64,000 bases of DNA from Nitrospirales bacterium (GTDB lineage Bacteria > Nitrospirota > Nitrospiria > Nitrospirales > UBA8639). The notes under the pieces were generated by a model. That model was not told the origin of the DNA and did no database searches. It saw only the letters and a list, made by a program, of their open reading frames with translations. Position numbers and translations under genes: made by a program. Below are positions 1-64,000 of the stretch, one piece after another. The DNA is taken from positions 160,001 to 224,000 of the forward strand of contig CBDCWC010000003.1 in NCBI GenBank assembly GCA_965223295.1, written 5' to 3'. Numbering within the stretch: position 1 is the first letter of the stretch; every line of letters starts with the position of its first letter.

Positions 1-225
1 CCGGTGAATATCTGCATCAGAAACAACGTGAATACCTAACGCCCGCAATATGCTGTGAATGTCATCATCCTTGGCCTGATGCCGCTGTTCCCTTCCATCC
101 ACATAATCACATTCCACACCAACGGCCTCTGCTAGTCGGCGCAAATCATTATCTGAAGAAATCATCTGGCAATTCTGAGCAGATTCAGAATGACTCGTCT
201 TTCTTTCTGCGACTTCAACCATCAT
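1..225 (-). CDS. malQ: 4-alpha-glucanotransferase (amylomaltase), N-terminal part; runs off the window
   Basis: Manual translation MMVEVAERK...DLRRLAEAVGVECDYVDGREQRHQAKDDDIHSILRALGI resembles the LxxLAxxxGIxxxYxD...LxALG N-terminus of long MalQ proteins; glycogen cluster context. Confidence 0.65.
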   Translation of the reverse strand, partial: MMVEVAERKTSHSESAQNCQMISSDNDLRRLAEAVGVECDYVDGREQRHQAKDDDIHSILRALGIHVVSDADIHR

Positions 226-634
226 AGAGTTGTGAATGAATTAGGAGAGAGGGTGGGGGATGAAATCCTACTCCTAAATTCCAGAAAAATAACAGGATTT
301 ACAAGTTTTACACTCTTTTGAGATACCATAAATAGGACGTTAGGGCAAGAAAAAACCCTTACACAGTTACCAGAGTATTATTTCAAGCTTCACAAGGAAC
401 TTAATCACCATGGCGGACAAGAAAACTGACCAAGATGTAGATACTCTTACGCCTCAGAAACATCATTCTGGCTGCCATAGCAAACCGACATATTCTACTA
501 GTCCCAATTGGTCATTGGTAAAAATGTGTCATTCGTTTTACAATAACCTAGAAGAAAACATTGCAACCCAAACTTCACGGAACACCAACATCCACGAAAA
601 TTCTGGCAAATCACTTTAACAACAAGGAGGCATT

Positions 635-871
635 ATGGATTCAGATACACGAGTCATCCTTTGCGGAGGGTTAGCACTAGTCACCGGCATTTTATTAGGA
701 ACAGGGCTAGGCCTCTTAATGGCCCCACAAACGGGCCGACGAACACGCAGACAAATTAAAAACTACATCCACGACACGACCGACCGTATGAACGACATGG
801 CGGGAGAAACCAAAGACCGAATGTCCGAATTCATGGACAAAGGCAAACGCTTCGTCGAAGACCGGATTTAA
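635..871 (+). CDS. YtxH-domain small membrane protein
   Basis: GILLGTGLGLLMAPQTGRRTRRQI motif; AAGGAGG RBS. Confidence 0.85.
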   Translation: MDSDTRVILCGGLALVTGILLGTGLGLLMAPQTGRRTRRQIKNYIHDTTDRMNDMAGETKDRMSEFMDKGKRFVEDRI

Positions 872-901
872 CACAGAATAGGATGCTTATATCTTAACAG
901 C

Positions 902-936
902 AGCGCCATCGCTACAAATGTAGTATGGCGCTCTTT
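902..936 (+). terminator. Putative intrinsic terminator after the YtxH gene
   Basis: Hairpin agcgccat..ctac-aaat-gtag.atggcgct followed by cttt. Confidence 0.5.
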
Positions 937-939
937 ATC

Positions 940-979
940 AGGGGTCAGACTCGAATTAATTAATTCGAGTCTGACCCCT
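940..979. repeat. Perfect 40-bp palindrome (REP-like), copy 1
   Basis: aggggtcagactcgaattaa|ttaattcgagtctgacccct. Confidence 0.9.
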
Positions 980-1005
980 AAATTAAAAAGTTATTCATGC
1001 GCGCG

Positions 1006-3129
1006 TTAAGCACGCAGGCGCATGAGGGCCATGGCGCGGCCTTCGACTTCATAGATCTTCCCGCCTCGCCAGGTTTTTGGAATATTCTTATCATTAGTCG
1101 TCGCCGTATCAAAGACCCATTCCCACGCGACACCCTTTTTATGAGCAGGCAAGGTAAACGTCACAGGCTCATGATAGGCATTAAGTAATAATAAAAACGA
1201 ATCATCAATAATCGGATTCCCGAGTTCATCCATTTCTTCAATGGCGTCACCAGCCAATCGAATCCCTAACGTTAACAGACCTTTGTCCCAATCTTCTTCG
1301 GTCATTTCTTTGCCATCGCTGCCAAACCAGGCTATATCTTTGACTTCAGAATCTTTAATCTGTTTGCCTTGAAAAAATCGCCGCCGATGAAACACGGGAT
1401 GTTCCTTTTTTATAGCAATCAGCTGTTTCACAAATTCCAAAAGTTCAAGTTGCGTCTTCGTCAGATTCCAATCAAACCAGCTAATATCATTATCTTGGCA
1501 ATAGGCGTTATTGTTGCCTCCCTGTGTGCGCCCAATCTCATCTCCCCCACAAATCATGGGCACGCCTTGAGATAACAATAAGGTTGCGAAAAAATTCCGC
1601 TTTTGACGATCCCGCAATTGCTGGATGGCAGGATCGTCTGTTGGCCCTTCCGCCCCGCAATTCCAACTATCATTGTCATCTGTGCCATCCCGGTTGCCTT
1701 CTTGATTCGCGTCATTATGCTTCTGGTCATAGGACACTAAATCCGTGAGGGTAAATCCATCATGCGCGGTCACAAAGTTAATACTGGCATAGGGTTGCCG
1801 CCCACTTCGGCCATAGAGATCACTACTCCCGGCCAACCGCGAAGCAAACTCCCCGAGCAACCCGCTGCCGCCTTTCCAAAATCCTCGAACCACATCCCGG
1901 TATTTTCCGTTCCATTCGGCCCACCCCGGCGGAAAATTCCCGACTTGATAGCCCCCCTCGCCTAAATCCCAGGGTTCAGCAATAAGTTTCACTTGAGACA
2001 AAATTGGGTCTTGATGAATAATATCGAAAAAAGCACTCAGCCGATCCACATCATGAAGCTCACGCGCTAATGTCGAAGCCAAGTCGAAACGAAACCCATC
2101 GACGTGCATATCACAAACCCAATAGCGCAAACTATCCATAATCATCTGCAAGGTTCTGGGATGTCTCACATTAAGCGTATTGCCGCATCCTGTGTAATCC
2201 ATGTAGTAGCGGGGATCATCTGGCGACAACCGGTAATAGGCCGCATTATCAATGCCCCTAAAAGACAGGGTAGGGCCGAGATGATTCCCTTCGCCCGTAT
2301 GGTTATACACCACATCTAAGATCACTTCGATGCCCGCGCTATGCAGTGTTTTGACCATTGTCTTAAACTCATATACTTTCCGGCCTTCCCGCGGAAAGGC
2401 TGAGTATCGAATATCGGGTGCAAAGTACCCGATGGAGTTATATCCCCAATAATTGTTGAGCCCCTTTTCTACGAGGAATTGATCATTTACAAAATGGTGT
2501 ACGGGTAGGAGCTCGACCGCCGTCACACCTAGTGATTGCAAATGGGCAATCATTGGAGGAGAAGCCAATCCTTCATAGGTCCCTCGAAGGCGTTCAGGCA
2601 CATCGGGATGATTCATCGTAAAGCCTCTGACATGCACTTCATAAATCACCGTCTGCGCCCATGGGATTTGTAGCAACCGGTCATTCCCCCAAGAAAAAGA
2701 CTGATCAACAACCATACACTTAGGCACATTGCCCGCATTGTTCCGTTCATCTATGGATAAATCCGCGTCGGATTGTCCTATTTGATAGCCAAACATGGCA
2801 TCCGACCATTTCACCGTGCCCGTAATCGCTTTGGCATAAGGATCAATGAGGAGCTTGTATGGATTAAAACGATGCCCAGCGGATGGATCATACGGGCCAT
2901 GCACGCGATAGCCATATAAATGTCCCGGCCTGACTTCCGGAAGATAGACATGCCACACCAAATCCGTACATTCTTCCATGGGTAAACGAACGGTCTCCCG
3001 CTGTTGATGTTCGGAATCAAACAAACAGAGGTCTACACCTGTGGCGTTTTCCGAGAACAACGCAAAATTCACGCCTTCACCATCCCACGTTGCCCCCAAA
3101 GGATACGGACGTCCCGGCCGTTGTCTCAT
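1006..3129 (-). CDS. glgX: Glycogen debranching enzyme (GH13)
   Basis: [48 protein letters not shown]; start moved to ATG 3129 behind a GAAGGAG RBS. Confidence 0.96.
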
Positions 3130-3317
3130 CGCGATTGCTCCTTCACCATTCAAACGCCACAGGGCACTCACTTCACCATTCCGTGCCCATCAAACTTCAA
3201 GCCTACCCTGCATTGTTACGGTAACAGGCTCTCCCGATACAAGAAAGACCTAAAACAATTCTCTGCTCAATATTTTTCGCATGCCCACCGTGACGTACAA
3301 GAAAAGCATGCTAGAAT

Positions 3318-3507
3318 GGGGCTGTTGAAAAAAGCCACCAGCGGCGTTCTCGCCATTTTTCCGTGCTCACGTAATACTAGTACGCTCCGCGCGCAGAATT
3401 GGCTGCGGCCTTGCTGGACGGACTTTTTTGAACCGCTCCAAAGCTTTTGGTATCCGATATAATCCTGAGCAAATTTGCCTCTGACGTTTTGTATTATTCA
3501 ACACTCC
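3318..3507 (+). mobile_element. MITE-like intergenic element, copy 1
   Basis: Ends ggggctgttgaaaaa / ttattcaacactcc; core cagcggcgttctcgccatttttccgtgctcacgta..tacgctccgcgcgc..gcggccttgctggacggac shared with other copies. Confidence 0.8.
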
Positions 3508-3562
3508 AACAATAATTCTTCCACGTTAACGAAAAATCTCTCTAAAACATTCTTTGAAAGTC

Positions 3563-5458
3563 ATGCCACGTCGAACCACTCCACCTCTCTCGTCTTCCCC
3601 ACGCAACCCACCGCTCGGGGCCGTCGTCACCGGCCCGTCACAGGTCACCTTCCGAGCCTGGGCTCCGTGGGTGAAAACACTTTCGGTAAAAATTTTGGGC
3701 CATCAACCGGAAGTCGTGACGATGCAGCCTCAACCTTACGGGTATTGTGAGACAACTGTAGCCAACATTGGCGCAGGGACTCGCTACCAATATCTTCTCC
3801 ATGAAAAACTTACCCGACCAGACCCAGCCTCTCGCTTTCAACCTGAAGGGGTACATGGCCCCTCAGAGGTTGTCGATCCTTCGGCTTTTCCCTGGACCGA
3901 CCACGCATGGAAAGGGCTGCCGCTCTCGGACTACATCATCTATGAACTCCATCCTGGCACCTTCACCAAATCCGGGACCTTTGACGGCATCATTCCCCTC
4001 TTACCTTATTTACGCGATACCGTCGGTATCACCGCGATTGAACTCATGCCCATTGCCCAATTTCCAGGATCCAGGAATTGGGGCTATGACGGCACCTATC
4101 TGTTCGCTCCGCAAAATAGTTATGGCGGGCCACAAGAACTCCATCGCCTGATCAACGCCTGCCATTCGGCAGGACTCGCGGTAGTCTTGGATGTGGTCTA
4201 TAACCATCTCGGGCCCGAAGGCAACTACTGGGGAGACTTTGGCCCCTTTTTCACAGATCACTATCGTACTCCATGGGGTAGCGCCATCAACTACGATGGG
4301 CCGCATAGTGACGCTGTGCGAGATTTTATCATTTCCAATGCCGTGTATTGGACACGCGACTTCCATATTGATGCCCTTCGACTGGATGCCATCCATGGCA
4401 TCTACGATGCCAGTGCCTCGCATATCCTGAAAGACCTAACCAGCGCCGTTCATGCCGCGGCCAAACAAGAAGACCGATCCGTATGGGTTATCGCCGAAAG
4501 TGATTGGAACGACAGCAAACTCATCACGCCCCCATCAAAAAGTGGCCTTGGCCTAGATGCTCAATGGAACGACGACTTCCACCATGCGCTCCATGCAGCA
4601 ATGACCGGCGAGCGAAACGGCTACTATCAGGATTTTGGCTCACTCGATCATGTGGCCACGGCCTTTCGGAAACATTTTGTGATCTCTGGACACTACTCTC
4701 ATCATCGGCACCGCCGTCATGGCAATTCTGCGGCACACCTGTCGCCTGAAAAATTTGTCGTGTTTACACAAAACCATGACCAAATCGGCAACCGTGCGCA
4801 GGGGGACCGGCTTTCAACGCTCATCCCAATGGCCGCGCAACAAGTGGCCATCGCATCGGTGCTGCTTTCTCCGTTTATCCCACTTCTGTTCATGGGCGAA
4901 GAATATGGAGAACAGGCTCCGTTTCAGTATTTTATTGACCATGGCGATCTGGGTTTAATAGAAGCCGTCCGGAAAGGCCGGTTAGCCGAATTCAAACCCT
5001 TTGGCTGGAAAAACATCCCTGATCCTTATGATGTGGCGACGTTTGATGCTTCTCGCCTCACTCCACTCGACAGCCATACTGAAACACACCAACGCATGGC
5101 AGCTTGGACCTCTAAGCTTATCGCCTTACGAAAACAACATGCGTCGTTAGACACCGGAGTCAAAGGCCATCAGCTCCGCGTCTGGGTCAATCCGTCCAAA
5201 ACCATCCTTACCCTCTACCGAAAAAACCCCGAAGCCGAAGCCATGCTGCTCATCCTGGGATTCAACGACCAGCCCACTTTACTCACACTTTCCCAACCCA
5301 AAGGCCAATGGTCTCTCTTGTTAGACAACAGCCACCCCGACTTTGTTGAATCCATCAAAGACCCAACAACGCAAGCTCTAAAAGAAATAGATCTGACCTC
5401 GGGCAAACAAGCCTTCACCCTTCCCTCTTTCTCTGCCTGGATCTACACACAAGCCTAG
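3563..5458 (+). CDS. treZ: Malto-oligosyltrehalose trehalohydrolase
   Basis: PDPASRFQPEGVHGPS, RNWGYDG, VVYNHLGPEGNY, LRLDAIH, QNHDQIGNR. Confidence 0.95.
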   Translation: MPRRTTPPLSSSPRNPPLGAVVTGPSQVTFRAWAPWVKTLSVKILGHQPEVVTMQPQPYGYCETTVANIGAGTRYQYLLHEKLTRPDPASRFQPEGVHGPSEVVDPSAFPWTDHAWKGLPLSDYIIYELHPGTFTKSGTFDGIIPLLPYLRDTVGITAIELMPIAQFPGSRNWGYDGTYLFAPQNSYGGPQELHRLINACHSAGLAVVLDVVYNHLGPEGNYWGDFGPFFTDHYRTPWGSAINYDGPHSDAVRDFIISNAVYWTRDFHIDALRLDAIHGIYDASASHILKDLTSAVHAAAKQEDRSVWVIAESDWNDSKLITPPSKSGLGLDAQWNDDFHHALHAAMTGERNGYYQDFGSLDHVATAFRKHFVISGHYSHHRHRRHGNSAAHLSPEKFVVFTQNHDQIGNRAQGDRLSTLIPMAAQQVAIASVLLSPFIPLLFMGEEYGEQAPFQYFIDHGDLGLIEAVRKGRLAEFKPFGWKNIPDPYDVATFDASRLTPLDSHTETHQRMAAWTSKLIALRKQHASLDTGVKGHQLRVWVNPSKTILTLYRKNPEAEAMLLILGFNDQPTLLTLSQPKGQWSLLLDNSHPDFVESIKDPTTQALKEIDLTSGKQAFTLPSFSAWIYTQA

Positions 5459-5476
5459 ACTCGCTGAAGTAGATAC

Positions 5477-6020
5477 CCACGGGCTTACGCCGCGTGGCAC
5501 TTAAAGTTCAAATTCAAGTTGAAGCTGCCCTTTGTCCACTCGTTCTTGATGCTCCACGTACCGCCGGATTACGGCCTCACTCAACCCCACCGTCGAAGAG
5601 AAAAATCCCGGAGACCACAACACTGCTCCCCAGTACGTCCGCTTCAGTTCGGGATATCGAAGTCCCAGTTGTCGACTCAAATTGGCTTTCATCTTGCCCA
5701 CAATACTCGAGACTGCATATTTCGGAGGGATCACCACCACCATGTGAATATGGTTAATCTGCACACTCCATTGCTGGACCTCTACCTCAGGATGAAAAGG
5801 TTGAATCTGAGGTAATTGCTCCTGGACAAAGAGTTTGATTGCCCCCGCAAAATGCGCCGACGATACTTGGGAATCCACACCACATGATAGTGGTGCTGAT
5901 AGGCCCCATGGCCACTGAGGCGAACTTCCATGCGCCATAATCATCAAAAATCCCTCATGTGGCAAGGAGCCCCCCGCTTCCAGCGGGGAGCGCTTTCACC
6001 CACAGGCTCACGCCGCGTGG
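5477..6020 (-). mobile_element. IS200/IS605-family element (tnpA only)
   Basis: tnpA flanked by near-identical hairpins ccacgggcttacgccgcgtgg (5477-5497) and ccacaggctcacgccgcgtgg (6000-6020), plus ccccgcttccagcgggg near 5972. Confidence 0.8.
5501..5931 (-). pseudogene. tnpA: IS200-type Y1 transposase with a 1-nt frameshift
   Basis: MEVRLSGHGAYQHHYHVVWIPKYRRRILRG then a shift at the G5 run (5842-5846) into AIKLF...HIHMVVVIPPKY...WSPGFF...YVEHQ (HUH and Y1 motifs). Confidence 0.85.
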
Positions 6021-6035
6021 TCCTCCGCGCTAACT

Positions 6036-6236
6036 TTGATAGCGGGACGGAAACTGGACCAGCTTGACTCAGTCATTGCCATGAAGGAACGACGCATTCC
6101 TTTAGGAAATCGCCTAGAAGCATTAACTGGCACTCGAAGAAATCAACACTGCATTCGAATCAACCAACAATATCGTATTTGTTTTGTTTGGACGAATGCT
6201 GGACCAGAACAGGCTAAAATAGTTGACTATCATTAA
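6036..6236 (+). pseudogene. higB: HigB (RelE-like) toxin, 5'-truncated
   Basis: RKLDQLDS...GNRLEALTG...IRINQQYRICFVW...IVDYH; the usual ~30 N-terminal residues are missing at the IS end. Confidence 0.8.
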
Positions 6237-6251
6237 TGTCCACCCCAGGAG

Positions 6252-6569
6252 TTGGTCATGATACGCATTCCCACTCATCATCCTCCCACTCATCCTAGGG
6301 AAATGTTATTAGAAGAATTTCTGGAACCGATGGAATTAACTCAACGTGATTTAGCAAATGCCATTCATGTCCCTTATCAACGCATTAATGAAATCATCAA
6401 TGAACGACGAGGCATCACACCGAGTACAGCACTAAGATTAGCGAAATTTTTTGATATGTCCGCTGATTTTTGGATGAATGTCCAGTTGCGTTGGGACTTA
6501 TATCATGCTCAACATGCTGAAGAGAAAAACCTCCAGACCATCGATTCATATTCCCCCGCTGCCAGATAG
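6252..6569 (+). CDS. higA: HigA antitoxin (HTH)
   Basis: PTHPREMLLEEFLEPM..TQRDLA..RINEII..ITPSTALRLAKFF..FWMNVQ. Confidence 0.9.
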   Translation: MVMIRIPTHHPPTHPREMLLEEFLEPMELTQRDLANAIHVPYQRINEIINERRGITPSTALRLAKFFDMSADFWMNVQLRWDLYHAQHAEEKNLQTIDSYSPAAR

Positions 6570-6581
6570 CAAGCTAAGACA

Positions 6582-6843
6582 GAAACCCTTCTAACAATTT
6601 TATCGAAAAAACCTAAACGCAAAAGCTCTGCTGCTCATCCTAGAATTCAATAACCAACCTACCCCCCTCACACTTTCCCAACCGAAAGGCCAAGGGTCTC
6701 TCCTCCTAGACAACAACCGACCCGACTTTGTTGAATCCAAAAGCAACACAACCACAAATGCCCCTGTCTCACTGGACCTAAATTCGGTCAAACAAACCAT
6801 CACATTCGAGGCCTACAAAGCACTGGTCTACACACACAAGTGA
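6582..6843 (+). pseudogene. Diverged duplicate of the treZ 3' end (~80 codons)
   Basis: YRKNLNAKALLLILEFNNQPTPLTLSQPKGQGSLLLDNNRPDFVES...LVYTHK* aligns with the TreZ C-terminus YRKNPEAEAMLLILGFNDQPTLLTLSQPKGQWSLLLDNSHPDFVES...WIYTQA*. Confidence 0.9.
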
Positions 6844-6864
6844 GACATCGCCATGCTTTGACTA

Positions 6865-6904
6865 AGGGGTCAGACTCGAATTAAATAACTCGAGTCTGAC
6901 CCCT
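6865..6904. repeat. 40-bp palindrome (REP-like), copy 2
   Basis: aggggtcagactcgaattaaataactcgagtctgacccct; 2 differences from copy 1. Confidence 0.9.
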
Positions 6905-6920
6905 AATACTATTCAAACTT

Positions 6921-9131
6921 TCAAAGAGGCTTAAAGAAGATCACGCTGAGGGGGGGAAGAGTTACGAGGAGAGAGAAGGGTTGATCGTGCCAGGGTATGG
7001 GATCAGCCTGAACTTGGCCACCATTACCCATATTGCTCCCCCCATAGATTTCTGAGTCACTATTCAGCAATTCCTGATAAGACCCACCACGAGGGACACC
7101 CATGCGATATTTCTCTCGCGGAACCGGCGTGAAATTACAGGCACACACGACACAATCTGCCTGATCCTTCGAATAGCGGATATAGGTCAGAGTGGAATGA
7201 TCGCTATCGTGTAGATCAATCCATTGAAACCCTTGCCAGTCAAAATCCACTTGGTACAGCGCGGGCTCTGATTGATACAGCCGATTCAGATCAGCAACAT
7301 ATTGTTGCAAGCCGCGGTGCGGGGCATACTCCAACAAATGCCACTGCAGGCTATCATCATGATTCCACTCCCACCACTGCCCGAACTCAGCTCCCATAAA
7401 GAGCATCTTTTTCCCGGGATGGCCCCACATATGACCATAGAGCGCTCGGAGATTGGCAAATCGTTGCCAATCATCTCCTGGCATTTTATCTAAAAGCGCC
7501 TTCTTCCCATGCACAACCTCATCATGCGACAGCACGAGGACAAAATTTTCGGTAAAGGCATACATCAACCCAAACGTCACTTTGTTTTGATGATACTTTC
7601 GATGAACTGGATCCAGACTGAAGTACTCTAAGGTATCGTGCATCCACCCCATATTCCATTTATACGAAAAGCCTAAACCGCCGACATAGGTTGGCCTGGA
7701 GATTCCCGGCCATGCCGTTGATTCCTCGGCGATCATGAGAATACCCGGATGCTCTTGATGAACCATCACATTTAATTCCTTGATAAATTCCACAGCTTCT
7801 AAATTTTCATTCCCACCATGCTGGTTGGGCAACCACTCCCCATCTTTACGCGCATAGTCCAGATACAGCATGGAGGCCACGGCATCCACGCGCAGGCCAT
7901 CAATGTGATACCGGTCAAACCAGCTTAACGCACTATTAATGAGAAAATTTTTGACTTCGGTGCGGCCATAATTAAAGATGCGGCTTTTCCATTCCGGATG
8001 CCAGCCCATTCGCGGATCAGCATGGTCATACAGATGCGTGCCGTCAAAAAAGGCCAACCCATGGGGGTCATCCGGAAAATGTGCCGGCGCCCAATCCATA
8101 ATCACACCAATACCAGCTTGATGACAGGCATCCACAAAATCCATAAAGTCATCCGGTGTCCCAAATCTGCTGGTAGGCGCAAAATATCCCGTAGCTTGAT
8201 AGCCCCAAGACCCATCAAACGGATGCTCCACAATGGGCATAAGCTCAATGTGAGTAAAGCCCATTTCTTTCACATAAGGCACCAAGTCCTGGGCTAACTC
8301 CTTATAGGTCATCCACCGACTATCCTCTTCAACTACCCGTCTCCAGGAACCAAGATGCACCTCGTAGATTGAGAGCGGCTTCTGGAGTGGATCGGCATGC
8401 TTTCGCGCTTCCATCCACATTTCGTCGTTCCACTGATGCCCCGAAACATCATAGACACGCGAAGCTGTTTTGGGACGCAGCTCCGCAGCTGTGGCATAGG
8501 GATCGGCTTTGGTAAATGGCGCCCCCCCACCTTGCGGTAAAATTTCGTATTTATAGAGTTCCCCTTCTTGAATTTCAGGAATAAATAATTCCCAGATCCC
8601 AACGCTTCCACGACTCCGCATTGGATGCCGCCGCCCATCCCATTGATTCATTTCTCCTACCACGCTTACGCGTTGAGCATTAGGAGCCCACACCGCAAAA
8701 TTCACACCTTTGACACCTTGATGTGTACAAGGATGCGCCCCTAATTTCTCATAGGCTTGATACAGTTTCCCTTCCCCAAACAGATGCAAATCAAATTCTG
8801 ATAAGACTGGGGTAAAGGCATAGGGATCATGCTGCTGAACAATATTGCCTTGGATCGTGGTGATTCGAAATTGATAGGAAGGATCTAATGTGGGTCCCGG
8901 AAAGACTGCTTCAAACAGTCCATCCGAGGCCACTAACGTCATGGGCAATGGCTTCGACGATTCTGAAGAGGGAAGACACGCCACTTTGGCCGCGTCGGGA
9001 AGAAACGCACGAATCCGAATATGCTCGGAATCCCCTTGGCGTTCTGGATGGGGGCCCAGCACAGAAAAAGGATCCCATTCCTGGGCTGTCAGGACTCGTT
9101 GAAGCTGTTCAGGGGTCACAGGCATTGCCAA
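6921..9131 (-). CDS. glgB: 1,4-alpha-glucan branching enzyme
   Basis: FAVWAPNA, YEVHLGSW, SWGYQ, DGLRVDAVASM, AEEST, SHDEVVHGK. Confidence 0.97.
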   Translation of the reverse strand: MAMPVTPEQLQRVLTAQEWDPFSVLGPHPERQGDSEHIRIRAFLPDAAKVACLPSSESSKPLPMTLVASDGLFEAVFPGPTLDPSYQFRITTIQGNIVQQHDPYAFTPVLSEFDLHLFGEGKLYQAYEKLGAHPCTHQGVKGVNFAVWAPNAQRVSVVGEMNQWDGRRHPMRSRGSVGIWELFIPEIQEGELYKYEILPQGGGAPFTKADPYATAAELRPKTASRVYDVSGHQWNDEMWMEARKHADPLQKPLSIYEVHLGSWRRVVEEDSRWMTYKELAQDLVPYVKEMGFTHIELMPIVEHPFDGSWGYQATGYFAPTSRFGTPDDFMDFVDACHQAGIGVIMDWAPAHFPDDPHGLAFFDGTHLYDHADPRMGWHPEWKSRIFNYGRTEVKNFLINSALSWFDRYHIDGLRVDAVASMLYLDYARKDGEWLPNQHGGNENLEAVEFIKELNVMVHQEHPGILMIAEESTAWPGISRPTYVGGLGFSYKWNMGWMHDTLEYFSLDPVHRKYHQNKVTFGLMYAFTENFVLVLSHDEVVHGKKALLDKMPGDDWQRFANLRALYGHMWGHPGKKMLFMGAEFGQWWEWNHDDSLQWHLLEYAPHRGLQQYVADLNRLYQSEPALYQVDFDWQGFQWIDLHDSDHSTLTYIRYSKDQADCVVCACNFTPVPREKYRMGVPRGGSYQELLNSDSEIYGGSNMGNGGQVQADPIPWHDQPFSLLVTLPPLSVIFFKPL

Positions 9132-9180
9132 CCGTAATCTTCTATGTTAACTAGAAAGAGTCTAACAAATTTGCCAGCTT

Positions 9181-9513
9181 ATGTATTCTGTACTTATCAC
9201 ATTTCTACTCGTCTTATTTTTTGCCGTTGCCTTTTCTTTGCAAAATTCAGAACCCATTATCCTGAATTTTTTTTCCTGGACCTTTCAAGGGTCTCTCGTC
9301 GTGGTGCTGCTCACAGCATTGGCCTGTGGAGTGTTGCTGAGTATGGTGGCGTCCGTACCCTCGTTTATCAAGAAAAGCCGCCTGATTACCAAACAACAAA
9401 AAACCATCACGGAATTGGAACAGAAACTGGCTCAACAAACTGCCGACCCAGAACCAGAAGCTGTGATCGTGCCTCTCCCTGAGTATGAAAAAAGCCCAAC
9501 CCAAACGCCGTAA
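9181..9513 (+). CDS. LapA/DUF1049-like small membrane protein
   Basis: Two hydrophobic helices, FSLQNSEPIILNFFSW, C-terminal coiled coil. Confidence 0.75.
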   Translation: MYSVLITFLLVLFFAVAFSLQNSEPIILNFFSWTFQGSLVVVLLTALACGVLLSMVASVPSFIKKSRLITKQQKTITELEQKLAQQTADPEPEAVIVPLPEYEKSPTQTP

Positions 9514-10774
9514 AACGGTTCCGGCTGAACGAACACCACAAAAAGTCTTGGCCATGATTATGGCCGGAGGCAAAGGTGAACGCCTCATGCCCTTAACCGA
9601 ACAGCGCAGCAAGCCCTCGGTGCCCTTTGCCGGCAACTATCGCATTGCTGATTTTGTGTTAAGTAATTTCATTAATTCGGGCATTCAGGCCATGTATGTA
9701 CTCGTACAATATCGCTCGCAGTCCCTCATCGAACATCTCCGGAGAGCCTGGCGTTTTAGCGGACCGAATCGACAAGCCTTTATCACTGTCGTGCCTCCAC
9801 AAATGAAGGGCCGAGGGAAATGGTATGAAGGAACCGCCGACGCCGTCTATCAGAATATCAATCTTATTCACGATTTTGCACCAGGCCTTGTTGCCGTGTT
9901 CGGCGCTGATCATATTTACCGCATGGATCTCCGACAAATGATCCAGTTTCATCTGGACAAACAAGCTGAAGTGACCGTGGCCGCACTCCCCGTTCCAATT
10001 CAGGCCGCGAAAGGTTTTGGCATTATTGAAGCCAACTCCGATCATCAAATTGTCGGCTTCGAAGAAAAACCGCCTGAACCCAAACCCATGCCCAGCAATC
10101 CAGAAATGTCGTATAGCTCAATGGGGAATTATATTTTTAATGCCGAGACCTTAGTCCAAATTTTAGAAAAGGATGCCAGCCAAGCTGGAACGCATGATTT
10201 TGGGCGTGACATTATTCCTTCGCTTATCAAATCACATCGAGTGTTAGCCTACGACTTTCTGGAAAATGCGGTCCCTGGCATCCATCCCTATGAAGAATGG
10301 GGCTATTGGCGGGACGTCGGCACGATGGAGGCCTATTGGCAGGCAAATATGGACGTTTTAGGGGAAGCGCCAATTTTCGATTTACGCAATGTGAATTGGC
10401 CCATTACCACGGATGCGTTAACCGATCCGGTAGCCAGCATGGTGCGCTCACGCATGGATGATGCCATGGTCGGCCAGGGCAGCCTTGTCATCGATAGTAC
10501 CATCACCCGATCAATCATTGGGCGGAATGTGCGCATTGGTGAAGGCTGTTCAATTAACGAATCAATCATTCTTGATGGAACCGTCATCGGGCGAAAGAGT
10601 CAACTGCATCGTTGTATCATTGATCGGTATAACGTCATTGAATCGGGAACAATCTTGGGTCGTCCCAAAGAGCGTGAAGGCAAGCGAATGACTGGGAAAC
10701 TTGGGCTCACCACTCTCTCTCGTGGACAATCCTATGGAGGTCGTGCAATTTCATCCTCGCCTGCTTCCACGTGA
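9485..10774 (+). CDS. glgC: Glucose-1-phosphate adenylyltransferase
   Basis: MAGGKGERLMPLT..RSKPSVPF, WYEGTADAVYQN, DHIYRMD, FEEKP, SMGNYIF, YWRDVGT. Confidence 0.97.
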   Translation: MKKAQPKRRKTVPAERTPQKVLAMIMAGGKGERLMPLTEQRSKPSVPFAGNYRIADFVLSNFINSGIQAMYVLVQYRSQSLIEHLRRAWRFSGPNRQAFITVVPPQMKGRGKWYEGTADAVYQNINLIHDFAPGLVAVFGADHIYRMDLRQMIQFHLDKQAEVTVAALPVPIQAAKGFGIIEANSDHQIVGFEEKPPEPKPMPSNPEMSYSSMGNYIFNAETLVQILEKDASQAGTHDFGRDIIPSLIKSHRVLAYDFLENAVPGIHPYEEWGYWRDVGTMEAYWQANMDVLGEAPIFDLRNVNWPITTDALTDPVASMVRSRMDDAMVGQGSLVIDSTITRSIIGRNVRIGEGCSINESIILDGTVIGRKSQLHRCIIDRYNVIESGTILGRPKEREGKRMTGKLGLTTLSRGQSYGGRAISSSPAST

Positions 10775-10784
10775 TCAACCGATC

Positions 10785-13691
10785 ATGTCAACCCATTCCG
10801 TGCGCATTCCACTCTCAACGTATCGTTTACAATTTAACCGTTCATTTACGTTTTTAGACGCAGCACGTCTTATTCCCTACCTTCATCAACTAGGCATCAC
10901 AGACTGCTATGCTTCTCCGTATTTGAAAGCGGTACCGGGAAGCTCTCATGGCTACGATGTCATAGACCCCACCGTCCTCAATCCTGAAGTCGGCACCGAA
11001 GCTGACTATGCTGTGTTGGTTGCCGCCCTTCAAAAACATGGCATGGGACAACTTTTGGATGTCGTTCCGAACCACATGGGCATTGCGGCGTCGGCCAATA
11101 TGTGGTGGCAGGATGTCTTAGAAAACGGCCCTTCCTCACATTATGCGACATTTTTTGACATTGATTGGACTCCAGTCCAACCTGAACTCAGGAATACCGT
11201 TCTCTTGCCGATTTTAGGCGATCAATACGGCATTGTCCTAGAAAATCAGGAAATTGTTCTCTGCTATGAAGATGGTCAACTTTTTCTCCAATACTATGAA
11301 CATCACCTTCCCTTAGATCCTTCCACATGGCCTCTCGTGCTAAACTTCCGCCAAGACAATCTCCTTGCCACCTTTGATGCCTCATCGCCACCTCTTCAAG
11401 AATTTCAAAGTATTGTCACCGCGCTCTCCCATTTACCTCAACGCACGGAAACGGATCCCAACAGAATTGCTGAACGTTACCGTGAAAAAGATGTCATTCG
11501 CCGTCGACTCGCCACCGTGATCACAGAAAGTACAACGCTGCATCATTTTCTTCAGGACAATCTCCAGCAACTCAACGGCCGCAAACATGCTCCCCGCAGC
11601 TTTGACCGCTTGGATGAATTGGTCTCTAGCCAAGCCTACCGATTGGCCTATTGGCGTGTAGCGGGAGAAGAAATTAATTACCGCCGGTTTTTTGACATTA
11701 ATCAATTAGCTGCGATTCGCATGGAGCAGCCAGCAGTCTTTCTCAAGGCGCAGCAAAAGATCTTTGACCTTGTCAGTTCAGGCGCTGTAACGGGTTTACG
11801 AATTGACCATGTGGATGGACTCTATGATCCACAAGACTATCTGACTCAATGGCAAAACTGGGCTACTCGACAGTTTCAATCCACACCTGACTCTAAAGGG
11901 CGAAGCATTTACTTGTTAGTTGAAAAAATTTTAGGAGCAGAGGAACATTTAAATCCCAATTGGCCTATTTACGGGACCACCGGTTATACCTTTCTCTCTC
12001 TGCTTAACCAACTGTTCGTTCAAACTTCCCATCAGCGCCAAATGGAACAAATCTATACTCGCTTTACCCAACCTCTCTTTCACTACGATGATCTTGTCTA
12101 TCACTGCAAAAAACTGATTATGACCAGTTCCATGGCTGGAGAAATCAATGCTCTGGCACATGAACTCAACGGGCTTTCTGAGCAGAATCGCCGTTCCCGG
12201 GACTTCACACTCAATAGCTTAATCTATGCCATTCGAGAAATCATCGCCTGCTTTCCGGTCTATCGCACCTATATTCGGCCAGATGCTAAGGAAGCGATTT
12301 CCGACCAAGATCGTGCCTATATTGGTCGAGCAGTGGCTCGCGCCAAACGCCGAAACCCTGCGTTGAGCAAGTTGATCTTTGACTTTGTTCGTGACTTGCT
12401 CATGAACGTTCCACAAGAATCTTCTCATTTAGCATGGGATACCATTCGTCCCTTTATCATGAAATTCCAACAAACCACGAGTCCCGTTACAGCCAAAGGC
12501 GTAGAAGATACGGCGTTTTACCAGTACAACCGCTTGACCTCCCTTAATGAAGTCGGTGGAGAGCCTCAACACTTTGGCGTCTCTCTTTCAACCTTTCATC
12601 AGCAGATGCAGCACCGGGCTGAACATTGGCCTTGCAGCTTATCGTCCACTTCAACACATGACACCAAACGCAGTGAAGACGTTCGCGCTCGGATCAATGT
12701 GCTCTCTGAAATTCCTACAGAATGGCGGAACCACCTGCGTACATGGACCCGCCTGAATAAAAAGGCCAGACAACGGTTTGATGAACAACCAGTCCCCAGC
12801 CGCAATGAAGAATATCTTATCTATCAAACATTGCTCGGTGCCTGGCCCATGGATCCATTATCGGATGAAACTCATGCGCTCTTCTTAGCACGGATCCAAG
12901 CCTACATGGTCAAAGCTCTCCGTGAAGCCAAAGTCACCAGCAGTTGGCTGAATCCTGATGAAGCGTATGAGGAGGCCGTCTTAAAATTCCTTGAGCGAAT
13001 TCTCTCGCCCACGCCGGCCAATGCATTTTTGGAAGATTTTCTGCCATTTCAACAACGTATCTCAGGCTATGGCATTTTGAATTCACTGGCCCAAGTATTC
13101 ATCAAGACCGTAGCGCCTGGCGTTCCTGACTTGTACCAAGGCACCGAACTCTGGACGCTCACCTTAGTCGACCCGGATAACCGAAATCCGGTGGACTATG
13201 CAAGCCACGAAAAACGTCTGGCAGAATTACAAGACCTCCAACAGAAACTACCACCCATCGATCTCATTCAGTTCCTCGTTCAACATGCCGATAATGGCCT
13301 AATTAAAATGTACCTCACCACAACTATCCTCCATTATCGCCAACAACATCCCTCCCTCTTCTTAAAGGGTTCGTATCAGCCATTAGACGCTCATGGAGAA
13401 AGGGAACAACATATATGTGGGTTTCTTCGACGGGAGGGCGCCAACGCCTGTCTAGTTATTGTGCCAAGATTTTTCACACAGTTAACTCCCAATCCCTCAA
13501 ATTTTCCAGTTGGGAAATCGGTTTGGGGCCAAACTGGGATTTCCCTCCCTTCAGATTTCGCGATACGATCATTTAGAAATCTCTTTACCCAAGAAATAGT
13601 GACTCCACAAAAAGATTCAGACGTGGTAGAATTAGATATGGCCACGTTGTTTTCACATTTCCCTTTCGCCCTATTGGAGCCTCTTGCATGA
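10785..13691 (+). CDS. treY: Malto-oligosyltrehalose synthase
   Basis: STYRLQF, SSHGYDV, DVVPNHM, INYRRFFDI, GLRIDHVDGL, STHDTKRSED; start taken at ATG 10785. Confidence 0.96.
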   Translation: MSTHSVRIPLSTYRLQFNRSFTFLDAARLIPYLHQLGITDCYASPYLKAVPGSSHGYDVIDPTVLNPEVGTEADYAVLVAALQKHGMGQLLDVVPNHMGIAASANMWWQDVLENGPSSHYATFFDIDWTPVQPELRNTVLLPILGDQYGIVLENQEIVLCYEDGQLFLQYYEHHLPLDPSTWPLVLNFRQDNLLATFDASSPPLQEFQSIVTALSHLPQRTETDPNRIAERYREKDVIRRRLATVITESTTLHHFLQDNLQQLNGRKHAPRSFDRLDELVSSQAYRLAYWRVAGEEINYRRFFDINQLAAIRMEQPAVFLKAQQKIFDLVSSGAVTGLRIDHVDGLYDPQDYLTQWQNWATRQFQSTPDSKGRSIYLLVEKILGAEEHLNPNWPIYGTTGYTFLSLLNQLFVQTSHQRQMEQIYTRFTQPLFHYDDLVYHCKKLIMTSSMAGEINALAHELNGLSEQNRRSRDFTLNSLIYAIREIIACFPVYRTYIRPDAKEAISDQDRAYIGRAVARAKRRNPALSKLIFDFVRDLLMNVPQESSHLAWDTIRPFIMKFQQTTSPVTAKGVEDTAFYQYNRLTSLNEVGGEPQHFGVSLSTFHQQMQHRAEHWPCSLSSTSTHDTKRSEDVRARINVLSEIPTEWRNHLRTWTRLNKKARQRFDEQPVPSRNEEYLIYQTLLGAWPMDPLSDETHALFLARIQAYMVKALREAKVTSSWLNPDEAYEEAVLKFLERILSPTPANAFLEDFLPFQQRISGYGILNSLAQVFIKTVAPGVPDLYQGTELWTLTLVDPDNRNPVDYASHEKRLAELQDLQQKLPPIDLIQFLVQHADNGLIKMYLTTTILHYRQQHPSLFLKGSYQPLDAHGEREQHICGFLRREGANACLVIVPRFFTQLTPNPSNFPVGKSVWGQTGISLPSDFAIRSFRNLFTQEIVTPQKDSDVVELDMATLFSHFPFALLEPLA

Positions 13692-13948
13692 CTGTTACCA
13701 ATCTCAACACGGTTCGCGCAGCAGATGATGAATCTATGGCTGATCACTCCATGCCATCAGGAGAATTAGGCTGGGAGGGCCATGTCCATGTTTCCGACGA
13801 AGTTCCCTTGTGGCAACGAGTCCTGGACACATTCCCTGAACTTCGAACCGGGCTTTCCTACAGTTTAATTTTTGCCTCTGGCGTCTGCTTAGGGGGGGCA
13901 ATTATGGCCGCAATGGCAACATCTAAAAACAATCAACGCAATTCATAA
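13688..13948 (+). CDS. Small hypothetical protein with C-terminal TM helix
   Basis: ATGA overlap with the treY stop; hydrophobic C-terminus. Confidence 0.6.
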   Translation: MTVTNLNTVRAADDESMADHSMPSGELGWEGHVHVSDEVPLWQRVLDTFPELRTGLSYSLIFASGVCLGGAIMAAMATSKNNQRNS

Positions 13949-13970
13949 CGTTCTAACATTCAGAAGGAGC

Positions 13971-14294
13971 ATGACGATGAACGATTATAATAATCAGAGC
14001 GATTCAAGCTGGGTCAACAGTTTTGTCTTCATTGCTGGATTTTTGTTAGGCGCAGGAGCCGCTATCATGTTGACACCTGAATCAGGCACACAACTTCGTC
14101 ACCGTGTCGCCCGTGGTGCCAGAACCGCACAAGATGAATTTTCGGATATGGCTTCACAAACAAAAGAAGCTATGCATAATTGGTCCGAGGAAGCCAAAGA
14201 AACCATGAAGCAAGCCGCTAACCGTGTCAATTCGGCCGTCGATGCCACAAAACAGGCCGTAAAAACCGCAAAGCAAGAAACCTTTGATGACTAA
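13971..14294 (+). CDS. YtxH-domain protein
   Basis: FIAGFLLGAGAAIMLTPESGTQLR; GAAGGAG RBS. Confidence 0.85.
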   Translation: MTMNDYNNQSDSSWVNSFVFIAGFLLGAGAAIMLTPESGTQLRHRVARGARTAQDEFSDMASQTKEAMHNWSEEAKETMKQAANRVNSAVDATKQAVKTAKQETFDD

Positions 14295-14516
14295 AGATTG
14301 AGCGATTTTCCACAACCACAACAAATCCAATGGCTTTTGGGGCCGTGGGACATACCTCTATTCTCAGCTCTAGGCTGCTCTCCTCTTAATCTATCGCCAG
14401 GTTGTAAAAACTCATTTGGAAGATAGACCCACAATCCCTCTGTGGGACAGCATTACCTTCTGATCACAAGTCGTCATTATCTTGTTCCTTTATAAAAATC
14501 ATGCGACACTAAAGAG

Positions 14517-15473
14517 ATGCCGGCACCCAACGCAGGAACTTCCCCCCTCACCTCTCGCCTCAAACTTGGGCTTGTCTTAAATGGCATCATCATCTTGGCA
14601 GAATTTATTGGCGGCTATTGGACGAATAGCCTGGGACTTATCAGTGACGCCAGCCATAATCTTATCGATCAAGGGGCGCTCTTATTAGCTTTCTACGCCC
14701 ATCTTTTATCTAATCGTCCTGCCACAGAAAACCGCACATTTGGTTACCACCGTGCAGGCACCATTGCCGCATTCCTGAATAGCCTCACCCTTCTCATTAC
14801 TGGGTTAATCATTGCAGGATTTGCGCTTTACCGCATCTTCACTCCCCTCGAGCATATTCCTGGTCTATGGGTCATGAGCATTGCCGGAATCAGCATGATC
14901 GCAAATTTTGGCGTGGCATGGTTACTGCGGCAAGGCGCAAAAAACGATCTAAATATTCGTGGTGCCTTCCTTCACATGATGATGGATGCCTGGATGTCGA
15001 TCGGCGTGATTCTTTGTGGACTAGGAATCGCCCTCACGCAACTCACGATTCTGGATCCCCTCATCAGCTTAGTGCTGGTAATCGTCATTATCAAAGGAAG
15101 TTTGCCACTTTTTCGAGAATCGCTGGATATTTTGTTGGAATCCACCCCACCTCATCTGAATACTTCAACAATTGTCACCAGTCTTGAAGCAATTCCTGGC
15201 GTCAAAAAAGTGCATGATCTCCATATCTGGTCCGTCGAACCAAGAATCATCATGCTCACCTGCCATGTTTTGGCAGATACAGAAACGGTCCAAGACAAAG
15301 ATCAACTCCTGCAACCCATCCAAACTCTTCTGTCCACGCAATTCGGCATTCACCATCTGACCATCCAACTAGAAACTGAATGTCCCGAAACCCATGACCT
15401 CCACTGCAACCTCAACCACCTCACTCAAGACCCTGCAGAAGAACCCGCCTTTCCCCATGCCCACCATCACTAA
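14517..15473 (+). CDS. Cation diffusion facilitator (CzcD/ZitB-like)
   Basis: SLGLISDASHNLID, TFGYHR, LNIRGAFLHMMMD, VHDLHIW, His-rich tail. Confidence 0.92.
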   Translation: MPAPNAGTSPLTSRLKLGLVLNGIIILAEFIGGYWTNSLGLISDASHNLIDQGALLLAFYAHLLSNRPATENRTFGYHRAGTIAAFLNSLTLLITGLIIAGFALYRIFTPLEHIPGLWVMSIAGISMIANFGVAWLLRQGAKNDLNIRGAFLHMMMDAWMSIGVILCGLGIALTQLTILDPLISLVLVIVIIKGSLPLFRESLDILLESTPPHLNTSTIVTSLEAIPGVKKVHDLHIWSVEPRIIMLTCHVLADTETVQDKDQLLQPIQTLLSTQFGIHHLTIQLETECPETHDLHCNLNHLTQDPAEEPAFPHAHHH

Positions 15474-15560
15474 AATAGTTATTTGAGAAATTTCATAAAC
15501 TTAGAACGAACCTTTACGAGTGTAAGCCCATAGGAGTTAATTGGGTCGTATTCCTCTTCA

Positions 15561-15749
15561 GGGACTGTTGAATAATGACGATATCAAAGGCCATATTTCG
15601 CCAGGAAGCCCTTAGTGATCAGCAGCGTCTGGTCGTAAAAAAGTCCGTCCAGCAAGGCCGCAGCCATTTTTGCGCGCGGAGCGTACTAGTCCTACGTGAG
15701 CATGGAAAAAGGGCAAGAACGCCGCTGGCGGTTTTTTTCAACACACCCC
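15561..15749 (-). mobile_element. MITE-like element, copy 2
   Basis: gggactgttgaataat ... gtttttttcaacacacccc with the shared core reversed. Confidence 0.8.
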
Positions 15750-15848
15750 TTCAAGAACCTTGGCTACCAAAGCTTGAACTTCAAGAGAAATTAATGATTC
15801 AATTCATTTCTGTCTTGTTTTGTCTTGTCCATCGAAGGAAACCCTTAC

Positions 15849-16820
15849 ATGCAATATGTACATCTCGGGCGATCCGGACTCAAGGTCAGCCGTCTCTGTT
15901 TGGGCACGATGAACTTCGGGCCGTTGACGTCAGAAGCTGAGAGCTTTGCCATCATGGACAGAGCGTTGGAGCTGGGAATCAATTTTTATGATACGGCAGA
16001 TGTTTATGGCTGGGAATTGGGAGAAGGCATTACTGAACACATTCTTGGACGGTGGTTTGCTCAAGGCGGAAGCCGGCGTGAAAAAGTGGTGTTGGCGACC
16101 AAAGTGTTTGGGCGCATGGGCGAATGGCCAAATCAATCTCGGCTCTCCGCGTTGCATATCAAACGGGCCTGCGAAGACAGTCTACGCCGATTGCAGACAG
16201 ATTATATTGATCTCTATCAAATGCATCATGTTGATCGGGATTCTCCATGGGAAGAAATCTGGCAAGCCATGGAACAGCTCGTGCGTGAAGGTAAGGTCTT
16301 GTATGTGGGGAGCAGTAATTTTGCAGGCTGGCATCTGGCTCAAGCCCAAGAATTGGCACAACAACGCCATTTTTTAGGATTGGTGTCCGAACAAAGCCTG
16401 TATAACCTGAATGACCGCATGATTGAGTTGGAAGTCATTCCAGCTTGCGAAGCCTATGGCATCGGTCTCATTCCCTGGAGCCCTGTAGCACGAGGGCTTT
16501 TGGCAGGAGCTCTTGAACCCGCCACAAGCGGACGAAGAGCGGATGAAGACTTACAAAAAACTATCGAGGCATGTCGTCCACAATTAGAAACGTATGAACA
16601 ACTCTGTCGTGAATCAGGGGAACAGCCCGCACATATCGCCCTTGCATGGTTGCTTCATCAAAAAGCGGTCACGGCACCCATCATCGGACCACGAACGCTA
16701 GACCAATTGAATGGCACCATACGAGCGACGGAAATCTCGCTTTCTAAAGATCAGCTGAAGCGCCTGGATGAAACTTTTCCGGGCCCCGGTGGCCCCGCCC
16801 CCGAAGCCTACGCCTGGTAA
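15849..16820 (+). CDS. Aldo/keto reductase
   Basis: MQYVHLGRSGLKVSRLCLGTMNFG, DTADVY, LATK, IDLYQMH, IPWSP, PIIGPRT. Confidence 0.93.
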   Translation: MQYVHLGRSGLKVSRLCLGTMNFGPLTSEAESFAIMDRALELGINFYDTADVYGWELGEGITEHILGRWFAQGGSRREKVVLATKVFGRMGEWPNQSRLSALHIKRACEDSLRRLQTDYIDLYQMHHVDRDSPWEEIWQAMEQLVREGKVLYVGSSNFAGWHLAQAQELAQQRHFLGLVSEQSLYNLNDRMIELEVIPACEAYGIGLIPWSPVARGLLAGALEPATSGRRADEDLQKTIEACRPQLETYEQLCRESGEQPAHIALAWLLHQKAVTAPIIGPRTLDQLNGTIRATEISLSKDQLKRLDETFPGPGGPAPEAYAW

Positions 16821-17160
16821 ACTCTCTCCCAATACTCCTTCAATAAAATATCATTTTTCTTTCCCGACATTTTCTATCAGAAATCCATCTTGTTTTTTTG
16901 AAGTTCACTCAACCTTATAGTTTTCTGCAAACCTTTCTGCTTACCTCTTAACATTAGTTAAAAATTTTCTCATACTCGTGGCTGAGCAAGCGAGCGAAAC
17001 CGATAGAACAATCAGATACAGTAGTTGACATATTGTTGAAATAGTTTTCAAAACTTTGACGACGGTAGTCTGCTGAATTTTGCCTCACTGCAACGTAAAT
17101 TCCTTACAACTCAATGAGTTGCCCTCTTATGCATGTTATGTAAACCCCTCTCTTCATGTT

Positions 17161-17176
17161 TGGCATACTAGTTGCT
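17161..17176 (+). promoter_or_regulatory. Putative sigma54 (-24/-12) promoter
   Basis: TGGCATACTAGTTGCT fits TGGCA-N6-TTGC, ~70 nt upstream of the ORF at 17249. Confidence 0.7.
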
Positions 17177-17248
17177 GTCTCATAAACACAAGACATTCGG
17201 ACAAAGCTAAAAGGTCGCAACATCGGACCTTAAGCCAAGGAGGGCACG

Positions 17249-17656
17249 ATGAAACATTCACTTTTTACTCAAGCCATCGCAATCGGATTAGCTCTTGTGT
17301 TTATTAATGGAGAAATGGTGCAGGCCGAAACGCCTCCCCCTGAACCGGAAGAGGCATACTTAGTCAATGAAGACGTGAATATTATCACCGGTCTGTATAC
17401 ACGAGAATATTCGCTTCACCAAGACGGAAAAGTGGATTATAAGACCGCTCGGCAAATCATCATTTCAGAATACAACAAATACTGGAATTCAGTTGTCGAA
17501 ACGAAAGAATTCCCCTTGTTTTACTGGCATGATGCAAAACGAGATGGTAGCTGGAAGATGTATGTAGATCAACAAGTAGAAGGGTGCATCTGTGATATTA
17601 TTCCCTATCAAGTAAAGACTGAAGAACAAATTGCCCATGACGATCCTTTTGAATGA
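17249..17656 (+). CDS. Secreted hypothetical protein
   Basis: AGGAGGG RBS, signal peptide ending VQA, acidic mature part with CxC. Confidence 0.8.
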   Translation: MKHSLFTQAIAIGLALVFINGEMVQAETPPPEPEEAYLVNEDVNIITGLYTREYSLHQDGKVDYKTARQIIISEYNKYWNSVVETKEFPLFYWHDAKRDGSWKMYVDQQVEGCICDIIPYQVKTEEQIAHDDPFE

Positions 17657-17832
17657 TTGCCTCATATCATGATTTGCCATCTAAGAAAGATAAATGCAAC
17701 TCCCCGGAATTAATCTAAGGAGTTGCTTGACATATATCCACATCGCTACTCACTCTACTCACAAAAAAATAGGCCCGATGAGGAAACTCCGCAGCAATAA
17801 AAGGTTCCTGACACCTTTAATATGTATGTTAC

Positions 17833-19626
17833 TTAGCGGGTGAGCGCAACGACGGCGATGTCAGCATTCAAGTTGGGATCATCAACGATCTCTTCACCCG
17901 TACTGGAATTGAAGTAGATGGCTTCCAGGATGCGGATTTTGCGTTTTGAGCAAAGTTCTTGAAAATCAAGGATCGACGGAAACCGCCGATTCGGTGTATC
18001 GTGCCACTCGTAAGCATACAGCCCCTCTTCCTTGGGTAATCGTCCTTCCAGCATGAATGTTTTGCGCATGGGCGCATAGGCGAAGTTCGGAAAACTCACG
18101 ATTCCCCGTCTTCCGATACGCACAACTTCATCGAGAACACCTGCTACATCAACAATTGATTGTACGGTTTGGGACAAGAGCGCCACATCAAAACTCAGAT
18201 CTGGTATTGCCGTAAGCCCATGATCCAGGTCGGCATGGAGAACCGGAAGCCCAAGTTCGATACAACGCACAACGTGACCCTGGTCCCGTTCAACACCAAG
18301 AAGAGGGCCATATCCTTTGTCTCGTAGTATCGAAAGAAGCTCTCCGTTCCCGGACCCAAGATCCACAACACTCGCCTGCTTAGGCATCAAACGAAGGATC
18401 ATGTCATAGTCGAGGCGTTCCGCAAAAAAGATGCTTGTTGGTTCATCAACGCGGGTGCTGGCAGCAACAGTAGCGTTCGTCACCATGTCGTCGCCTGCAA
18501 GGAACGCACGGATCATGCGACCGCCATCTTTCATGGTATCCATTAGGAGAAAAGAATCGTGGCCAGCAGGGCTTTCTATTTCACAACTGCTCACCGACTT
18601 GGACTGCGCTACAAGGACATCCACGAGCTGTCGCGAAGCCGAGGCCGGATATAGCCAATCACTCGAGAAACTGATAAAAAGCCAGCGGCATGTCGAAGGG
18701 ACAAAGGACTTTGCTAGTTTTTGGTCGTTATCGCCCAGATCAAAGAGATCCATTGCTGTAGAAAGCGTCAGGTAGCTATTGGCATCAAAACGCTCCACAA
18801 AACGATCGCCTTGATGTGCCAGATAGGAACCTACCGAAAAGGTACTCTCAAAGGCGGAATCAACGGTTCGGGGCTGTAAACGAGTCGGGTCAAATTTGGC
18901 CCGCATTGACTCATCGGAAAGATACGTGATGTGCGCCAACATGCGGGCTAGAGCGAGCCCTCCTTCAGGAGCTGGCCCGTCATAGTATTGACCTCCAGCA
19001 AAATTCGGATCATGACGAATGGCATTGCGCCCGACAACATCAAAGGCAATTCCTTGCGAACTCAACCGAGCCGAAGCCGCGAGCACGATACTCGACCTCA
19101 CCACATCGGGGTGCTCAACGGCCCAAGTCAACACCTGCAGCCCTCCAAGCGAACCACCGATTACTGAGCGAAGCTGCGACACTCCCAGGTGGGCGATAAG
19201 GCGATACTGTACCGTCACCATGTCCCGCACTGTAATGACAGGAAACTCCGCGCCGTAGGGTCGGCCACTCTCTGGACTTACAAAGTTCGGCCCCGTTGTC
19301 CCCCGACAACCACCAAGCACGTTCGAACAAATCACGAAATACCGATCCGTATCAATCGGCTTACCCGGCCCAACTAAAATTTCCCACCAGCCAGGGTTAT
19401 CGCTCTCATCATGTCGAGCAACATGCGAATCCCCGCTCAAAGCATGGCAAATGAGGACAGCGTTACTCTGCTTTGCATCAAGAGTACCCCATGCCTCGTA
19501 ACACACCGTGACTTGCTCGAGCCGGTCGCCATTCTCGAGCTCCAGTGGCTTGGGCAAAACCCACGTCTTGGCATGTCTAAGAGGCGAACCGTATTGCTGA
19601 GGATCCGAACTTCGCGGAAGACTCAC
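17833..19626 (-). CDS. metX: Homoserine O-acyltransferase fused to a MetW-like methyltransferase-fold domain
   Basis: LICHALSGDSH, GGSLGG nucleophile, DWLYP, GHDSFL; C-terminal VVDLGSGNGELL, LSQTVQ, IVSFPNF, WHDTPN (MetW-like). Confidence 0.9.
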   Translation of the reverse strand: MSLPRSSDPQQYGSPLRHAKTWVLPKPLELENGDRLEQVTVCYEAWGTLDAKQSNAVLICHALSGDSHVARHDESDNPGWWEILVGPGKPIDTDRYFVICSNVLGGCRGTTGPNFVSPESGRPYGAEFPVITVRDMVTVQYRLIAHLGVSQLRSVIGGSLGGLQVLTWAVEHPDVVRSSIVLAASARLSSQGIAFDVVGRNAIRHDPNFAGGQYYDGPAPEGGLALARMLAHITYLSDESMRAKFDPTRLQPRTVDSAFESTFSVGSYLAHQGDRFVERFDANSYLTLSTAMDLFDLGDNDQKLAKSFVPSTCRWLFISFSSDWLYPASASRQLVDVLVAQSKSVSSCEIESPAGHDSFLLMDTMKDGGRMIRAFLAGDDMVTNATVAASTRVDEPTSIFFAERLDYDMILRLMPKQASVVDLGSGNGELLSILRDKGYGPLLGVERDQGHVVRCIELGLPVLHADLDHGLTAIPDLSFDVALLSQTVQSIVDVAGVLDEVVRIGRRGIVSFPNFAYAPMRKTFMLEGRLPKEEGLYAYEWHDTPNRRFPSILDFQELCSKRKIRILEAIYFNSSTGEEIVDDPNLNADIAVVALTR

Positions 19627-19653
19627 ACTATTGCCTTTGAGATCTAGCGTCGC

Positions 19654-20955
19654 CTAGCGACTTGCCTGCAGCGCTTGCTCTAGATCCGCGATGATGTCAG
19701 CAGCATCTTCGATCCCAACGGAGACGCGGATGTACCCTAGCGTGACGCCTGCTTTCACTTGTTCTGCGACCGTAAGTTGCTGGTGAGTCGTTGAGGCGGG
19801 ATGGATCACGAGTGTTTTCGCATCGCCAATATTGGCAAGGTGGCTCGCCAGCTTGACGTTATCGATAAACGTTTTCCCTGCCCGTTCGCCACCTTGAATG
19901 CCAAATCCAAGAATAGCCCCGGCACCGGCGGGCAAATATTTCTTAGCAACCTGATGATGAGAATGGCTCTCAAGGCCAGGATAGTTAACCCACTCGACGA
20001 GTTCGTGTCCTTCGAGAAATTTTGCGACCGCCAAAGCATTTTCACAGTGACGCGGCATTCGTAAATGCAACGTCTCAAGTCCCTGGAGAGTCAGAAAAGA
20101 GGCAAAAGGGCTCATGGCCGCACCGGTATCACGCAGCCAATGCGTCCGCATATGCAAGATATACGCAATATTGCCCATCGGGCGTAGAGCTTCTTCGAAG
20201 ACGGTGCCGTGGTACGAAGGTGAAGGTGCACAGAATTCCGGCCAACGCTTTGGATCATCAGCCCATGGAAAATTCGCACTATCAACAACCGCACCACCAA
20301 CATGTACACCATGTCCACCAATGAATTTGGTGGTCGAATAGACAACGATATCAACTCCATGCTCAATCGGCCGCAGGAGCATCGGCGTCATGACCGTGTT
20401 ATCACAGATCGTGGGAAGATGGAGTGCATGCGCGGCATCCGTAACCTTTTTGAAATCAGGAACATCGTTTTTCGGATTACCCATGCTCTCGAAGAACACA
20501 CAGCGAGTGTTCTCATCTGCGAGTTCAGCAATCTGCTCGGGTTGATCCGACTCAAAGAACCGGACTTCAATCCCAAGATTTTTGAGCGTCGTCGTAAACA
20601 GGGTCCATGTCCCACCGTACAGACCCGTAGAGGAAAGAAAGTTCTGGCCTGAATGGCAAATTGTCAGTAAGGCCGCCATAGTTGCGGACTGGCCAGATGC
20701 AAAGCTTAAGGCCGCCGCGCCACCGTCCATGGCAGCCAAGCGCTTTTCAAGCACATCGTTAGTCGGATTCATAATCCGGCTGTACACATTCCCAAACTCT
20801 GACAAGGCGAATAAACTTGCCGCATGATCAGTATCATTAAATACATAGGAAGTTGTCGCGTAGATCGGAACGGCACGTGCATTCGTCGTCGGATCAGGTT
20901 CCTGTCCCGCATGAACCGCCTTCGTGCCAAGACCGTGAGGGGTGCTTTCACTCAT
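19654..20955 (-). CDS. metY: O-acetylhomoserine sulfhydrylase
   Basis: PIYATTSY, YSRIMNPT, STTKFIGGHG (PLP lysine), HLANIGDAKTLVIHPASTTH. Confidence 0.93.
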   Translation of the reverse strand: MSESTPHGLGTKAVHAGQEPDPTTNARAVPIYATTSYVFNDTDHAASLFALSEFGNVYSRIMNPTNDVLEKRLAAMDGGAAALSFASGQSATMAALLTICHSGQNFLSSTGLYGGTWTLFTTTLKNLGIEVRFFESDQPEQIAELADENTRCVFFESMGNPKNDVPDFKKVTDAAHALHLPTICDNTVMTPMLLRPIEHGVDIVVYSTTKFIGGHGVHVGGAVVDSANFPWADDPKRWPEFCAPSPSYHGTVFEEALRPMGNIAYILHMRTHWLRDTGAAMSPFASFLTLQGLETLHLRMPRHCENALAVAKFLEGHELVEWVNYPGLESHSHHQVAKKYLPAGAGAILGFGIQGGERAGKTFIDNVKLASHLANIGDAKTLVIHPASTTHQQLTVAEQVKAGVTLGYIRVSVGIEDAADIIADLEQALQASR

Positions 20956-21137
20956 TTCTTCGCTCCAATCATTTTGAGATGAGGAATAGATAAAAAGCCG
21001 AGTGTAAGTGGGCAGCAAAGTACCAAAGGATTCACAGAAGGGTCAATGAATCATCTGAGAGTTGGCTTGCATCGTGAGGATTTCCTCTAAGAGAGCACTT
21101 TTGATAGCAGAAAACTACAGATTCTAGCCGTAAAAAT

Positions 21138-24100
21138 CTACTCTAGCAAAAACTCAAAATCTTTTTGCGTTAATCCCGCTCCGCCTCCTTTATGAGATGC
21201 GCCTTCTAATACGGCATTATAGAGTTCCATTTTTTGCTGTTTAAGAGCCATCATCTTTTCTTCAATGGTGTGTCGCATGAGCAATCGCATAATCGAGACT
21301 TTTTGTTTTTGCCCAATACGATGGGCGCGATCTGAGGCTTGATTTTCAACGGCGGGATTCCACCACGGGTCTAAATGAAAGACATAGGAGGCTTTTGTCA
21401 GATTTAACCCCTGCCCCCCAGCTTTGAGGCTGAGTAAAAAGACCATGGCCTTATGACTCTCCTGAAATTCCTGTACGATTTTTTTGCGCGTAGGTGTGGG
21501 CGTTGAGCCGTCCAGCCGCACATAGGGAATATGATGCGCCTGAAATTCCTGTTCAACGAGATCTAAATACGAGGTAAATTGAGAAAACACCAAGGCGCTA
21601 TGTCCCTCATCCATGAGTTCTTCTAATCGCTCCACCACACAGCCCAATTTGGGAGAAGTATCCGTACTATCTTGTTGAATAAGGCGAGGTGAGAGACAGA
21701 TTTGACGCAATTTCAAGATAGCGGTTAGCGCAATAATTCTGGCTTGTGAAGCCGTTTTCGTACGATACGCCGATGCAATCGTCGAACGGATAGTGGCCAC
21801 GGTCTGTTGGTAGAGCGATTTCTGGCGATCCGTCAGTTCTAGATAGATATCTGTTTCGATTTTTTGAGGCAGCTCTTTCAGTATTTGGGATTTTGTGCGC
21901 CGGAGCACGAACGGTTTCGTCCGCTGCATAATCGTTCTCAGTAACTCAGGAGATGGCGCCTTCAATTTTCCTTTGAGACTCTCATACTCACCCAACAAAC
22001 CCGGTACACATAAATCCATCAGGGAATAATATTCGCCGACATGGTTCTCTAATGGAGTCCCGGTCATCACACATTTAAAATACCCTTTGAGGCGTCGCGC
22101 GGCGCCAGTTGTCCCGGCTAGAATATTTTTGACAGCCTGCGCTTCATCAAAGAAAATGACGTGAAACATCTGTTGTTCAAGAATGACAATATCTCGTCGG
22201 ACCAATCCATAGGTAGTCAGCACCACATCTGCATGGGCAAAATCTGTCTGGCGTTCTTTTCCTACATAATGGTGAATATTGAAATTGGGATAGAACCGAG
22301 TCATCTCTTGTTCCCAATTAAAGAGTAAACTTGGGGGCAACACCACTAAATGCGGTCCCAGCTGTTGACTTGGAGATTCAATGACACCCTCATGGATCCC
22401 CGCTAGCAAACTAATAGCTTGGATGGTTTTTCCTAATCCCATATCATCAGCTAAGCACGCCCCTAAACGATGCTGGTACAAAAACCCTAACCAGCGGTAT
22501 CCTTCTTGTTGATAGGGACGCAGCTTAGCCTGTAGCTTTTTGGGCAAGGGTCGGCGATCAATCCGCTCAAAATTCAGAAGACGGTCAACTAAGGCTTCAT
22601 CCTCAGGTGAGAGAGTAATTTTGACTCCCCGCTTACGCAATGCGACCCAATCCAAGATCTGCAGTTTAGGAACTTGTACGACGACAGGCTTCCCTTCATG
22701 TGACTTCTTGGGTAGTTTCGAGGAAGAGAGTGCAGTTAATGTTCGCAAGATTTCTTGCGTATCTTGATCCACAATACGCACCTGTCCATCGACTTCCATG
22801 ATACCCCCTCGATCCAGAATCGTCTGAATCTCGTGGGCTTCGAGACGAACACCGTCACACATGATTTCAGGGCGCAATTCGAACCAATCAATAGTCGGCG
22901 GACGGCTTGCATCAACGGAACAATCCCAGTCTCCTGTCGACACGGGCTTATCCTGGAAAAATAGTTCAATACCGGCTTCGGCAGTTTTTGCGTAACATTC
23001 AGGCAACCCCGCATACAGAGCCTCTTGAGACAGTGACATGACATCATGCGAAATCATGTTTTCAAAGATGGGCAGGCCCCAAATTTCGTAGGGAATGCGA
23101 TATAACAAGGCTTCCTTTGCCCAATCATTTGGGATCACACACCATTGACCGTCGTGAACAAGCAAGCGCAGGGACTCTTCTAGAAGTGGCACTGAAAAAA
23201 AGTTGAGCAATTCTTCCGCTTCCGCTTTGATACGAAAAGGGCCAAACTCTTCTTGGCGTAGACAGGCTTTGATCAGCCTCTTTCCGGCAGCCGACGTTTT
23301 CGCTCGACAGAGTTGAAAAAACGTGTCATAGAGCGCGGCTCGCCGTTTTTTGGATCGCAATCCACTGGAAACCGATAAGCCTCGCTCAACAACCAGATAG
23401 AAACTGAAAATTTGTTCGCTCGTCGCACCGAAACCTTCGCCTTGCCAGCATTCTGCCACCAAGGATGCGGCATTGGTTTCCAGAAGAGGCTCATCCACCA
23501 GCCAGGCTTCAGGCATCACCGTCAAACGATTTCGTTGAGGTTTAGGAATTTCGGTTCCATCAGTTTGAATCAGGTCGACCTCTCGTCCCTCAATCTTGAA
23601 TTGCACAGCTCCTAGGAGATGAGATAGATCTTTTTTAGGAAGATCAATTTGCAATTGGGCAAAGTTTCTTACCGGAATGGTCAACATCGGACGTAGGTCC
23701 CTGGCTTCCCCTTCATTCCATTGCACTGATGAAGCCGCCATCTTCCTTACACTTTTGTTCCTTGAAATGCCTCGAGGCATTTCACTTCTTTCATTGACCT
23801 GTTCGGCTAACATGTCATAGAGAACCCATCCCAACTCGTTATCCACTGGGGCCAACTTACCAGCACCCAGATCCACAACCATCCCTAGAAACAACTGAGC
23901 CTGCTCCTGAGCAACACCAAATCGAAAACTACGAGCGGCTACTGTGACATTACCTTTGCTTACATCCAATTCCGTTTTAATGATATAGGTCATCGAGGGC
24001 GCCCACTCCACTAACGTGCGCCCATGCATATCCTCAAAATAGAGAGGGAAAGCCTGCCCGTGGTGTTTCAGGAAATCCCGCAAAGCCTCCTGAACTGACC

Positions 24101-24665
24101 AAGCCGGATCCTGGGTTGCGCGCAGCAAGACAGCCAACTCGGTGGGCATGCCTAAAAACGTCTGACACACATTCCCATGATTGGTGATCGCAATGAAACC
24201 TTTCCCAAGGCGATCAACTAAATTGACTTCAAAACGCGGAATGACACGGGCAGTCTTTGATCCGGAGTGAGATGGCAACGAACCTTGCAATAACTGCTGC
24301 GAAAGCTCTTCTTGGCGAGATTTTCTGGCATTTGCTACTGGGAAAGCATCCGGCACGAGTAAATTGACCGTCGTCAACAAGGCACAAATCACATGTTTGC
24401 ACTGCGTTGAAGCCGTCCATGCGTGGCATCGGCAAGAATAGGCCAATTTCCCCTTTTGAACTAGAAACGTCACGGCATAATATTTTGATCCTCGCACCGA
24501 CGCAGCGAGGATCGTTCGCGAACGGTTCCAACTATACGACTCTAACCGGCCCTGAACGTAGTAGTCATAACCACGAAGCACAAAGGCTTTGGGAGCCAAA
24601 AAATAAATATGATTGGGAGAGAGGGCTTTAAGATGTTCGAGAACACCTGAGGGTTCTAGGGCCAT
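21138..24665 (-). CDS. SWIM zinc finger + SNF2-family helicase
   Basis: CRC..CKH SWIM; LADDMGLGKT, DEAQ, TGTPLEN, SLKAGGQGLNL, QASDRAHRIGQ. Confidence 0.93.
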   Translation of the reverse strand: MALEPSGVLEHLKALSPNHIYFLAPKAFVLRGYDYYVQGRLESYSWNRSRTILAASVRGSKYYAVTFLVQKGKLAYSCRCHAWTASTQCKHVICALLTTVNLLVPDAFPVANARKSRQEELSQQLLQGSLPSHSGSKTARVIPRFEVNLVDRLGKGFIAITNHGNVCQTFLGMPTELAVLLRATQDPAWSVQEALRDFLKHHGQAFPLYFEDMHGRTLVEWAPSMTYIIKTELDVSKGNVTVAARSFRFGVAQEQAQLFLGMVVDLGAGKLAPVDNELGWVLYDMLAEQVNERSEMPRGISRNKSVRKMAASSVQWNEGEARDLRPMLTIPVRNFAQLQIDLPKKDLSHLLGAVQFKIEGREVDLIQTDGTEIPKPQRNRLTVMPEAWLVDEPLLETNAASLVAECWQGEGFGATSEQIFSFYLVVERGLSVSSGLRSKKRRAALYDTFFQLCRAKTSAAGKRLIKACLRQEEFGPFRIKAEAEELLNFFSVPLLEESLRLLVHDGQWCVIPNDWAKEALLYRIPYEIWGLPIFENMISHDVMSLSQEALYAGLPECYAKTAEAGIELFFQDKPVSTGDWDCSVDASRPPTIDWFELRPEIMCDGVRLEAHEIQTILDRGGIMEVDGQVRIVDQDTQEILRTLTALSSSKLPKKSHEGKPVVVQVPKLQILDWVALRKRGVKITLSPEDEALVDRLLNFERIDRRPLPKKLQAKLRPYQQEGYRWLGFLYQHRLGACLADDMGLGKTIQAISLLAGIHEGVIESPSQQLGPHLVVLPPSLLFNWEQEMTRFYPNFNIHHYVGKERQTDFAHADVVLTTYGLVRRDIVILEQQMFHVIFFDEAQAVKNILAGTTGAARRLKGYFKCVMTGTPLENHVGEYYSLMDLCVPGLLGEYESLKGKLKAPSPELLRTIMQRTKPFVLRRTKSQILKELPQKIETDIYLELTDRQKSLYQQTVATIRSTIASAYRTKTASQARIIALTAILKLRQICLSPRLIQQDSTDTSPKLGCVVERLEELMDEGHSALVFSQFTSYLDLVEQEFQAHHIPYVRLDGSTPTPTRKKIVQEFQESHKAMVFLLSLKAGGQGLNLTKASYVFHLDPWWNPAVENQASDRAHRIGQKQKVSIMRLLMRHTIEEKMMALKQQKMELYNAVLEGASHKGGGAGLTQKDFEFLLE

Positions 24666-24998
24666 TGACTGTCAGCTATCCGTCCTTTAGCCATAGAATA
24701 TTCGTGATGCCGCAAGAAAAAAACTGTTCTCACGCATAAAAAAAGTCAGGCAGAAATGTCTGCCACCGCATAAGAGGAATGAGACACAAATTCACAAACG
24801 ACGCGACCAAGTTTTCATGACAAGGTTCTGTCAGAATACGGCAAAGGATTGAGAAATGGAGAGACAGCTCCACAATGTTTTGCTCAAACAAGGTATAGTA
24901 CCATCGCTACCCGTGGATGGTCATCTTCTAGAGGCAACAGAAGAAGTGCGGGAAGAGCGCTAGAAACGAGAACAACGATTAGAGGAATAGATTAAACG

Positions 24999-25775
24999 CT
25001 ATTGAAGATCTTGGACTACAACGGTCCCTTGCATAGAACCAAGATGCAGATCGCAGTGATAGGGAAACACGCCAGCCTCCTTGAATACATGCTCGAACCT
25101 CTGCCCAGGTTTGTTGACCGTGAGTCCACTATTAAACACTTGCCCCCCACCGGAACAATCATTCACACGGCAAGCCCCGCTCGTCACACTATGCGGTTCT
25201 TGAGCACCATCTGCATACACCCACACGATTTTTTCATCTGGCTGGATGGTCACTTCTGAGGGTACAAAGAAAGTCGGGGCTCGAAAAACCACTACGACGG
25301 CACCAATGGTTTCTGACGCCAGTCCCTCCTTGAAAGAAGTCGGAGCACGGGGTTCCCGAGCTATGGACAAAAATTCATCCTGCGCTGGATCAATCTCACA
25401 TGTTTTGCCTTCAGCAGCCTTCACCACAACAGCATCCACATGATCGTAGACCGCATGGGAGACTAAGCCCAACAAAAGGCCATCGTCTTTCACAATGTTC
25501 ATGACAACCGTATCACTTTGCCCCTTGGTTTCCTGAACTTGCAAGAGGCAATGTTCAGAGTTCAACTTCCACGTCAATTCTACAAAAAATGGATGGCCCA
25601 CTTCGTTTTTGTCAACGAGCACGATCTCTGCTCCAGATTCTAAATCCAAGCCAAAATCTAAGACCATATCACCAACTTCCCAGCCTATTGTAGCATGTAC
25701 CGTGACTGGAACTATCGACATCACGACGCAAAGGATTGTTTTCGTGATACCATGCTGGAGACCCATTTTCCTCAT
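24999..25775 (-). CDS. Secreted protein with C-terminal cupredoxin (type 1 Cu) domain
   Basis: Signal peptide; PHSVTSG ... YHCDLHLGSM (H, C, H, M ligands). Confidence 0.8.
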   Translation of the reverse strand: MRKMGLQHGITKTILCVVMSIVPVTVHATIGWEVGDMVLDFGLDLESGAEIVLVDKNEVGHPFFVELTWKLNSEHCLLQVQETKGQSDTVVMNIVKDDGLLLGLVSHAVYDHVDAVVVKAAEGKTCEIDPAQDEFLSIAREPRAPTSFKEGLASETIGAVVVVFRAPTFFVPSEVTIQPDEKIVWVYADGAQEPHSVTSGACRVNDCSGGGQVFNSGLTVNKPGQRFEHVFKEAGVFPYHCDLHLGSMQGTVVVQDLQ

Positions 25776-25895
25776 AACTTATTTCTTAAAAAGTGATAGG
25801 TCAATCTCACTTCCGACCCGTACTATACTGATGAGCGATCACAGATCAAACCGGCAGTCTTAATAGATAAAACCTGAAGAGAGAAGAACGTACGT

Positions 25896-26456
25896 TTAAA
25901 ATCCAATCCCAATACCGACACCACCGCCGACACCGCCACCTATGCCTCCTCCACCAAATATACCATAGCGCGGGCCGGGAGATGCGGGTTGGTTGATTTC
26001 AGCTTCCGGCCAAACATGTAAATGTTTGACCTGCAAGGTTGGATAGCGATATTCCATCTCATCAAGATTGGCACTCGTGACGCCTGAGATTTCACCCACA
26101 AGCGTCACCCGGGTACTGGCAGGAAGAGTTGCAGGATCCAGAAAAGCTGATTCTAACGCGAGAAATCGGCCTTCCGAAGTCGTCCGATCAAGAACAGGTT
26201 CTTGCGAATCATCTAACGGGAGATGCAAGATTTCAAGCCGGGTCCCATTAGCAAGACGTTTCGCAGAAAGCACTTCGCCTCCCAAAAGTACCACAGAACC
26301 TTGATGGACAGTTGGGTCCTCAAGAATTTCTGGAAAAGTTAGGGCTGGATCAATAACCTCTTTGAAGCTCTCAGGGACGACATCTGGACCAGACGCACAG
26401 CCAGCTCCAAACAGCAAAAGAACACTTAACAGCAATCCAAACATGTGAGTATGCAT
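25896..26456 (-). CDS. Slp-family outer-membrane lipoprotein
   Basis: Lipobox GAGC; LLGGEVL, GRFLA..FLDPA, YRYP; Gly-rich tail. Confidence 0.85.
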   Translation of the reverse strand: MHTHMFGLLLSVLLLFGAGCASGPDVVPESFKEVIDPALTFPEILEDPTVHQGSVVLLGGEVLSAKRLANGTRLEILHLPLDDSQEPVLDRTTSEGRFLALESAFLDPATLPASTRVTLVGEISGVTSANLDEMEYRYPTLQVKHLHVWPEAEINQPASPGPRYGIFGGGGIGGGVGGGVGIGIGF

Positions 26457-26582
26457 GAAAAGCCCTATTAGATCTGAGAAACTCTGGCCTCAGCACGATT
26501 CCCGTCAGAGACGAAGAAATCTATAAAAACAAGAGAAAATAAATGGAAAGAAACGAAAAGCTTAGATGAGGCAACTAACTCT

Positions 26583-26771
26583 TCAGTAAAGAGGCGCTTG
26601 AGGGCCAGGCCGTAATCCCACCAAATCTGGGTCTTCTCCATCGAGAACAGGACGCATTTCTTGGCTTTCAGCTTTCCGTTGCTCCCGACGAGCTTCTTTG
26701 TCTTGTTGCTTCATTCTTTTCATCATCTCCCGATTACGTTTGGCTTGAGTCACCTTGGCTGGGCGTCCCAT
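26583..26771 (-). CDS. Small charged hypothetical protein
   Basis: AGGAGGT RBS; MGRPAKVTQAKRNRE...DPDLVGLRPGPQ. Confidence 0.7.
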   Translation of the reverse strand: MGRPAKVTQAKRNREMMKRMKQQDKEARREQRKAESQEMRPVLDGEDPDLVGLRPGPQAPLY

Positions 26772-26963
26772 ATGTGACCTCCTTTCGTGAGTAAATCTTT
26801 AACGCATAGGCTTGTCTCTCAAAAAAGAGAAGTAACCACTACAGAAGAAAACCCTAATGTTTTCAATATAATCTTCCCAAAATAAACGCCTCAGACTAAC
26901 ACCCTCCTGAAGGGGAGTCAAATTGTCAAGATGTTGTGGGACAAGGAACTTTCATCACAGCTT

Positions 26964-27151
26964 GAGACGGTTGAATAATGATGATATCAGCGGCCACATC
27001 TAGTTTCTAAGACTTAACATGTAAGAGGCCTCGGTCTGTTCAAAAAAGTCCGCTCGCCTGCGCGAAGCCGCTTTCAGCCTTCGTAGCTACTGCGGCGAAG
27101 GAAACCCGGCGAAGGCAGGGAACGCAGCTGGCGGTTTTTTTCAACAGACCC
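26964..27151 (-). mobile_element. MITE-like element, copy 3 (core replaced by nested hairpins)
   Basis: ggttgaataat ... gctggcggtttttttcaacagaccc. Confidence 0.75.
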
Positions 27152-27187
27152 AGTTTTCAAAACCACCATCTCAAGCATATCCCAACG

Positions 27188-27787
27188 TCACAGCTCCACT
27201 TCTTCACCTTTCGGAACCCATTCTTTGGCTAACCGCTTGGCGTCTTGAATCTGATCAGGGCGCAAGGCTTTCTCCAGAAAATCCAAAGCCAACACCGCCG
27301 GCTCTACACCCTGTTGAGCAGAAAGATACGCCCATTTATAGGCTTCAACCACATTTTTCTCGATGCCTTCACCTTCAAAATACATGAGCCCCAAATGATT
27401 TTGCGCTCCACCATTTCCTTGTTCCGCTGAGCGACGAAACCAGCGTAACGCCTCTTTATAATTTTGCTGCACTCCCAAACCTTGTCGGTACATCGCCCCC
27501 AGATTGTTTTGCGCCCTCGCGTGGCCCTGGTCTGCGGCTAATCGATACCAGTGATGCGCTTGTTCAAAATTCTGAGTCACTCCTTGCCCATACCGATACA
27601 TATATCCCAGCATGTTTTGTGCTTCGGCATTGCCACGTCCCGCCAAGGGCCGCCATTCTTCAAGAGCTCTTTCAAAATCTCCCTGCAGGTAGGCTTCTTC
27701 GCCAGCCAGAAAATTTCCCCATGCTGGAAGCGCCGTGACTACAAACCATAGAAGAAGAATGACCTTCACGTATCTCAGATATTTCAT
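27188..27787 (-). CDS. Secreted Sel1-repeat protein
   Basis: Signal peptide; three AQNxLGxMYxxGxG repeats. Confidence 0.9.
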   Translation of the reverse strand: MKYLRYVKVILLLWFVVTALPAWGNFLAGEEAYLQGDFERALEEWRPLAGRGNAEAQNMLGYMYRYGQGVTQNFEQAHHWYRLAADQGHARAQNNLGAMYRQGLGVQQNYKEALRWFRRSAEQGNGGAQNHLGLMYFEGEGIEKNVVEAYKWAYLSAQQGVEPAVLALDFLEKALRPDQIQDAKRLAKEWVPKGEEVEL

Positions 27788-27974
27788 ACGTCCTCTTGTC
27801 AGCTTCACCTCAAGTTCTCCCAACTCAGAGATACAACTGTTTTGGCGTCAGAATAACATCGTGTCCACTCTTATCAAACCGCAGCGCTGGATAATACTTC
27901 CAACATAAGGACTCTTATGTATTCTATCATAGTTCAGCATCAACACCGATACACATCAGAGTCAGTCCACCTGA

Positions 27975-29798
27975 CTACGATCTCCCAGAATAGGCTTGGC
28001 GATTCTCCTCAAGCTCGGCCCATCGGATATAAAGCTGTTCTAACTCCTGCTCCGTTTGCCTTAACGCTTCATAGACTTCTTGAAGGCGTAGATGATTCGC
28101 GGCAATCATTGGATCGTCTATCGTCGCACGACAAGCCGCACATTCCTCTTCAACTTGGAGAATACGTGCTTCCATCCCATCATATTCCCGTTGTTCCTTA
28201 AACGAAAGCTTCTTGGGCTTTGGCTCCCGTGGATCTCCATTGCCTCTAGTGGAAGAAGAGGTCTTTTGCTTCAAAGGAGTGTGCTGAGCGTTCAACCACG
28301 CCTCCCATTGAGCATATGTAGCGAAACTCCCAGACGCTCCCTTCCCATCGAGCCCAATAAATTCCGTACAGACTTTTTCCATCATGTAACGGTCGTGCGT
28401 AACTAAAATCAGCGCGCCGGGAAACTCCTTAAAACTTTCCTCAAGAGTCTCCCGGGTTTGAATATCCAAATCGTTTGTTGGCTCATCGACAATGAGTACG
28501 TCAGCGGGCGTTAACATAAATCGAGCTACCACGGCACGAGCTTGCTCGCCACCAGACAATAGCTTCACCGGCAACTCTAATTGTTCTGGTTGAAAACCGA
28601 ACCGCTTGGCCCAACCGGCTATATGAATAGTCTGTCCTCGATAGGTGACCGTATGGCCTGTATCCGAAAGTGCCCGTCGCAATGTCATCTTGAGATCCAA
28701 TTGTTCACGATTTTGATCAAAATAGACGACTTGTAGATGCTCGGCATATTTGACCGTCCCCTCATCGGGATCCAATTCTTTTGCTAACAGTTTGAGAAGT
28801 GTTGATTTGCCTGAGCCGTTATGGCCTAAGACTCCCAGGGCTTTACCTGGAGAAAGCATCACCTTAAGATTTTGAACGATACGGTGCGAACCGAATGCTT
28901 TTCGAAGTCCGGTGACTTCAATAAGCTGCCGGGTTTGTCGGCCTAAACCGACAAAATCTATTGCGACCTTCTGTTGACGTAAACGTGTGGCGGTTTCAGC
29001 TAATTCATTCTGTAAGGCATGGGCGGTCTCCACGCGATACTTAGCTTTCGTCGTCCGCGCCTTCGGACCCTGACGCAACCAGGCTTCTTCACGCCGAACT
29101 TTACCTGCCAAGGCTTGCGCCTGTTGCTCCTGTGTCTCGTGAAAGGCATCTCGTTTTTCCAAAAAATGTGAATATGTTCCCTCTACAGCGAAAAGACCTT
29201 CCACGTACCGACTATGTAGCTCTACCACTTTTCTTACGGTGCGATTTAAGAACCATCGATCATGACTGACGAGCGCCCACGCCCATGGAGCTTGCACGAG
29301 TAATTGCTCTAACCACTGCAGGCTGTCCAGGTCGAGATGATTTGTGGGTTCATCTAACAACATAACATCCGGATCCTGCATCAAGCCGCACGCAATCGCT
29401 AAACGTTTTTTCAATCCTCCTGACAAGGGACCGATCGGTTGGGCAATATCATCAAATCCAATACGCCCTGCGATTTCGTATATGCGAGCCTGGACTTCAT
29501 TGTCTGACAGACCAGAAGCGCGGACGCTCTGCTGCAGCACCGCACCCACTGTCATACCATCTGCAAACTCGTTGGCCTGAGGCACATAGACGACACGCAA
29601 ATGCTGGCGCCGTGTGACCTGCCCTTCATCCGGAGCTTCAAGCCCTGCAAAAATTTTTAAAAATGTGGATTTACCTGCCCCATTCGGACCAATAATCCCT
29701 ACCCGATCGTTCTCAGCAATCCCAAACGTGACGCCATGAAATAACTGTTGAGCCCCGAATGATTTTTGAATTTGTTGAGCGTAAATCAATGCCGACAT
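27975..29798 (-). CDS. uup: ABC-F ATPase (Uup-like)
   Basis: Two ABC domains (GPNGAGKST, GHNGSGKST, LSGG, DEPTN), linker GPKARTTKAKYR, KKLSFKEQRE C-terminal domain. Confidence 0.88.
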   Translation of the reverse strand: MSALIYAQQIQKSFGAQQLFHGVTFGIAENDRVGIIGPNGAGKSTFLKIFAGLEAPDEGQVTRRQHLRVVYVPQANEFADGMTVGAVLQQSVRASGLSDNEVQARIYEIAGRIGFDDIAQPIGPLSGGLKKRLAIACGLMQDPDVMLLDEPTNHLDLDSLQWLEQLLVQAPWAWALVSHDRWFLNRTVRKVVELHSRYVEGLFAVEGTYSHFLEKRDAFHETQEQQAQALAGKVRREEAWLRQGPKARTTKAKYRVETAHALQNELAETATRLRQQKVAIDFVGLGRQTRQLIEVTGLRKAFGSHRIVQNLKVMLSPGKALGVLGHNGSGKSTLLKLLAKELDPDEGTVKYAEHLQVVYFDQNREQLDLKMTLRRALSDTGHTVTYRGQTIHIAGWAKRFGFQPEQLELPVKLLSGGEQARAVVARFMLTPADVLIVDEPTNDLDIQTRETLEESFKEFPGALILVTHDRYMMEKVCTEFIGLDGKGASGSFATYAQWEAWLNAQHTPLKQKTSSSTRGNGDPREPKPKKLSFKEQREYDGMEARILQVEEECAACRATIDDPMIAANHLRLQEVYEALRQTEQELEQLYIRWAELEENRQAYSGRS

Positions 29799-29853
29799 AC
29801 TCGTTTCAACCCAGAACCTTCCCGAGAGACAAGATATTTTTCTGTTCCTCTTT

Positions 29854-30077
29854 GGGAGTGTTGAATAATGAAGTTATCAAAGGCCATATTTCTCCAGGAA
29901 GCCGTTCGACATCAACCACATCGGGACGGTTCAAAAATGTCGTCCAGCAAGGCCACAGCCATTCCCGGCCTTCGTAGCTCACTTCGGCGGAGTAGGCTTT
30001 GCGCGCGGAGCGTACTGGCACTACGTGAGCACGGGAAAAGGGCGAGAACGCTGCTGGCGGATTTTTTCAACAGGCCC
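29854..30077 (-). mobile_element. MITE-like element, copy 4 (with inserted hairpin)
   Basis: gggagtgttgaataat ... gattttttcaacaggccc. Confidence 0.8.
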
Positions 30078-30143
30078 TCTTTCTTTTTAGCCCTCCTCTT
30101 CCAGTACAATGGAGCAAACAGGTTCCATCAATGAGGTAACCGC

Positions 30144-30719
30144 ATGGGTATTGTTCTCTCCGAAGGTACAACCAGCTTTCACGTTCCCTATGGCCCGGCC
30201 ATCACTGATGGGAGCCTTGACGCTCGCTTTATTGATGTCAAAACCAACCCACAAATGATTCCCATACTGCCGCCCTGCATCGGATGGCCGGAAACACAGG
30301 AGCTGCTCACGCAGATCAACAAGCCACAGTCACCCTTTATGAGCCTGGCTGCCGATCAAAGTTATGCAAAAGGGCCTGACCCTAACCAACCTGTGATTTT
30401 GGTCTCGTTCGTGAGCCTCTGCTTTACCGAAATTTCACACAACGCCAAAGATTTACTCTCTGATCTCGTCACCTTCCTCCAAAAGCAAATGGATAATCTC
30501 CTACAAGACGTAAGCACCATACTTGATCATACCTTGGATTTGGAAATCATCTTAGAAATCCAACCCACGCAATTCCACCACCATCAAATTGAAGGTTGGA
30601 GCTTAACTGTCATGATGGTGTCTTCTGGACAAGACCATCATGCCGTTCGTGACACCTGGGGCTATGGCATCGCTGCCCTTATAGATGGGTTAAAGGCCTA
30701 TGGACCACAAGACAGCTGA
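30144..30719 (+). CDS. Hypothetical protein
   Basis: 191-aa ORF with GAGGT RBS filling the gap between genes. Confidence 0.7.
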   Translation: MGIVLSEGTTSFHVPYGPAITDGSLDARFIDVKTNPQMIPILPPCIGWPETQELLTQINKPQSPFMSLAADQSYAKGPDPNQPVILVSFVSLCFTEISHNAKDLLSDLVTFLQKQMDNLLQDVSTILDHTLDLEIILEIQPTQFHHHQIEGWSLTVMMVSSGQDHHAVRDTWGYGIAALIDGLKAYGPQDS

Positions 30720-30754
30720 GGCATTTCCACCTTCGTACGCGCTTTAATCCCACA

Positions 30755-31960
30755 TCACAACTCCGGCACCAGCGGCCAATGCAGCCGTTGAAGAATTCGA
30801 TTCCAAAAACTTTGGTAGGTTTCCTTTCCTTGTAACATGGCACAATATCGCTGAAGCACACGATGATAAGCACCGGGAAAACGTTGACCGGCCCAACGAT
30901 GCATCGATTGTGGCAGACCATACACAATCTTTCCCAATCGATCAGCCACACGAAATTCCGGCCCCAGTTCATCCTCCACAGCAACTTCATATTCGCTCAA
31001 CTGATGTGCAGCTGGATTGCGCCTCACCTGTGCTACCGTTTTCGCAGCCAATTGTCCTGACCAAACGGCATAATAAATACCCTCACCTAACAATGGATCA
31101 ACTAAATGCCCCGCATCCCCGACCAGCATGGCGCAACCATTGACGAGTTGACCGGACCAACCCGTGCCCTTTCGTAAAAGATGCGAAGTGGCAAGAGGAA
31201 GCGGATGTCCTAAGGGAGTGGAAATCTTCAAACCGGCTAAAGTCTGTTGTCGTTGAGTAAAATATTGAAAACTCTGTTTTGGGCGTTGAGTCCCCTTCAC
31301 AAATTCACCAAGACCCACTGAAAATCCATCTCGTTTTGGGAATATCCACCCGTAGCCTTTCTTGGCCGCTTGCAAACTAATCACAGCGACTGGCGGCTCT
31401 TGAGACGCATGCAGACTCGCTCCTTGCACTTCGCTTTCTAAAGCAGGAATAGTCCGCTGAGCTCGTCTCCCAAAACATTGTTGCGCAACGGTACTCATGA
31501 CACCATCAGCCCCAATGACCACACGGCCTCGATAACACCCCAACTCCGTACTTACTTCAACACCATCGCTCCCATTGACAATCTTTCCTACTGATTCTGC
31601 TTCATGAATTTCTGTGCCTGCTTGACGAGCTTTTTCGAGCAACCAATGATCAAAACGCGAGCGCATGACCATATAAGCAATGGGCTTCGATGATTCGATC
31701 AGAAAGGGTTCTGGAGTGCCACAGGCAAATTGCACGCGATAGACTGTTTTTTCTACAACGCTATGAAAATCTGCAGGAAGAACTCTCGCAATCCTGGCTG
31801 AAAGCCCACCTCCGCAGACTTTGTAACGGGGGTGCATCTGTTTATCAAACGCCAGCACAGAAAACCCCCGTTGACTCAACTCCAACGCAGCCGAAGCCCC
31901 GGCAGGCCCCATACCCACAACAATGACATCATACCGCTTGGGAAAAACTGCCACAGTCAT
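30755..31960 (-). CDS. Geranylgeranyl reductase-family FAD oxidoreductase
   Basis: VVGMGPAG, PRYKVCGGG, GADG, YGWIFP, VGDAGHLVDPLLGEGIYYA. Confidence 0.9.
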   Translation of the reverse strand: MTVAVFPKRYDVIVVGMGPAGASAALELSQRGFSVLAFDKQMHPRYKVCGGGLSARIARVLPADFHSVVEKTVYRVQFACGTPEPFLIESSKPIAYMVMRSRFDHWLLEKARQAGTEIHEAESVGKIVNGSDGVEVSTELGCYRGRVVIGADGVMSTVAQQCFGRRAQRTIPALESEVQGASLHASQEPPVAVISLQAAKKGYGWIFPKRDGFSVGLGEFVKGTQRPKQSFQYFTQRQQTLAGLKISTPLGHPLPLATSHLLRKGTGWSGQLVNGCAMLVGDAGHLVDPLLGEGIYYAVWSGQLAAKTVAQVRRNPAAHQLSEYEVAVEDELGPEFRVADRLGKIVYGLPQSMHRWAGQRFPGAYHRVLQRYCAMLQGKETYQSFWNRILQRLHWPLVPEL

Positions 31961-32213
31961 TAAAGACCCCTATGCTCTGTCATGTATCTCACTTATGAGA
32001 ATTTCCCATTCAATTCCTAGTGTTTCATGGCCCATGTCAGCAAAGCCTTTTGAGAAAATCTCGCAACCTGGCTGCAACATTTACTATTCTGTATTATAAT
32101 TGACCGGCAAGAACAAACAAGGTCCCACTTGGTTACTTGTCAGAAGACCGCTTGCTCCATGGCTCCTTACCCTTCTCCCTAGAGATCATCCTCTCGTCTT
32201 GGAGGCGTTGTCC

Positions 32214-32834
32214 ATGCCACTCCTGCCTGATACTCCACATGTTACATCAGCCCCAGACACAGATTCACTAAATTCCGACAGAGAGGATCAGGAATCGAAA
32301 TATCGTGCACTCCTTCACCAGATGGCCTTGGGAAAAGAAGCCGCACTCACCGAGTTTTATCACACCTTCGAAGCAAAAATTTATGCATTTGTGAAAATTC
32401 GTTTAAACGATTCACATGATGCAGCCGACTTACTCAATGACATCATGTGGGAAATTTGGCGGGGAGCCGGTAAATTTGAAGGTCGTTCTTCTGTCACCAC
32501 TTGGGTGTTTGGAATTGCCCGTCACAAAGTGATTGATCGTATTCGCAATCGCGGAAAACACCCTGTGGAACCCTTGGAAGTGACCACTGAAAAAGAATCA
32601 GACTATGATTTGGAGGGCATCATTGTACAAAAGGAAATGGGAGAACATCTTCAGCATTGTCTCCAGAAGCTCTCGCCGGACCATCATCAGACAGTCCATC
32701 TGGCATTTTTTGAAGATTTGTCATATCGAGAAATTGGAGAAATTGTGGGCAGCCCGGAAGGTACCATCAAAGCGCGCATGTTTCATGCCAAGCAGGCACT
32801 CAAACGCTGTTTAGCTAGACGCATTCGTGAGTAA
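32214..32834 (+). CDS. ECF sigma factor (paralog 1)
   Basis: Region 2 (DAADLLNDIMWEIW..FEGRSSVTTWVFGIARHK) and region 4 (LSYREIGEIVGSPEGTIKARMFHAK); GGAGG RBS before ATG 32214. Confidence 0.93.
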   Translation: MPLLPDTPHVTSAPDTDSLNSDREDQESKYRALLHQMALGKEAALTEFYHTFEAKIYAFVKIRLNDSHDAADLLNDIMWEIWRGAGKFEGRSSVTTWVFGIARHKVIDRIRNRGKHPVEPLEVTTEKESDYDLEGIIVQKEMGEHLQHCLQKLSPDHHQTVHLAFFEDLSYREIGEIVGSPEGTIKARMFHAKQALKRCLARRIRE

Positions 32835-32846
32835 CGAGAGGACTGT

Positions 32847-33461
32847 ATGAGTAAAACTTCAACAGACAAACAAGAGCACCCGGATAAATTGCTACCATGG
32901 TTTGTCAACGAAACACTCTCAAGTAACGAACGAGATGATGTCGCGCAACATGTTCAAGCTTGCTCCCGATGTCAACAGGAAATTGCTCTGCTCCAACGAA
33001 TAAGGACACATATCAAAGAAACGCACACTCAATCTCCGGGAGAATTTGGCCTTAAGCGGCTCCTGTCCGAAATTCGAAAGGAACAGGCTGTCACCAAAGT
33101 AGAACGACTAAGACCTTCTGGATGGTGGCAAAAAGGATTTGCCATTGCGGCTTCGTTGATCATTTTTATCCAAGCTGGATTTCTCTTGGATGCCTGGTAT
33201 TTGTCCAAACCGATGGTTCCGCTAGCTGGTCCACAAACACATGAACAAGTCCTGCAGATCTCTTTTCAACCAACTGCGACAGAAGCACAAATACGAGAAG
33301 CGATGAGTCATATTCATGGAACATTTATCGATGGGCCAAGTTCTTTAGGCCTTTATCGAGTTCGTCTCAATACGGCAGCCTCTCCTGAAACACCCATCCG
33401 ACAAACCATTGAACAACTTCGCCAACAGACGACAATCATCCAACATGTTGCAGAAGACTAA
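32847..33461 (+). CDS. Zinc-binding (zf-HC2) anti-sigma factor, single TM
   Basis: LLPWFVNETL..HVQACSRC (HxxxCxxC), TM helix, periplasmic domain. Confidence 0.88.
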   Translation: MSKTSTDKQEHPDKLLPWFVNETLSSNERDDVAQHVQACSRCQQEIALLQRIRTHIKETHTQSPGEFGLKRLLSEIRKEQAVTKVERLRPSGWWQKGFAIAASLIIFIQAGFLLDAWYLSKPMVPLAGPQTHEQVLQISFQPTATEAQIREAMSHIHGTFIDGPSSLGLYRVRLNTAASPETPIRQTIEQLRQQTTIIQHVAED

Positions 33462-33477
33462 AGATGGAGGCAATGAT

Positions 33478-34854
33478 ATGCTGAGCCAATTTTTTCAACT
33501 TGCCGTAACATTGTCACTCATTCTTAGCTCAATCTCTGTAATCTCCTGTACCACCTCCACACCTCAGAGTCAATCGATTCAATCTCCCTCCGAACAACAG
33601 AAGCAGCTTGTCGGATCACGAATCAACAATCAAGACACCGCCCGTGCATTTGATCGTCTCCGAACCAGAGGCCTTCGAGATCACGAGGATATTGATCTGA
33701 ATAGGCTCGAGCCTGGGGAAGTGTGTGTGATAAATGTGAATGAAGCCGACGCCAGAAAATTAGATGAATTCGCACAAGCCAGAGGTTACACCAAGAAAAA
33801 ACGCCGGATACTCAACAACCTCGGGTTCGTGATGAGTATTTTCCACGCACCGCCCGGACAAAGTCTCCAGGAAGCAATCCTGGCGATCCAAGAAGCTTTT
33901 CCGTCACAAATCATCGACGCAAACCATCACTATTACCTACAGGAGCAGACCCTGCCGATCAATCCTCTTCTCTACGGACACCGACTAGTAGGGTGGACTG
34001 ATCACGCCATTGGTTGTGTCATCCATGAGATATCAATCGGAATGATTGACACCGCAGTGAATATGAGACGTCTCCCGGCAAAACAACGCACAATTCACAC
34101 CAAATCATTTATCCCTCCCAATGCATCAAAGCCTCAGGATTATCATGGAACAGCGGTGGCCACACTTCTCGTTGGGCAAGCTCACACAACAAACCATGCC
34201 TTACTTCCCCAAGCTTCGTTGTTCGTGGCAGAGGCATTTCGGCAAAAAGAAGCCGGCAAGGTCGAAGCAACTACTTGGAGTATCGTACGAGCGTTGGACT
34301 GGCTCGTAGAACAACATGTACAAGTCATTAATCTTAGTTTAGGGGGTCCACCGAATGCCTTGCTTTCCTATGCCATCACCACGACCCTAAACCAGAGCAT
34401 ACCAATTGTTGCTGCTGGAGGAAATGCAGGCCCTGACGGACATCCCATCTATCCAGCCGCACAACCTGGCGTCATTGCCGTAACAGCATTAGACGCAAAA
34501 CTTCATCCGTATCGTTACGCCAACAGAGGGTCTTACATTTCGTTTTCTGCTCCAGGCGTCGACATATGGATCCCTCAAGAAGGTGGGACCGGGGCCTTTC
34601 AATCTGGAACATCATTTGCGACTCCATTTGTCACAACGGCAACCGCTGCAGTCAAACAATTAAACCCGCATTGGACTCCAGATCAAATTGTATACCAACT
34701 AGCTCGTACGGCTGTGGACTTGGGAACCACAGGCAAGGATGAAACCTTTGGTTGGGGACTCATCCAAATTCCACACACTTGTCCAAATACCTCGTCATCT
34801 CTTCACACTCAATCCTCTAGCATGAATCCTGATTCAAAAAGAGTGAAGCATTGA
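33478..34854 (+). CDS. Subtilisin-like S8 protease, probable lipoprotein
   Basis: IGMIDT, HGTAVA, AAGGN, SGTSFATP; lipobox-like VISC; GGAGG RBS. Confidence 0.9.
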   Translation: MLSQFFQLAVTLSLILSSISVISCTTSTPQSQSIQSPSEQQKQLVGSRINNQDTARAFDRLRTRGLRDHEDIDLNRLEPGEVCVINVNEADARKLDEFAQARGYTKKKRRILNNLGFVMSIFHAPPGQSLQEAILAIQEAFPSQIIDANHHYYLQEQTLPINPLLYGHRLVGWTDHAIGCVIHEISIGMIDTAVNMRRLPAKQRTIHTKSFIPPNASKPQDYHGTAVATLLVGQAHTTNHALLPQASLFVAEAFRQKEAGKVEATTWSIVRALDWLVEQHVQVINLSLGGPPNALLSYAITTTLNQSIPIVAAGGNAGPDGHPIYPAAQPGVIAVTALDAKLHPYRYANRGSYISFSAPGVDIWIPQEGGTGAFQSGTSFATPFVTTATAAVKQLNPHWTPDQIVYQLARTAVDLGTTGKDETFGWGLIQIPHTCPNTSSSLHTQSSSMNPDSKRVKH

Positions 34855-35144
34855 TAGCAAAAAATCACTAACTTTTCGAACGATACTGCCCTTAGTTCCC
34901 CTTCCCCAGAGACTCCAAAAGCGTGAAGTGACCTAGCGAAAATAGATTGATTCCAACAGAAGTGCTCACTTTTAGAATAGATCCGTGCCCATCCTTCAAT
35001 TTTGCTCAAAATAATTACAACCATTTTCCTTCACACTACCACTTACCCTACAACACCCTTTGACAGAGTAGTCATTGAACAGGTTTCGACAGCACCCCAA
35101 TATTTTGGTCTGCATTCATTATCAAAGGGGCGAGTGAGGAGGCC

Positions 35145-35741
35145 ATGATGCCAAAATTTATTATATATCTATATCTCTTGCTATCTTTCGGACTCACTAG
35201 TTCAATCTCACCGATCCATGCCGAGGTTCGTCTCATTCACAACACCCTCACAGTTGATAGCCACAATAAGACCTTGAAGGATGTTCTGGATGACCTACGA
35301 CAACAAGGAAATTTCAACATTGTCGCCTTTGAAGAAACAATAATCGGCAATGTGAGAATATCCAAACAATTCTGGAACCTCCCACTTGAAAAAGGTTTAG
35401 ATCGACTTCTCAGTGGCTGGAATTACGGAATCAACCGTGATGGATCAACAGGCAAAATTACCGTACTGTATCTTGTTTCTCAGCGGAAAGGCCCAGCACC
35501 TTTCTCTCGTGTTCTATCGGCCTCCATAGCACAACCATCAAGTTACAATGCCTATGAGGCACAAACTTGGCCAACGGGTTTGAGCGAAACCCATAACGCG
35601 CAATCCACCGATTCTGACGATGAAGAAGAGGACAAAGAGTTTACAAGCGAATTAGATTCCCTCAGCGAGCATGAGCTCAAAAATCTCCCACCTGACCTCC
35701 GTAAACAAGCTATAAATTTGTACCGAAATGACCACTCTTAG
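35145..35741 (+). CDS. Secreted protein with STN/secretin-N-like domain and acidic tail
   Basis: Signal peptide; LTVDSHNKTLKDVLDDL..ISKQFWNLPLEKGLDRLLSGWNY pattern. Confidence 0.6.
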   Translation: MMPKFIIYLYLLLSFGLTSSISPIHAEVRLIHNTLTVDSHNKTLKDVLDDLRQQGNFNIVAFEETIIGNVRISKQFWNLPLEKGLDRLLSGWNYGINRDGSTGKITVLYLVSQRKGPAPFSRVLSASIAQPSSYNAYEAQTWPTGLSETHNAQSTDSDDEEEDKEFTSELDSLSEHELKNLPPDLRKQAINLYRNDHS

Positions 35742-35913
35742 AATGGCCTCTATTCTTTTATCGTGTCTATTAGAGAACTCTTTACTCAAAATGAATAGGA
35801 TCAAATCATATCATGCAAGCTTTTTATGATAATGATACAACCAAAATGCTCATGTTGACGACTTACCTCATGACACGTTCAAAAATAATCGACTTATTTA
35901 AAGGAATAACACA

Positions 35914-36612
35914 ATGAACATCACCTCGATCTTACACCAAATAATAAATGGGAATTATCTATGTAGAAGACAAACAATGAAGAATGAAGAACCATGGACT
36001 TCGACACAGGAGCGTTGGGAAAAGGAGGAACGATGCCAAGAGCTTGACGTGCACTTTAATTGTGTAGCCTCAAGCAAGCAGCCAGTGCTGCTATGGAAGT
36101 ACGAAGACACAGATACCTCGGAAGTTGCCAAGTTGTTGCACAAAAGGAGTCCCTTTTGCAAGCATCACCTTGTGACCGTATCTTGTCGAACCGACCCTTT
36201 CAAGACTTGGGGAATGGCTCTGTCTCAGCTTATCGTGCCACATCAACCCAGAACGGACGAACAACCTGCAGACCCAATTACCATGGTTCCTGGTGGAACG
36301 TTGTTTATCAATGATCTAGAGTTCTTGCCTTTTGAACTACAACGCCTGCTCTATGCGTTATTGGATCAAGATGGAGTCATTCGATTTATGGGTAAGAATG
36401 CCCACGGCGTTGAAATCAGAGTCATAGCCTCCACGACTACAGATATTTGGAAAAAATGCCAAGAAGGATTCTTTCACGCCAGTCTCTTGTATCAACTCAA
36501 TCGTTTAAACGTCCATGACCTCTCCTGTCCTATGCATTCACTACTCTCGTTCAAAAAAAGTGATCGCCTGTCTCCAGACGATATGCCCCCTCTCAAGCGC
36601 ATAATTCATTGA
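35914..36612 (+). CDS. Degenerate stand-alone sigma54-interaction (AAA+) domain protein 1
   Basis: GGTLFINDLEFLPFELQRLL, EIRVIAST, GFFHASLLYQLN retained; Walker A and GAFTGA absent. Confidence 0.75.
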   Translation: MNITSILHQIINGNYLCRRQTMKNEEPWTSTQERWEKEERCQELDVHFNCVASSKQPVLLWKYEDTDTSEVAKLLHKRSPFCKHHLVTVSCRTDPFKTWGMALSQLIVPHQPRTDEQPADPITMVPGGTLFINDLEFLPFELQRLLYALLDQDGVIRFMGKNAHGVEIRVIASTTTDIWKKCQEGFFHASLLYQLNRLNVHDLSCPMHSLLSFKKSDRLSPDDMPPLKRIIH

Positions 36613-37295
36613 AAGATTCAAAAGCAGACCACTTCTCGGAAAGAGAAGCAACGTTCGCTTAGAAAAACAGTATTCCCCAAATAGGTGATCGATCTAGGGA
36701 CTTCCACGACCCCTATCGATCATTCATTTTTTCTCAAGCATGCATCGCTATCAAAGAAATCACGGCCGCATCGATGCTATACTTTTTTTATAGAACTCTC
36801 GAAGTTACACATCTACAAGGGCCTAGCGAGCCATCTCTAGCGACTCAAGATGAAAGACATTAAACACCATATTGCGAGAGCACCGGCTCACACGATTCAC
36901 TCTTGGGTATCAGAGCAACCTCTCAGAATCAGACGGCAACAGACATTTAACAAATACTTGAATCATCATCTTACCTTATACTAGCCTAATGTTCCGGAAG
37001 CCGTGATAATGCACACAAAAATAGAACCTGTTCAACATGATCATATTTTTTTGATTACGAATAGAGACCTGAACGAGAGATAAAATTCCTGAACCACAGG
37101 ATTATGATACGTATGATGAATCTACGGAAAAGCGAATTCCCGACCGTTTGGCATTTTGGGAAGCAAAAGTTGGTTTACGGACCGTGATGAAGCCGCGAAC
37201 CATAGAATGTCGCTTTTCATGAAGGAAGGTTGCTCTAAAAGATTTCTATCCGTTATAAAAAAAATATCAGTACAGATTCACTGAGATAACTTCAA

Positions 37296-37337
37296 GAGCT
37301 GTGGGCCTCCAAGTCACAACTTGGAGGCCCACAGCTC
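37296..37337. terminator. 19-bp-stem hairpin, probable terminator
   Basis: gagctgtgggcctccaagt-caca-acttggaggcccacagctc, just downstream of the gene ending at 37364. Confidence 0.7.
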
Positions 37338-37363
37338 ATGCAGCAATTTCTCACTGGCTCTTG

Positions 37364-39970
37364 TTACGGCGTACCCATAAAGAACTGATCAGTTTCTGAT
37401 TCAAAGGGTTCTGTCTCATCATCGATAGAATTCAAGAGGATGATCAGATCTTTCCTTTGCTGCTCACTGAGTGCGCCCTGAATAGTAGAATTTCCTAACT
37501 GGTGCACCGCAAACACTTCCTCAAAGTTTTGCGCACTCCCATCATGTAGGTACGGGGCACCAAAACGGATACCGAGTAACGAGGGCACATTAAAGGCGCC
37601 TTGTGCAGTTAAGGATGCGAATCCTTGTGTGGACTGCCCTGCAATGGCGCCTGCCCCGCGAATTTCAATCGGGCTGTTTGGGTCAAACGTGCCGACGTTC
37701 TCGACGAATCGGAGCGTGCGGTTGCCATCCGCAACAGCAACAATCTGGGGTCCAGCTACCATCAGAGCTGGATCTATTGGTGGAACACCATCAAAGAAAT
37801 TTATCCCTAATGGGTCCACATTGAAGGTGGGGTTATTCTGATACAAAGGACTGGTTCGGCTCTTTGTCCACTTACTCCCACCATGGCAGGACGCACAATT
37901 CGTGGCAAAGACGGTTCGCCCTGTATCAACATCCGCTGGATTCGGCATATTGGGAGACCGGATTGTGGCGATCCACTCGTGCATGGCGTCCAGCGCATCA
38001 CTAACGCCCACCACAGGCCCATGATTAAAGATTTCTGCCGCTTTGTTCTCGCCATTGACATCTGTGGCATGACCAATTCCACCCTGAACGCCCCGTGAGT
38101 TTTGATCAAAGTCCGTAGACGGCGACCCTCGCACCCCGTTCCAGTTCATGATCCGTTGATCAGTCAAATCATTTTTGGTAAATGAACCGGCCAGCTCGAT
38201 GGTTTGTCGCGGACCTGTCGGAAACAGCCAGGTGACCCCATCCATGTGACCATCCTCATGACAGGAAGAACAACTGCTCCAACCATCCTTTGAGGCCTTG
38301 CCCCGAAACTGCAGAGGCTCGATGTTGCGAAGGTCAATATCAAACAGCCCGTCGCCACTGATATCGTGCACATCGGGGATACCCAATGCAGTAAAGAAGA
38401 GCAACTTACCAACTAGGGTCCGATGTTCCGGACTTCCTGCGGGAGGCGGTGTGCTCGAGGGAATATCTCGATTCAACACCTGATTCGATCCTAGATCAAT
38501 TGAAGTCACGGATGTGTTGATCTCGTTGTTGGTATATGCCCGGGTCGCTCCTGAATCAATGACCACGCCACTGGGCATATTTCCAGTCTGCAAACGAATG
38601 ACGTTATCCGGAGCACCAATATCCAGCTTCCCAGAATTATCAAGCTCCGCAGGCAACAGCACGTTACCGCCGCGACTGAGGATAAAGAATTTCTTGCCCT
38701 GGCCATCCGCGTCCATCGCTACGACATCGTTCAGAAAAAGACGGTCCAAGTTTCCTGGCTCCTGAAGCGGTGGCGTTTCGCTGGCTACCTGCGTATTGAG
38801 ATTGAGCGTGAAGTCGTGCTCGCCGCCGTTTTTCTTGTTTTTCTTTCTATCAACTACGGAGACTAAGGCTTGGACATTGTTGTTAAAGATGACCGGAGGT
38901 TCCGGCTGTGCACCAACATTCAGCACATAGAGGTTGTCGCCACGAAGCAGGGCCGCATAGAGGAGGTTCGGATAGACCCCCTGCGGGTCGGAACCAATTG
39001 GCCCATCCGGAGAAGCATCATGGCTATTGGGATCAGGACAGAACACTTCATTGGCCAACAGAGCTGCACCGTCTCCTTGCCTATCTTTTCCACTACTGAA
39101 GAATACGACATCGCCATTATCCTGGAGAATTTGACGAGTCTTGAGACAGAATTGCCGACGGTCCGCCTTAAACCCTGAGTCACCGGGAGGCAAGGTCACT
39201 TGCTTAATCCGGCCCGAAAGGATGGATTGCAAAATCGGCGAGTCTTTTCCAAGCCTGTCCGCCAATCTTGCAGTCGTTAATCCATGAATGACCTTAAAGG
39301 AATCCACGACACCCTGCTTGGCATCGTCAAATCCATCGGGTCTGGCTGGATCGATGAGCTCGCTAAAAAACCGTGTGACATACACGCGTTCATCAATATC
39401 GACTCTGTTGCCATTGTCTGTAATGGCAATGGCCATGGGGTTACCACCTGTCGGCACAGCCCCGATAACCTTCAAGGATTTCATGTCGATAAGAGAGACA
39501 TCACCCGAAGTGTGATTTGCCACAAATGCAAACTGGCCATTTGGCGTCAGAGCAATCCCTCGTGGTTCCTCACCGACCTGAAGCGGGTTTCCATTAAGAG
39601 CCGGAGGGTGAGACATCAAATCAATAACCGAGACAGTGCCATCTCTTCCGTTCGTCACCAAAGCCTTTTTGTCGTCGGGACTAATAGCGACAAATCGGGG
39701 ATCTCGCCCTACTGCAATCTCAGCGATCAAATTCTCCACATCATTCCCATGTTCGTCCCGTACTTCAAGGATCGAGACACTGTCTGCTTGACGATTGACG
39801 ACAACTAAGCGCCGGTCATCAGAAGTCAGTGCGATAGTCGTCGACCGAGTTGGCATTGGCGGAGGCTTTTCAAATTTCCTCTCCATAGAATTCCCTGGAA
39901 TGGGTGTAATGAACTCTAGAGTGAGCCCAAGAACTAAAAGGGTCGAGAATACTCGCGTAAGCTTTCGCAT
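37364..39970 (-). CDS. Secreted YVTN/YncE beta-propeller protein with C-terminal diheme cytochrome c (peroxidase-like) domain
   Basis: VGRDPRFVAISPD, VGEEPRGIALTPNG repeats; CSSCH and CASCH; FNVPSLLG..APYLHDGS; AGGAGG RBS before ATG 39970. Confidence 0.85.
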   Translation of the reverse strand: MRKLTRVFSTLLVLGLTLEFITPIPGNSMERKFEKPPPMPTRSTTIALTSDDRRLVVVNRQADSVSILEVRDEHGNDVENLIAEIAVGRDPRFVAISPDDKKALVTNGRDGTVSVIDLMSHPPALNGNPLQVGEEPRGIALTPNGQFAFVANHTSGDVSLIDMKSLKVIGAVPTGGNPMAIAITDNGNRVDIDERVYVTRFFSELIDPARPDGFDDAKQGVVDSFKVIHGLTTARLADRLGKDSPILQSILSGRIKQVTLPPGDSGFKADRRQFCLKTRQILQDNGDVVFFSSGKDRQGDGAALLANEVFCPDPNSHDASPDGPIGSDPQGVYPNLLYAALLRGDNLYVLNVGAQPEPPVIFNNNVQALVSVVDRKKNKKNGGEHDFTLNLNTQVASETPPLQEPGNLDRLFLNDVVAMDADGQGKKFFILSRGGNVLLPAELDNSGKLDIGAPDNVIRLQTGNMPSGVVIDSGATRAYTNNEINTSVTSIDLGSNQVLNRDIPSSTPPPAGSPEHRTLVGKLLFFTALGIPDVHDISGDGLFDIDLRNIEPLQFRGKASKDGWSSCSSCHEDGHMDGVTWLFPTGPRQTIELAGSFTKNDLTDQRIMNWNGVRGSPSTDFDQNSRGVQGGIGHATDVNGENKAAEIFNHGPVVGVSDALDAMHEWIATIRSPNMPNPADVDTGRTVFATNCASCHGGSKWTKSRTSPLYQNNPTFNVDPLGINFFDGVPPIDPALMVAGPQIVAVADGNRTLRFVENVGTFDPNSPIEIRGAGAIAGQSTQGFASLTAQGAFNVPSLLGIRFGAPYLHDGSAQNFEEVFAVHQLGNSTIQGALSEQQRKDLIILLNSIDDETEPFESETDQFFMGTP

Positions 39971-40332
39971 GATGGCACCTCCTTGATCCATCTTGAAAAT
40001 TTCAGAAATACATGTTCTAGACGAAATGGCAGACAACTCGTGTTTCCTATTGTGCGCCTGCCAGAGAAGACAGAGTATTGTGGTGGAAACTACAAGAAAA
40101 ATACTTCATCATAAAGACCTCCTTATTGTGAAATAATGCTACCCATGCCTTTTGGCATTTAGTTCATACTTAGTGAGTCGTTTGAACAAAAGAATTGGTT
40201 GCATGAAAAAATTGTTTCCATAGGCTCATCGAAGAAAGACGAAACCAAACGAACAACCTTCCTGGTCCATCCACGTCCTTTTTCTGTGAATGAACCTCTT
40301 GTGTAAACAACACACATTCATCCTGACCATCC

Positions 40333-40620
40333 TCAATCAAGCACATTCTTCGAAAAACCTAGGGAATGCGCGATGTTCGTCACGGCGGTGGGGCAGTTCA
40401 GCAAATAGACATTACTGCGCATATGCTCAAAGAGTTTTTCAACCCCCTTTTGCGTGACAATAACAAGATGACAAAATTCTATAATGAACTGCTTGTTCGT
40501 ATGCATAAAAAGAGACTCCAGCCAATTCGACCAATCATCAAGATCGCTCTCAACAATCTCTCCTTCTACCTTGAAAAGAACGGTTTGTTCATTTTCAAAA
40601 ATTTTTTTAATTCGAAACAT
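40333..40620 (-). CDS. STAS-like small protein
   Basis: LFKVEGEIVESD..FIIEFCHLVIVTQKGVEKL..YLLNC pattern; GAGGAGG RBS. Confidence 0.6.
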   Translation of the reverse strand: MFRIKKIFENEQTVLFKVEGEIVESDLDDWSNWLESLFMHTNKQFIIEFCHLVIVTQKGVEKLFEHMRSNVYLLNCPTAVTNIAHSLGFSKNVLD

Positions 40621-40666
40621 GGTCCCTCCTCGACAAACCACACCTTCATTTCAACGCATCACACGT

Positions 40667-40682
40667 TTCAATACACATGCCA
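40667..40682 (-). promoter_or_regulatory. Putative sigma54 promoter (variant -12)
   Basis: Minus strand TGGCATGTGTATTGAA upstream of the STAS-like gene. Confidence 0.5.
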
Positions 40683-40787
40683 ACCAGGTAACCCCCAAAG
40701 TAAAAGAGAAGCTCTGATCGCTCCAATGCAGAACATGAACGATAAGGCAGGAGCCCCCCAATACCACTCCATCAGCCTGTGATTCTA

Positions 40788-40970
40788 GTGAAGGTTGAAT
40801 ATTACAACGCACCAGAGGCAAATTTGCCCATAATGACGCCGGTTACCATGAGCCTCGTGGCTGTTTAAAAAAGTCCGCCTGCGCGAAGCCGCTTTCAGCT
40901 TTCGTAGCCACTGCGGCGAAGTAGGCCGGCAAAGGCAGGGAAGGCCGCTGGTGGTTTTTTCAACAGACCC
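40788..40970 (-). mobile_element. MITE-like element, copy 5 (nested hairpins)
   Basis: aggttgaatattac ... gctggtggttttttcaacagaccc. Confidence 0.75.
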
Positions 40971-41111
40971 TTCTATGAGGACGGCACACTAGCAGTTGGG
41001 AATTGTGTCTGAGCGGACTAAGGCAAATTCCGAATGCTAGTGCCCCCCGGAATCGGACTAAAACTGTTCAAAATATTGAATGAGCCAACCAGTGATGAAC
41101 GGATGAATATT

Positions 41112-41148
41112 TGCTGATATGTCAGCAGCGTACTGAAATGTCAGTACG
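41112..41148. promoter_or_regulatory. Tandem palindromes, candidate upstream activator sites
   Basis: tgCTGAtatgTCAGca and cgtaCTGAaatgTCAGtacg, centres 19 bp apart. Confidence 0.55.
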
Positions 41149-41193
41149 TTGGACCAGAAAATTGTTGGGGAGAAGGGAGGAATGCTGTTGAAG

Positions 41194-43020
41194 CTATTTT
41201 TTAACGTCGATTCCCAGCTTTCGCATCCGCGACCACAGGGTTGAGCGGTTCATGCCGAGTAAAGCCGCTGCTCCTTTTGGACCCGCAAGGACTCCGCCGG
41301 TTTTATCAAGTGCATCAAGAATGAGGCTACGCTCGGCGACTTCTAAGGTAGGAGCCTTTGGAGGATTGACCTCCGGTCCGGTTAAAAAACCAATGTGCTC
41401 TTCCGTTAGCACTCGGCCTTGGCAGAGGATGACAGCTCGTTCGAGAATATTTGCCAGCTCACGGACATTCCCCGGCCAATCAAAACGTCGGAGCCTATCA
41501 AATGCCGAATCGCTGATACTCTTAATTGGCTTCCCCATTCTCCTGGAAAAATTTCGCACAAAATAGTTGGCCAACTGTGGGATATCATCCTTTCGTTCTT
41601 TCAGCGAAGGAATGAAAATAGGAAAAATATTTAATCGATAAAACAGATCTGAGCGAAACGAACCGCGCCGTACTTCTTCTTGCAAATCTTTATTGGTTGC
41701 AGCAATCACACGTACATCAACTTTAATGGTGTGCGAGCCACCGACACGCTCGAATTCCTGTTCCTGTAGCACCCGCAAGAGTTTAATCTGCGTGTCATGT
41801 GGCAGCTCACCGACTTCATCCAAAAATATCGTGCCATGATGGGCCAATTCAAACCGGCCTTTCTTCTGTGTACCCGCACCGGTAAATGCCCCCTTCTCAT
41901 GTCCGAACAACTCGCTTTCAACCAAGCCCGCTGGCAATGCTCCGCAGTTTACTTTGATCATGATACGGTCTTTTCGATGACTCGCACTGTGGATCGCCCG
42001 CGCGATCAGTTCTTTTCCGGTTCCAGTTTCCCCGAGCAACAGCACGGTCGAATCCGTCGCCGCGACCATTTCGATATGTTTAAACACTCGCTCCATGGAG
42101 GGCGAGGTCCCGATAATCTCGCCGAAATTGAGTTCGTCTCTAAGCTCCTCTTTCAAATAGACATTTTGGTGATGGAGCCGGTCGAGTTGTTCTTCAGCCT
42201 TCTTTCGCTCCTCTATATCACGTAAAATAATCGTCACCAGGCATTGGCCAGAAATAGTAACCATAGAAAGGGTGCCCTCGATAGGAAACTCTTCTCCATC
42301 ACCTCGAACGGCGGTCTGTCCTTCCGGAACCCAGAGTGGAGTTTTTTTCTTCTGCCGCTTCATGTCATGAACATAGTTTTGAAGCAACCCTCGCAATTCT
42401 TCAGACAGAAACGACTCGAGTGACCGGCCTTCAACCGCTTCACGGTCACACCGAAACATCTTTTCGGCGGACTCATTGTAAAGAACAATTCTTAAGTCTT
42501 CATCCACCGTAATGATCGCATCCATGGCCGTAGTAATGATGCCATTCAGTCGTTCACGACTCTCATAAAGCGCCCGTTCCACTTTTTTTCGTTCAGTCAC
42601 ATCCACCAAAAACGACTGAGTGTGGATAAGCACATGATTCTCATCAAACTTGCCATGTGCAGACAACAACACATCGATGATCTCACCGTTCTTTTTAATG
42701 AACTGCAACTCGAGATTCGTGGCTAAGCCAGTTTTGAGAAACCTTTCTCTAAAGTGATAATCGATCGCATATGCTCCAGATGGCTTCGTCTGAAAGTCAG
42801 TGACCGGCCGGCCAAGAACCTCTTCCCGTCTATAGCCAAGGACATTCAGCCAATGCTGATTCACGCTCACCAGTTTCGCCTCTTTGTTCAAAGAATGCAT
42901 CATGACGGGGGTATGTTCATAGAGGAAACGATGCCGCTCTTCACTTTCTTTCAGCTCAGCCGTGCGTTCTTCAACTCGCCTTTCAAGTTCAGCCGCATCT
43001 CGTTTGCTAAATGAGGACAT
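41194..43020 (-). CDS. PAS-PAS sigma54-dependent activator (bEBP) with Fis-type HTH
   Basis: Two PAS/PAC domains, [56 protein letters not shown]. Confidence 0.95.
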
Positions 43021-43474
43021 AAATCGTTTCGCTTATCTTCTATTACCGTATGCGCATGACCCCTGCGCCGAGCGGCACCCATGGGAGATACGGCCCAGTT
43101 CAGATTGAATGGTATGGTTTGACCTGAAAGGCGTGAAGATCCGAGGCAGAAGAATCTGTTGCCGTTTGTGGGCGCTACCGAAGAATAGATGTCTGGTGCT
43201 GTGACGTTGCATCACCTCACTCATGAGAATGTGGGCTGGCTAGGTGCTCTGGGGGGAGATACGTGATGCTCAGTGGAGATATGCCATCAGCCAGCCCTCC
43301 TGAGAATAGGAAGGCAATAAGTAAATCTTGTAGAAAACCAAACGGTACCAAGGAGGCCAGAAAAAGGTCAATCGACGTAAAAATCTTTCCAATTTTTCAA
43401 CAAAGCTCAAATCATCCTAAAAACGGCGGTTGGATCACTCTCTCCTTCGATCAAGCGACAGGTAAATCTGCTTA

Positions 43475-43490
43475 TGGCATTCATATTGCT
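43475..43490 (+). promoter_or_regulatory. Putative sigma54 promoter for ECF paralog 2
   Basis: TGGCATTCATATTGCT (GG-N10-GC), divergent from the bEBP gene. Confidence 0.7.
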
Positions 43491-43559
43491 ATTTATCTCA
43501 TGAAATTGGCTAAAAGAGTGGAGAAAGATTCTTTATCAAGACGGAAGAAGGCCTCACCC

Positions 43560-44186
43560 ATGCTAGCCCCTCATCATCCCACATCAGCCCTAAACAAAGA
43601 CTCCTTGCGCAAACAAATGGAACACACACGAAGCAAGGACAATGATCATCACCAAGCGCTCATAACGAAAATGGCGAGAGGGAGTGAAGAGGCCTTATCG
43701 GAATTTTACCGGATCTTTGAGAAAAAGATTTATGCGTTCGTGCAAATCCGTTTAAACGATTCTCATGATGCCACCGACTTACTGAATGAAATCATGTGGG
43801 AGGTTTGGAAGGGCGCTGCGCGGTTTGAAGGTCGTTCAGCGGTCACAAGCTGGGTCTTTGGAATCGCTCATCACAAAATCGTTGATCGCATACGAAGCAA
43901 AACTCGGCATCCCACGGAACAACTTGAAACCATCGAATCTTATGAATCAGATCTCGATCTTGAAACCCTTGTAGGAAAGAGGCAGTTAGGGAGCCATATT
44001 CAACATTGCATGGAGAAGTTATCTCATGAACAGCGGCAGGTTGTACATTTCGCGTTCTTTGAAGACTTCTCGTATCGGGAGATCAGTGAGATCGTTGGGA
44101 GTCCAGAAGGCACGATTAAGGCACGAATGTTTCATGCCAAGCAAGCACTCAAACGCTGCCTAGCAAGACGGCTCAAAGCAGATTGA
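43560..44186 (+). CDS. ECF sigma factor (paralog 2, no adjacent anti-sigma)
   Basis: Closely similar to 32214-32834; identical EIVGSPEGTIKARMFHAKQALKRCLARR; start uncertain (43560 or 43618). Confidence 0.92.
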   Translation: MLAPHHPTSALNKDSLRKQMEHTRSKDNDHHQALITKMARGSEEALSEFYRIFEKKIYAFVQIRLNDSHDATDLLNEIMWEVWKGAARFEGRSAVTSWVFGIAHHKIVDRIRSKTRHPTEQLETIESYESDLDLETLVGKRQLGSHIQHCMEKLSHEQRQVVHFAFFEDFSYREISEIVGSPEGTIKARMFHAKQALKRCLARRLKAD

Positions 44187-44268
44187 GAGGTTTTTAGTTG
44201 AAATAATCGAGCAAAATAAAGGTAGCGCACAAAAACAATACCGAGAGCAATCAAGAAAGGAGAATATC

Positions 44269-45240
44269 ATGGTGGCAAAATATCGGAATAACCTACCACA
44301 ACTATCCGATGAAATATTTCTTACTGATGGTGGCATGGAAACGACGCTTGTATTCCATGAGGGGTTGGATCTTCCTGCCTTCGCGGCCTTTACGTTGCTT
44401 AAAGCAGAAGAGGGACGACAAGCCATGCGTGAGTATTTTGATCGCTATATTCCACTCGCCACTAAAAACGAGCTGGGGTTTGTGCTGGAAAGCCCTACAT
44501 GGCGAGCGAATCCAGACTGGGCCGCGAAAATTGGGTATGGGCCAGAGGATTTGCATGCGGCGAATCGCGAGGGAATTTCTTTTATAGAAGAAATTCGTGG
44601 TCGCCATGAAACAACGCAGTCTAAAATGCCAATAAGCGGCTGCATCGGCCCCCAGGGCGATGGATATAATCCCTCCTGTTTTATGAGTGCAGAAGAAGCC
44701 GAACAATACCATCAGTCGCAAATTGATACGTTCAAGGATACAGCTGCTGACTTTGTCACGTCCTTTACGATCTGCTATGCGGAGGAAGCTATTGGTATCA
44801 CGCGGGCCGCCCAGAATGCGGGTATACCCGTCACTATAGGCTTTACCCTTGAGACAGATGGAAGGCTTCCAAGTGGGCAATCTCTCAAAGATGCCATTGA
44901 GCAAGTCGATGGCGAAACGGGAAATCTTCCCATTTACTACATGGTCAATTGTGCTCACCCTACGCATTTTATGAATGTGTTCGTGGGCGAACCTTGGGCA
45001 GAACGTATCCGCGCGATCCGTGCCAACTCTTCAAAAATGAGCCATGCAGAGCTAGATAATGCTGAAAAGTTGGATGAAGGCAACCCGCAAGAGTTTGGGC
45101 AGGAATATCTTCTGTTACGTTCAAAACTCCCAAACCTAAATATACTTGGCGGTTGCTGCGGCACAGACCATCGTCATGTGGAAAGTGTGTGCCAGATATG
45201 GCTGAGAGATAGCCATGAAGTTTTGGCCGGGCAAAACTAA
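44269..45240 (+). CDS. Homocysteine S-methyltransferase-family protein
   Basis: LTDGGMET, IGPQGDGY, VNCAHP, GGCCG zinc ligands. Confidence 0.9.
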   Translation: MVAKYRNNLPQLSDEIFLTDGGMETTLVFHEGLDLPAFAAFTLLKAEEGRQAMREYFDRYIPLATKNELGFVLESPTWRANPDWAAKIGYGPEDLHAANREGISFIEEIRGRHETTQSKMPISGCIGPQGDGYNPSCFMSAEEAEQYHQSQIDTFKDTAADFVTSFTICYAEEAIGITRAAQNAGIPVTIGFTLETDGRLPSGQSLKDAIEQVDGETGNLPIYYMVNCAHPTHFMNVFVGEPWAERIRAIRANSSKMSHAELDNAEKLDEGNPQEFGQEYLLLRSKLPNLNILGGCCGTDHRHVESVCQIWLRDSHEVLAGQN

Positions 45241-45280
45241 TCTGATACGGAGGGAAATAGTGAAGGAGCTAGATAATTCC

Positions 45281-45337
45281 CGAATGTTTCCTGCCAAGCA
45301 AGCGCTCAACCGCTGTTTGTCCAGAAAGATCAAATAA
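45281..45337 (+). pseudogene. Remnant 3' end of an ECF sigma gene
   Basis: RMFPAKQALNRCLSRKIK* versus RMFHAKQALKRCLARRLKAD* of ECF paralog 2. Confidence 0.85.
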
Positions 45338-45352
45338 TCTTGAGGAGTTTGC

Positions 45353-46102
45353 ATGAGTTCTAGATCTTTACAGAAATCGACAACCAGCTACCAACACCAA
45401 ATTGTCCTAGCAATGGCAGCATGGGCAATCTGGTTCATGATGACAGGGTCTGTACTCAGTTACGGGGCAGACAACGACATACAGGTCTTCCAACACGGTG
45501 ATGACAATCAAGCCACCTTGACGAACACCGGGCAATCGAATCGAGCGGTGGTGACACTAGGGGGTAACCATAGCGAAGTACGCATTGAACAGGTCGGTGA
45601 GAACCATCAGGCTGAACTGACGCAAGATGGAGAAGACAATCTCCTCACCGTTTATCAAGAGGGAGAGGACCATACAGCAAATATGACGCAAGGGTTGAAC
45701 ACAGTGGGCAACACCATCAGCTTGGAGCAAATCGGCATGGCCCATACGGCTACGGCCATCCAAGAAGGGGCTTTGAACTTGATCGCGCAACAGCAACAGG
45801 GATTTGATAACCAACTGGAAGCCTACCAAGATGGCGACAACAACCAGATCAAGCAAGAACAAGAGGGGTCTGGTAACCGAGCGACGGCCCGCCAAGTTGG
45901 AGACGGAAACAGCATTGCCCAAACACAAATGGGAAATGACAATCAGTCAGACGCTCTACAATTCGGTCAGGATAACAGCATCACCCATACACAAGTCGGC
46001 GATGGGTTAGCCTATTCGGTGGTGCAAGAGGGACATGGGATGGAGATCACGATCACGCAAGACATGTTGGGCACCGTGGTCACACCTCCCCCCGGGCAGT
46101 GA
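45353..46102 (+). CDS. csgB: Curlin-repeat protein, CsgB-like
   Basis: Signal peptide; ~9 22-aa repeats with QxG..N/H..Q periodicity; CsgB-like ending YSVVQEGHGMEITITQ. Confidence 0.75.
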   Translation: MSSRSLQKSTTSYQHQIVLAMAAWAIWFMMTGSVLSYGADNDIQVFQHGDDNQATLTNTGQSNRAVVTLGGNHSEVRIEQVGENHQAELTQDGEDNLLTVYQEGEDHTANMTQGLNTVGNTISLEQIGMAHTATAIQEGALNLIAQQQQGFDNQLEAYQDGDNNQIKQEQEGSGNRATARQVGDGNSIAQTQMGNDNQSDALQFGQDNSITHTQVGDGLAYSVVQEGHGMEITITQDMLGTVVTPPPGQ

Positions 46103-46108
46103 CACTTC

Positions 46109-46196
46109 GTCATTCCCGCGTGGGCGGGAATCTAAATTCGCCAGTCACGAAGCTGGTGAAGAAAGGTGGATACCCGCCACATTCTGCGGGTATGAC
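46109..46196. repeat. Pair of REP/dRS3-like hairpins
   Basis: gtcattcccgcgtgggcgggaatcta ... tggatacccgccacattctgcgggtatgac. Confidence 0.7.
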
Positions 46197-46464
46197 AAGA
46201 TTTGGGATTAGGACACATGGTTCGAACAGGTTCACATGACACGTATCGAAACCTCATTCTGAGTTCGTCGAAAAATGGTTTAACAGGGACATCTTAGATG
46301 GGTGACATATAAAACATTCTGCTAGCGTTTAAGGGAAGAAACGCTAGAACCATTCTACGCAGCAGGGCAACGCGCGAGTCCGCAAGCGAAGGATGAAAAA
46401 GAAGGCTTCCCAAATAAAAAGTATTGTTCACCAACACATTTCATGTTTAACAAGGAGAATGATC

Positions 46465-47103
46465 ATGAACCATCGATCACTTATACACACATCAGTAAGC
46501 AGTTTATTCATGCTTGCATTGCTCACTGCCGGGACTGGGGTCTCGGCACAAGATAACGTTGCGGACTTCTTGCAGGAGGGCGACGACAATGTCGCGACCA
46601 TTGTCCAAGTCCCGGACGCTGAGGGAGTGGAAGCCTTTATTAGTCAAGCCGGCGATGACAACACGGCGGAAATCGTCCAAAACCAGAACTCCTCACACAA
46701 TCTGGCTATCATCGACCAAAGCGGCGATGGAAACAACACGGATATTAACCAATTTGGAGGCTCATCCAACAACGTGGCTATGATCGACCAAAGCGGCGAT
46801 GACAATAATGCGCTAATCCAGCAAAATCTAAACTCCGTCGACAATGTGGCCACCGTCGACCAAAGCGGCAATGACAACTCCGCATTTCTCGAACAAATCA
46901 ATGGTACTGAAAACAATACAGCCTCCATTGATCAAAGCGGCGATGACAATTCGGCCGCCATTTTCCAACTTGGCACGAACAACGTCGCCAGCGTGGATCA
47001 ATCGGGAGATGACAATGAGGCCAATGTGAACATGATTGACAATTTCGACATGGTGTCTGTGGTGCAATCTGGCAATGGTAACGTAGCCAATTACAACCCA
47101 TGA
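46465..47103 (+). CDS. csgA: Major curlin-like subunit 1 (8 repeats, acidic)
   Basis: Signal peptide ending VSA; NxAx(I/V)DQSGDxNxAxIxQ repeats; AAGGAG RBS. Confidence 0.8.
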   Translation: MNHRSLIHTSVSSLFMLALLTAGTGVSAQDNVADFLQEGDDNVATIVQVPDAEGVEAFISQAGDDNTAEIVQNQNSSHNLAIIDQSGDGNNTDINQFGGSSNNVAMIDQSGDDNNALIQQNLNSVDNVATVDQSGNDNSAFLEQINGTENNTASIDQSGDDNSAAIFQLGTNNVASVDQSGDDNEANVNMIDNFDMVSVVQSGNGNVANYNP

Positions 47104-47127
47104 ATTGAAGAGTTCATGGATGGATAA

Positions 47128-47163
47128 GGGCCTGGGGAGGGAGATAACCCTCCCTCCACAGCC
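47128..47163 (+). terminator. Hairpin after csgA1
   Basis: ggagggag-ataacc-ctccctcc stem. Confidence 0.45.
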
Positions 47164-47240
47164 AAAGAAGAATAGTACATGGACCACAATTAACCACTCA
47201 TTTTCAGCCTAGCTGGTAATGTTGACGAAAGAGGATTGAA

Positions 47241-48467
47241 ATGAAACATCGATCATTCAGACATACATCAATCACCAGTCTATTCGTGCTTGCATTGCTC
47301 ACTGCCGGAACCGAGGTCTCGGCACAAGATAACGTGGCGGACTTCCTACAGGAAGGAGATAACAATGTAGCCACCATACTTCAAGTCCCGGATGCTGAAG
47401 GAGTCGAGGCTATTATTAGTCAAGCCGGAAATGACAACGAGGCGGAAATTGAGCAAGCGGGGGAGGATATTGCCCACCTTGTTGTTTCTATCAACCAAAG
47501 CGGCGATGGAAACGACGCGGATATCCTCCAAGAAAATGACTCCTCGAACAACGTAGCCTCTATCAACCAAAGTGGCAATGGGAACGATGGGGAGATCAAC
47601 CAAGAGTTGAACTCTTCCAACAACGAGGCCACCATCGACCAAAGTGGCGATGGGAACAATGCGGATGTCCTCCATGAGATAGACTCGTTTGACAACGTTG
47701 GCTCCGTCGATCAAAGCGGAAATGACAACCTTGCAGATATTACCCAAGATTTTGACTCCGCGAACAACGTAGCCTCTATCGACCAAAGTGGCGATGGGAA
47801 CACGGCCGATATTAACCAGAACGAGGATTCTGAAAACAATACAGCCTCCATTGATCAAAGTGGCGATGACAATGTAGCGGAAATCAACCAAAGTCTGGAA
47901 GCCGGAAACAATGAAGCAAACATCACTCAAGATGGGGACGGCAACTTTGCGAAAGTTGAACAAGATGAAGCAGCCGAAGGCAATGTAGGTTCTATCGACC
48001 AGAGTGGCGACAACAACGAGGCGGGCATTACTCAAGACGATGTCTCGGAAAACAATGTTGCCAACATCAATCAGAGTGGGAATAACAACTTTGCGGAGCT
48101 TGAGCAGCAAATCACTTCTTCCCACAACACAGCCTCCATCGTCCAAAGCGGAGATGGCAATGAGGCAACTCTCGAACAGCTACTCACTTCTTCCCACAAC
48201 ACAGCCTCTATCGTCCAAAGCGGTAACACGAATGCAGCTAACATAAATCAAAGTCTTAACTCTGAAAACAATGAAGCCACGATTGACCAAAGTGGCAATG
48301 ACAACTTGGCAAGTATTAATCAGAGTGTTGACAGTATGAACAATGTAGCCAGTGTGGACCAATCCGGCGACAATAACGAAGCCTTAATTAATATGACCGG
48401 TCAAGAATTTGATGTGGTGAATGTTGTACAGTCAGGGAATGGCAATGAGGCCTTTTATAACCCATGA
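47241..48467 (+). CDS. csgA: Major curlin-like subunit 2 (16 repeats, acidic)
   Basis: Paralog of 46465-47103; 24-aa (72-nt) QSG repeats. Confidence 0.8.
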   Translation: MKHRSFRHTSITSLFVLALLTAGTEVSAQDNVADFLQEGDNNVATILQVPDAEGVEAIISQAGNDNEAEIEQAGEDIAHLVVSINQSGDGNDADILQENDSSNNVASINQSGNGNDGEINQELNSSNNEATIDQSGDGNNADVLHEIDSFDNVGSVDQSGNDNLADITQDFDSANNVASIDQSGDGNTADINQNEDSENNTASIDQSGDDNVAEINQSLEAGNNEANITQDGDGNFAKVEQDEAAEGNVGSIDQSGDNNEAGITQDDVSENNVANINQSGNNNFAELEQQITSSHNTASIVQSGDGNEATLEQLLTSSHNTASIVQSGNTNAANINQSLNSENNEATIDQSGNDNLASINQSVDSMNNVASVDQSGDNNEALINMTGQEFDVVNVVQSGNGNEAFYNP

Positions 48468-48892
48468 ATCAAAGATCTCACAGAGGCTTTAGTGGCATGA
48501 TTACTTGGAGAGCGAGTGCCCACCTTCCTGGGTGGGTGCTCTGCCTAGGGGTTGGCCTCTGGTTATGTTTGGGACCAGTTGAGGCAGGGCAATCTTCTCT
48601 CCACACGGCAGATGAGGAAGCACAGATGGATACGAATCAGCAAATCATCATCCAAGAAGGCCAGAATAATCACAAAGCCATCACCCAGGATGGTGAGCAT
48701 CTGAAGCTGCGCCTGGAGCAGCGCGGAACCGATAACAAGTCAACCATTACTCAACAAGGTAATGACAATCAGGCGGAGTCGATTCAAGAGGGTGATCGCA
48801 ACAGTAGTCGCATTCGTCAAAAAGGTTCTGGCAACCGAGCCGCCATTCGACAGGATGGTTCTTCGCGAACCAAGAAGCGAGAGACCTCATGA
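48464..48892 (+). CDS. Minor curlin-repeat protein with basic C-terminus
   Basis: Signal-like N-terminus; QxGxxN repeats (QEGQNN, QRGTDN, QQGNDN, QKGSGN); start could be 48497. Confidence 0.75.
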   Translation: MNQRSHRGFSGMITWRASAHLPGWVLCLGVGLWLCLGPVEAGQSSLHTADEEAQMDTNQQIIIQEGQNNHKAITQDGEHLKLRLEQRGTDNKSTITQQGNDNQAESIQEGDRNSSRIRQKGSGNRAAIRQDGSSRTKKRETS

Positions 48893-49332
48893 GAAACACG
48901 CTGCCCCGTTACATACTCTTGCAAGTCGGGCTACAAATGTGGTGTCTCGTTTTTATCATGGGCTTGCTCTCGCCCATGGCGACTCTGGCTGTGACGCCGC
49001 CCCGAGAAGATGAAACAGACGATACTTTCTTGGGGATTGCGGGCTTGGTCGTGGATGAAACACGCACGGTAGCGGGGCGACGATTTTTCGAAGGCCTCGC
49101 TTCTCAATTGACGGATCTTGGGGGACAGACAGAGAACATTGTGGTGACCGAGCTGGCAGATCCCCGCTTTGGCAGCCGCCTCTCAGTCAACGTGGGACCC
49201 GCACTCGTCTTTCGGCGATTTTTGGCCCCGCGGCTGGGAGATGTCGACAAGGAAGTGGAATTGGCGGTATCCAGAGTCCATCGAGTATTGAACATGGCAC
49301 ACCAGCTTCAGCAAGCATTGGAGATGTACTAA
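48889..49332 (+). CDS. csgE: Curli assembly protein CsgE
   Basis: GLVVDETRTVAGRRFF..NIVVTE..PRFGSRLSV..VFRRFLAP. Confidence 0.85.
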   Translation: MRNTLPRYILLQVGLQMWCLVFIMGLLSPMATLAVTPPREDETDDTFLGIAGLVVDETRTVAGRRFFEGLASQLTDLGGQTENIVVTELADPRFGSRLSVNVGPALVFRRFLAPRLGDVDKEVELAVSRVHRVLNMAHQLQQALEMY

Positions 49333-49399
49333 TGGGCCATGAGTGGCGACACCTTCGTCGTCAAAGCACACATTGGATAGGCCACAAGGGAGGGTTGAG

Positions 49400-49825
49400 A
49401 TGAAATGTTTTTTTATACTTCTTTCGCTAATATTTTCCTTTTTCACGTGGGATGGCAACGTGCATCAATCAGCAGCCTCGGAACTCCGGCATACCTTTAC
49501 GAATCCGAATTTTGGGGGCAACCCGTTTAATGGTCAACCTCTCTTAAATTCCGCTGTCTTACAGAATGATTTTGACGGAGAGGAGGACGACAGTCGGCCC
49601 GGAGTCCTTGAAGATTTTCAGACTCGCTTAGATCGGGCTATTTTCAATCGCCTGTCCCGCGAAATTGTGGCGGAAGCCTTCGGCGAGGACAGTGACCTCA
49701 CCCCAGGCACCTTTGATACAGGGGATTTTCAGATTGACATCTCCGAAGATGTCGACGGGGTGACGGTTGGCATCGTGGACAAGCTGACGGGGGATACCAC
49801 CACCATCCAAGTTCCGTTTTTTTAA
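49400..49825 (+). CDS. csgF: Curli assembly protein CsgF
   Basis: SELRHTFTNPNFGGNPFNGQPLLNSAVLQN; TGDTTTIQVP. Confidence 0.92.
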   Translation: MKCFFILLSLIFSFFTWDGNVHQSAASELRHTFTNPNFGGNPFNGQPLLNSAVLQNDFDGEEDDSRPGVLEDFQTRLDRAIFNRLSREIVAEAFGEDSDLTPGTFDTGDFQIDISEDVDGVTVGIVDKLTGDTTTIQVPFF

Positions 49826-49867
49826 TGCCATGGCATTATTGTGATTTTGATAAGGAGATGTGTTGTC

Positions 49868-50785
49868 ATGAACGTACACCGGAAATTTCTTATTCTCGTT
49901 GGATACCTCGTCTGCGTATTCAGTGGCTGTTCCCCGATGATTCAGCCGATGAGCAGTGGCAAGGCCGTGGTTGGATATGAGTCGCACGTGTTCGAACAAT
50001 TGGCCGCCCTCCCACCCCCGTCCGAACCCATTGTGGTCTCAGTGTATAAATTTCGTGATCAGACGGGCCAGTACAAACCCAGTGACACCGTGCTGCAGTA
50101 TTCCACAGCCGTCACGCAAGGAGCCACCTCCCTCTTGATTAAAGCGTTGATGGATGCAGGACAAGGCACATGGTTTACGGTATTAGAGCGAGAAAACTTG
50201 TCAAGTCTGTTAAATGAACGGAAAATCATTCGCCAGACACGCAAGCAGTACACCAATGGAAACAGCACATTGCCGCCCTTACCGCCGCTCCTCTATGCCC
50301 CGATCATGTTGGATGGCGGGATTGTGGCCTATGAATCCAATTTGCTCAGCGGCGGCATGGGAGCTCGATATTTTGGAGCTGGAGGATTCACAGAATTTCG
50401 TCGCGATACGGTGACGGTCGATTTGCGAGCGATTTCTGTGAAGCGCGGGACGATTCTCAAAACCTTGCAAACCCGTAAAACGATCTTTTCTGCCAAATTA
50501 GAGGGAGGGTTATTTCGATTTGTGGATCCATTGCGTCTTTTTGAAGCAGAAATCGGGATATCAAGCAACGAACCACCGCAAATGGCAGTACGGGAAGCCA
50601 TTGAAATGGCCGTGTACGGCCTGATTTTGGATGGAGTCGGCAGCAATCTCTGGTCATTCGCAGATCCAGAAGCTGCCGCCCCAATCATCGCGGATTACCT
50701 TGAAGAAAAAGAAGAACAACTGGTTGCTCAATTGAATACCGCAAAAAACCAAACAGAAAGTTCTTCTTCAGAGTATGAATGGTAA
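49868..50785 (+). CDS. csgG: Curli secretion channel lipoprotein CsgG
   Basis: Lipobox FSGC; VSVYKFRDQTGQYKP, STAVTQGA, ERENLSSLLNERKIIR, SNEP. Confidence 0.95.
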   Translation: MNVHRKFLILVGYLVCVFSGCSPMIQPMSSGKAVVGYESHVFEQLAALPPPSEPIVVSVYKFRDQTGQYKPSDTVLQYSTAVTQGATSLLIKALMDAGQGTWFTVLERENLSSLLNERKIIRQTRKQYTNGNSTLPPLPPLLYAPIMLDGGIVAYESNLLSGGMGARYFGAGGFTEFRRDTVTVDLRAISVKRGTILKTLQTRKTIFSAKLEGGLFRFVDPLRLFEAEIGISSNEPPQMAVREAIEMAVYGLILDGVGSNLWSFADPEAAAPIIADYLEEKEEQLVAQLNTAKNQTESSSSEYEW

Positions 50786-50919
50786 GCGATCATTCGCTTT
50801 GACCAATGGTTGCGTACAATTTTGTCGTTTCTCTCCTAAACCTCTTTCTCCGCTCATCCCCTCTCCCATCTCATGGAGCTAAGAAGTCTGGTCTACACTC
50901 ACACCCCTTTTATACTTTA

Positions 50920-51131
50920 GAGTCTGTTGAAAAAAACCGTCAGCGGCGTTCTCGCCATTTTTCCGTGCTCACGTAGGACCAGTCCGCTCTGTACGCAAAA
51001 ATGGCTGTGGCCTTTCTAGACGGACTCTTCGACAGACTCAGTGAATGCTTTTTGAACCAACCCGAGGCCGCTCATCGTCTACGGGTCCCTGACGAAATAT
51101 GCCCCTTGATATCTTCATTATTCAACACTCC
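50920..51131 (+). mobile_element. MITE-like element, copy 6
   Basis: gagtctgttgaaaaaa ... ttattcaacactcc. Confidence 0.8.
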
Positions 51132-51233
51132 TTTTTATTATAAAATCATTCTCAAGTGTAAGTAATCTTCAACGATTACCCGTGTTCTTACGACTTACCT
51201 ATTGATACGCTTAACGGCAACAGACTTCAAGAA

Positions 51234-51908
51234 GTGAGTCAAAAGATGAAGGGCTATGAAACCTGCAACCCTTACGATTGTAAGGCAACAATGTTCGAAT
51301 TGAGATTAGACATGGGGAAAAAGAGCGAAAACCATAGAAGGATTGCCTTACCATCACAACCCTGGAAGGCGGCTTGGGCCATCGACAAGAGTGAGGATCA
51401 ATTGGCCCATATTGCCGTGGTGGATCCACCTGTATTTTTATGGAAGAACCGAAACGCAGACACCATCACGAGAAATTTCGCTCGTGCTATTCACGAAAAA
51501 AGCCGATTTGCTAAGCAGCCATTTATGACGATCTCCTGTCAATCAAATCCACAGTCTTCCTGGAAACAAGCGATGGCGCAGTTGAAGTTCCGTAGTTCTT
51601 TTGACACGATGAGCATCTCACTGAAAAGTGAACTGGAAACCTGTATCCCCGGGGGCACCCTCTATCTAGATGAGGTCGCAGCCTTACCTTGGGAGCTACA
51701 GCGTGGGTTATTAGCGTTGATTGATCATGACGGGTTGATTCGGTTTGTACGCGCCGATAGACAAGAGGTGGAAGTTCGTATCATCTCAGCCTCAACGATG
51801 GAACTCTGGAACACAATTGCAAAGGGGACGTTGCGTGCAGACCTCTTTTTCCGGCTCAACGTGCTAGCGATGCGAGTCCCCTCCCAAACAGTGAACGTTC
51901 AGGCATAA
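51234..51908 (+). CDS. Degenerate stand-alone sigma54-interaction domain protein 2
   Basis: FARAIHEKS..PFMTISC, PGGTLYLDEVAALPWELQRGLL, EVRIISAS, LRADLFFRLNV; no Walker A or GAFTGA; start uncertain. Confidence 0.78.
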   Translation: MSQKMKGYETCNPYDCKATMFELRLDMGKKSENHRRIALPSQPWKAAWAIDKSEDQLAHIAVVDPPVFLWKNRNADTITRNFARAIHEKSRFAKQPFMTISCQSNPQSSWKQAMAQLKFRSSFDTMSISLKSELETCIPGGTLYLDEVAALPWELQRGLLALIDHDGLIRFVRADRQEVEVRIISASTMELWNTIAKGTLRADLFFRLNVLAMRVPSQTVNVQA

Positions 51909-51931
51909 AAAACATGACGGACAAAAAATCA

Positions 51932-52954
51932 TCACGACTGCCCTAACGTTACGGAAATTGTGCGTTCTGTGTCTCCACGCTGCACTTGCAGAACAACTGT
52001 CTGGCCAGGCTCCGTTCGTTCGATAAGATAGTTTTTCAATTGGGCGGGGGTCGTAATGGGAAACTCATCAATGGCCAGTAAGATATCCCCTTTTCGAAAT
52101 CCAGCATGCCGTGAAGGACCCGTAGCTTTTGCCACGCCTAACACCCAACGGCTTCCTTCCTTAATCGTTTTAAGCTGAATGCCAAGGATAGAAAATCCTG
52201 GAGCTTTACCGTCTACCGCTGCATTGACGACGCGTTTGACTAATCGTCCAGGAAGCGCAAAGCCAAATCGGCTACATCCTCGTTCCGCCTGTAAGTTTTC
52301 CGTTTGAATAATGGCATGAATCAAACCAACCACTTGCCCATCCATATTGAGAAGACCGCCACCGGAGTTGCCACGGCAAGCTGAAAGATCCACTTGTACT
52401 AACCGACTCTGGACAGTCGGCAAGAAGGTGTTCGGATTTCCAACTTTTCCAAAAGACAGCGCGGGGCCTCGGCCCATCGGATAGCCCACGGTATACACGT
52501 TCTCGCCATAGGTTACATCCTGCTCAGCAAATTGCACGGCAGAGACTGGCCAATCCGATTCCTCTCCTTGCAATTGATACACAGCCACATCCATATAAGC
52601 GTTGGCTCCTTGACGAATAGCCGGTAACTCTCTCACATCATCGGTCAGGACATGAATCTCTTCAGGGACACCAACCTTTCCACCTTCTGAACGCTCAACA
52701 GCATGCCGCGCTGTCAGAATAATACCATTCCCTAAATGAATGCCCGTTCCTCGAATCTTAATGGGAACGCCATACCCTTGCTCCTCACTTTCCACGGCAT
52801 TGGCCTGAAGAATACCCACTGTTGCACGCTTCGAACGCTCAATGACCTCAGCCTGACCTTGAGACGATTGTCTCTCAGCAAAAGTTTCAGACAGCCCCAT
52901 GCTCAGATAAACAAGGAGTAAAAAGTAAATAGAGTGCCAAACTCTCATGCTCAA
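51932..52954 (-). CDS. HtrA/S1C trypsin-like serine protease with PDZ
   Basis: LTARHAV, DVAVY, RGNSGGGL, C-terminal PDZ. Confidence 0.9.
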   Translation of the reverse strand: MSMRVWHSIYFLLLVYLSMGLSETFAERQSSQGQAEVIERSKRATVGILQANAVESEEQGYGVPIKIRGTGIHLGNGIILTARHAVERSEGGKVGVPEEIHVLTDDVRELPAIRQGANAYMDVAVYQLQGEESDWPVSAVQFAEQDVTYGENVYTVGYPMGRGPALSFGKVGNPNTFLPTVQSRLVQVDLSACRGNSGGGLLNMDGQVVGLIHAIIQTENLQAERGCSRFGFALPGRLVKRVVNAAVDGKAPGFSILGIQLKTIKEGSRWVLGVAKATGPSRHAGFRKGDILLAIDEFPITTPAQLKNYLIERTEPGQTVVLQVQRGDTERTISVTLGQS

Positions 52955-53014
52955 CCCTCATCAGATTTGGGTATCAAGAAAATGCCTGTTTTGTCTCAGA
53001 ACACTCAAAAACAT

Positions 53015-53593
53015 CTACTGGGCGGCAGCCTCAGTAGAGAGATGGAAGGAAAGGGATCGCAACTCACCAAACAATTCTTTCATCTTCTGAAAAGAATAGT
53101 GCGCATTTCGTCCACTTGGATTCGGCAACACAAAGACCGGAACTCCGGCCAACAGCTCTGAGTGTAGACCCGTCTGCATGGAATGTCGACCTACCCGCTT
53201 TTTGTCACTTCTCGGATGGTCTATGGGCCATAACACTCGGGCGACACTTATCCCCAACACTGCCACAAGTGCAGGCTGATACTGTCGAATTTTTGTGAGT
53301 AATACACGGCGTCCATTTTCAAAATCTTGCCTTGTTAAGTCAGAAATACCTGCCGTGGGCTTGGCAATGAGATTCGTGAGACCATACCCGTAGTCCAGTA
53401 GACGTACATCATCATTGGAAGTCATCATCTGTGGAACAAACCTGGCTTCAAATAGCAATTTCCAAAATCGATTTGAAGGTCCAGCAAAATGATGCCCCAC
53501 CTCAGAAGACCGAAGTCCAGGGTTGATACCAACAAAAAGAATGGACAGACCTGGGGCAAGGTAGTCTGGGAGTCCTCCACGAATACCAGACAT
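53015..53593 (-). CDS. mug: G/U mismatch-specific DNA glycosylase
   Basis: VGINPG, HHFAGPSNRFW, LPNPSGRN. Confidence 0.9.
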   Translation of the reverse strand: MSGIRGGLPDYLAPGLSILFVGINPGLRSSEVGHHFAGPSNRFWKLLFEARFVPQMMTSNDDVRLLDYGYGLTNLIAKPTAGISDLTRQDFENGRRVLLTKIRQYQPALVAVLGISVARVLWPIDHPRSDKKRVGRHSMQTGLHSELLAGVPVFVLPNPSGRNAHYSFQKMKELFGELRSLSFHLSTEAAAQ

Positions 53594-53662
53594 AGAATGC
53601 TCTTAAATTGAAAATAACGAAAATTTAGAATGGGGAAACGATAGGAAAGCGAACACCAGAAT

Positions 53663-54313
53663 TTATTGAGCCATCAGTTGCGCTTGAATCTTAGAAAATG
53701 TTTCTTCCGCTTCGGGAAGTAGATCCTCTCGTTGCTGTTCTTTCGCTAACTCCAATGCGCGCTTAGAAAGTTCATAGGCTTCCTGATGTTGACCTCGTTC
53801 TGCACATTGACGAGCCACAACCATTCGAGCATTAATTGATTCTGGCTCTTCTTGAATGACTTGCCGCAACATGACTTCACCTTTCGCGTCATCACCTCCA
53901 AGAAATTCAGGCACCTCTATTAAAATCGTACCCTTAGAAGACAATGCGTCGAGGTGATTGGGGTTCAGGAGTAGGGTTTGATCCAAAGCTTCCATCATCC
54001 GTCCATATTCAAAGGGGGAGAAAAAGACCTCCCCTTCAGCCCTCATGCGTTCGCCAATACTACAAAACAAGGCAAAATGTGCATCGGCAGATTGTTCATC
54101 CATCGCAACGGCTTTTTCTGCTAACACACGCCCACGGTCAAAATGCACCTGCCGAATTTCCGCAGTTTTCGCGCGACGGCCTTTTTGACATTCCTCCATA
54201 GCCTGGGTCGTTAAAACCTGAACAGAATCTTGTGCCCACCCATCCGGCACGCCCACGACACACCACACACACATCACACACAGGCTTATGAATTCATATA
54301 GACCACGTCGCAT
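53663..54313 (-). CDS. Secreted TPR-like protein
   Basis: Signal peptide; helical repeats; PEFLGGD. Confidence 0.75.
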   Translation of the reverse strand: MRRGLYEFISLCVMCVWCVVGVPDGWAQDSVQVLTTQAMEECQKGRRAKTAEIRQVHFDRGRVLAEKAVAMDEQSADAHFALFCSIGERMRAEGEVFFSPFEYGRMMEALDQTLLLNPNHLDALSSKGTILIEVPEFLGGDDAKGEVMLRQVIQEEPESINARMVVARQCAERGQHQEAYELSKRALELAKEQQREDLLPEAEETFSKIQAQLMAQ

Positions 54314-54962
54314 AAACCTCTCCTCAACAGTATCACTTACGGTCGTTACCTTCTCGGCTTTTTTGATGAAATTGTGAGTCCAGCGAGGGGGAAAACTCTG
54401 TGTTTATAGCATATATCCACCTTCTTTGCCAATATTGATGAATCAGCACCATTCCTTGAAATTCTTTGCCGTTTTTTCACAATCGTCGCATGAGGTTAGT
54501 TTTTCTAGTTATTTTTTCCATATGAAAAAGAATTTCTTTACCTTCAGTTCAGTCACAATTCAGTCGAAAAAGAGTCATTAAGCACACAATGCATGAGAAT
54601 GATATGTTCACTGAGAGTCGCTGAAAGTTCTAGCCGACCATCAAGCCCGCAATTCTACAAATTTTCTGCAGAAAGGAAAATCTCGGAATGGAGCAGGAAG
54701 AAATCCGGCAATTATGGGCAGAAGGGGAAGACTGGGTGATTAAACTCCAAAACAATCAGTATTTCCATCGGCCAGATCAAAAGTATGGAGATTGGATCCC
54801 CGGCTTACCACAAGGCGTCTTTCCTTCAGACGTCGCCACGCTCTTCGAGGATTAACCACTGCCAGTGAATATCTGATCTCCAGAATCAGATTCCAGGCAC
54901 GAACCACACTCTGTTTTGCGACCCCTCTTCCCAAGTCTACATACTTCCAGCTACGCTGACCC

Positions 54963-55358
54963 ATGCGTTTGCCTGGACGAGTTATCGGTCTCCTCAAAGA
55001 ATACATGTATGATCTCGTGGAACAAGCCAAGCAAGAAGAGGCCGCTCAAGCGGCTTTTGGATTTTCCACACAACCATACCGTCCCGATCAGGCGATTTCC
55101 GACTTGTTAGCGATATTGGATGACCGCATTGAATCGGAAGGCGTCCAAGTGGGCCTCTCCGTGGATTTTCTTCATCAGATGTGGACCTTGTGCAATTCCG
55201 CCAACACAGAAATTTCCAACACCGTCTGGCTCAAGAAAAATATCGACGGAGGGAAAGGGTCAAAAGCGGAAGTACGAAAACAAACTTATCAGGCACTGAT
55301 CACCTATCTTGAATCCCTTCCTGAAGATCATCGGCCAGAAGGCTCCACCCCAAATTGA
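54963..55358 (+). CDS. Hypothetical protein
   Basis: 131-aa ORF with protein-like composition. Confidence 0.7.
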   Translation: MRLPGRVIGLLKEYMYDLVEQAKQEEAAQAAFGFSTQPYRPDQAISDLLAILDDRIESEGVQVGLSVDFLHQMWTLCNSANTEISNTVWLKKNIDGGKGSKAEVRKQTYQALITYLESLPEDHRPEGSTPN

Positions 55359-56191
55359 AGCGCGATCCATCCCTCTCTTTTTCTGACGGCGTACTGAACC
55401 CAACCATGAGTCATGAATTTTTCTACGACGTCAAATTGATCTTCTTCCAATAGGCCTGACAAAAACAATTGTGTTCTTGATGCCCGAAATCTTGAAAATT
55501 CAGGAGAGATCTCAAGAATGGTGTTTCGATCGATATTCGCCACAATGATCTCAAAGGCCTCACCAGGAAGTTCATCTATGCGGCAAACCCGTAAGTCAAG
55601 CTCATTCCCAAAACCATTCACAGCGGCATAGTCCCTTGCACAATCAATGGCCACAGCATCATGATCAATGCCTAAAGCCGACATGGCTCCTAGGCGCAAG
55701 GCCACCATACTCAAGAGACCACTTCCGGTGCCAATATCTAAGATTCGACAACCAGGGATAGGAAACAAATCTTCCAGCCATTCAAGAAGCAGGTGTGTTG
55801 TCGCATGATGTCCAGTTCCAAACGCTTGCTTGGGATCAAGCACAATTTCAATTCCATCTTCCGGTAAATCCACCATTGCCCAACTGGGCCATATGCTAAT
55901 TCGTGTGCCGATCCGAATCGGCTTCACTGATGCCGCCCACTGAGCATTCCAATCTTTCGAAGCAACGATGTGTTCTTGAATTTCCTTCTCCGTAATCTTC
56001 GTACCCAGTTGAGCAAGTGCTTCATGAATGTTATGAGCCCTATCGTTCCCACTCCCCTCCCAATACATGATCAGCGATTCATTCTCCTCCCATAGACCCA
56101 AAAACTCTGGACAGGCCAGGAGCCCCGATAGCTCACCGCCATCCACACAGGCAGGAATAGTCACTTGAAAAATTGAAGAAGACTTAAGCAT
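55328..56191 (-). CDS. prmA: Ribosomal protein L11 methyltransferase
   Basis: DPKQAFGTGHHATT, LDIGTGSGLL, VANI, LSGL. Confidence 0.9.
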   Translation of the reverse strand: MLKSSSIFQVTIPACVDGGELSGLLACPEFLGLWEENESLIMYWEGSGNDRAHNIHEALAQLGTKITEKEIQEHIVASKDWNAQWAASVKPIRIGTRISIWPSWAMVDLPEDGIEIVLDPKQAFGTGHHATTHLLLEWLEDLFPIPGCRILDIGTGSGLLSMVALRLGAMSALGIDHDAVAIDCARDYAAVNGFGNELDLRVCRIDELPGEAFEIIVANIDRNTILEISPEFSRFRASRTQLFLSGLLEEDQFDVVEKFMTHGWVQYAVRKREGWIALQFGVEPSGR

Positions 56192-56236
56192 GCAGATATT
56201 TGACGGAGATACTAATAGGGGCTAATGTCTCCAACT

Positions 56237-56426
56237 GGTACTGTTGAATAATTCACTTTCAAGTTACAAAAAGGCCTTCAGAGCCATGATAACTTCAATT
56301 CGACGGAAATGGTCAAAAAAGTCCGTCCAGCAAGGCCGCAACTATTTTTGCGCGCGGAGCGTACTGGCACTACGTGAGCACGGAAAAATGGCGAGAACGC
56401 CGCTGGCGGCTTTTTTCACCATTCCC
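56237..56426 (-). mobile_element. MITE-like element, copy 7
   Basis: ggtactgttgaataat ... gctggcggcttttttcaccattccc. Confidence 0.8.
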
Positions 56427-56433
56427 TAACTGT

Positions 56434-58284
56434 ATGCATAGCCCACGGACTGACCAGCGAGAACAAGCTTTAACCCGACTCCTGCGTCGGGCTAATCGGT
56501 TAGTGATACAAGGAAAGGCCGCGAGTCAGCGATTCAGTCGTTGGAGGCTAACTATTTTTTTACTCGGCACAGCTGTCTGCATTGGCTTCTATCAATATGC
56601 ATGGTTTCATAGCGGTAATTTCGCATTATTGATTTTTCTGACAATTTTTCTCACAACCACTTGGTTCCATCAACAATTAAAATTCCGCCTACATCGTCTA
56701 GACCTTTGGATCACGATCAAAAAAGATGTGTTGGCGCGGTTGCAGTTGCATTGGGACAAAATGCACGTTCAGACCCATCAACCGCCACCTCACCACCCCT
56801 ATGCTTTAGATCTGGATCTTGCCGGCCCCCATTCTCTATTGAGTCTTCTTGATACCACATTTTCATCGAGTGGCCGCACCCAACTTCGAGACTGGATTTT
56901 TCAGGCAAACGATCCCCGACCCGACGAACTAAACTGGAAAGACCGGCAAACGTTCGTACGTGAACTGACACCGCTCTCTCGTTTGCGAGACCGATGTCTC
57001 CTCGCCACGCGCCTTATAAGCCAACACCCATTAGATGGTACCCGCATTCTTTCACTGCTCCAAGAACCCATCGCCATTCGCAATCTTGCCATGACCGTGG
57101 TAGCGACTTCCAGTCTCTGCGCCCTCACAATTATATTAGGTCTCTGGACGCTCTCTACCGGAGCACGAAATCTATGGGTATTGACCATCCTCATCTATGG
57201 CGGCTTGTATTTTTCTTTAGCCGGCTCAATAGGCCCGCTCTTTGGTCGAGTCCTGGCGCTTCATGTTGAACTGGAAAAACTCGCCAGCGTCATGACGATA
57301 CTTGAACAATCAACCTTTACTCATGCACCAACAATCCGGCAACAATGCCAAGAGCTCCTCACACATGCGCAGCGACCAACCACCTGTCTCAAGCAATTGG
57401 GGCGCATCTGCCAAGGGCTCAGTGTCAAAGCGCACCCGCTGATTCATCTGGCCTTGAACGCCCTTATTCCATGGGACCTTGTATTTGTCAGAAGATTAGA
57501 TCGACTCATCAAGAACTTGCAACATATACTTCCGACATGGTTAACGATTATCGGCAGATTAGATGCCGCGAGTGCGTTGGCCAGATTTGCCTACATCAAT
57601 CCTGACTATCAATGGCCTCACTTGGAAGTTGTCACGGAGACAGACCCACAACCTGGAATCACCACACAAGAACTTGGCCATCCACTCATTGCGCGTCAAC
57701 AGCGAACCGTTAACGATCTCACATTACGCGGAGAAGGCCATATTCTCTTGGTCACTGGGTCGAATATGGCAGGAAAAAGCACGTTCCTCCGAACTGTGGG
57801 CATCAACCTCTGCCTCGCCCAAGCCGGCGGGCCAGTCTGTGCCGCCACATTCTCATGGTCCTGGCTAGAACTCTATTGCTGTATCCGTGTGACAGATGCC
57901 TTGGATCAAGGGCTTTCGTACTTTTATGCTGAAGTCAAACGGCTGAAACTCATTTTAGATGCGGTACAAGCCATCACCACCCAACCAGTTTTGTTTCTCA
58001 TTGATGAAATTTACCGGGGGACCAACAATCGTGAACGACTGGCAGGCAGTGAAGCCTTCGTGAACGTGCTTCAACAAAGTCGTGGGCTCGGCATGATCTC
58101 AACGCACGATTTGGAACTCACTCGTCTTGCCGACAACAACGGCCACATTCGAAACGCACATTTTCAGGAATCAGTAGAAAATGGCACACTTCAATTTGAC
58201 TATAAATTACGCCCAGGCCCGTGTCCCACGACTAATGCTCTTCGCATCATGGCTCAAGAAGGCCTGCCCGTTCCGAAGGAATAG
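56434..58284 (+). CDS. Membrane-anchored MutS-like ATPase
   Basis: TM helices; TGSNMAGKSTFLR, SYFYAEV, IDEIYRGTN, STHDLEL. Confidence 0.88.
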   Translation: MHSPRTDQREQALTRLLRRANRLVIQGKAASQRFSRWRLTIFLLGTAVCIGFYQYAWFHSGNFALLIFLTIFLTTTWFHQQLKFRLHRLDLWITIKKDVLARLQLHWDKMHVQTHQPPPHHPYALDLDLAGPHSLLSLLDTTFSSSGRTQLRDWIFQANDPRPDELNWKDRQTFVRELTPLSRLRDRCLLATRLISQHPLDGTRILSLLQEPIAIRNLAMTVVATSSLCALTIILGLWTLSTGARNLWVLTILIYGGLYFSLAGSIGPLFGRVLALHVELEKLASVMTILEQSTFTHAPTIRQQCQELLTHAQRPTTCLKQLGRICQGLSVKAHPLIHLALNALIPWDLVFVRRLDRLIKNLQHILPTWLTIIGRLDAASALARFAYINPDYQWPHLEVVTETDPQPGITTQELGHPLIARQQRTVNDLTLRGEGHILLVTGSNMAGKSTFLRTVGINLCLAQAGGPVCAATFSWSWLELYCCIRVTDALDQGLSYFYAEVKRLKLILDAVQAITTQPVLFLIDEIYRGTNNRERLAGSEAFVNVLQQSRGLGMISTHDLELTRLADNNGHIRNAHFQESVENGTLQFDYKLRPGPCPTTNALRIMAQEGLPVPKE

Positions 58285-58406
58285 TGAAAAGTTAGAAGTA
58301 AAAAGAGGGGTGACGAAAAAACGAAAAGCAATAAGAAGGCTTGAGATTTCAGACACAAACCTAGTCTTTGGCGCAGCAAAAAGTACTACTACCTTTTTAC
58401 TTTTTC

Positions 58407-58679
58407 TTACGGCGCAATCAGCCCGCCACTCTGGGCTTGATCAGTTTTTGAACCAGTCGACGTCCCACATTGCGCACAAATATATTCGTAGAGATTCCCA
58501 CTGGGCAGGACCAACAGCAACCGCTCGCGAGCAGGAGTGGCCGTCTGACATTTGGGACAAAACAGCAACGAAGCCCGAAGCGAGTCAAACTGCTTGGGAT
58601 CATCTTCAGGCGCTGGAGGACGGCGGGGCCGCATTCCATGAGTGGGACGTGAACCGCCAGGAAATGGAGGCATCGGCAT
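58407..58679 (-). CDS. Small zinc-ribbon protein
   Basis: CPKC ... ERLLLVLP ... CAQC; start uncertain. Confidence 0.7.
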   Translation of the reverse strand: MPMPPFPGGSRPTHGMRPRRPPAPEDDPKQFDSLRASLLFCPKCQTATPARERLLLVLPSGNLYEYICAQCGTSTGSKTDQAQSGGLIAP

Positions 58680-58732
58680 GGCTGTGATCTTATCCAAGCA
58701 ATCCCCATGGGTCAAGAATATCGCACATCATG

Positions 58733-58886
58733 CCTCATCTCACCTCTGTTCTACTCCTCTCCCTAGCAGTGAGAGGATAAAGGTGAGGGTGGAGAGTTTC
58801 AACAATCGATGAGCATCAATTGAAAGTCTCCAGGCCTTTTAATGCCTTACCCCTCATCCCAACCTTTTCCCTACTGGGGAGAAGAA
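58733..58886. repeat. Degenerate CCCTCTCCC/GGGAGAGGG-type intergenic repeats
   Basis: cctctccctagcagtgagaggataaaggtgaggg and cccctcatcccaaccttttccctactggggagaag in inverted arrangement. Confidence 0.55.
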
Positions 58887-59230
58887 GAACAAAGAAAAAT
58901 GGACGTCTTTGGCACACCGAAATCCTAGGGTATTGTCACTTTCAACTGGGAGCTCTCAAAATTCCTTCTCCTTGAGTTTCACCAGGCAACAGACCGTTCC
59001 AACTTTGACGAGCTCAGCATGAATGGTTTGAAGGAGCATCAGCTGTTGTGCAACATGCAGCAGGACCAGCTTCCGTAGGGGGTCGACCCAAGGAGTCGGT
59101 CTCAAGTACCTGCTATTTCTTGGAATCAATATTCAATACTCTCATCGGGTAGATTGACCGATAGGTGCCCGACGCAATAGATTATAATCCTTGACTATAG
59201 TCCTCATGTTTATGAACGAAGATAGATATT

Positions 59231-59473
59231 ATGGAAACCGTTCCAATTTCCAAATTTAAAGCCACGTGCCTGGCGCTGTTAGATAAGGGCAAGCGTACTG
59301 GACAGCCAATCCTTGTCACTCGGAAAGGTGATCCTATCGTCCAAGTCAGTCCTCCGACTCCATCTCCTCCAACCAAACCCTGGCTCGGTTCAATGAAAGA
59401 GACGGGGGAAATCCATGATGATATCGTGGCGCCACCAACCGATTAGGCAGAGTGGGACGCTCTGAAACTTTGA
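59231..59473 (+). pseudogene. Phd/YefM antitoxin with a premature stop near the C-terminus
   Basis: ISKFKATCLALLD..ILVTRKGDPI; TAG at 59444 followed by in-frame AEWDALKL*. Confidence 0.75.
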
Positions 59474-59868
59474 ATCTGTTACTTGATACGCATATTTTTT
59501 TGTGAGCGCTGCTCGAACCTTCTCGACTCAGTTCACAGGTCAGAATCGAACTGGAAAACCCAAACAATAGTCTGAGGCTCTCTGCACTCACGACATGGGA
59601 AATCTTCGTCTTGTCCGACAAACGAAAGATTACCTTGACGTGCAATCCTCTTGATTGGATTCAAGACGCCTACAAACGAATTCCTTGTCATGAAGCTCCA
59701 CTCAATCGTGAAGTGGCCATCCAATGTCGCAAGCTCATTCTCTCTCACCAAGACACCGTCGATCGTTTTCTGGGTGCAACAGCCCAGGTATATGGGCTCA
59801 CTCTCGTCACCGCCGACAAATGGTTACTGCAATCGCACGAGTTTGCTACGCTTTCTAATTCCGCATAG
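59470..59868 (+). pseudogene. vapC: VapC/PIN toxin with a nonsense codon
   Basis: LNLLLDTHIFL*ALLEP..TWEI..HQDTVDR..LVTAD; TGA at 59503-59505 where Trp is usual. Confidence 0.85.
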
Positions 59869-59950
59869 CGCCTTCTATCAACTTGCCTAGTGTTGTCGTT
59901 TCACAGCGCAACGAGGCCTCTACCTTCACCCAAGTCCACCTAAAAACCGT

Positions 59951-60187
59951 TTATCGTTCATCACCAGGGAGCGGCCTGCGATTCGGCACCTTTGCCAAAA
60001 TTTTCTTGAGGGATTTGGTTTTGGCGCGACTAGCTCGTTCTTTGAGATAATCTTCAGTCATAATGGCGGAAATTTTTTCCGTCACTGCAGTTGAAATGAA
60101 CTGATTAATCGAGACACCTTCTTTTTTTGCAACCTCTTTGATATGTCGATGGATAGAATCTGGGAGTCGTAAATTTAACGCACTCAT
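59951..60187 (-). CDS. Ribbon-helix-helix/HicB-like antitoxin
   Basis: MSALNLRLPDSIHRHIKEVAKKEGVSINQFI. Confidence 0.8.
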   Translation of the reverse strand: MSALNLRLPDSIHRHIKEVAKKEGVSINQFISTAVTEKISAIMTEDYLKERASRAKTKSLKKILAKVPNRRPLPGDER

Positions 60188-60189
60188 TT

Positions 60190-60541
60190 TTGAGCCTCCA
60201 ATATTTTTTGGGGAGTGATCGCCTTAATTCCAAATTGCCGAATATCCTCAAAATCTTTTACATTGTGGGTAATGATGGTTGAGGATTGAGATGCCACAGC
60301 CAACTCCAACACATGATCGTCTTTCAGATCTGGCAATACGGTCGCCATAAAAAAAGATAGGAAAATGATCGCTTATGTTACACAAGGTATCGAGGAACTC
60401 CTCTATTTCTCCTATACGTAAATTCAACTGCGCCTTATTCCTCTTTAAAACATCTTCATATTCAAATAATAGTACCGTGGAAAGGCTTATACGTAAGATT
60501 CCCTTCTCAACCAACCGCAGAACCTGAAATCTCCTTAGCAA
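60190..60541 (-). pseudogene. PIN-domain toxin, frameshifted and 5'-truncated
   Basis: LSTVLLFEYEDVL..PIFF / WRPY / LPDLKDDHVLELAVA..IITHNVKDF split across frames; no DTNV N-terminus. Confidence 0.8.
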
Positions 60542-60691
60542 AACGCTCTCTACCTAAGAACCTGGCCTTTTAAACAAAAACGTACTTTTCTTGAATATGA
60601 TCAAAATCACGTGTATTTCATGCCTTTGTTGGCAAAGGCCTTTTCTGCATTAACAGTAGCATTCGATATTCAATCCTGGCATATTTTTTTC

Positions 60692-61663
60692 ATGAAATCT
60701 TCTCGGACCCGAACTTGGGCCATCAAAATCCTTAGCGTTCTTCTTCCTCTCCTTCTTGTGCTCACGTTTCTAGAAATTCTGGTTCGCTTTATTCCTCCAG
60801 ACCTCATGGTTCTTCGAAAACTCGTGACGGTAGTCCCCGATACCAGGCCCTATGTCCTAAGATCCAATATGAATATCCTGTTTTCTGGAATGTTCACTCG
60901 CATTTCTCCACCCGTCGAATGGCGAACCAATGCTCAAGGCCTTCGAGAAGACCAAGAGATCTCTCCACACTCAACTCGCTTTCGAATCGCTACCTATGGA
61001 GACAGCGAAGCCTTTGGGTGGTCTGTCAAATCGGAGGATACTTTTCAGAAACAAATGGAAGCTATTGATCCGAGAGTCGAAGTAATCAATTTTGGTGTGC
61101 CAGGATACAATGCCACGAACATCGCCGATCATATGGCAAAGACAGTTTCTCTCTATCATCCTGATCTCATTATTTACTTAGTGCATAAGAATGACTTGGA
61201 TGATTCCATAACAATTAGCCAGATGTTTGGATATTCTCATCTCCTGCTCAAGCTGCGTCTTGCGTATCAACAATGGGTTCTGAAACCGGAACAAAAAAGA
61301 AGGCGCGCATCTCCTGAACGACAAGCATTCTTTGCTCATGAAGTGGAGCGAATGATTGACATCAGCCAGCAAGACCGCATCCCTTTCATGTTAGCTTTTC
61401 TTCACACTCAAAATGAGAATGCATTACAAAAATTTGGCAACGACCAACTATTTAACGATCGAAACAGGTCATCGGAGAGTTCCAGGCCTTTTCCGCCGCC
61501 TCAACTGATTAGGCTCAAACCACTGCTTAAATCACTCCCCAAACTCGACCATCACCTCTCTCCAGAGGCTTTCCGTCAAATAGCGCAACGCCTCTGCCAG
61601 GTTCTTTCCTCGTCAGGAGAAAACCAATGTGTGCCACCCCAATGGTCTCCATCGCCTCCATAA
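60692..61663 (+). CDS. SGNH/GDSL hydrolase-like protein with N-terminal TM
   Basis: YGDSEAFG, INFGVPGY, KNDL, DHH. Confidence 0.85.
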   Translation: MKSSRTRTWAIKILSVLLPLLLVLTFLEILVRFIPPDLMVLRKLVTVVPDTRPYVLRSNMNILFSGMFTRISPPVEWRTNAQGLREDQEISPHSTRFRIATYGDSEAFGWSVKSEDTFQKQMEAIDPRVEVINFGVPGYNATNIADHMAKTVSLYHPDLIIYLVHKNDLDDSITISQMFGYSHLLLKLRLAYQQWVLKPEQKRRRASPERQAFFAHEVERMIDISQQDRIPFMLAFLHTQNENALQKFGNDQLFNDRNRSSESSRPFPPPQLIRLKPLLKSLPKLDHHLSPEAFRQIAQRLCQVLSSSGENQCVPPQWSPSPP

Positions 61664-61679
61664 GGTTATGTATAACTAA

Positions 61680-61857
61680 GGTTTTTTGAAAAAAGCCGCC
61701 AGCGACGTTGTCGCTATTTTTCCGTGCTCACATACTGCCAGTATGCTCCGCGCGCAAAAAGAGCTGCGGCCTTGCTGAACAGTTGAACAAACCCGAGGCC
61801 CCTGTGACCCCTCAGACACGAAATGTGGCCGAGGATATCATCATTATTCGACAGTCC
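61680..61857 (+). mobile_element. MITE-like element, copy 8
   Basis: ggttttttgaaaaaagccgccagcg ... ttattcgacagtcc. Confidence 0.78.
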
Positions 61858-61892
61858 AAACTAAGACAAGGGGGCAATTTGAGTGACGCAGT

Positions 61893-64000
61893 TTAGGCCA
61901 AACTTAGAAGGTGGGGACCTTCTAAAACCTGCCTACCGTCAAGAAACAGAATGGGCTGAGACGTATGGGAGGCAATACGTTCTCCTGGAAGGAGAATCCC
62001 CACAAGATTCAGAGGGTCGGCAGGAGAAAGCCGTAGATCTTGCACTCCGGCTTGAGCATCTCGGCGGACAGCTCGTAACGCTTCAACCGCTTCAGGAAGC
62101 GCAAATTGCTCTCCGGTAAACCCTTCGACGAAACGCCCGCCGCGCATTTCTCCGCGCCATTCCATTTTCCGGTACTGGATAAGCAATTCCCGCCATGTCA
62201 CAGGCAAAGATTCCCGTTTCAGCATGTCGCGAAACACCACTCCATAACGATGAGCCAATTGTTTTGCCCACAACTCATGAGGATGGCCTGACAATGTCGA
62301 GCCTTCTTCAGGCTCCTCGACGGACTCTTCAAGTAGTGCCCAACGTCCGACGCTATGCCGGGCGCGGCGGGCTCGATCTTTTCCGGCCGCTCGTCGTCGT
62401 CGAGGATCTAACAACGCGCGCAAGGGATCAAACCCATCTGCCGTAACCAACCCTGCCGCGACCAGTTCCCACAACGCCTGTTCCACTTCAGCAGCAACAT
62501 GCCCAGTTCGATTCATGAGATCGGCAAAAAAACAAGCCCCTCGGTTCTCAAAACACTCATACAACGCGAGCGCGACACCACTCAACCGCAACCGAACGTC
62601 AAACGGCCCAGAGGCTTCTCCAGGGCGAACGATCTTGAGCATCCATGCAAGGTCGTCTCGACGAATAAAGCTGATAGGAGCCATACTGTTGGGGGTAATG
62701 CGCCGAAATGATTCACCTTCTGCAACTGGCCGAAGATGCGGTTTCAGCTCTGGCGGTCTCAATCGACCCCATGCCACTTCCCCCCGCAAACAGAGATTAT
62801 CCAGCCATTCAGGTTTATAATGAGCCACGCGAGATTTCAATAGAGATGATTCCCAGGCAGAAGCTGAAACTTCATACCCGGCTAACTGGCTCAGCACTTC
62901 ACGCAGTCCGGCTTTGCCATGCAATTGCGACCCCGTCGCACAATGCTGCCACCGGAACAAAAACCGCATAAAATCTGAAGCCGTCACTGGTTCAATTTCT
63001 CGACGTAACGCGGTGACTGTTCTCCGATGAATGCGAGCGAGAAGACTGCGATCACACCATTCATCGTCTAGGCTCACTAATGCATTCCCCTTCGCTCCAC
63101 CCTCTCCCTCAAGGTGGAAAGGGCTTGAAAGAGAACCGAGCTCATTATCCGAGGACTCACCCTGGCCTTGTCTTCTCTTCAAGGCCAAGCCCTTAAAGGA
63201 AGAGGGATTTTTATTTAGAACGGATCGGAAGTGGCCGCGCAATACTTGGCCTTGGGCTTCTAATTGGAGCAATGCCTGAGAAACCTGAGAAGTTGCCATG
63301 CCTAAGCGATTGGCTAACTGCTTGGCCGTAACCGGGCCTATATATGGCATCCATCCTTGGACCACATACTGAGCAGCTATTTCAGGGGTTGGTATTTCTT
63401 CATCATTCAGTGCAGAGGGCTCACTCGTTCCAGCCAGAACTTCCACTTTCGCAAATAATGATTGGACACGAGTCAGATGATCCCTTGTGGTCCATCCATC
63501 AACAGAGTTTGTATTCGATGTTTCATCAGATTGGACGCGAAGCACAAGGACACGGCCTTTCGCCACAAGAACTTCCAATTCCTCCCGCCAGGCTTCTCCC
63601 TCTTTGGCAGGCACCCATCCCATCACCTGCAACACATCAAAGAGCTCATCGGCATCACGCACCGTCGGCCAGACTTCCTCACACACAGCCTCAATGGCAG
63701 CAATGTCTAATGTTCCAATTTTTCCATCAAACGTGGAAGGTAAGGTACGCCTGAGATTGACAGCCCGAGCCCGGCGTTCCTCCAGCGGCGCATCATCTAA
63801 AAACGCATAGGGGTTCGCATTCAAAATTTCATGGGCAAAGGGTGACGGCACCGGCGACTCAACCGTTCGCACCTCTATGGTTTGAGAGGCAACATGTTTC
63901 AACACATGCCGAAGGCCATCGATGTCCATGGCTTCAGACAAACAATCCTGAATGGTTTCCTGCACGAGTGGATGGTTCGGCACAGGAATATCGCCCACAT
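61893..64000 (-). CDS. lhr: Lhr-family helicase, C-terminal part (5' end outside window)
   Basis: HPLVQETIQDCL, PSPFAHEIL..YAFLDDAPLEERRARAV, EWCDRSLLARIH, RGGRFVEGFTGEQFA. Confidence 0.9.
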   Translation of the reverse strand, partial: VGDIPVPNHPLVQETIQDCLSEAMDIDGLRHVLKHVASQTIEVRTVESPVPSPFAHEILNANPYAFLDDAPLEERRARAVNLRRTLPSTFDGKIGTLDIAAIEAVCEEVWPTVRDADELFDVLQVMGWVPAKEGEAWREELEVLVAKGRVLVLRVQSDETSNTNSVDGWTTRDHLTRVQSLFAKVEVLAGTSEPSALNDEEIPTPEIAAQYVVQGWMPYIGPVTAKQLANRLGMATSQVSQALLQLEAQGQVLRGHFRSVLNKNPSSFKGLALKRRQGQGESSDNELGSLSSPFHLEGEGGAKGNALVSLDDEWCDRSLLARIHRRTVTALRREIEPVTASDFMRFLFRWQHCATGSQLHGKAGLREVLSQLAGYEVSASAWESSLLKSRVAHYKPEWLDNLCLRGEVAWGRLRPPELKPHLRPVAEGESFRRITPNSMAPISFIRRDDLAWMLKIVRPGEASGPFDVRLRLSGVALALYECFENRGACFFADLMNRTGHVAAEVEQALWELVAAGLVTADGFDPLRALLDPRRRRAAGKDRARRARHSVGRWALLEESVEEPEEGSTLSGHPHELWAKQLAHRYGVVFRDMLKRESLPVTWRELLIQYRKMEWRGEMRGGRFVEGFTGEQFALPEAVEALRAVRRDAQAGVQDLRLSPADPLNLVGILLPGERIASHTSQPILFLDGRQVLEGPHLLSLA

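Follow-up and report, generated by a model that had tools for sequence, protein, structure and literature searches.

A predicted sigma-54 operon with an ECF33-like sigma factor and an inserted curli cassette in an accessory island of a Nitrospirales bacterium

Enterobacterial curli, encoded by csgBAC/csgDEFG, are controlled by CsgD and RpoS, and FleT of Rhodobacter sphaeroides is a truncated bEBP that keeps its ATPase motifs. In the HrpR/HrpS-sigma-54-HrpL system of Pseudomonas syringae, bEBPs together with sigma-54 transcribe the gene for an ECF sigma factor, and the system includes paralogous AAA+ proteins and the modulator HrpV (PMC3105312, PMC4145663). HrpL itself is described as an ECF32 member that lacks an anti-sigma factor and does not regulate its own gene (PMC7826278). 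For another group, ECF33, the supplement of Casas-Pastor et al. (2021) gives a zinc-finger anti-sigma factor with a single TM helix at position +1, followed in subgroups s2 and s3 by a subtilase at +2, and a promoter with -35 TGAACCTTT and a -10 containing AC, while the membership of the group is given as 100% Proteobacteria (Casas-Pastor et al. 2021). As regards curli, the absence of csgD and the presence of multiple csgA/B copies are described as common outside Gammaproteobacteria (PMC3521004).

Here we analysed positions 32214..51908 of a stretch of 64,000 nt (the window) from a Nitrospirales bacterium (UBA8639; GCA_965223295.1, contig CBDCWC010000003.1, positions 160,001-224,000, forward strand). 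Our best explanation, to which we give a probability of about 0.55 as a joint figure for all its parts, is that this region is an accessory island of mosaic structure, inserted next to an ECF33-like module that is widely conserved (ECF1, a zinc-finger anti-sigma factor, an S8 protease and unk198). In the island, a PAS-PAS bEBP and sigma-54 would transcribe an operon from a promoter at 43475, as the conservation of the promoter and of the gene arrangement suggests, the order being ECF2 (an ECF1 paralog that lacks an anti-sigma gene) and then HcyMT. A curli cassette of four curlin genes and csgEFG, bearing the 3' stump of an ECF2-type gene, would have been spliced between HcyMT and frag2, and would most likely be transcribed by read-through from the sigma-54 promoter, alongside ECF2 and not downstream of it, while ECF2 and/or ECF1 would act at CAACC-N16-CGACTTA promoters. 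Both types of promoter, sigma-54 and ECF, as well as the co-transcription are predicted from sequence.

The ECF33-like module and the adjoining island

The region opens with ECF1 (32214..32834, plus strand; Sigma70_r2 and r4 domains), which heads a module conserved across phyla; the ECF, anti-sigma and subtilase genes of this module are found together at 64 of 79 related ECF loci, and the ECF1 orthologs of congeners are 59-74% identical. On the same strand follow an anti-sigma factor (32847..33461) that has a zf-HC2 motif and a single hydrophobic stretch, scores 22.2 bits against PF13490, exactly the cut-off, and also matches the NF052375 anti-sigma (E = 6e-10), an S8 subtilase at position +2 (33409..34854; Peptidase_S8, E = 1.2e-30), and the secreted unk198 (35145..35741), which keeps its place behind the subtilase in Nitrospirales loci. 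A preliminary description of this DNA had named these genes as ECF, anti-sigma, subtilase and STN-like; the first three are borne out by their domains, but the STN match of unk198 is weak (E = 0.088; 13.1 bits versus a cut-off of 28.4), and its nearest named atlas clusters reach just 0.79-0.82. ECF1 is ECF33-like by neighbourhood and promoter; NCBIfam yielded generic ECF matches alone, all of them below their cut-offs. With the ECF33 group (EcfQ of Bradyrhizobium) it has in common the zinc-finger, single-TM anti-sigma factor at +1, and with subgroups s2 and s3 the subtilase at +2. The published ECF33 promoter also matches the motif derived here, a -35 TGAACCTTT and a -10 with AC being found for the ECF1 and ECF2 loci. 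The members described here belong to Nitrospirota, whereas ECF33 is listed as wholly proteobacterial, and ECF2 differs from the group by having no anti-sigma gene at +1.

In the congeners G015 and G021 the gene order is ABCF-unk191-FADmono-ECF1-antisigma-subtilase-unk198-HtrA-UDG-TPR, and no sequence matching 35.9-51.9 kb of the window was found in these two loci. The bEBP-ECF2-HcyMT-frag2 module is shared with one other genome only, G110, whose locus (L028) reads ECF1-antisigma-subtilase-unk198-unk138-bEBP-ECF2-HcyMT-frag2 and lacks frag1, the curli genes and propCytc, a beta-propeller plus cytochrome c protein (37364..40036, minus strand). Set against L028, the window shows breakpoints at ~45263 and ~51165, and the curli block of ~5.9 kb between them is, as far as this alignment tells, a cassette inserted between HcyMT and frag2. 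Its right edge bears a copy of a dispersed repeat (50922..51131, no strand assigned), an inverted copy of which lies at ~40830-40960; the repeat occurs at ~310 places across the genome.

The ECF stump, the degenerate AAA+ genes and the dispersed repeats might also be taken to mean that the locus is decaying, with no working circuit, and that the region is no longer expressed. We regard this as very improbable, as reading frames are intact in all curli genes, ECF2, the bEBP and the frag genes, dN/dS values relative to G110 are 0.07-0.20 for the bEBP, ECF2, HcyMT and frag2, and promoter boxes have been conserved while their spacers diverged.

The predicted sigma-54 operon and its curli cassette

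The bEBP (41194..43020, minus strand) comprises two PAS domains, Sigma54_activat (E = 4.5e-73), an AAA lid and HTH_8. Its Walker A (GETGTGKE) and its GAFTGA motif (EKGAFTGAG) are intact, the latter in agreement with the preliminary description, and it thereby carries the AAA+ domain, Walker A/B, GAFTGA and HTH that characterise a bEBP. Among 401 genomes of the order searched, a full-length ortholog was found solely in G110 (83% identity). The sigma-54 consensus is TGGCAC-N5-TTGCW, and in the gap between the bEBP and the divergent ECF2 lies the predicted -24/-12 promoter of the ECF2 operon, TGGCATTCATATTGCT (43475..43490, plus strand), with GG and GC doublets 10 nt apart, a bEBP nearby and one rpoN in the genome. 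By itself the -24/-12 motif does not exceed chance in the window, where 4 matches with at most one mismatch compare with 2.56 expected by chance; at least 4 were seen in 27 of 100 shuffles. The orthologous gap of L028, however, keeps TGGCATCTATGTTGC (at 9855) although the remainder of the gap has diverged. Because G110 conserves the -24/-12 element as well as the divergent bEBP, the step from sigma-54 to ECF2 is supported by comparative sequence evidence, and this first half of the sigma-54 to ECF to curli cascade proposed earlier can be retained.

ECF2 (43617..44186, plus strand, the start being most likely the ATG at 43617) is 65% identical to ECF1. In the tree its clade (support 100/99) is nested in the Nitrospirales ECF1-type, ECF33-like clade (97/94), and by this grouping ECF2 does not belong to ECF32. 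No anti-sigma ORF was found after it in the ORF list or the domain scan, and the region before it reaches at most -5.5 bits with the ECF PWM. Its conserved partner HcyMT, a homocysteine S-methyltransferase (44269..45240, plus strand; PF02574, E = 7.5e-32), starts after a gap of 82 nt and holds the same position in L028 (84% identity). A further 112 nt separate HcyMT from cur1, and this gap contains, at the left edge of the cassette, the 3' remnant of an ECF2-type gene (45262..45337, plus strand). The frame of the remnant, ending in VKELDNSRMFPAKQALNRCLSRKIK, stops at 45337, 15 nt upstream of the cur1 ATG at 45353. The ECF C-terminal pattern has just three matches genome-wide (the remnant, ECF1 and ECF2), and 50 of 69 nt are identical between the remnant and both ECF2 3' ends, including ~13 nt past the stop codon. 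The remnant, which the preliminary description had already placed before the first curlin gene (there csgB), supports its proposal that an ECF2-type gene formerly sat directly before that gene. ECF2-type genes have thus adjoined curli at least once before, which could reflect a functional tie that the promoter search missed.

The cassette, read throughout from the plus strand, consists of cur1 (45353-46102), cur2 (46393-47103), cur3 (47241-48467) and cur4 (48464-48892), all with curlin repeats (Curlin_rpt E 4e-12 to 4e-52; PF07012 46-174 bits), followed by csgE (48889-49332; PF10627, 62.4 bits), csgF (49343-49825; PF10614, 113.8 bits; NPNFGGNP motif) and csgG (49841-50785; PF03783, 179.4 bits versus a cut-off of 20.8; lipobox VFSGC). 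It therefore holds the CsgG lipoprotein channel, CsgE and CsgF, and the curlin-repeat subunits that identify curli or type VIII secretion. No CsgC was found among the scanned ORFs and, as had been noted before, no gene of CsgD/GerE type is present in the window, the nearest of six GerE matches in the genome being at C3:437549; CsgD is not a defining feature of curli clusters outside Gammaproteobacteria.

No intrinsic terminators above chance were found across 43.5-50.8 kb. An alternative to transcription from the sigma-54 promoter is that the juxtaposition is accidental, the cassette having landed in a recombination hot spot and being expressed, independently of the bEBP, sigma-54 and the ECFs, from unrecognised promoters of its own, for example in the cur1-cur2 gap. 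Such an account agrees with the nested insertions and the two repeat copies of the region, with the context of curli clusters, which differs lineage by lineage, and with the structure of the cur1-cur2 gap, whose 290 nt fold into stable hairpins (z = -3.46). Read-through might be attenuated by these hairpins; cur2 to csgG would then depend on a further promoter, of which none was found. We nevertheless consider the account unlikely, though worth keeping in mind: the cassette has no native upstream region left, the ECF stump abutting cur1, sigma-70-like sites between 40.0 and 52.5 kb do not exceed chance (9 versus 13.9 expected), and the cassette is co-directional with the sigma-54 operon, with short gaps. 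Read-through from the sigma-54 promoter is hence the reading that we prefer for the curli genes.

Predicted ECF promoters and the frag proteins

The ECF-family promoter CAACC-N16-CGACTTA was derived comparatively from 79 ECF loci (1.27 Mb). A relaxed pattern gave 105 matches, 93 of them on the strand of the ECF gene, versus 14 for a reversed-pattern control, and a Nitrospirales-specific pattern gave 15 versus 0; the motif has the form GAACC(T/G)TTT..CGACTCA in Proteobacteria and CAACCATTT..CGACTTA in Nitrospirales. This enrichment establishes the motif itself, and we infer which sigma factor would read it. A PWM built from 23 sites outside the window has 12 matches of at least 18 bits in the genome, 5 of them in this region. 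The best in the genome (29.0 bits) is CAACC-N16-CCACTTA at 35018..35045 (plus strand), 99 nt before unk198. Further predicted promoters lie upstream of frag1 (35838..35865, plus strand; CAACCA-N15-CGACTTA; 17.6 bits), upstream of propCytc (40174..40201, minus strand; CAACCA-N15-CGACTCA; 24.8 bits), the latter being one of three genome matches to a strict pattern that was written before the site was seen, and upstream of frag2 (51170..51197, plus strand), where the score of 21.1 bits is not independent because the PWM contains the frag2 site of G110; between these two orthologs both boxes are invariant and the spacer has diverged. All six frag and propCytc upstream regions examined contain the motif. 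G110 has 7 matches versus 1 in the control, and 6 of the 7 sit 15-95 nt before an ORF; among these ORFs are the two frag genes, three genes for secreted proteins or lipoproteins, and one whose product is of unknown family. The upstream region of ECF1 in the window has no good motif, and the PWM matches at 32405 and 43754 fall within the reading frames of ECF1 and ECF2, where constraint on the coding sequence may account for them. Predicted ECF outputs are hence unk198, frag1, propCytc and frag2, together with frag3 elsewhere in the genome. It is possible that the twin ECFs integrate two signals, as the preliminary description held, with predicted outputs that are genes other than curli.

The second half of the earlier cascade, in which ECF2, once induced by the bEBP and sigma-54, would together with ECF1 transcribe the curli genes directly from ECF promoters, fares differently. 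The stump ending 15 nt before cur1 implies at least two occasions on which an ECF2-type gene has stood next to curli genes, and curli would suit the predicted G110 regulon of secreted and surface proteins (PEP-CTERM, RTX, Lcl_C). However, no family promoter precedes HcyMT, cur1, cur2 or cur3: the best PWM scores in these four gaps (44187-47240) are -13.2 to -1.3 bits, under a null per 300 nt with a median of -2.0 and a 95th percentile of 5.6. The linkage of ECF and bEBP genes to csg genes is unique to this genome, as csg genes occur at 0 of the 79 related ECF loci, this ECF or bEBP at 0 of the 4 other curli loci of the order with flanks read, and G110, despite its bEBP-ECF2-HcyMT-frag2 module, has 0 curlin-repeat matches. 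Because the linkage is unique to this genome, the G110 module is without curlins and the motif is absent before curli, the step from ECF to curli is not supported, and we hold direct ECF control of curli to be distinctly improbable.

The products of frag1 (35914..36612, plus strand) and frag2 (51234..51908, plus strand) are bEBP paralogs reduced to the AAA+ alpha/beta part, with Sigma54_activat as sole domain and neither lid nor HTH. Walker A, the Walker B DE, GAFTGA and the R-finger are lost in frag1, while frag2 keeps the Walker B DE and the R-finger and misses Walker A and GAFTGA; Walker A, the GAFTGA loop, the lid subdomain and the HTH are missing in all six aligned family members. The frag proteins are relatives of bEBPs and not bEBPs. 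They had been described as two dead paralogs, and their catalytic motifs are indeed lost, but their reading frames are intact, so that they are catalytically degenerate without being pseudogenes, and the dN/dS of ~0.20 for frag2 versus its G110 ortholog indicates purifying selection. The third copy, frag3, lies inside a Pup-proteasome operon. Taken jointly, the frags might be lineage-restricted pseudo-enhancer-binding proteins, induced by ECF1/ECF2, that enter the ring of the PAS-PAS bEBP or cap it and so close a feedback loop of the ECF and sigma-54 regulons that times the ECF2-curli operon, frag3 extending the loop to proteolysis. Envelope signals would then enter via the anti-sigma factor, the subtilase and ECF1, and cytoplasmic ones via the PAS domains, and they would converge on curli through the frags and not through ECF promoters. 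As a whole this proposal is speculative and rather improbable. Like FleT-type truncated bEBPs, which act with a full-length bEBP, the frags are short AAA+-only relatives of bEBPs; unlike FleT, in which the ATPase motifs are present, they are without Walker A, GAFTGA and the lid subdomain.

Comparison with curli operons and the HrpRS-HrpL cascade

The curli operons of the sister genus g11 (G090, G134, G252) have the same internal order of curlins, csgE, csgF and csgG, and their CsgG is 74-76% identical to that of the window by tblastn (75-78% in another comparison). They differ in having a conserved sigma-54-type promoter of their own, predicted from an invariant TGGCATTAATTCTGCTT ~58 nt before the first curlin ATG in all three loci with upstream sequence read (three of the four g11 genomes having CsgG), with a GATAC-N5-GTAT palindrome ~140-150 nt further upstream, whereas the window cassette is without an upstream region; no ECF, matching bEBP or frag gene lies near the g11 loci. 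With enterobacterial curli the window shares CsgE, CsgF, the CsgG lipoprotein and curlin-repeat subunits, and it differs in its single direction of transcription, its four curlin genes and the lack of a detected CsgD or CsgC. If our reading is true, curli of these nitrifier-related bacteria would be under sigma-54 control, unlike the CsgD/RpoS logic of enterobacteria, directly in one genus and by capture into a sigma-54 operon in this genome. The widespread, unstudied ECF-antisigma-subtilase module would gain a consensus for its target promoters that can be tested, along with a small predicted regulon, and the ECF-driven, motif-less AAA+ paralogs would be new candidate modulators of sigma-54 activators.

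Taking these results together, the locus is best described as a candidate new form of the HrpRS-HrpL type of cascade. Like HrpL, ECF2 is predicted from its sequence to have no anti-sigma factor, a sigma-54 promoter upstream and no autoregulation, and paralogous AAA+ proteins are present in both systems. If this holds, the HrpRS-HrpL logic would extend to Nitrospirota and to an ECF33-like lineage, and the cascade would have arisen here by duplication of an ECF that has an anti-sigma factor. The two systems differ in that the bEBP of the island has two PAS sensor domains, unlike HrpR and HrpS, in that the predicted co-transcribed cargo is a methyltransferase and curli where HrpRS-HrpL has a T3SS, and in that the AAA+ paralogs, which in Hrp activate the ECF, here lack Walker A and GAFTGA and are predicted to be targets of the ECFs.

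Gene content and the candidate promoter of ECF2

The elements listed in the preliminary description, which had proposed a sigma-54 to ECF to curli cascade for the region 32214-51908, were all found in the sequence. The region opens with a module formed by the sigma factor ECF1 (32214-32834), a zf-HC2 anti-sigma factor, an S8 subtilase and unk198, a secreted protein of 198 amino acids whose proposed likeness to STN is weak. The paralogous sigma factor ECF2 (most likely extent 43617-44186) is 65% identical to ECF1, with regions 2 and 4 nearly identical to their counterparts, and lies downstream of a sigma-54-type motif (TGGCATTCATATTGCT, 43475-43490) divergent from the gene of the sigma-54 activator, the bEBP (41194-43020, minus strand). 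This protein of 608 amino acids combines two PAS domains with a complete sigma-54 interaction domain, in which Walker A and GAFTGA are both intact, a lid and a Fis-type HTH. ECF2 is followed by a homocysteine S-methyltransferase gene (HcyMT, 44269-45240), four curlin-repeat genes (cur1 to cur4, 45353-48892) and csgE, csgF and csgG (to 50785). Two genes starting at 35914 and 51234 (frag1 and frag2, ending at 36612 and 51908) encode proteins of about 230 amino acids each, with a degenerate sigma-54 interaction domain as their sole domain. No GerE/CsgD-type gene occurs in the window, in agreement with the earlier remark that csgD is missing.

An ECF remnant, a 25-codon open stump reading to RMFPAKQALNRCLSRKIK and a stop codon, ends 15 nt 5' of cur1. 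Its DNA is identical to both ECF2 3' ends at 50/69 nt, as against 45/69 and 41/69 nt for the two ECF1 3' ends, and the similarity extends about 13 nt beyond the stop codon, as for ECF2-type genes. An ECF2-type gene therefore once lay directly 5' of cur1, in a donor or in an ancestor of the locus, so that the claim of an ECF gene formerly leading straight into the curli genes holds.

Taken on its own within the window, the sigma-54 motif does not stand out from chance (4 matches, 2.56 expected). In G110 (locus L028), a genome from another genus of the family, the orthologous gap between the bEBP gene and ECF2 keeps TGGCATCTATGTTGC at the same position within diverged flanking sequence, and under a slightly relaxed pattern this conserved element is the sole match in the 20.6-kb locus. 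The source genome has one rpoN copy. Neither genome has an anti-sigma gene adjoining ECF2; in G110 there is only a 59-codon ORF after HcyMT, with a start resembling an anti-sigma N-terminus. From the conserved element and the single rpoN we infer that the bEBP and sigma-54 probably activate ECF2, a well-supported step that upholds this part of the original proposal. The heptamer GAGATAC, present twice in the gap of both genomes, was chosen post hoc as a bEBP site and is kept only as a lead. A second good sigma-54-like motif (TGGCATACTAGTTGCT, 17161-17176, plus strand) lies 73 nt 5' of an ORF of 135 amino acids (17249-17656) that matches no Pfam family.

Mosaic structure and the curli loci of the order

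The congeners G015 and G021 have the same flanking genes, with unk198 abutting HtrA, and lack the 16 kb from frag1 to frag2. In G110 the order is ECF1, anti-sigma, subtilase, unk198, unk138, bEBP, ECF2, HcyMT and frag2, without frag1, the beta-propeller/cytochrome c gene (37364-40036, minus strand, in the window) or the curli genes. The conserved unit is therefore the bEBP gene divergent from ECF2-HcyMT-frag2. Homology between the two genomes ends about 22 nt past the HcyMT stop codon and restarts at 51168, which identifies the curli block (about 45263-51165) as an insertion. At its right edge stands one copy of a dispersed repeat, about 100-210 nt long, that recurs at some 310 sites across the 3.78-Mb genome. 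Copies in the window lie at 50922-51131, about 40830-40960 (inverted), 3312-3502, 15562-15746, 27028-27151, 29855-30073, 56317-56429 and 61686-61776. In public runs the repeat has a very high contig depth; it also folds stably (z = -3.81) and looks like a MITE or REP element. Contigs from four public runs yielded strain variants and the high-copy repeat only, with no alternative junctions usable for this question.

Genes of the island resemble their G110 orthologs more closely than the neighbouring ECF1-module genes resemble theirs, both in identity at four-fold degenerate third positions (0.47-0.60 against 0.31-0.42) and in dS (0.7-1.2 against 1.3 to saturated), a pattern consistent with the island having been exchanged laterally at a later stage. 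A search for the bEBP across 401 genomes of the order gave a full-length ortholog only in G110; the remaining matches are at most 61% identical, begin at query residue 118 or later and lack the first PAS domain. In a tree of a 24-row subset, the ECF2 proteins of both genomes group together (100/99) within the Nitrospirales ECF clade (97/94), and hence ECF2 arose via duplication within the lineage. A metagenome scan with the ECF2 alignment returned three short loci (1.1-3.6 kb) without usable context.

Curli-type CsgG is present in 6 of the 401 genomes, this one included. The linkage of ECF and bEBP genes to csg genes across genomes did not materialise: at four of the other five curli loci the flanks carry neither this ECF, its bEBP nor a frag gene, and G110, with the ECF2 module, has no curlin-repeat match at 99% completeness. 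The most similar cluster (CsgG 82% identical, or 86% by tblastn) is that of the congener G016 (L114/L115), located between two OmpR-wHTH/AAA_16/TPR regulators of about 975 amino acids each, which is another regulatory context for the same curli cassette; this cluster also adjoins a ParE/Phd toxin-antitoxin pair. In three genomes of a sister genus the curli cluster follows an unknown protein of 614 amino acids, and an invariant TGGCATTAATTCTGCTT lies about 58 nt 5' of the first curlin ATG within diverged surroundings (L116:15423 in G090; L119 near 3931, minus strand, in G134; L120:14735 in G252), with a conserved GATAC-N5-GTAT palindrome about 140-150 nt further upstream. Scanning the other curli loci for sigma-54 sites with a strict pattern gave nothing, this promoter being seen only with a relaxed -12 element, a pattern with a background of 1.16 per 100 kb in the source genome. 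Owing to the invariant element, curli in the sister genus seems to depend directly on sigma-54. That the window's curli genes have independent, unrecognised promoters of their own is an explanation that we hold to be unlikely, while giving it more weight than the other alternatives. Among the papers listed by our literature search, none links curli to Nitrospira or Nitrospirales.

The predicted ECF promoter motif and the frag genes

Scanning one genome per species for ECF relatives returned 79 loci, with anti-sigma and subtilase homologs both present at 64 of them, across Nitrospirota and many Proteobacteria. Upstream of frag2, alignment with G110 leaves two invariant boxes, TTCAACGA and CGACTTA, flanking a diverged 16-nt spacer. 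A strict pattern written from the proteobacterial consensus TTGAACC-N16-CGACTCA matches three times in the 3.78-Mb genome, two of them here, before frag2 and the beta-propeller/cytochrome c gene. The ECF-type motif was found upstream in all six regions examined (frag1, frag2, a third copy frag3, the cytochrome gene and both G110 frag genes). Over the 79 loci a relaxed pattern gave 105 matches (14 for the reversed control), 93 of them on the ECF strand, recurring before the ECF gene, between it and the anti-sigma gene, and after the subtilase; two-block k-mer counts across all 78 upstream regions found no motif. A PWM built from 23 Nitrospirales sites outside the window has 12 genome matches of at least 18 bits, five of them in this region: 35018 before unk198 (29.0 bits), 40201 before the cytochrome gene, 51170 before frag2, and 32405 and 43754 inside the ECF1 and ECF2 coding sequences. 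The frag1 upstream region scores 17.6 bits. The two internal matches (22.6 and 20.7 bits, plus strand) cover the conserved RLNDSHDA(A/T)DLL codons; they may act as internal promoters or simply reflect coding constraint.

In G110 the motif has 7 matches (1 in the control), preceding frag2, the second frag gene, an RTX-repeat protein, an Lcl_C protein and a DUF3015 lipoprotein, and in a relaxed scan also the PEP-CTERM protein immediately 5' of ECF1. The RTX-repeat gene sits after the subtilase, and four further matches downstream of frag2 fall among tandemly arrayed genes for secreted proteins of about 186 amino acids, two of three scanned array members having an Lcl_C domain. These G110 features are located at L028:868-2000, 4947-6000 and 12765-15900 and in L126. 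This distribution leads to a predicted ECF1/ECF2 regulon of surface or secreted proteins and frag genes, without curli.

Direct ECF control of curli, as first proposed, would accord with the remnant before cur1, and we nevertheless judge it improbable: csg or curlin matches within 10 kb occur at 0/79 ECF loci, and the four gaps from ECF2 to cur3 score -13.2 to -1.3 bits, the null level. Other candidates were discarded, namely the TTGACC/TGAACC matches at 40291 before unk138 (unconserved, with no L028 counterpart) and inside cur2, and an ECF promoter for the bEBP gene, whose best minus-strand score, 8.9 bits, exceeds the 95th but not the 99th percentile of the null. On the minus strand, 40037-40125 holds a strong RBS and ATGATG opening a 21-codon frame to TAG, 5' of the called TTG start of the cytochrome gene; the arrangement might represent a leader peptide, a frameshift or an erroneous start call.

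All six frag members lack Walker A, GAFTGA, lid and HTH. In the frag2 type the Walker B DE and the arginine-finger stretch RxDLFFRLN are retained, both of which the frag1/frag3 type has lost. A search of 5.8 billion proteins gave two close relatives (64-65% identical), the other matches being ordinary-looking bEBPs at most 37% identical, save two short local matches (43-44%). Among 115 genomes of the family, frag genes occur only in the source genome (G000, three copies) and G110 (two copies), the same two that carry the bEBP-ECF2 module. frag3 (G000:C3:587570-588274; L027:9570-10277) sits in the Pup-proteasome operon, flanked by prcA and pafA, with the same ECF-type motif upstream (C3:587485). 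The term dead, applied earlier to these bEBP paralogs, fits the catalytic motifs but not the gene, since the dN/dS of frag2 relative to its ortholog is about 0.20. A locus in decay, to which the ECF stump and the lost motifs could be ascribed, is for us the least credible explanation given this constraint on frag2. The frag2 N-terminal extension (51234-51311; L028:11979-12056), whose protein sequence is preserved in G110 (VSQ.MKG..TC....CK.T.F.LR.DM), has paired cysteines and may be a small metal-binding motif.

Proposed circuit and known systems

Our main reading, to which we give a probability of about 0.55, is that the bEBP and sigma-54 drive ECF2-HcyMT together with read-through into curli, and that ECF2 then fires the family promoters. 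A signal sensed by the PAS domains would, by way of the bEBP and sigma-54, turn on ECF2-HcyMT, the inserted curli genes would be transcribed by read-through of this operon, and ECF2, having no anti-sigma factor, would activate the promoters of unk198, frag1, frag2 and the cytochrome gene. The cur1-cur2 gap (46103-46392, 290 nt) forms long hairpins (-92 kcal/mol, z = -3.46; 0/200 shuffles fold as well) that could limit read-through, and that may be an attenuator or an mRNA-stability element setting subunit ratios.

In the published account of ECF33, a zinc-finger anti-sigma factor with a single TM occupies position +1, a subtilase lies at +2 in two subgroups, and the promoter has TGAACCTTT as its -35 element and a -10 element that includes AC (PMC7826278). 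The context of the ECF relatives agrees with this description. The proposed passage from sigma-54 to ECF2 has a parallel in its logic, that of HrpR/HrpS and sigma-54 acting on HrpL (PMC3105312, PMC4145663; ECF32 in PMC7826278).
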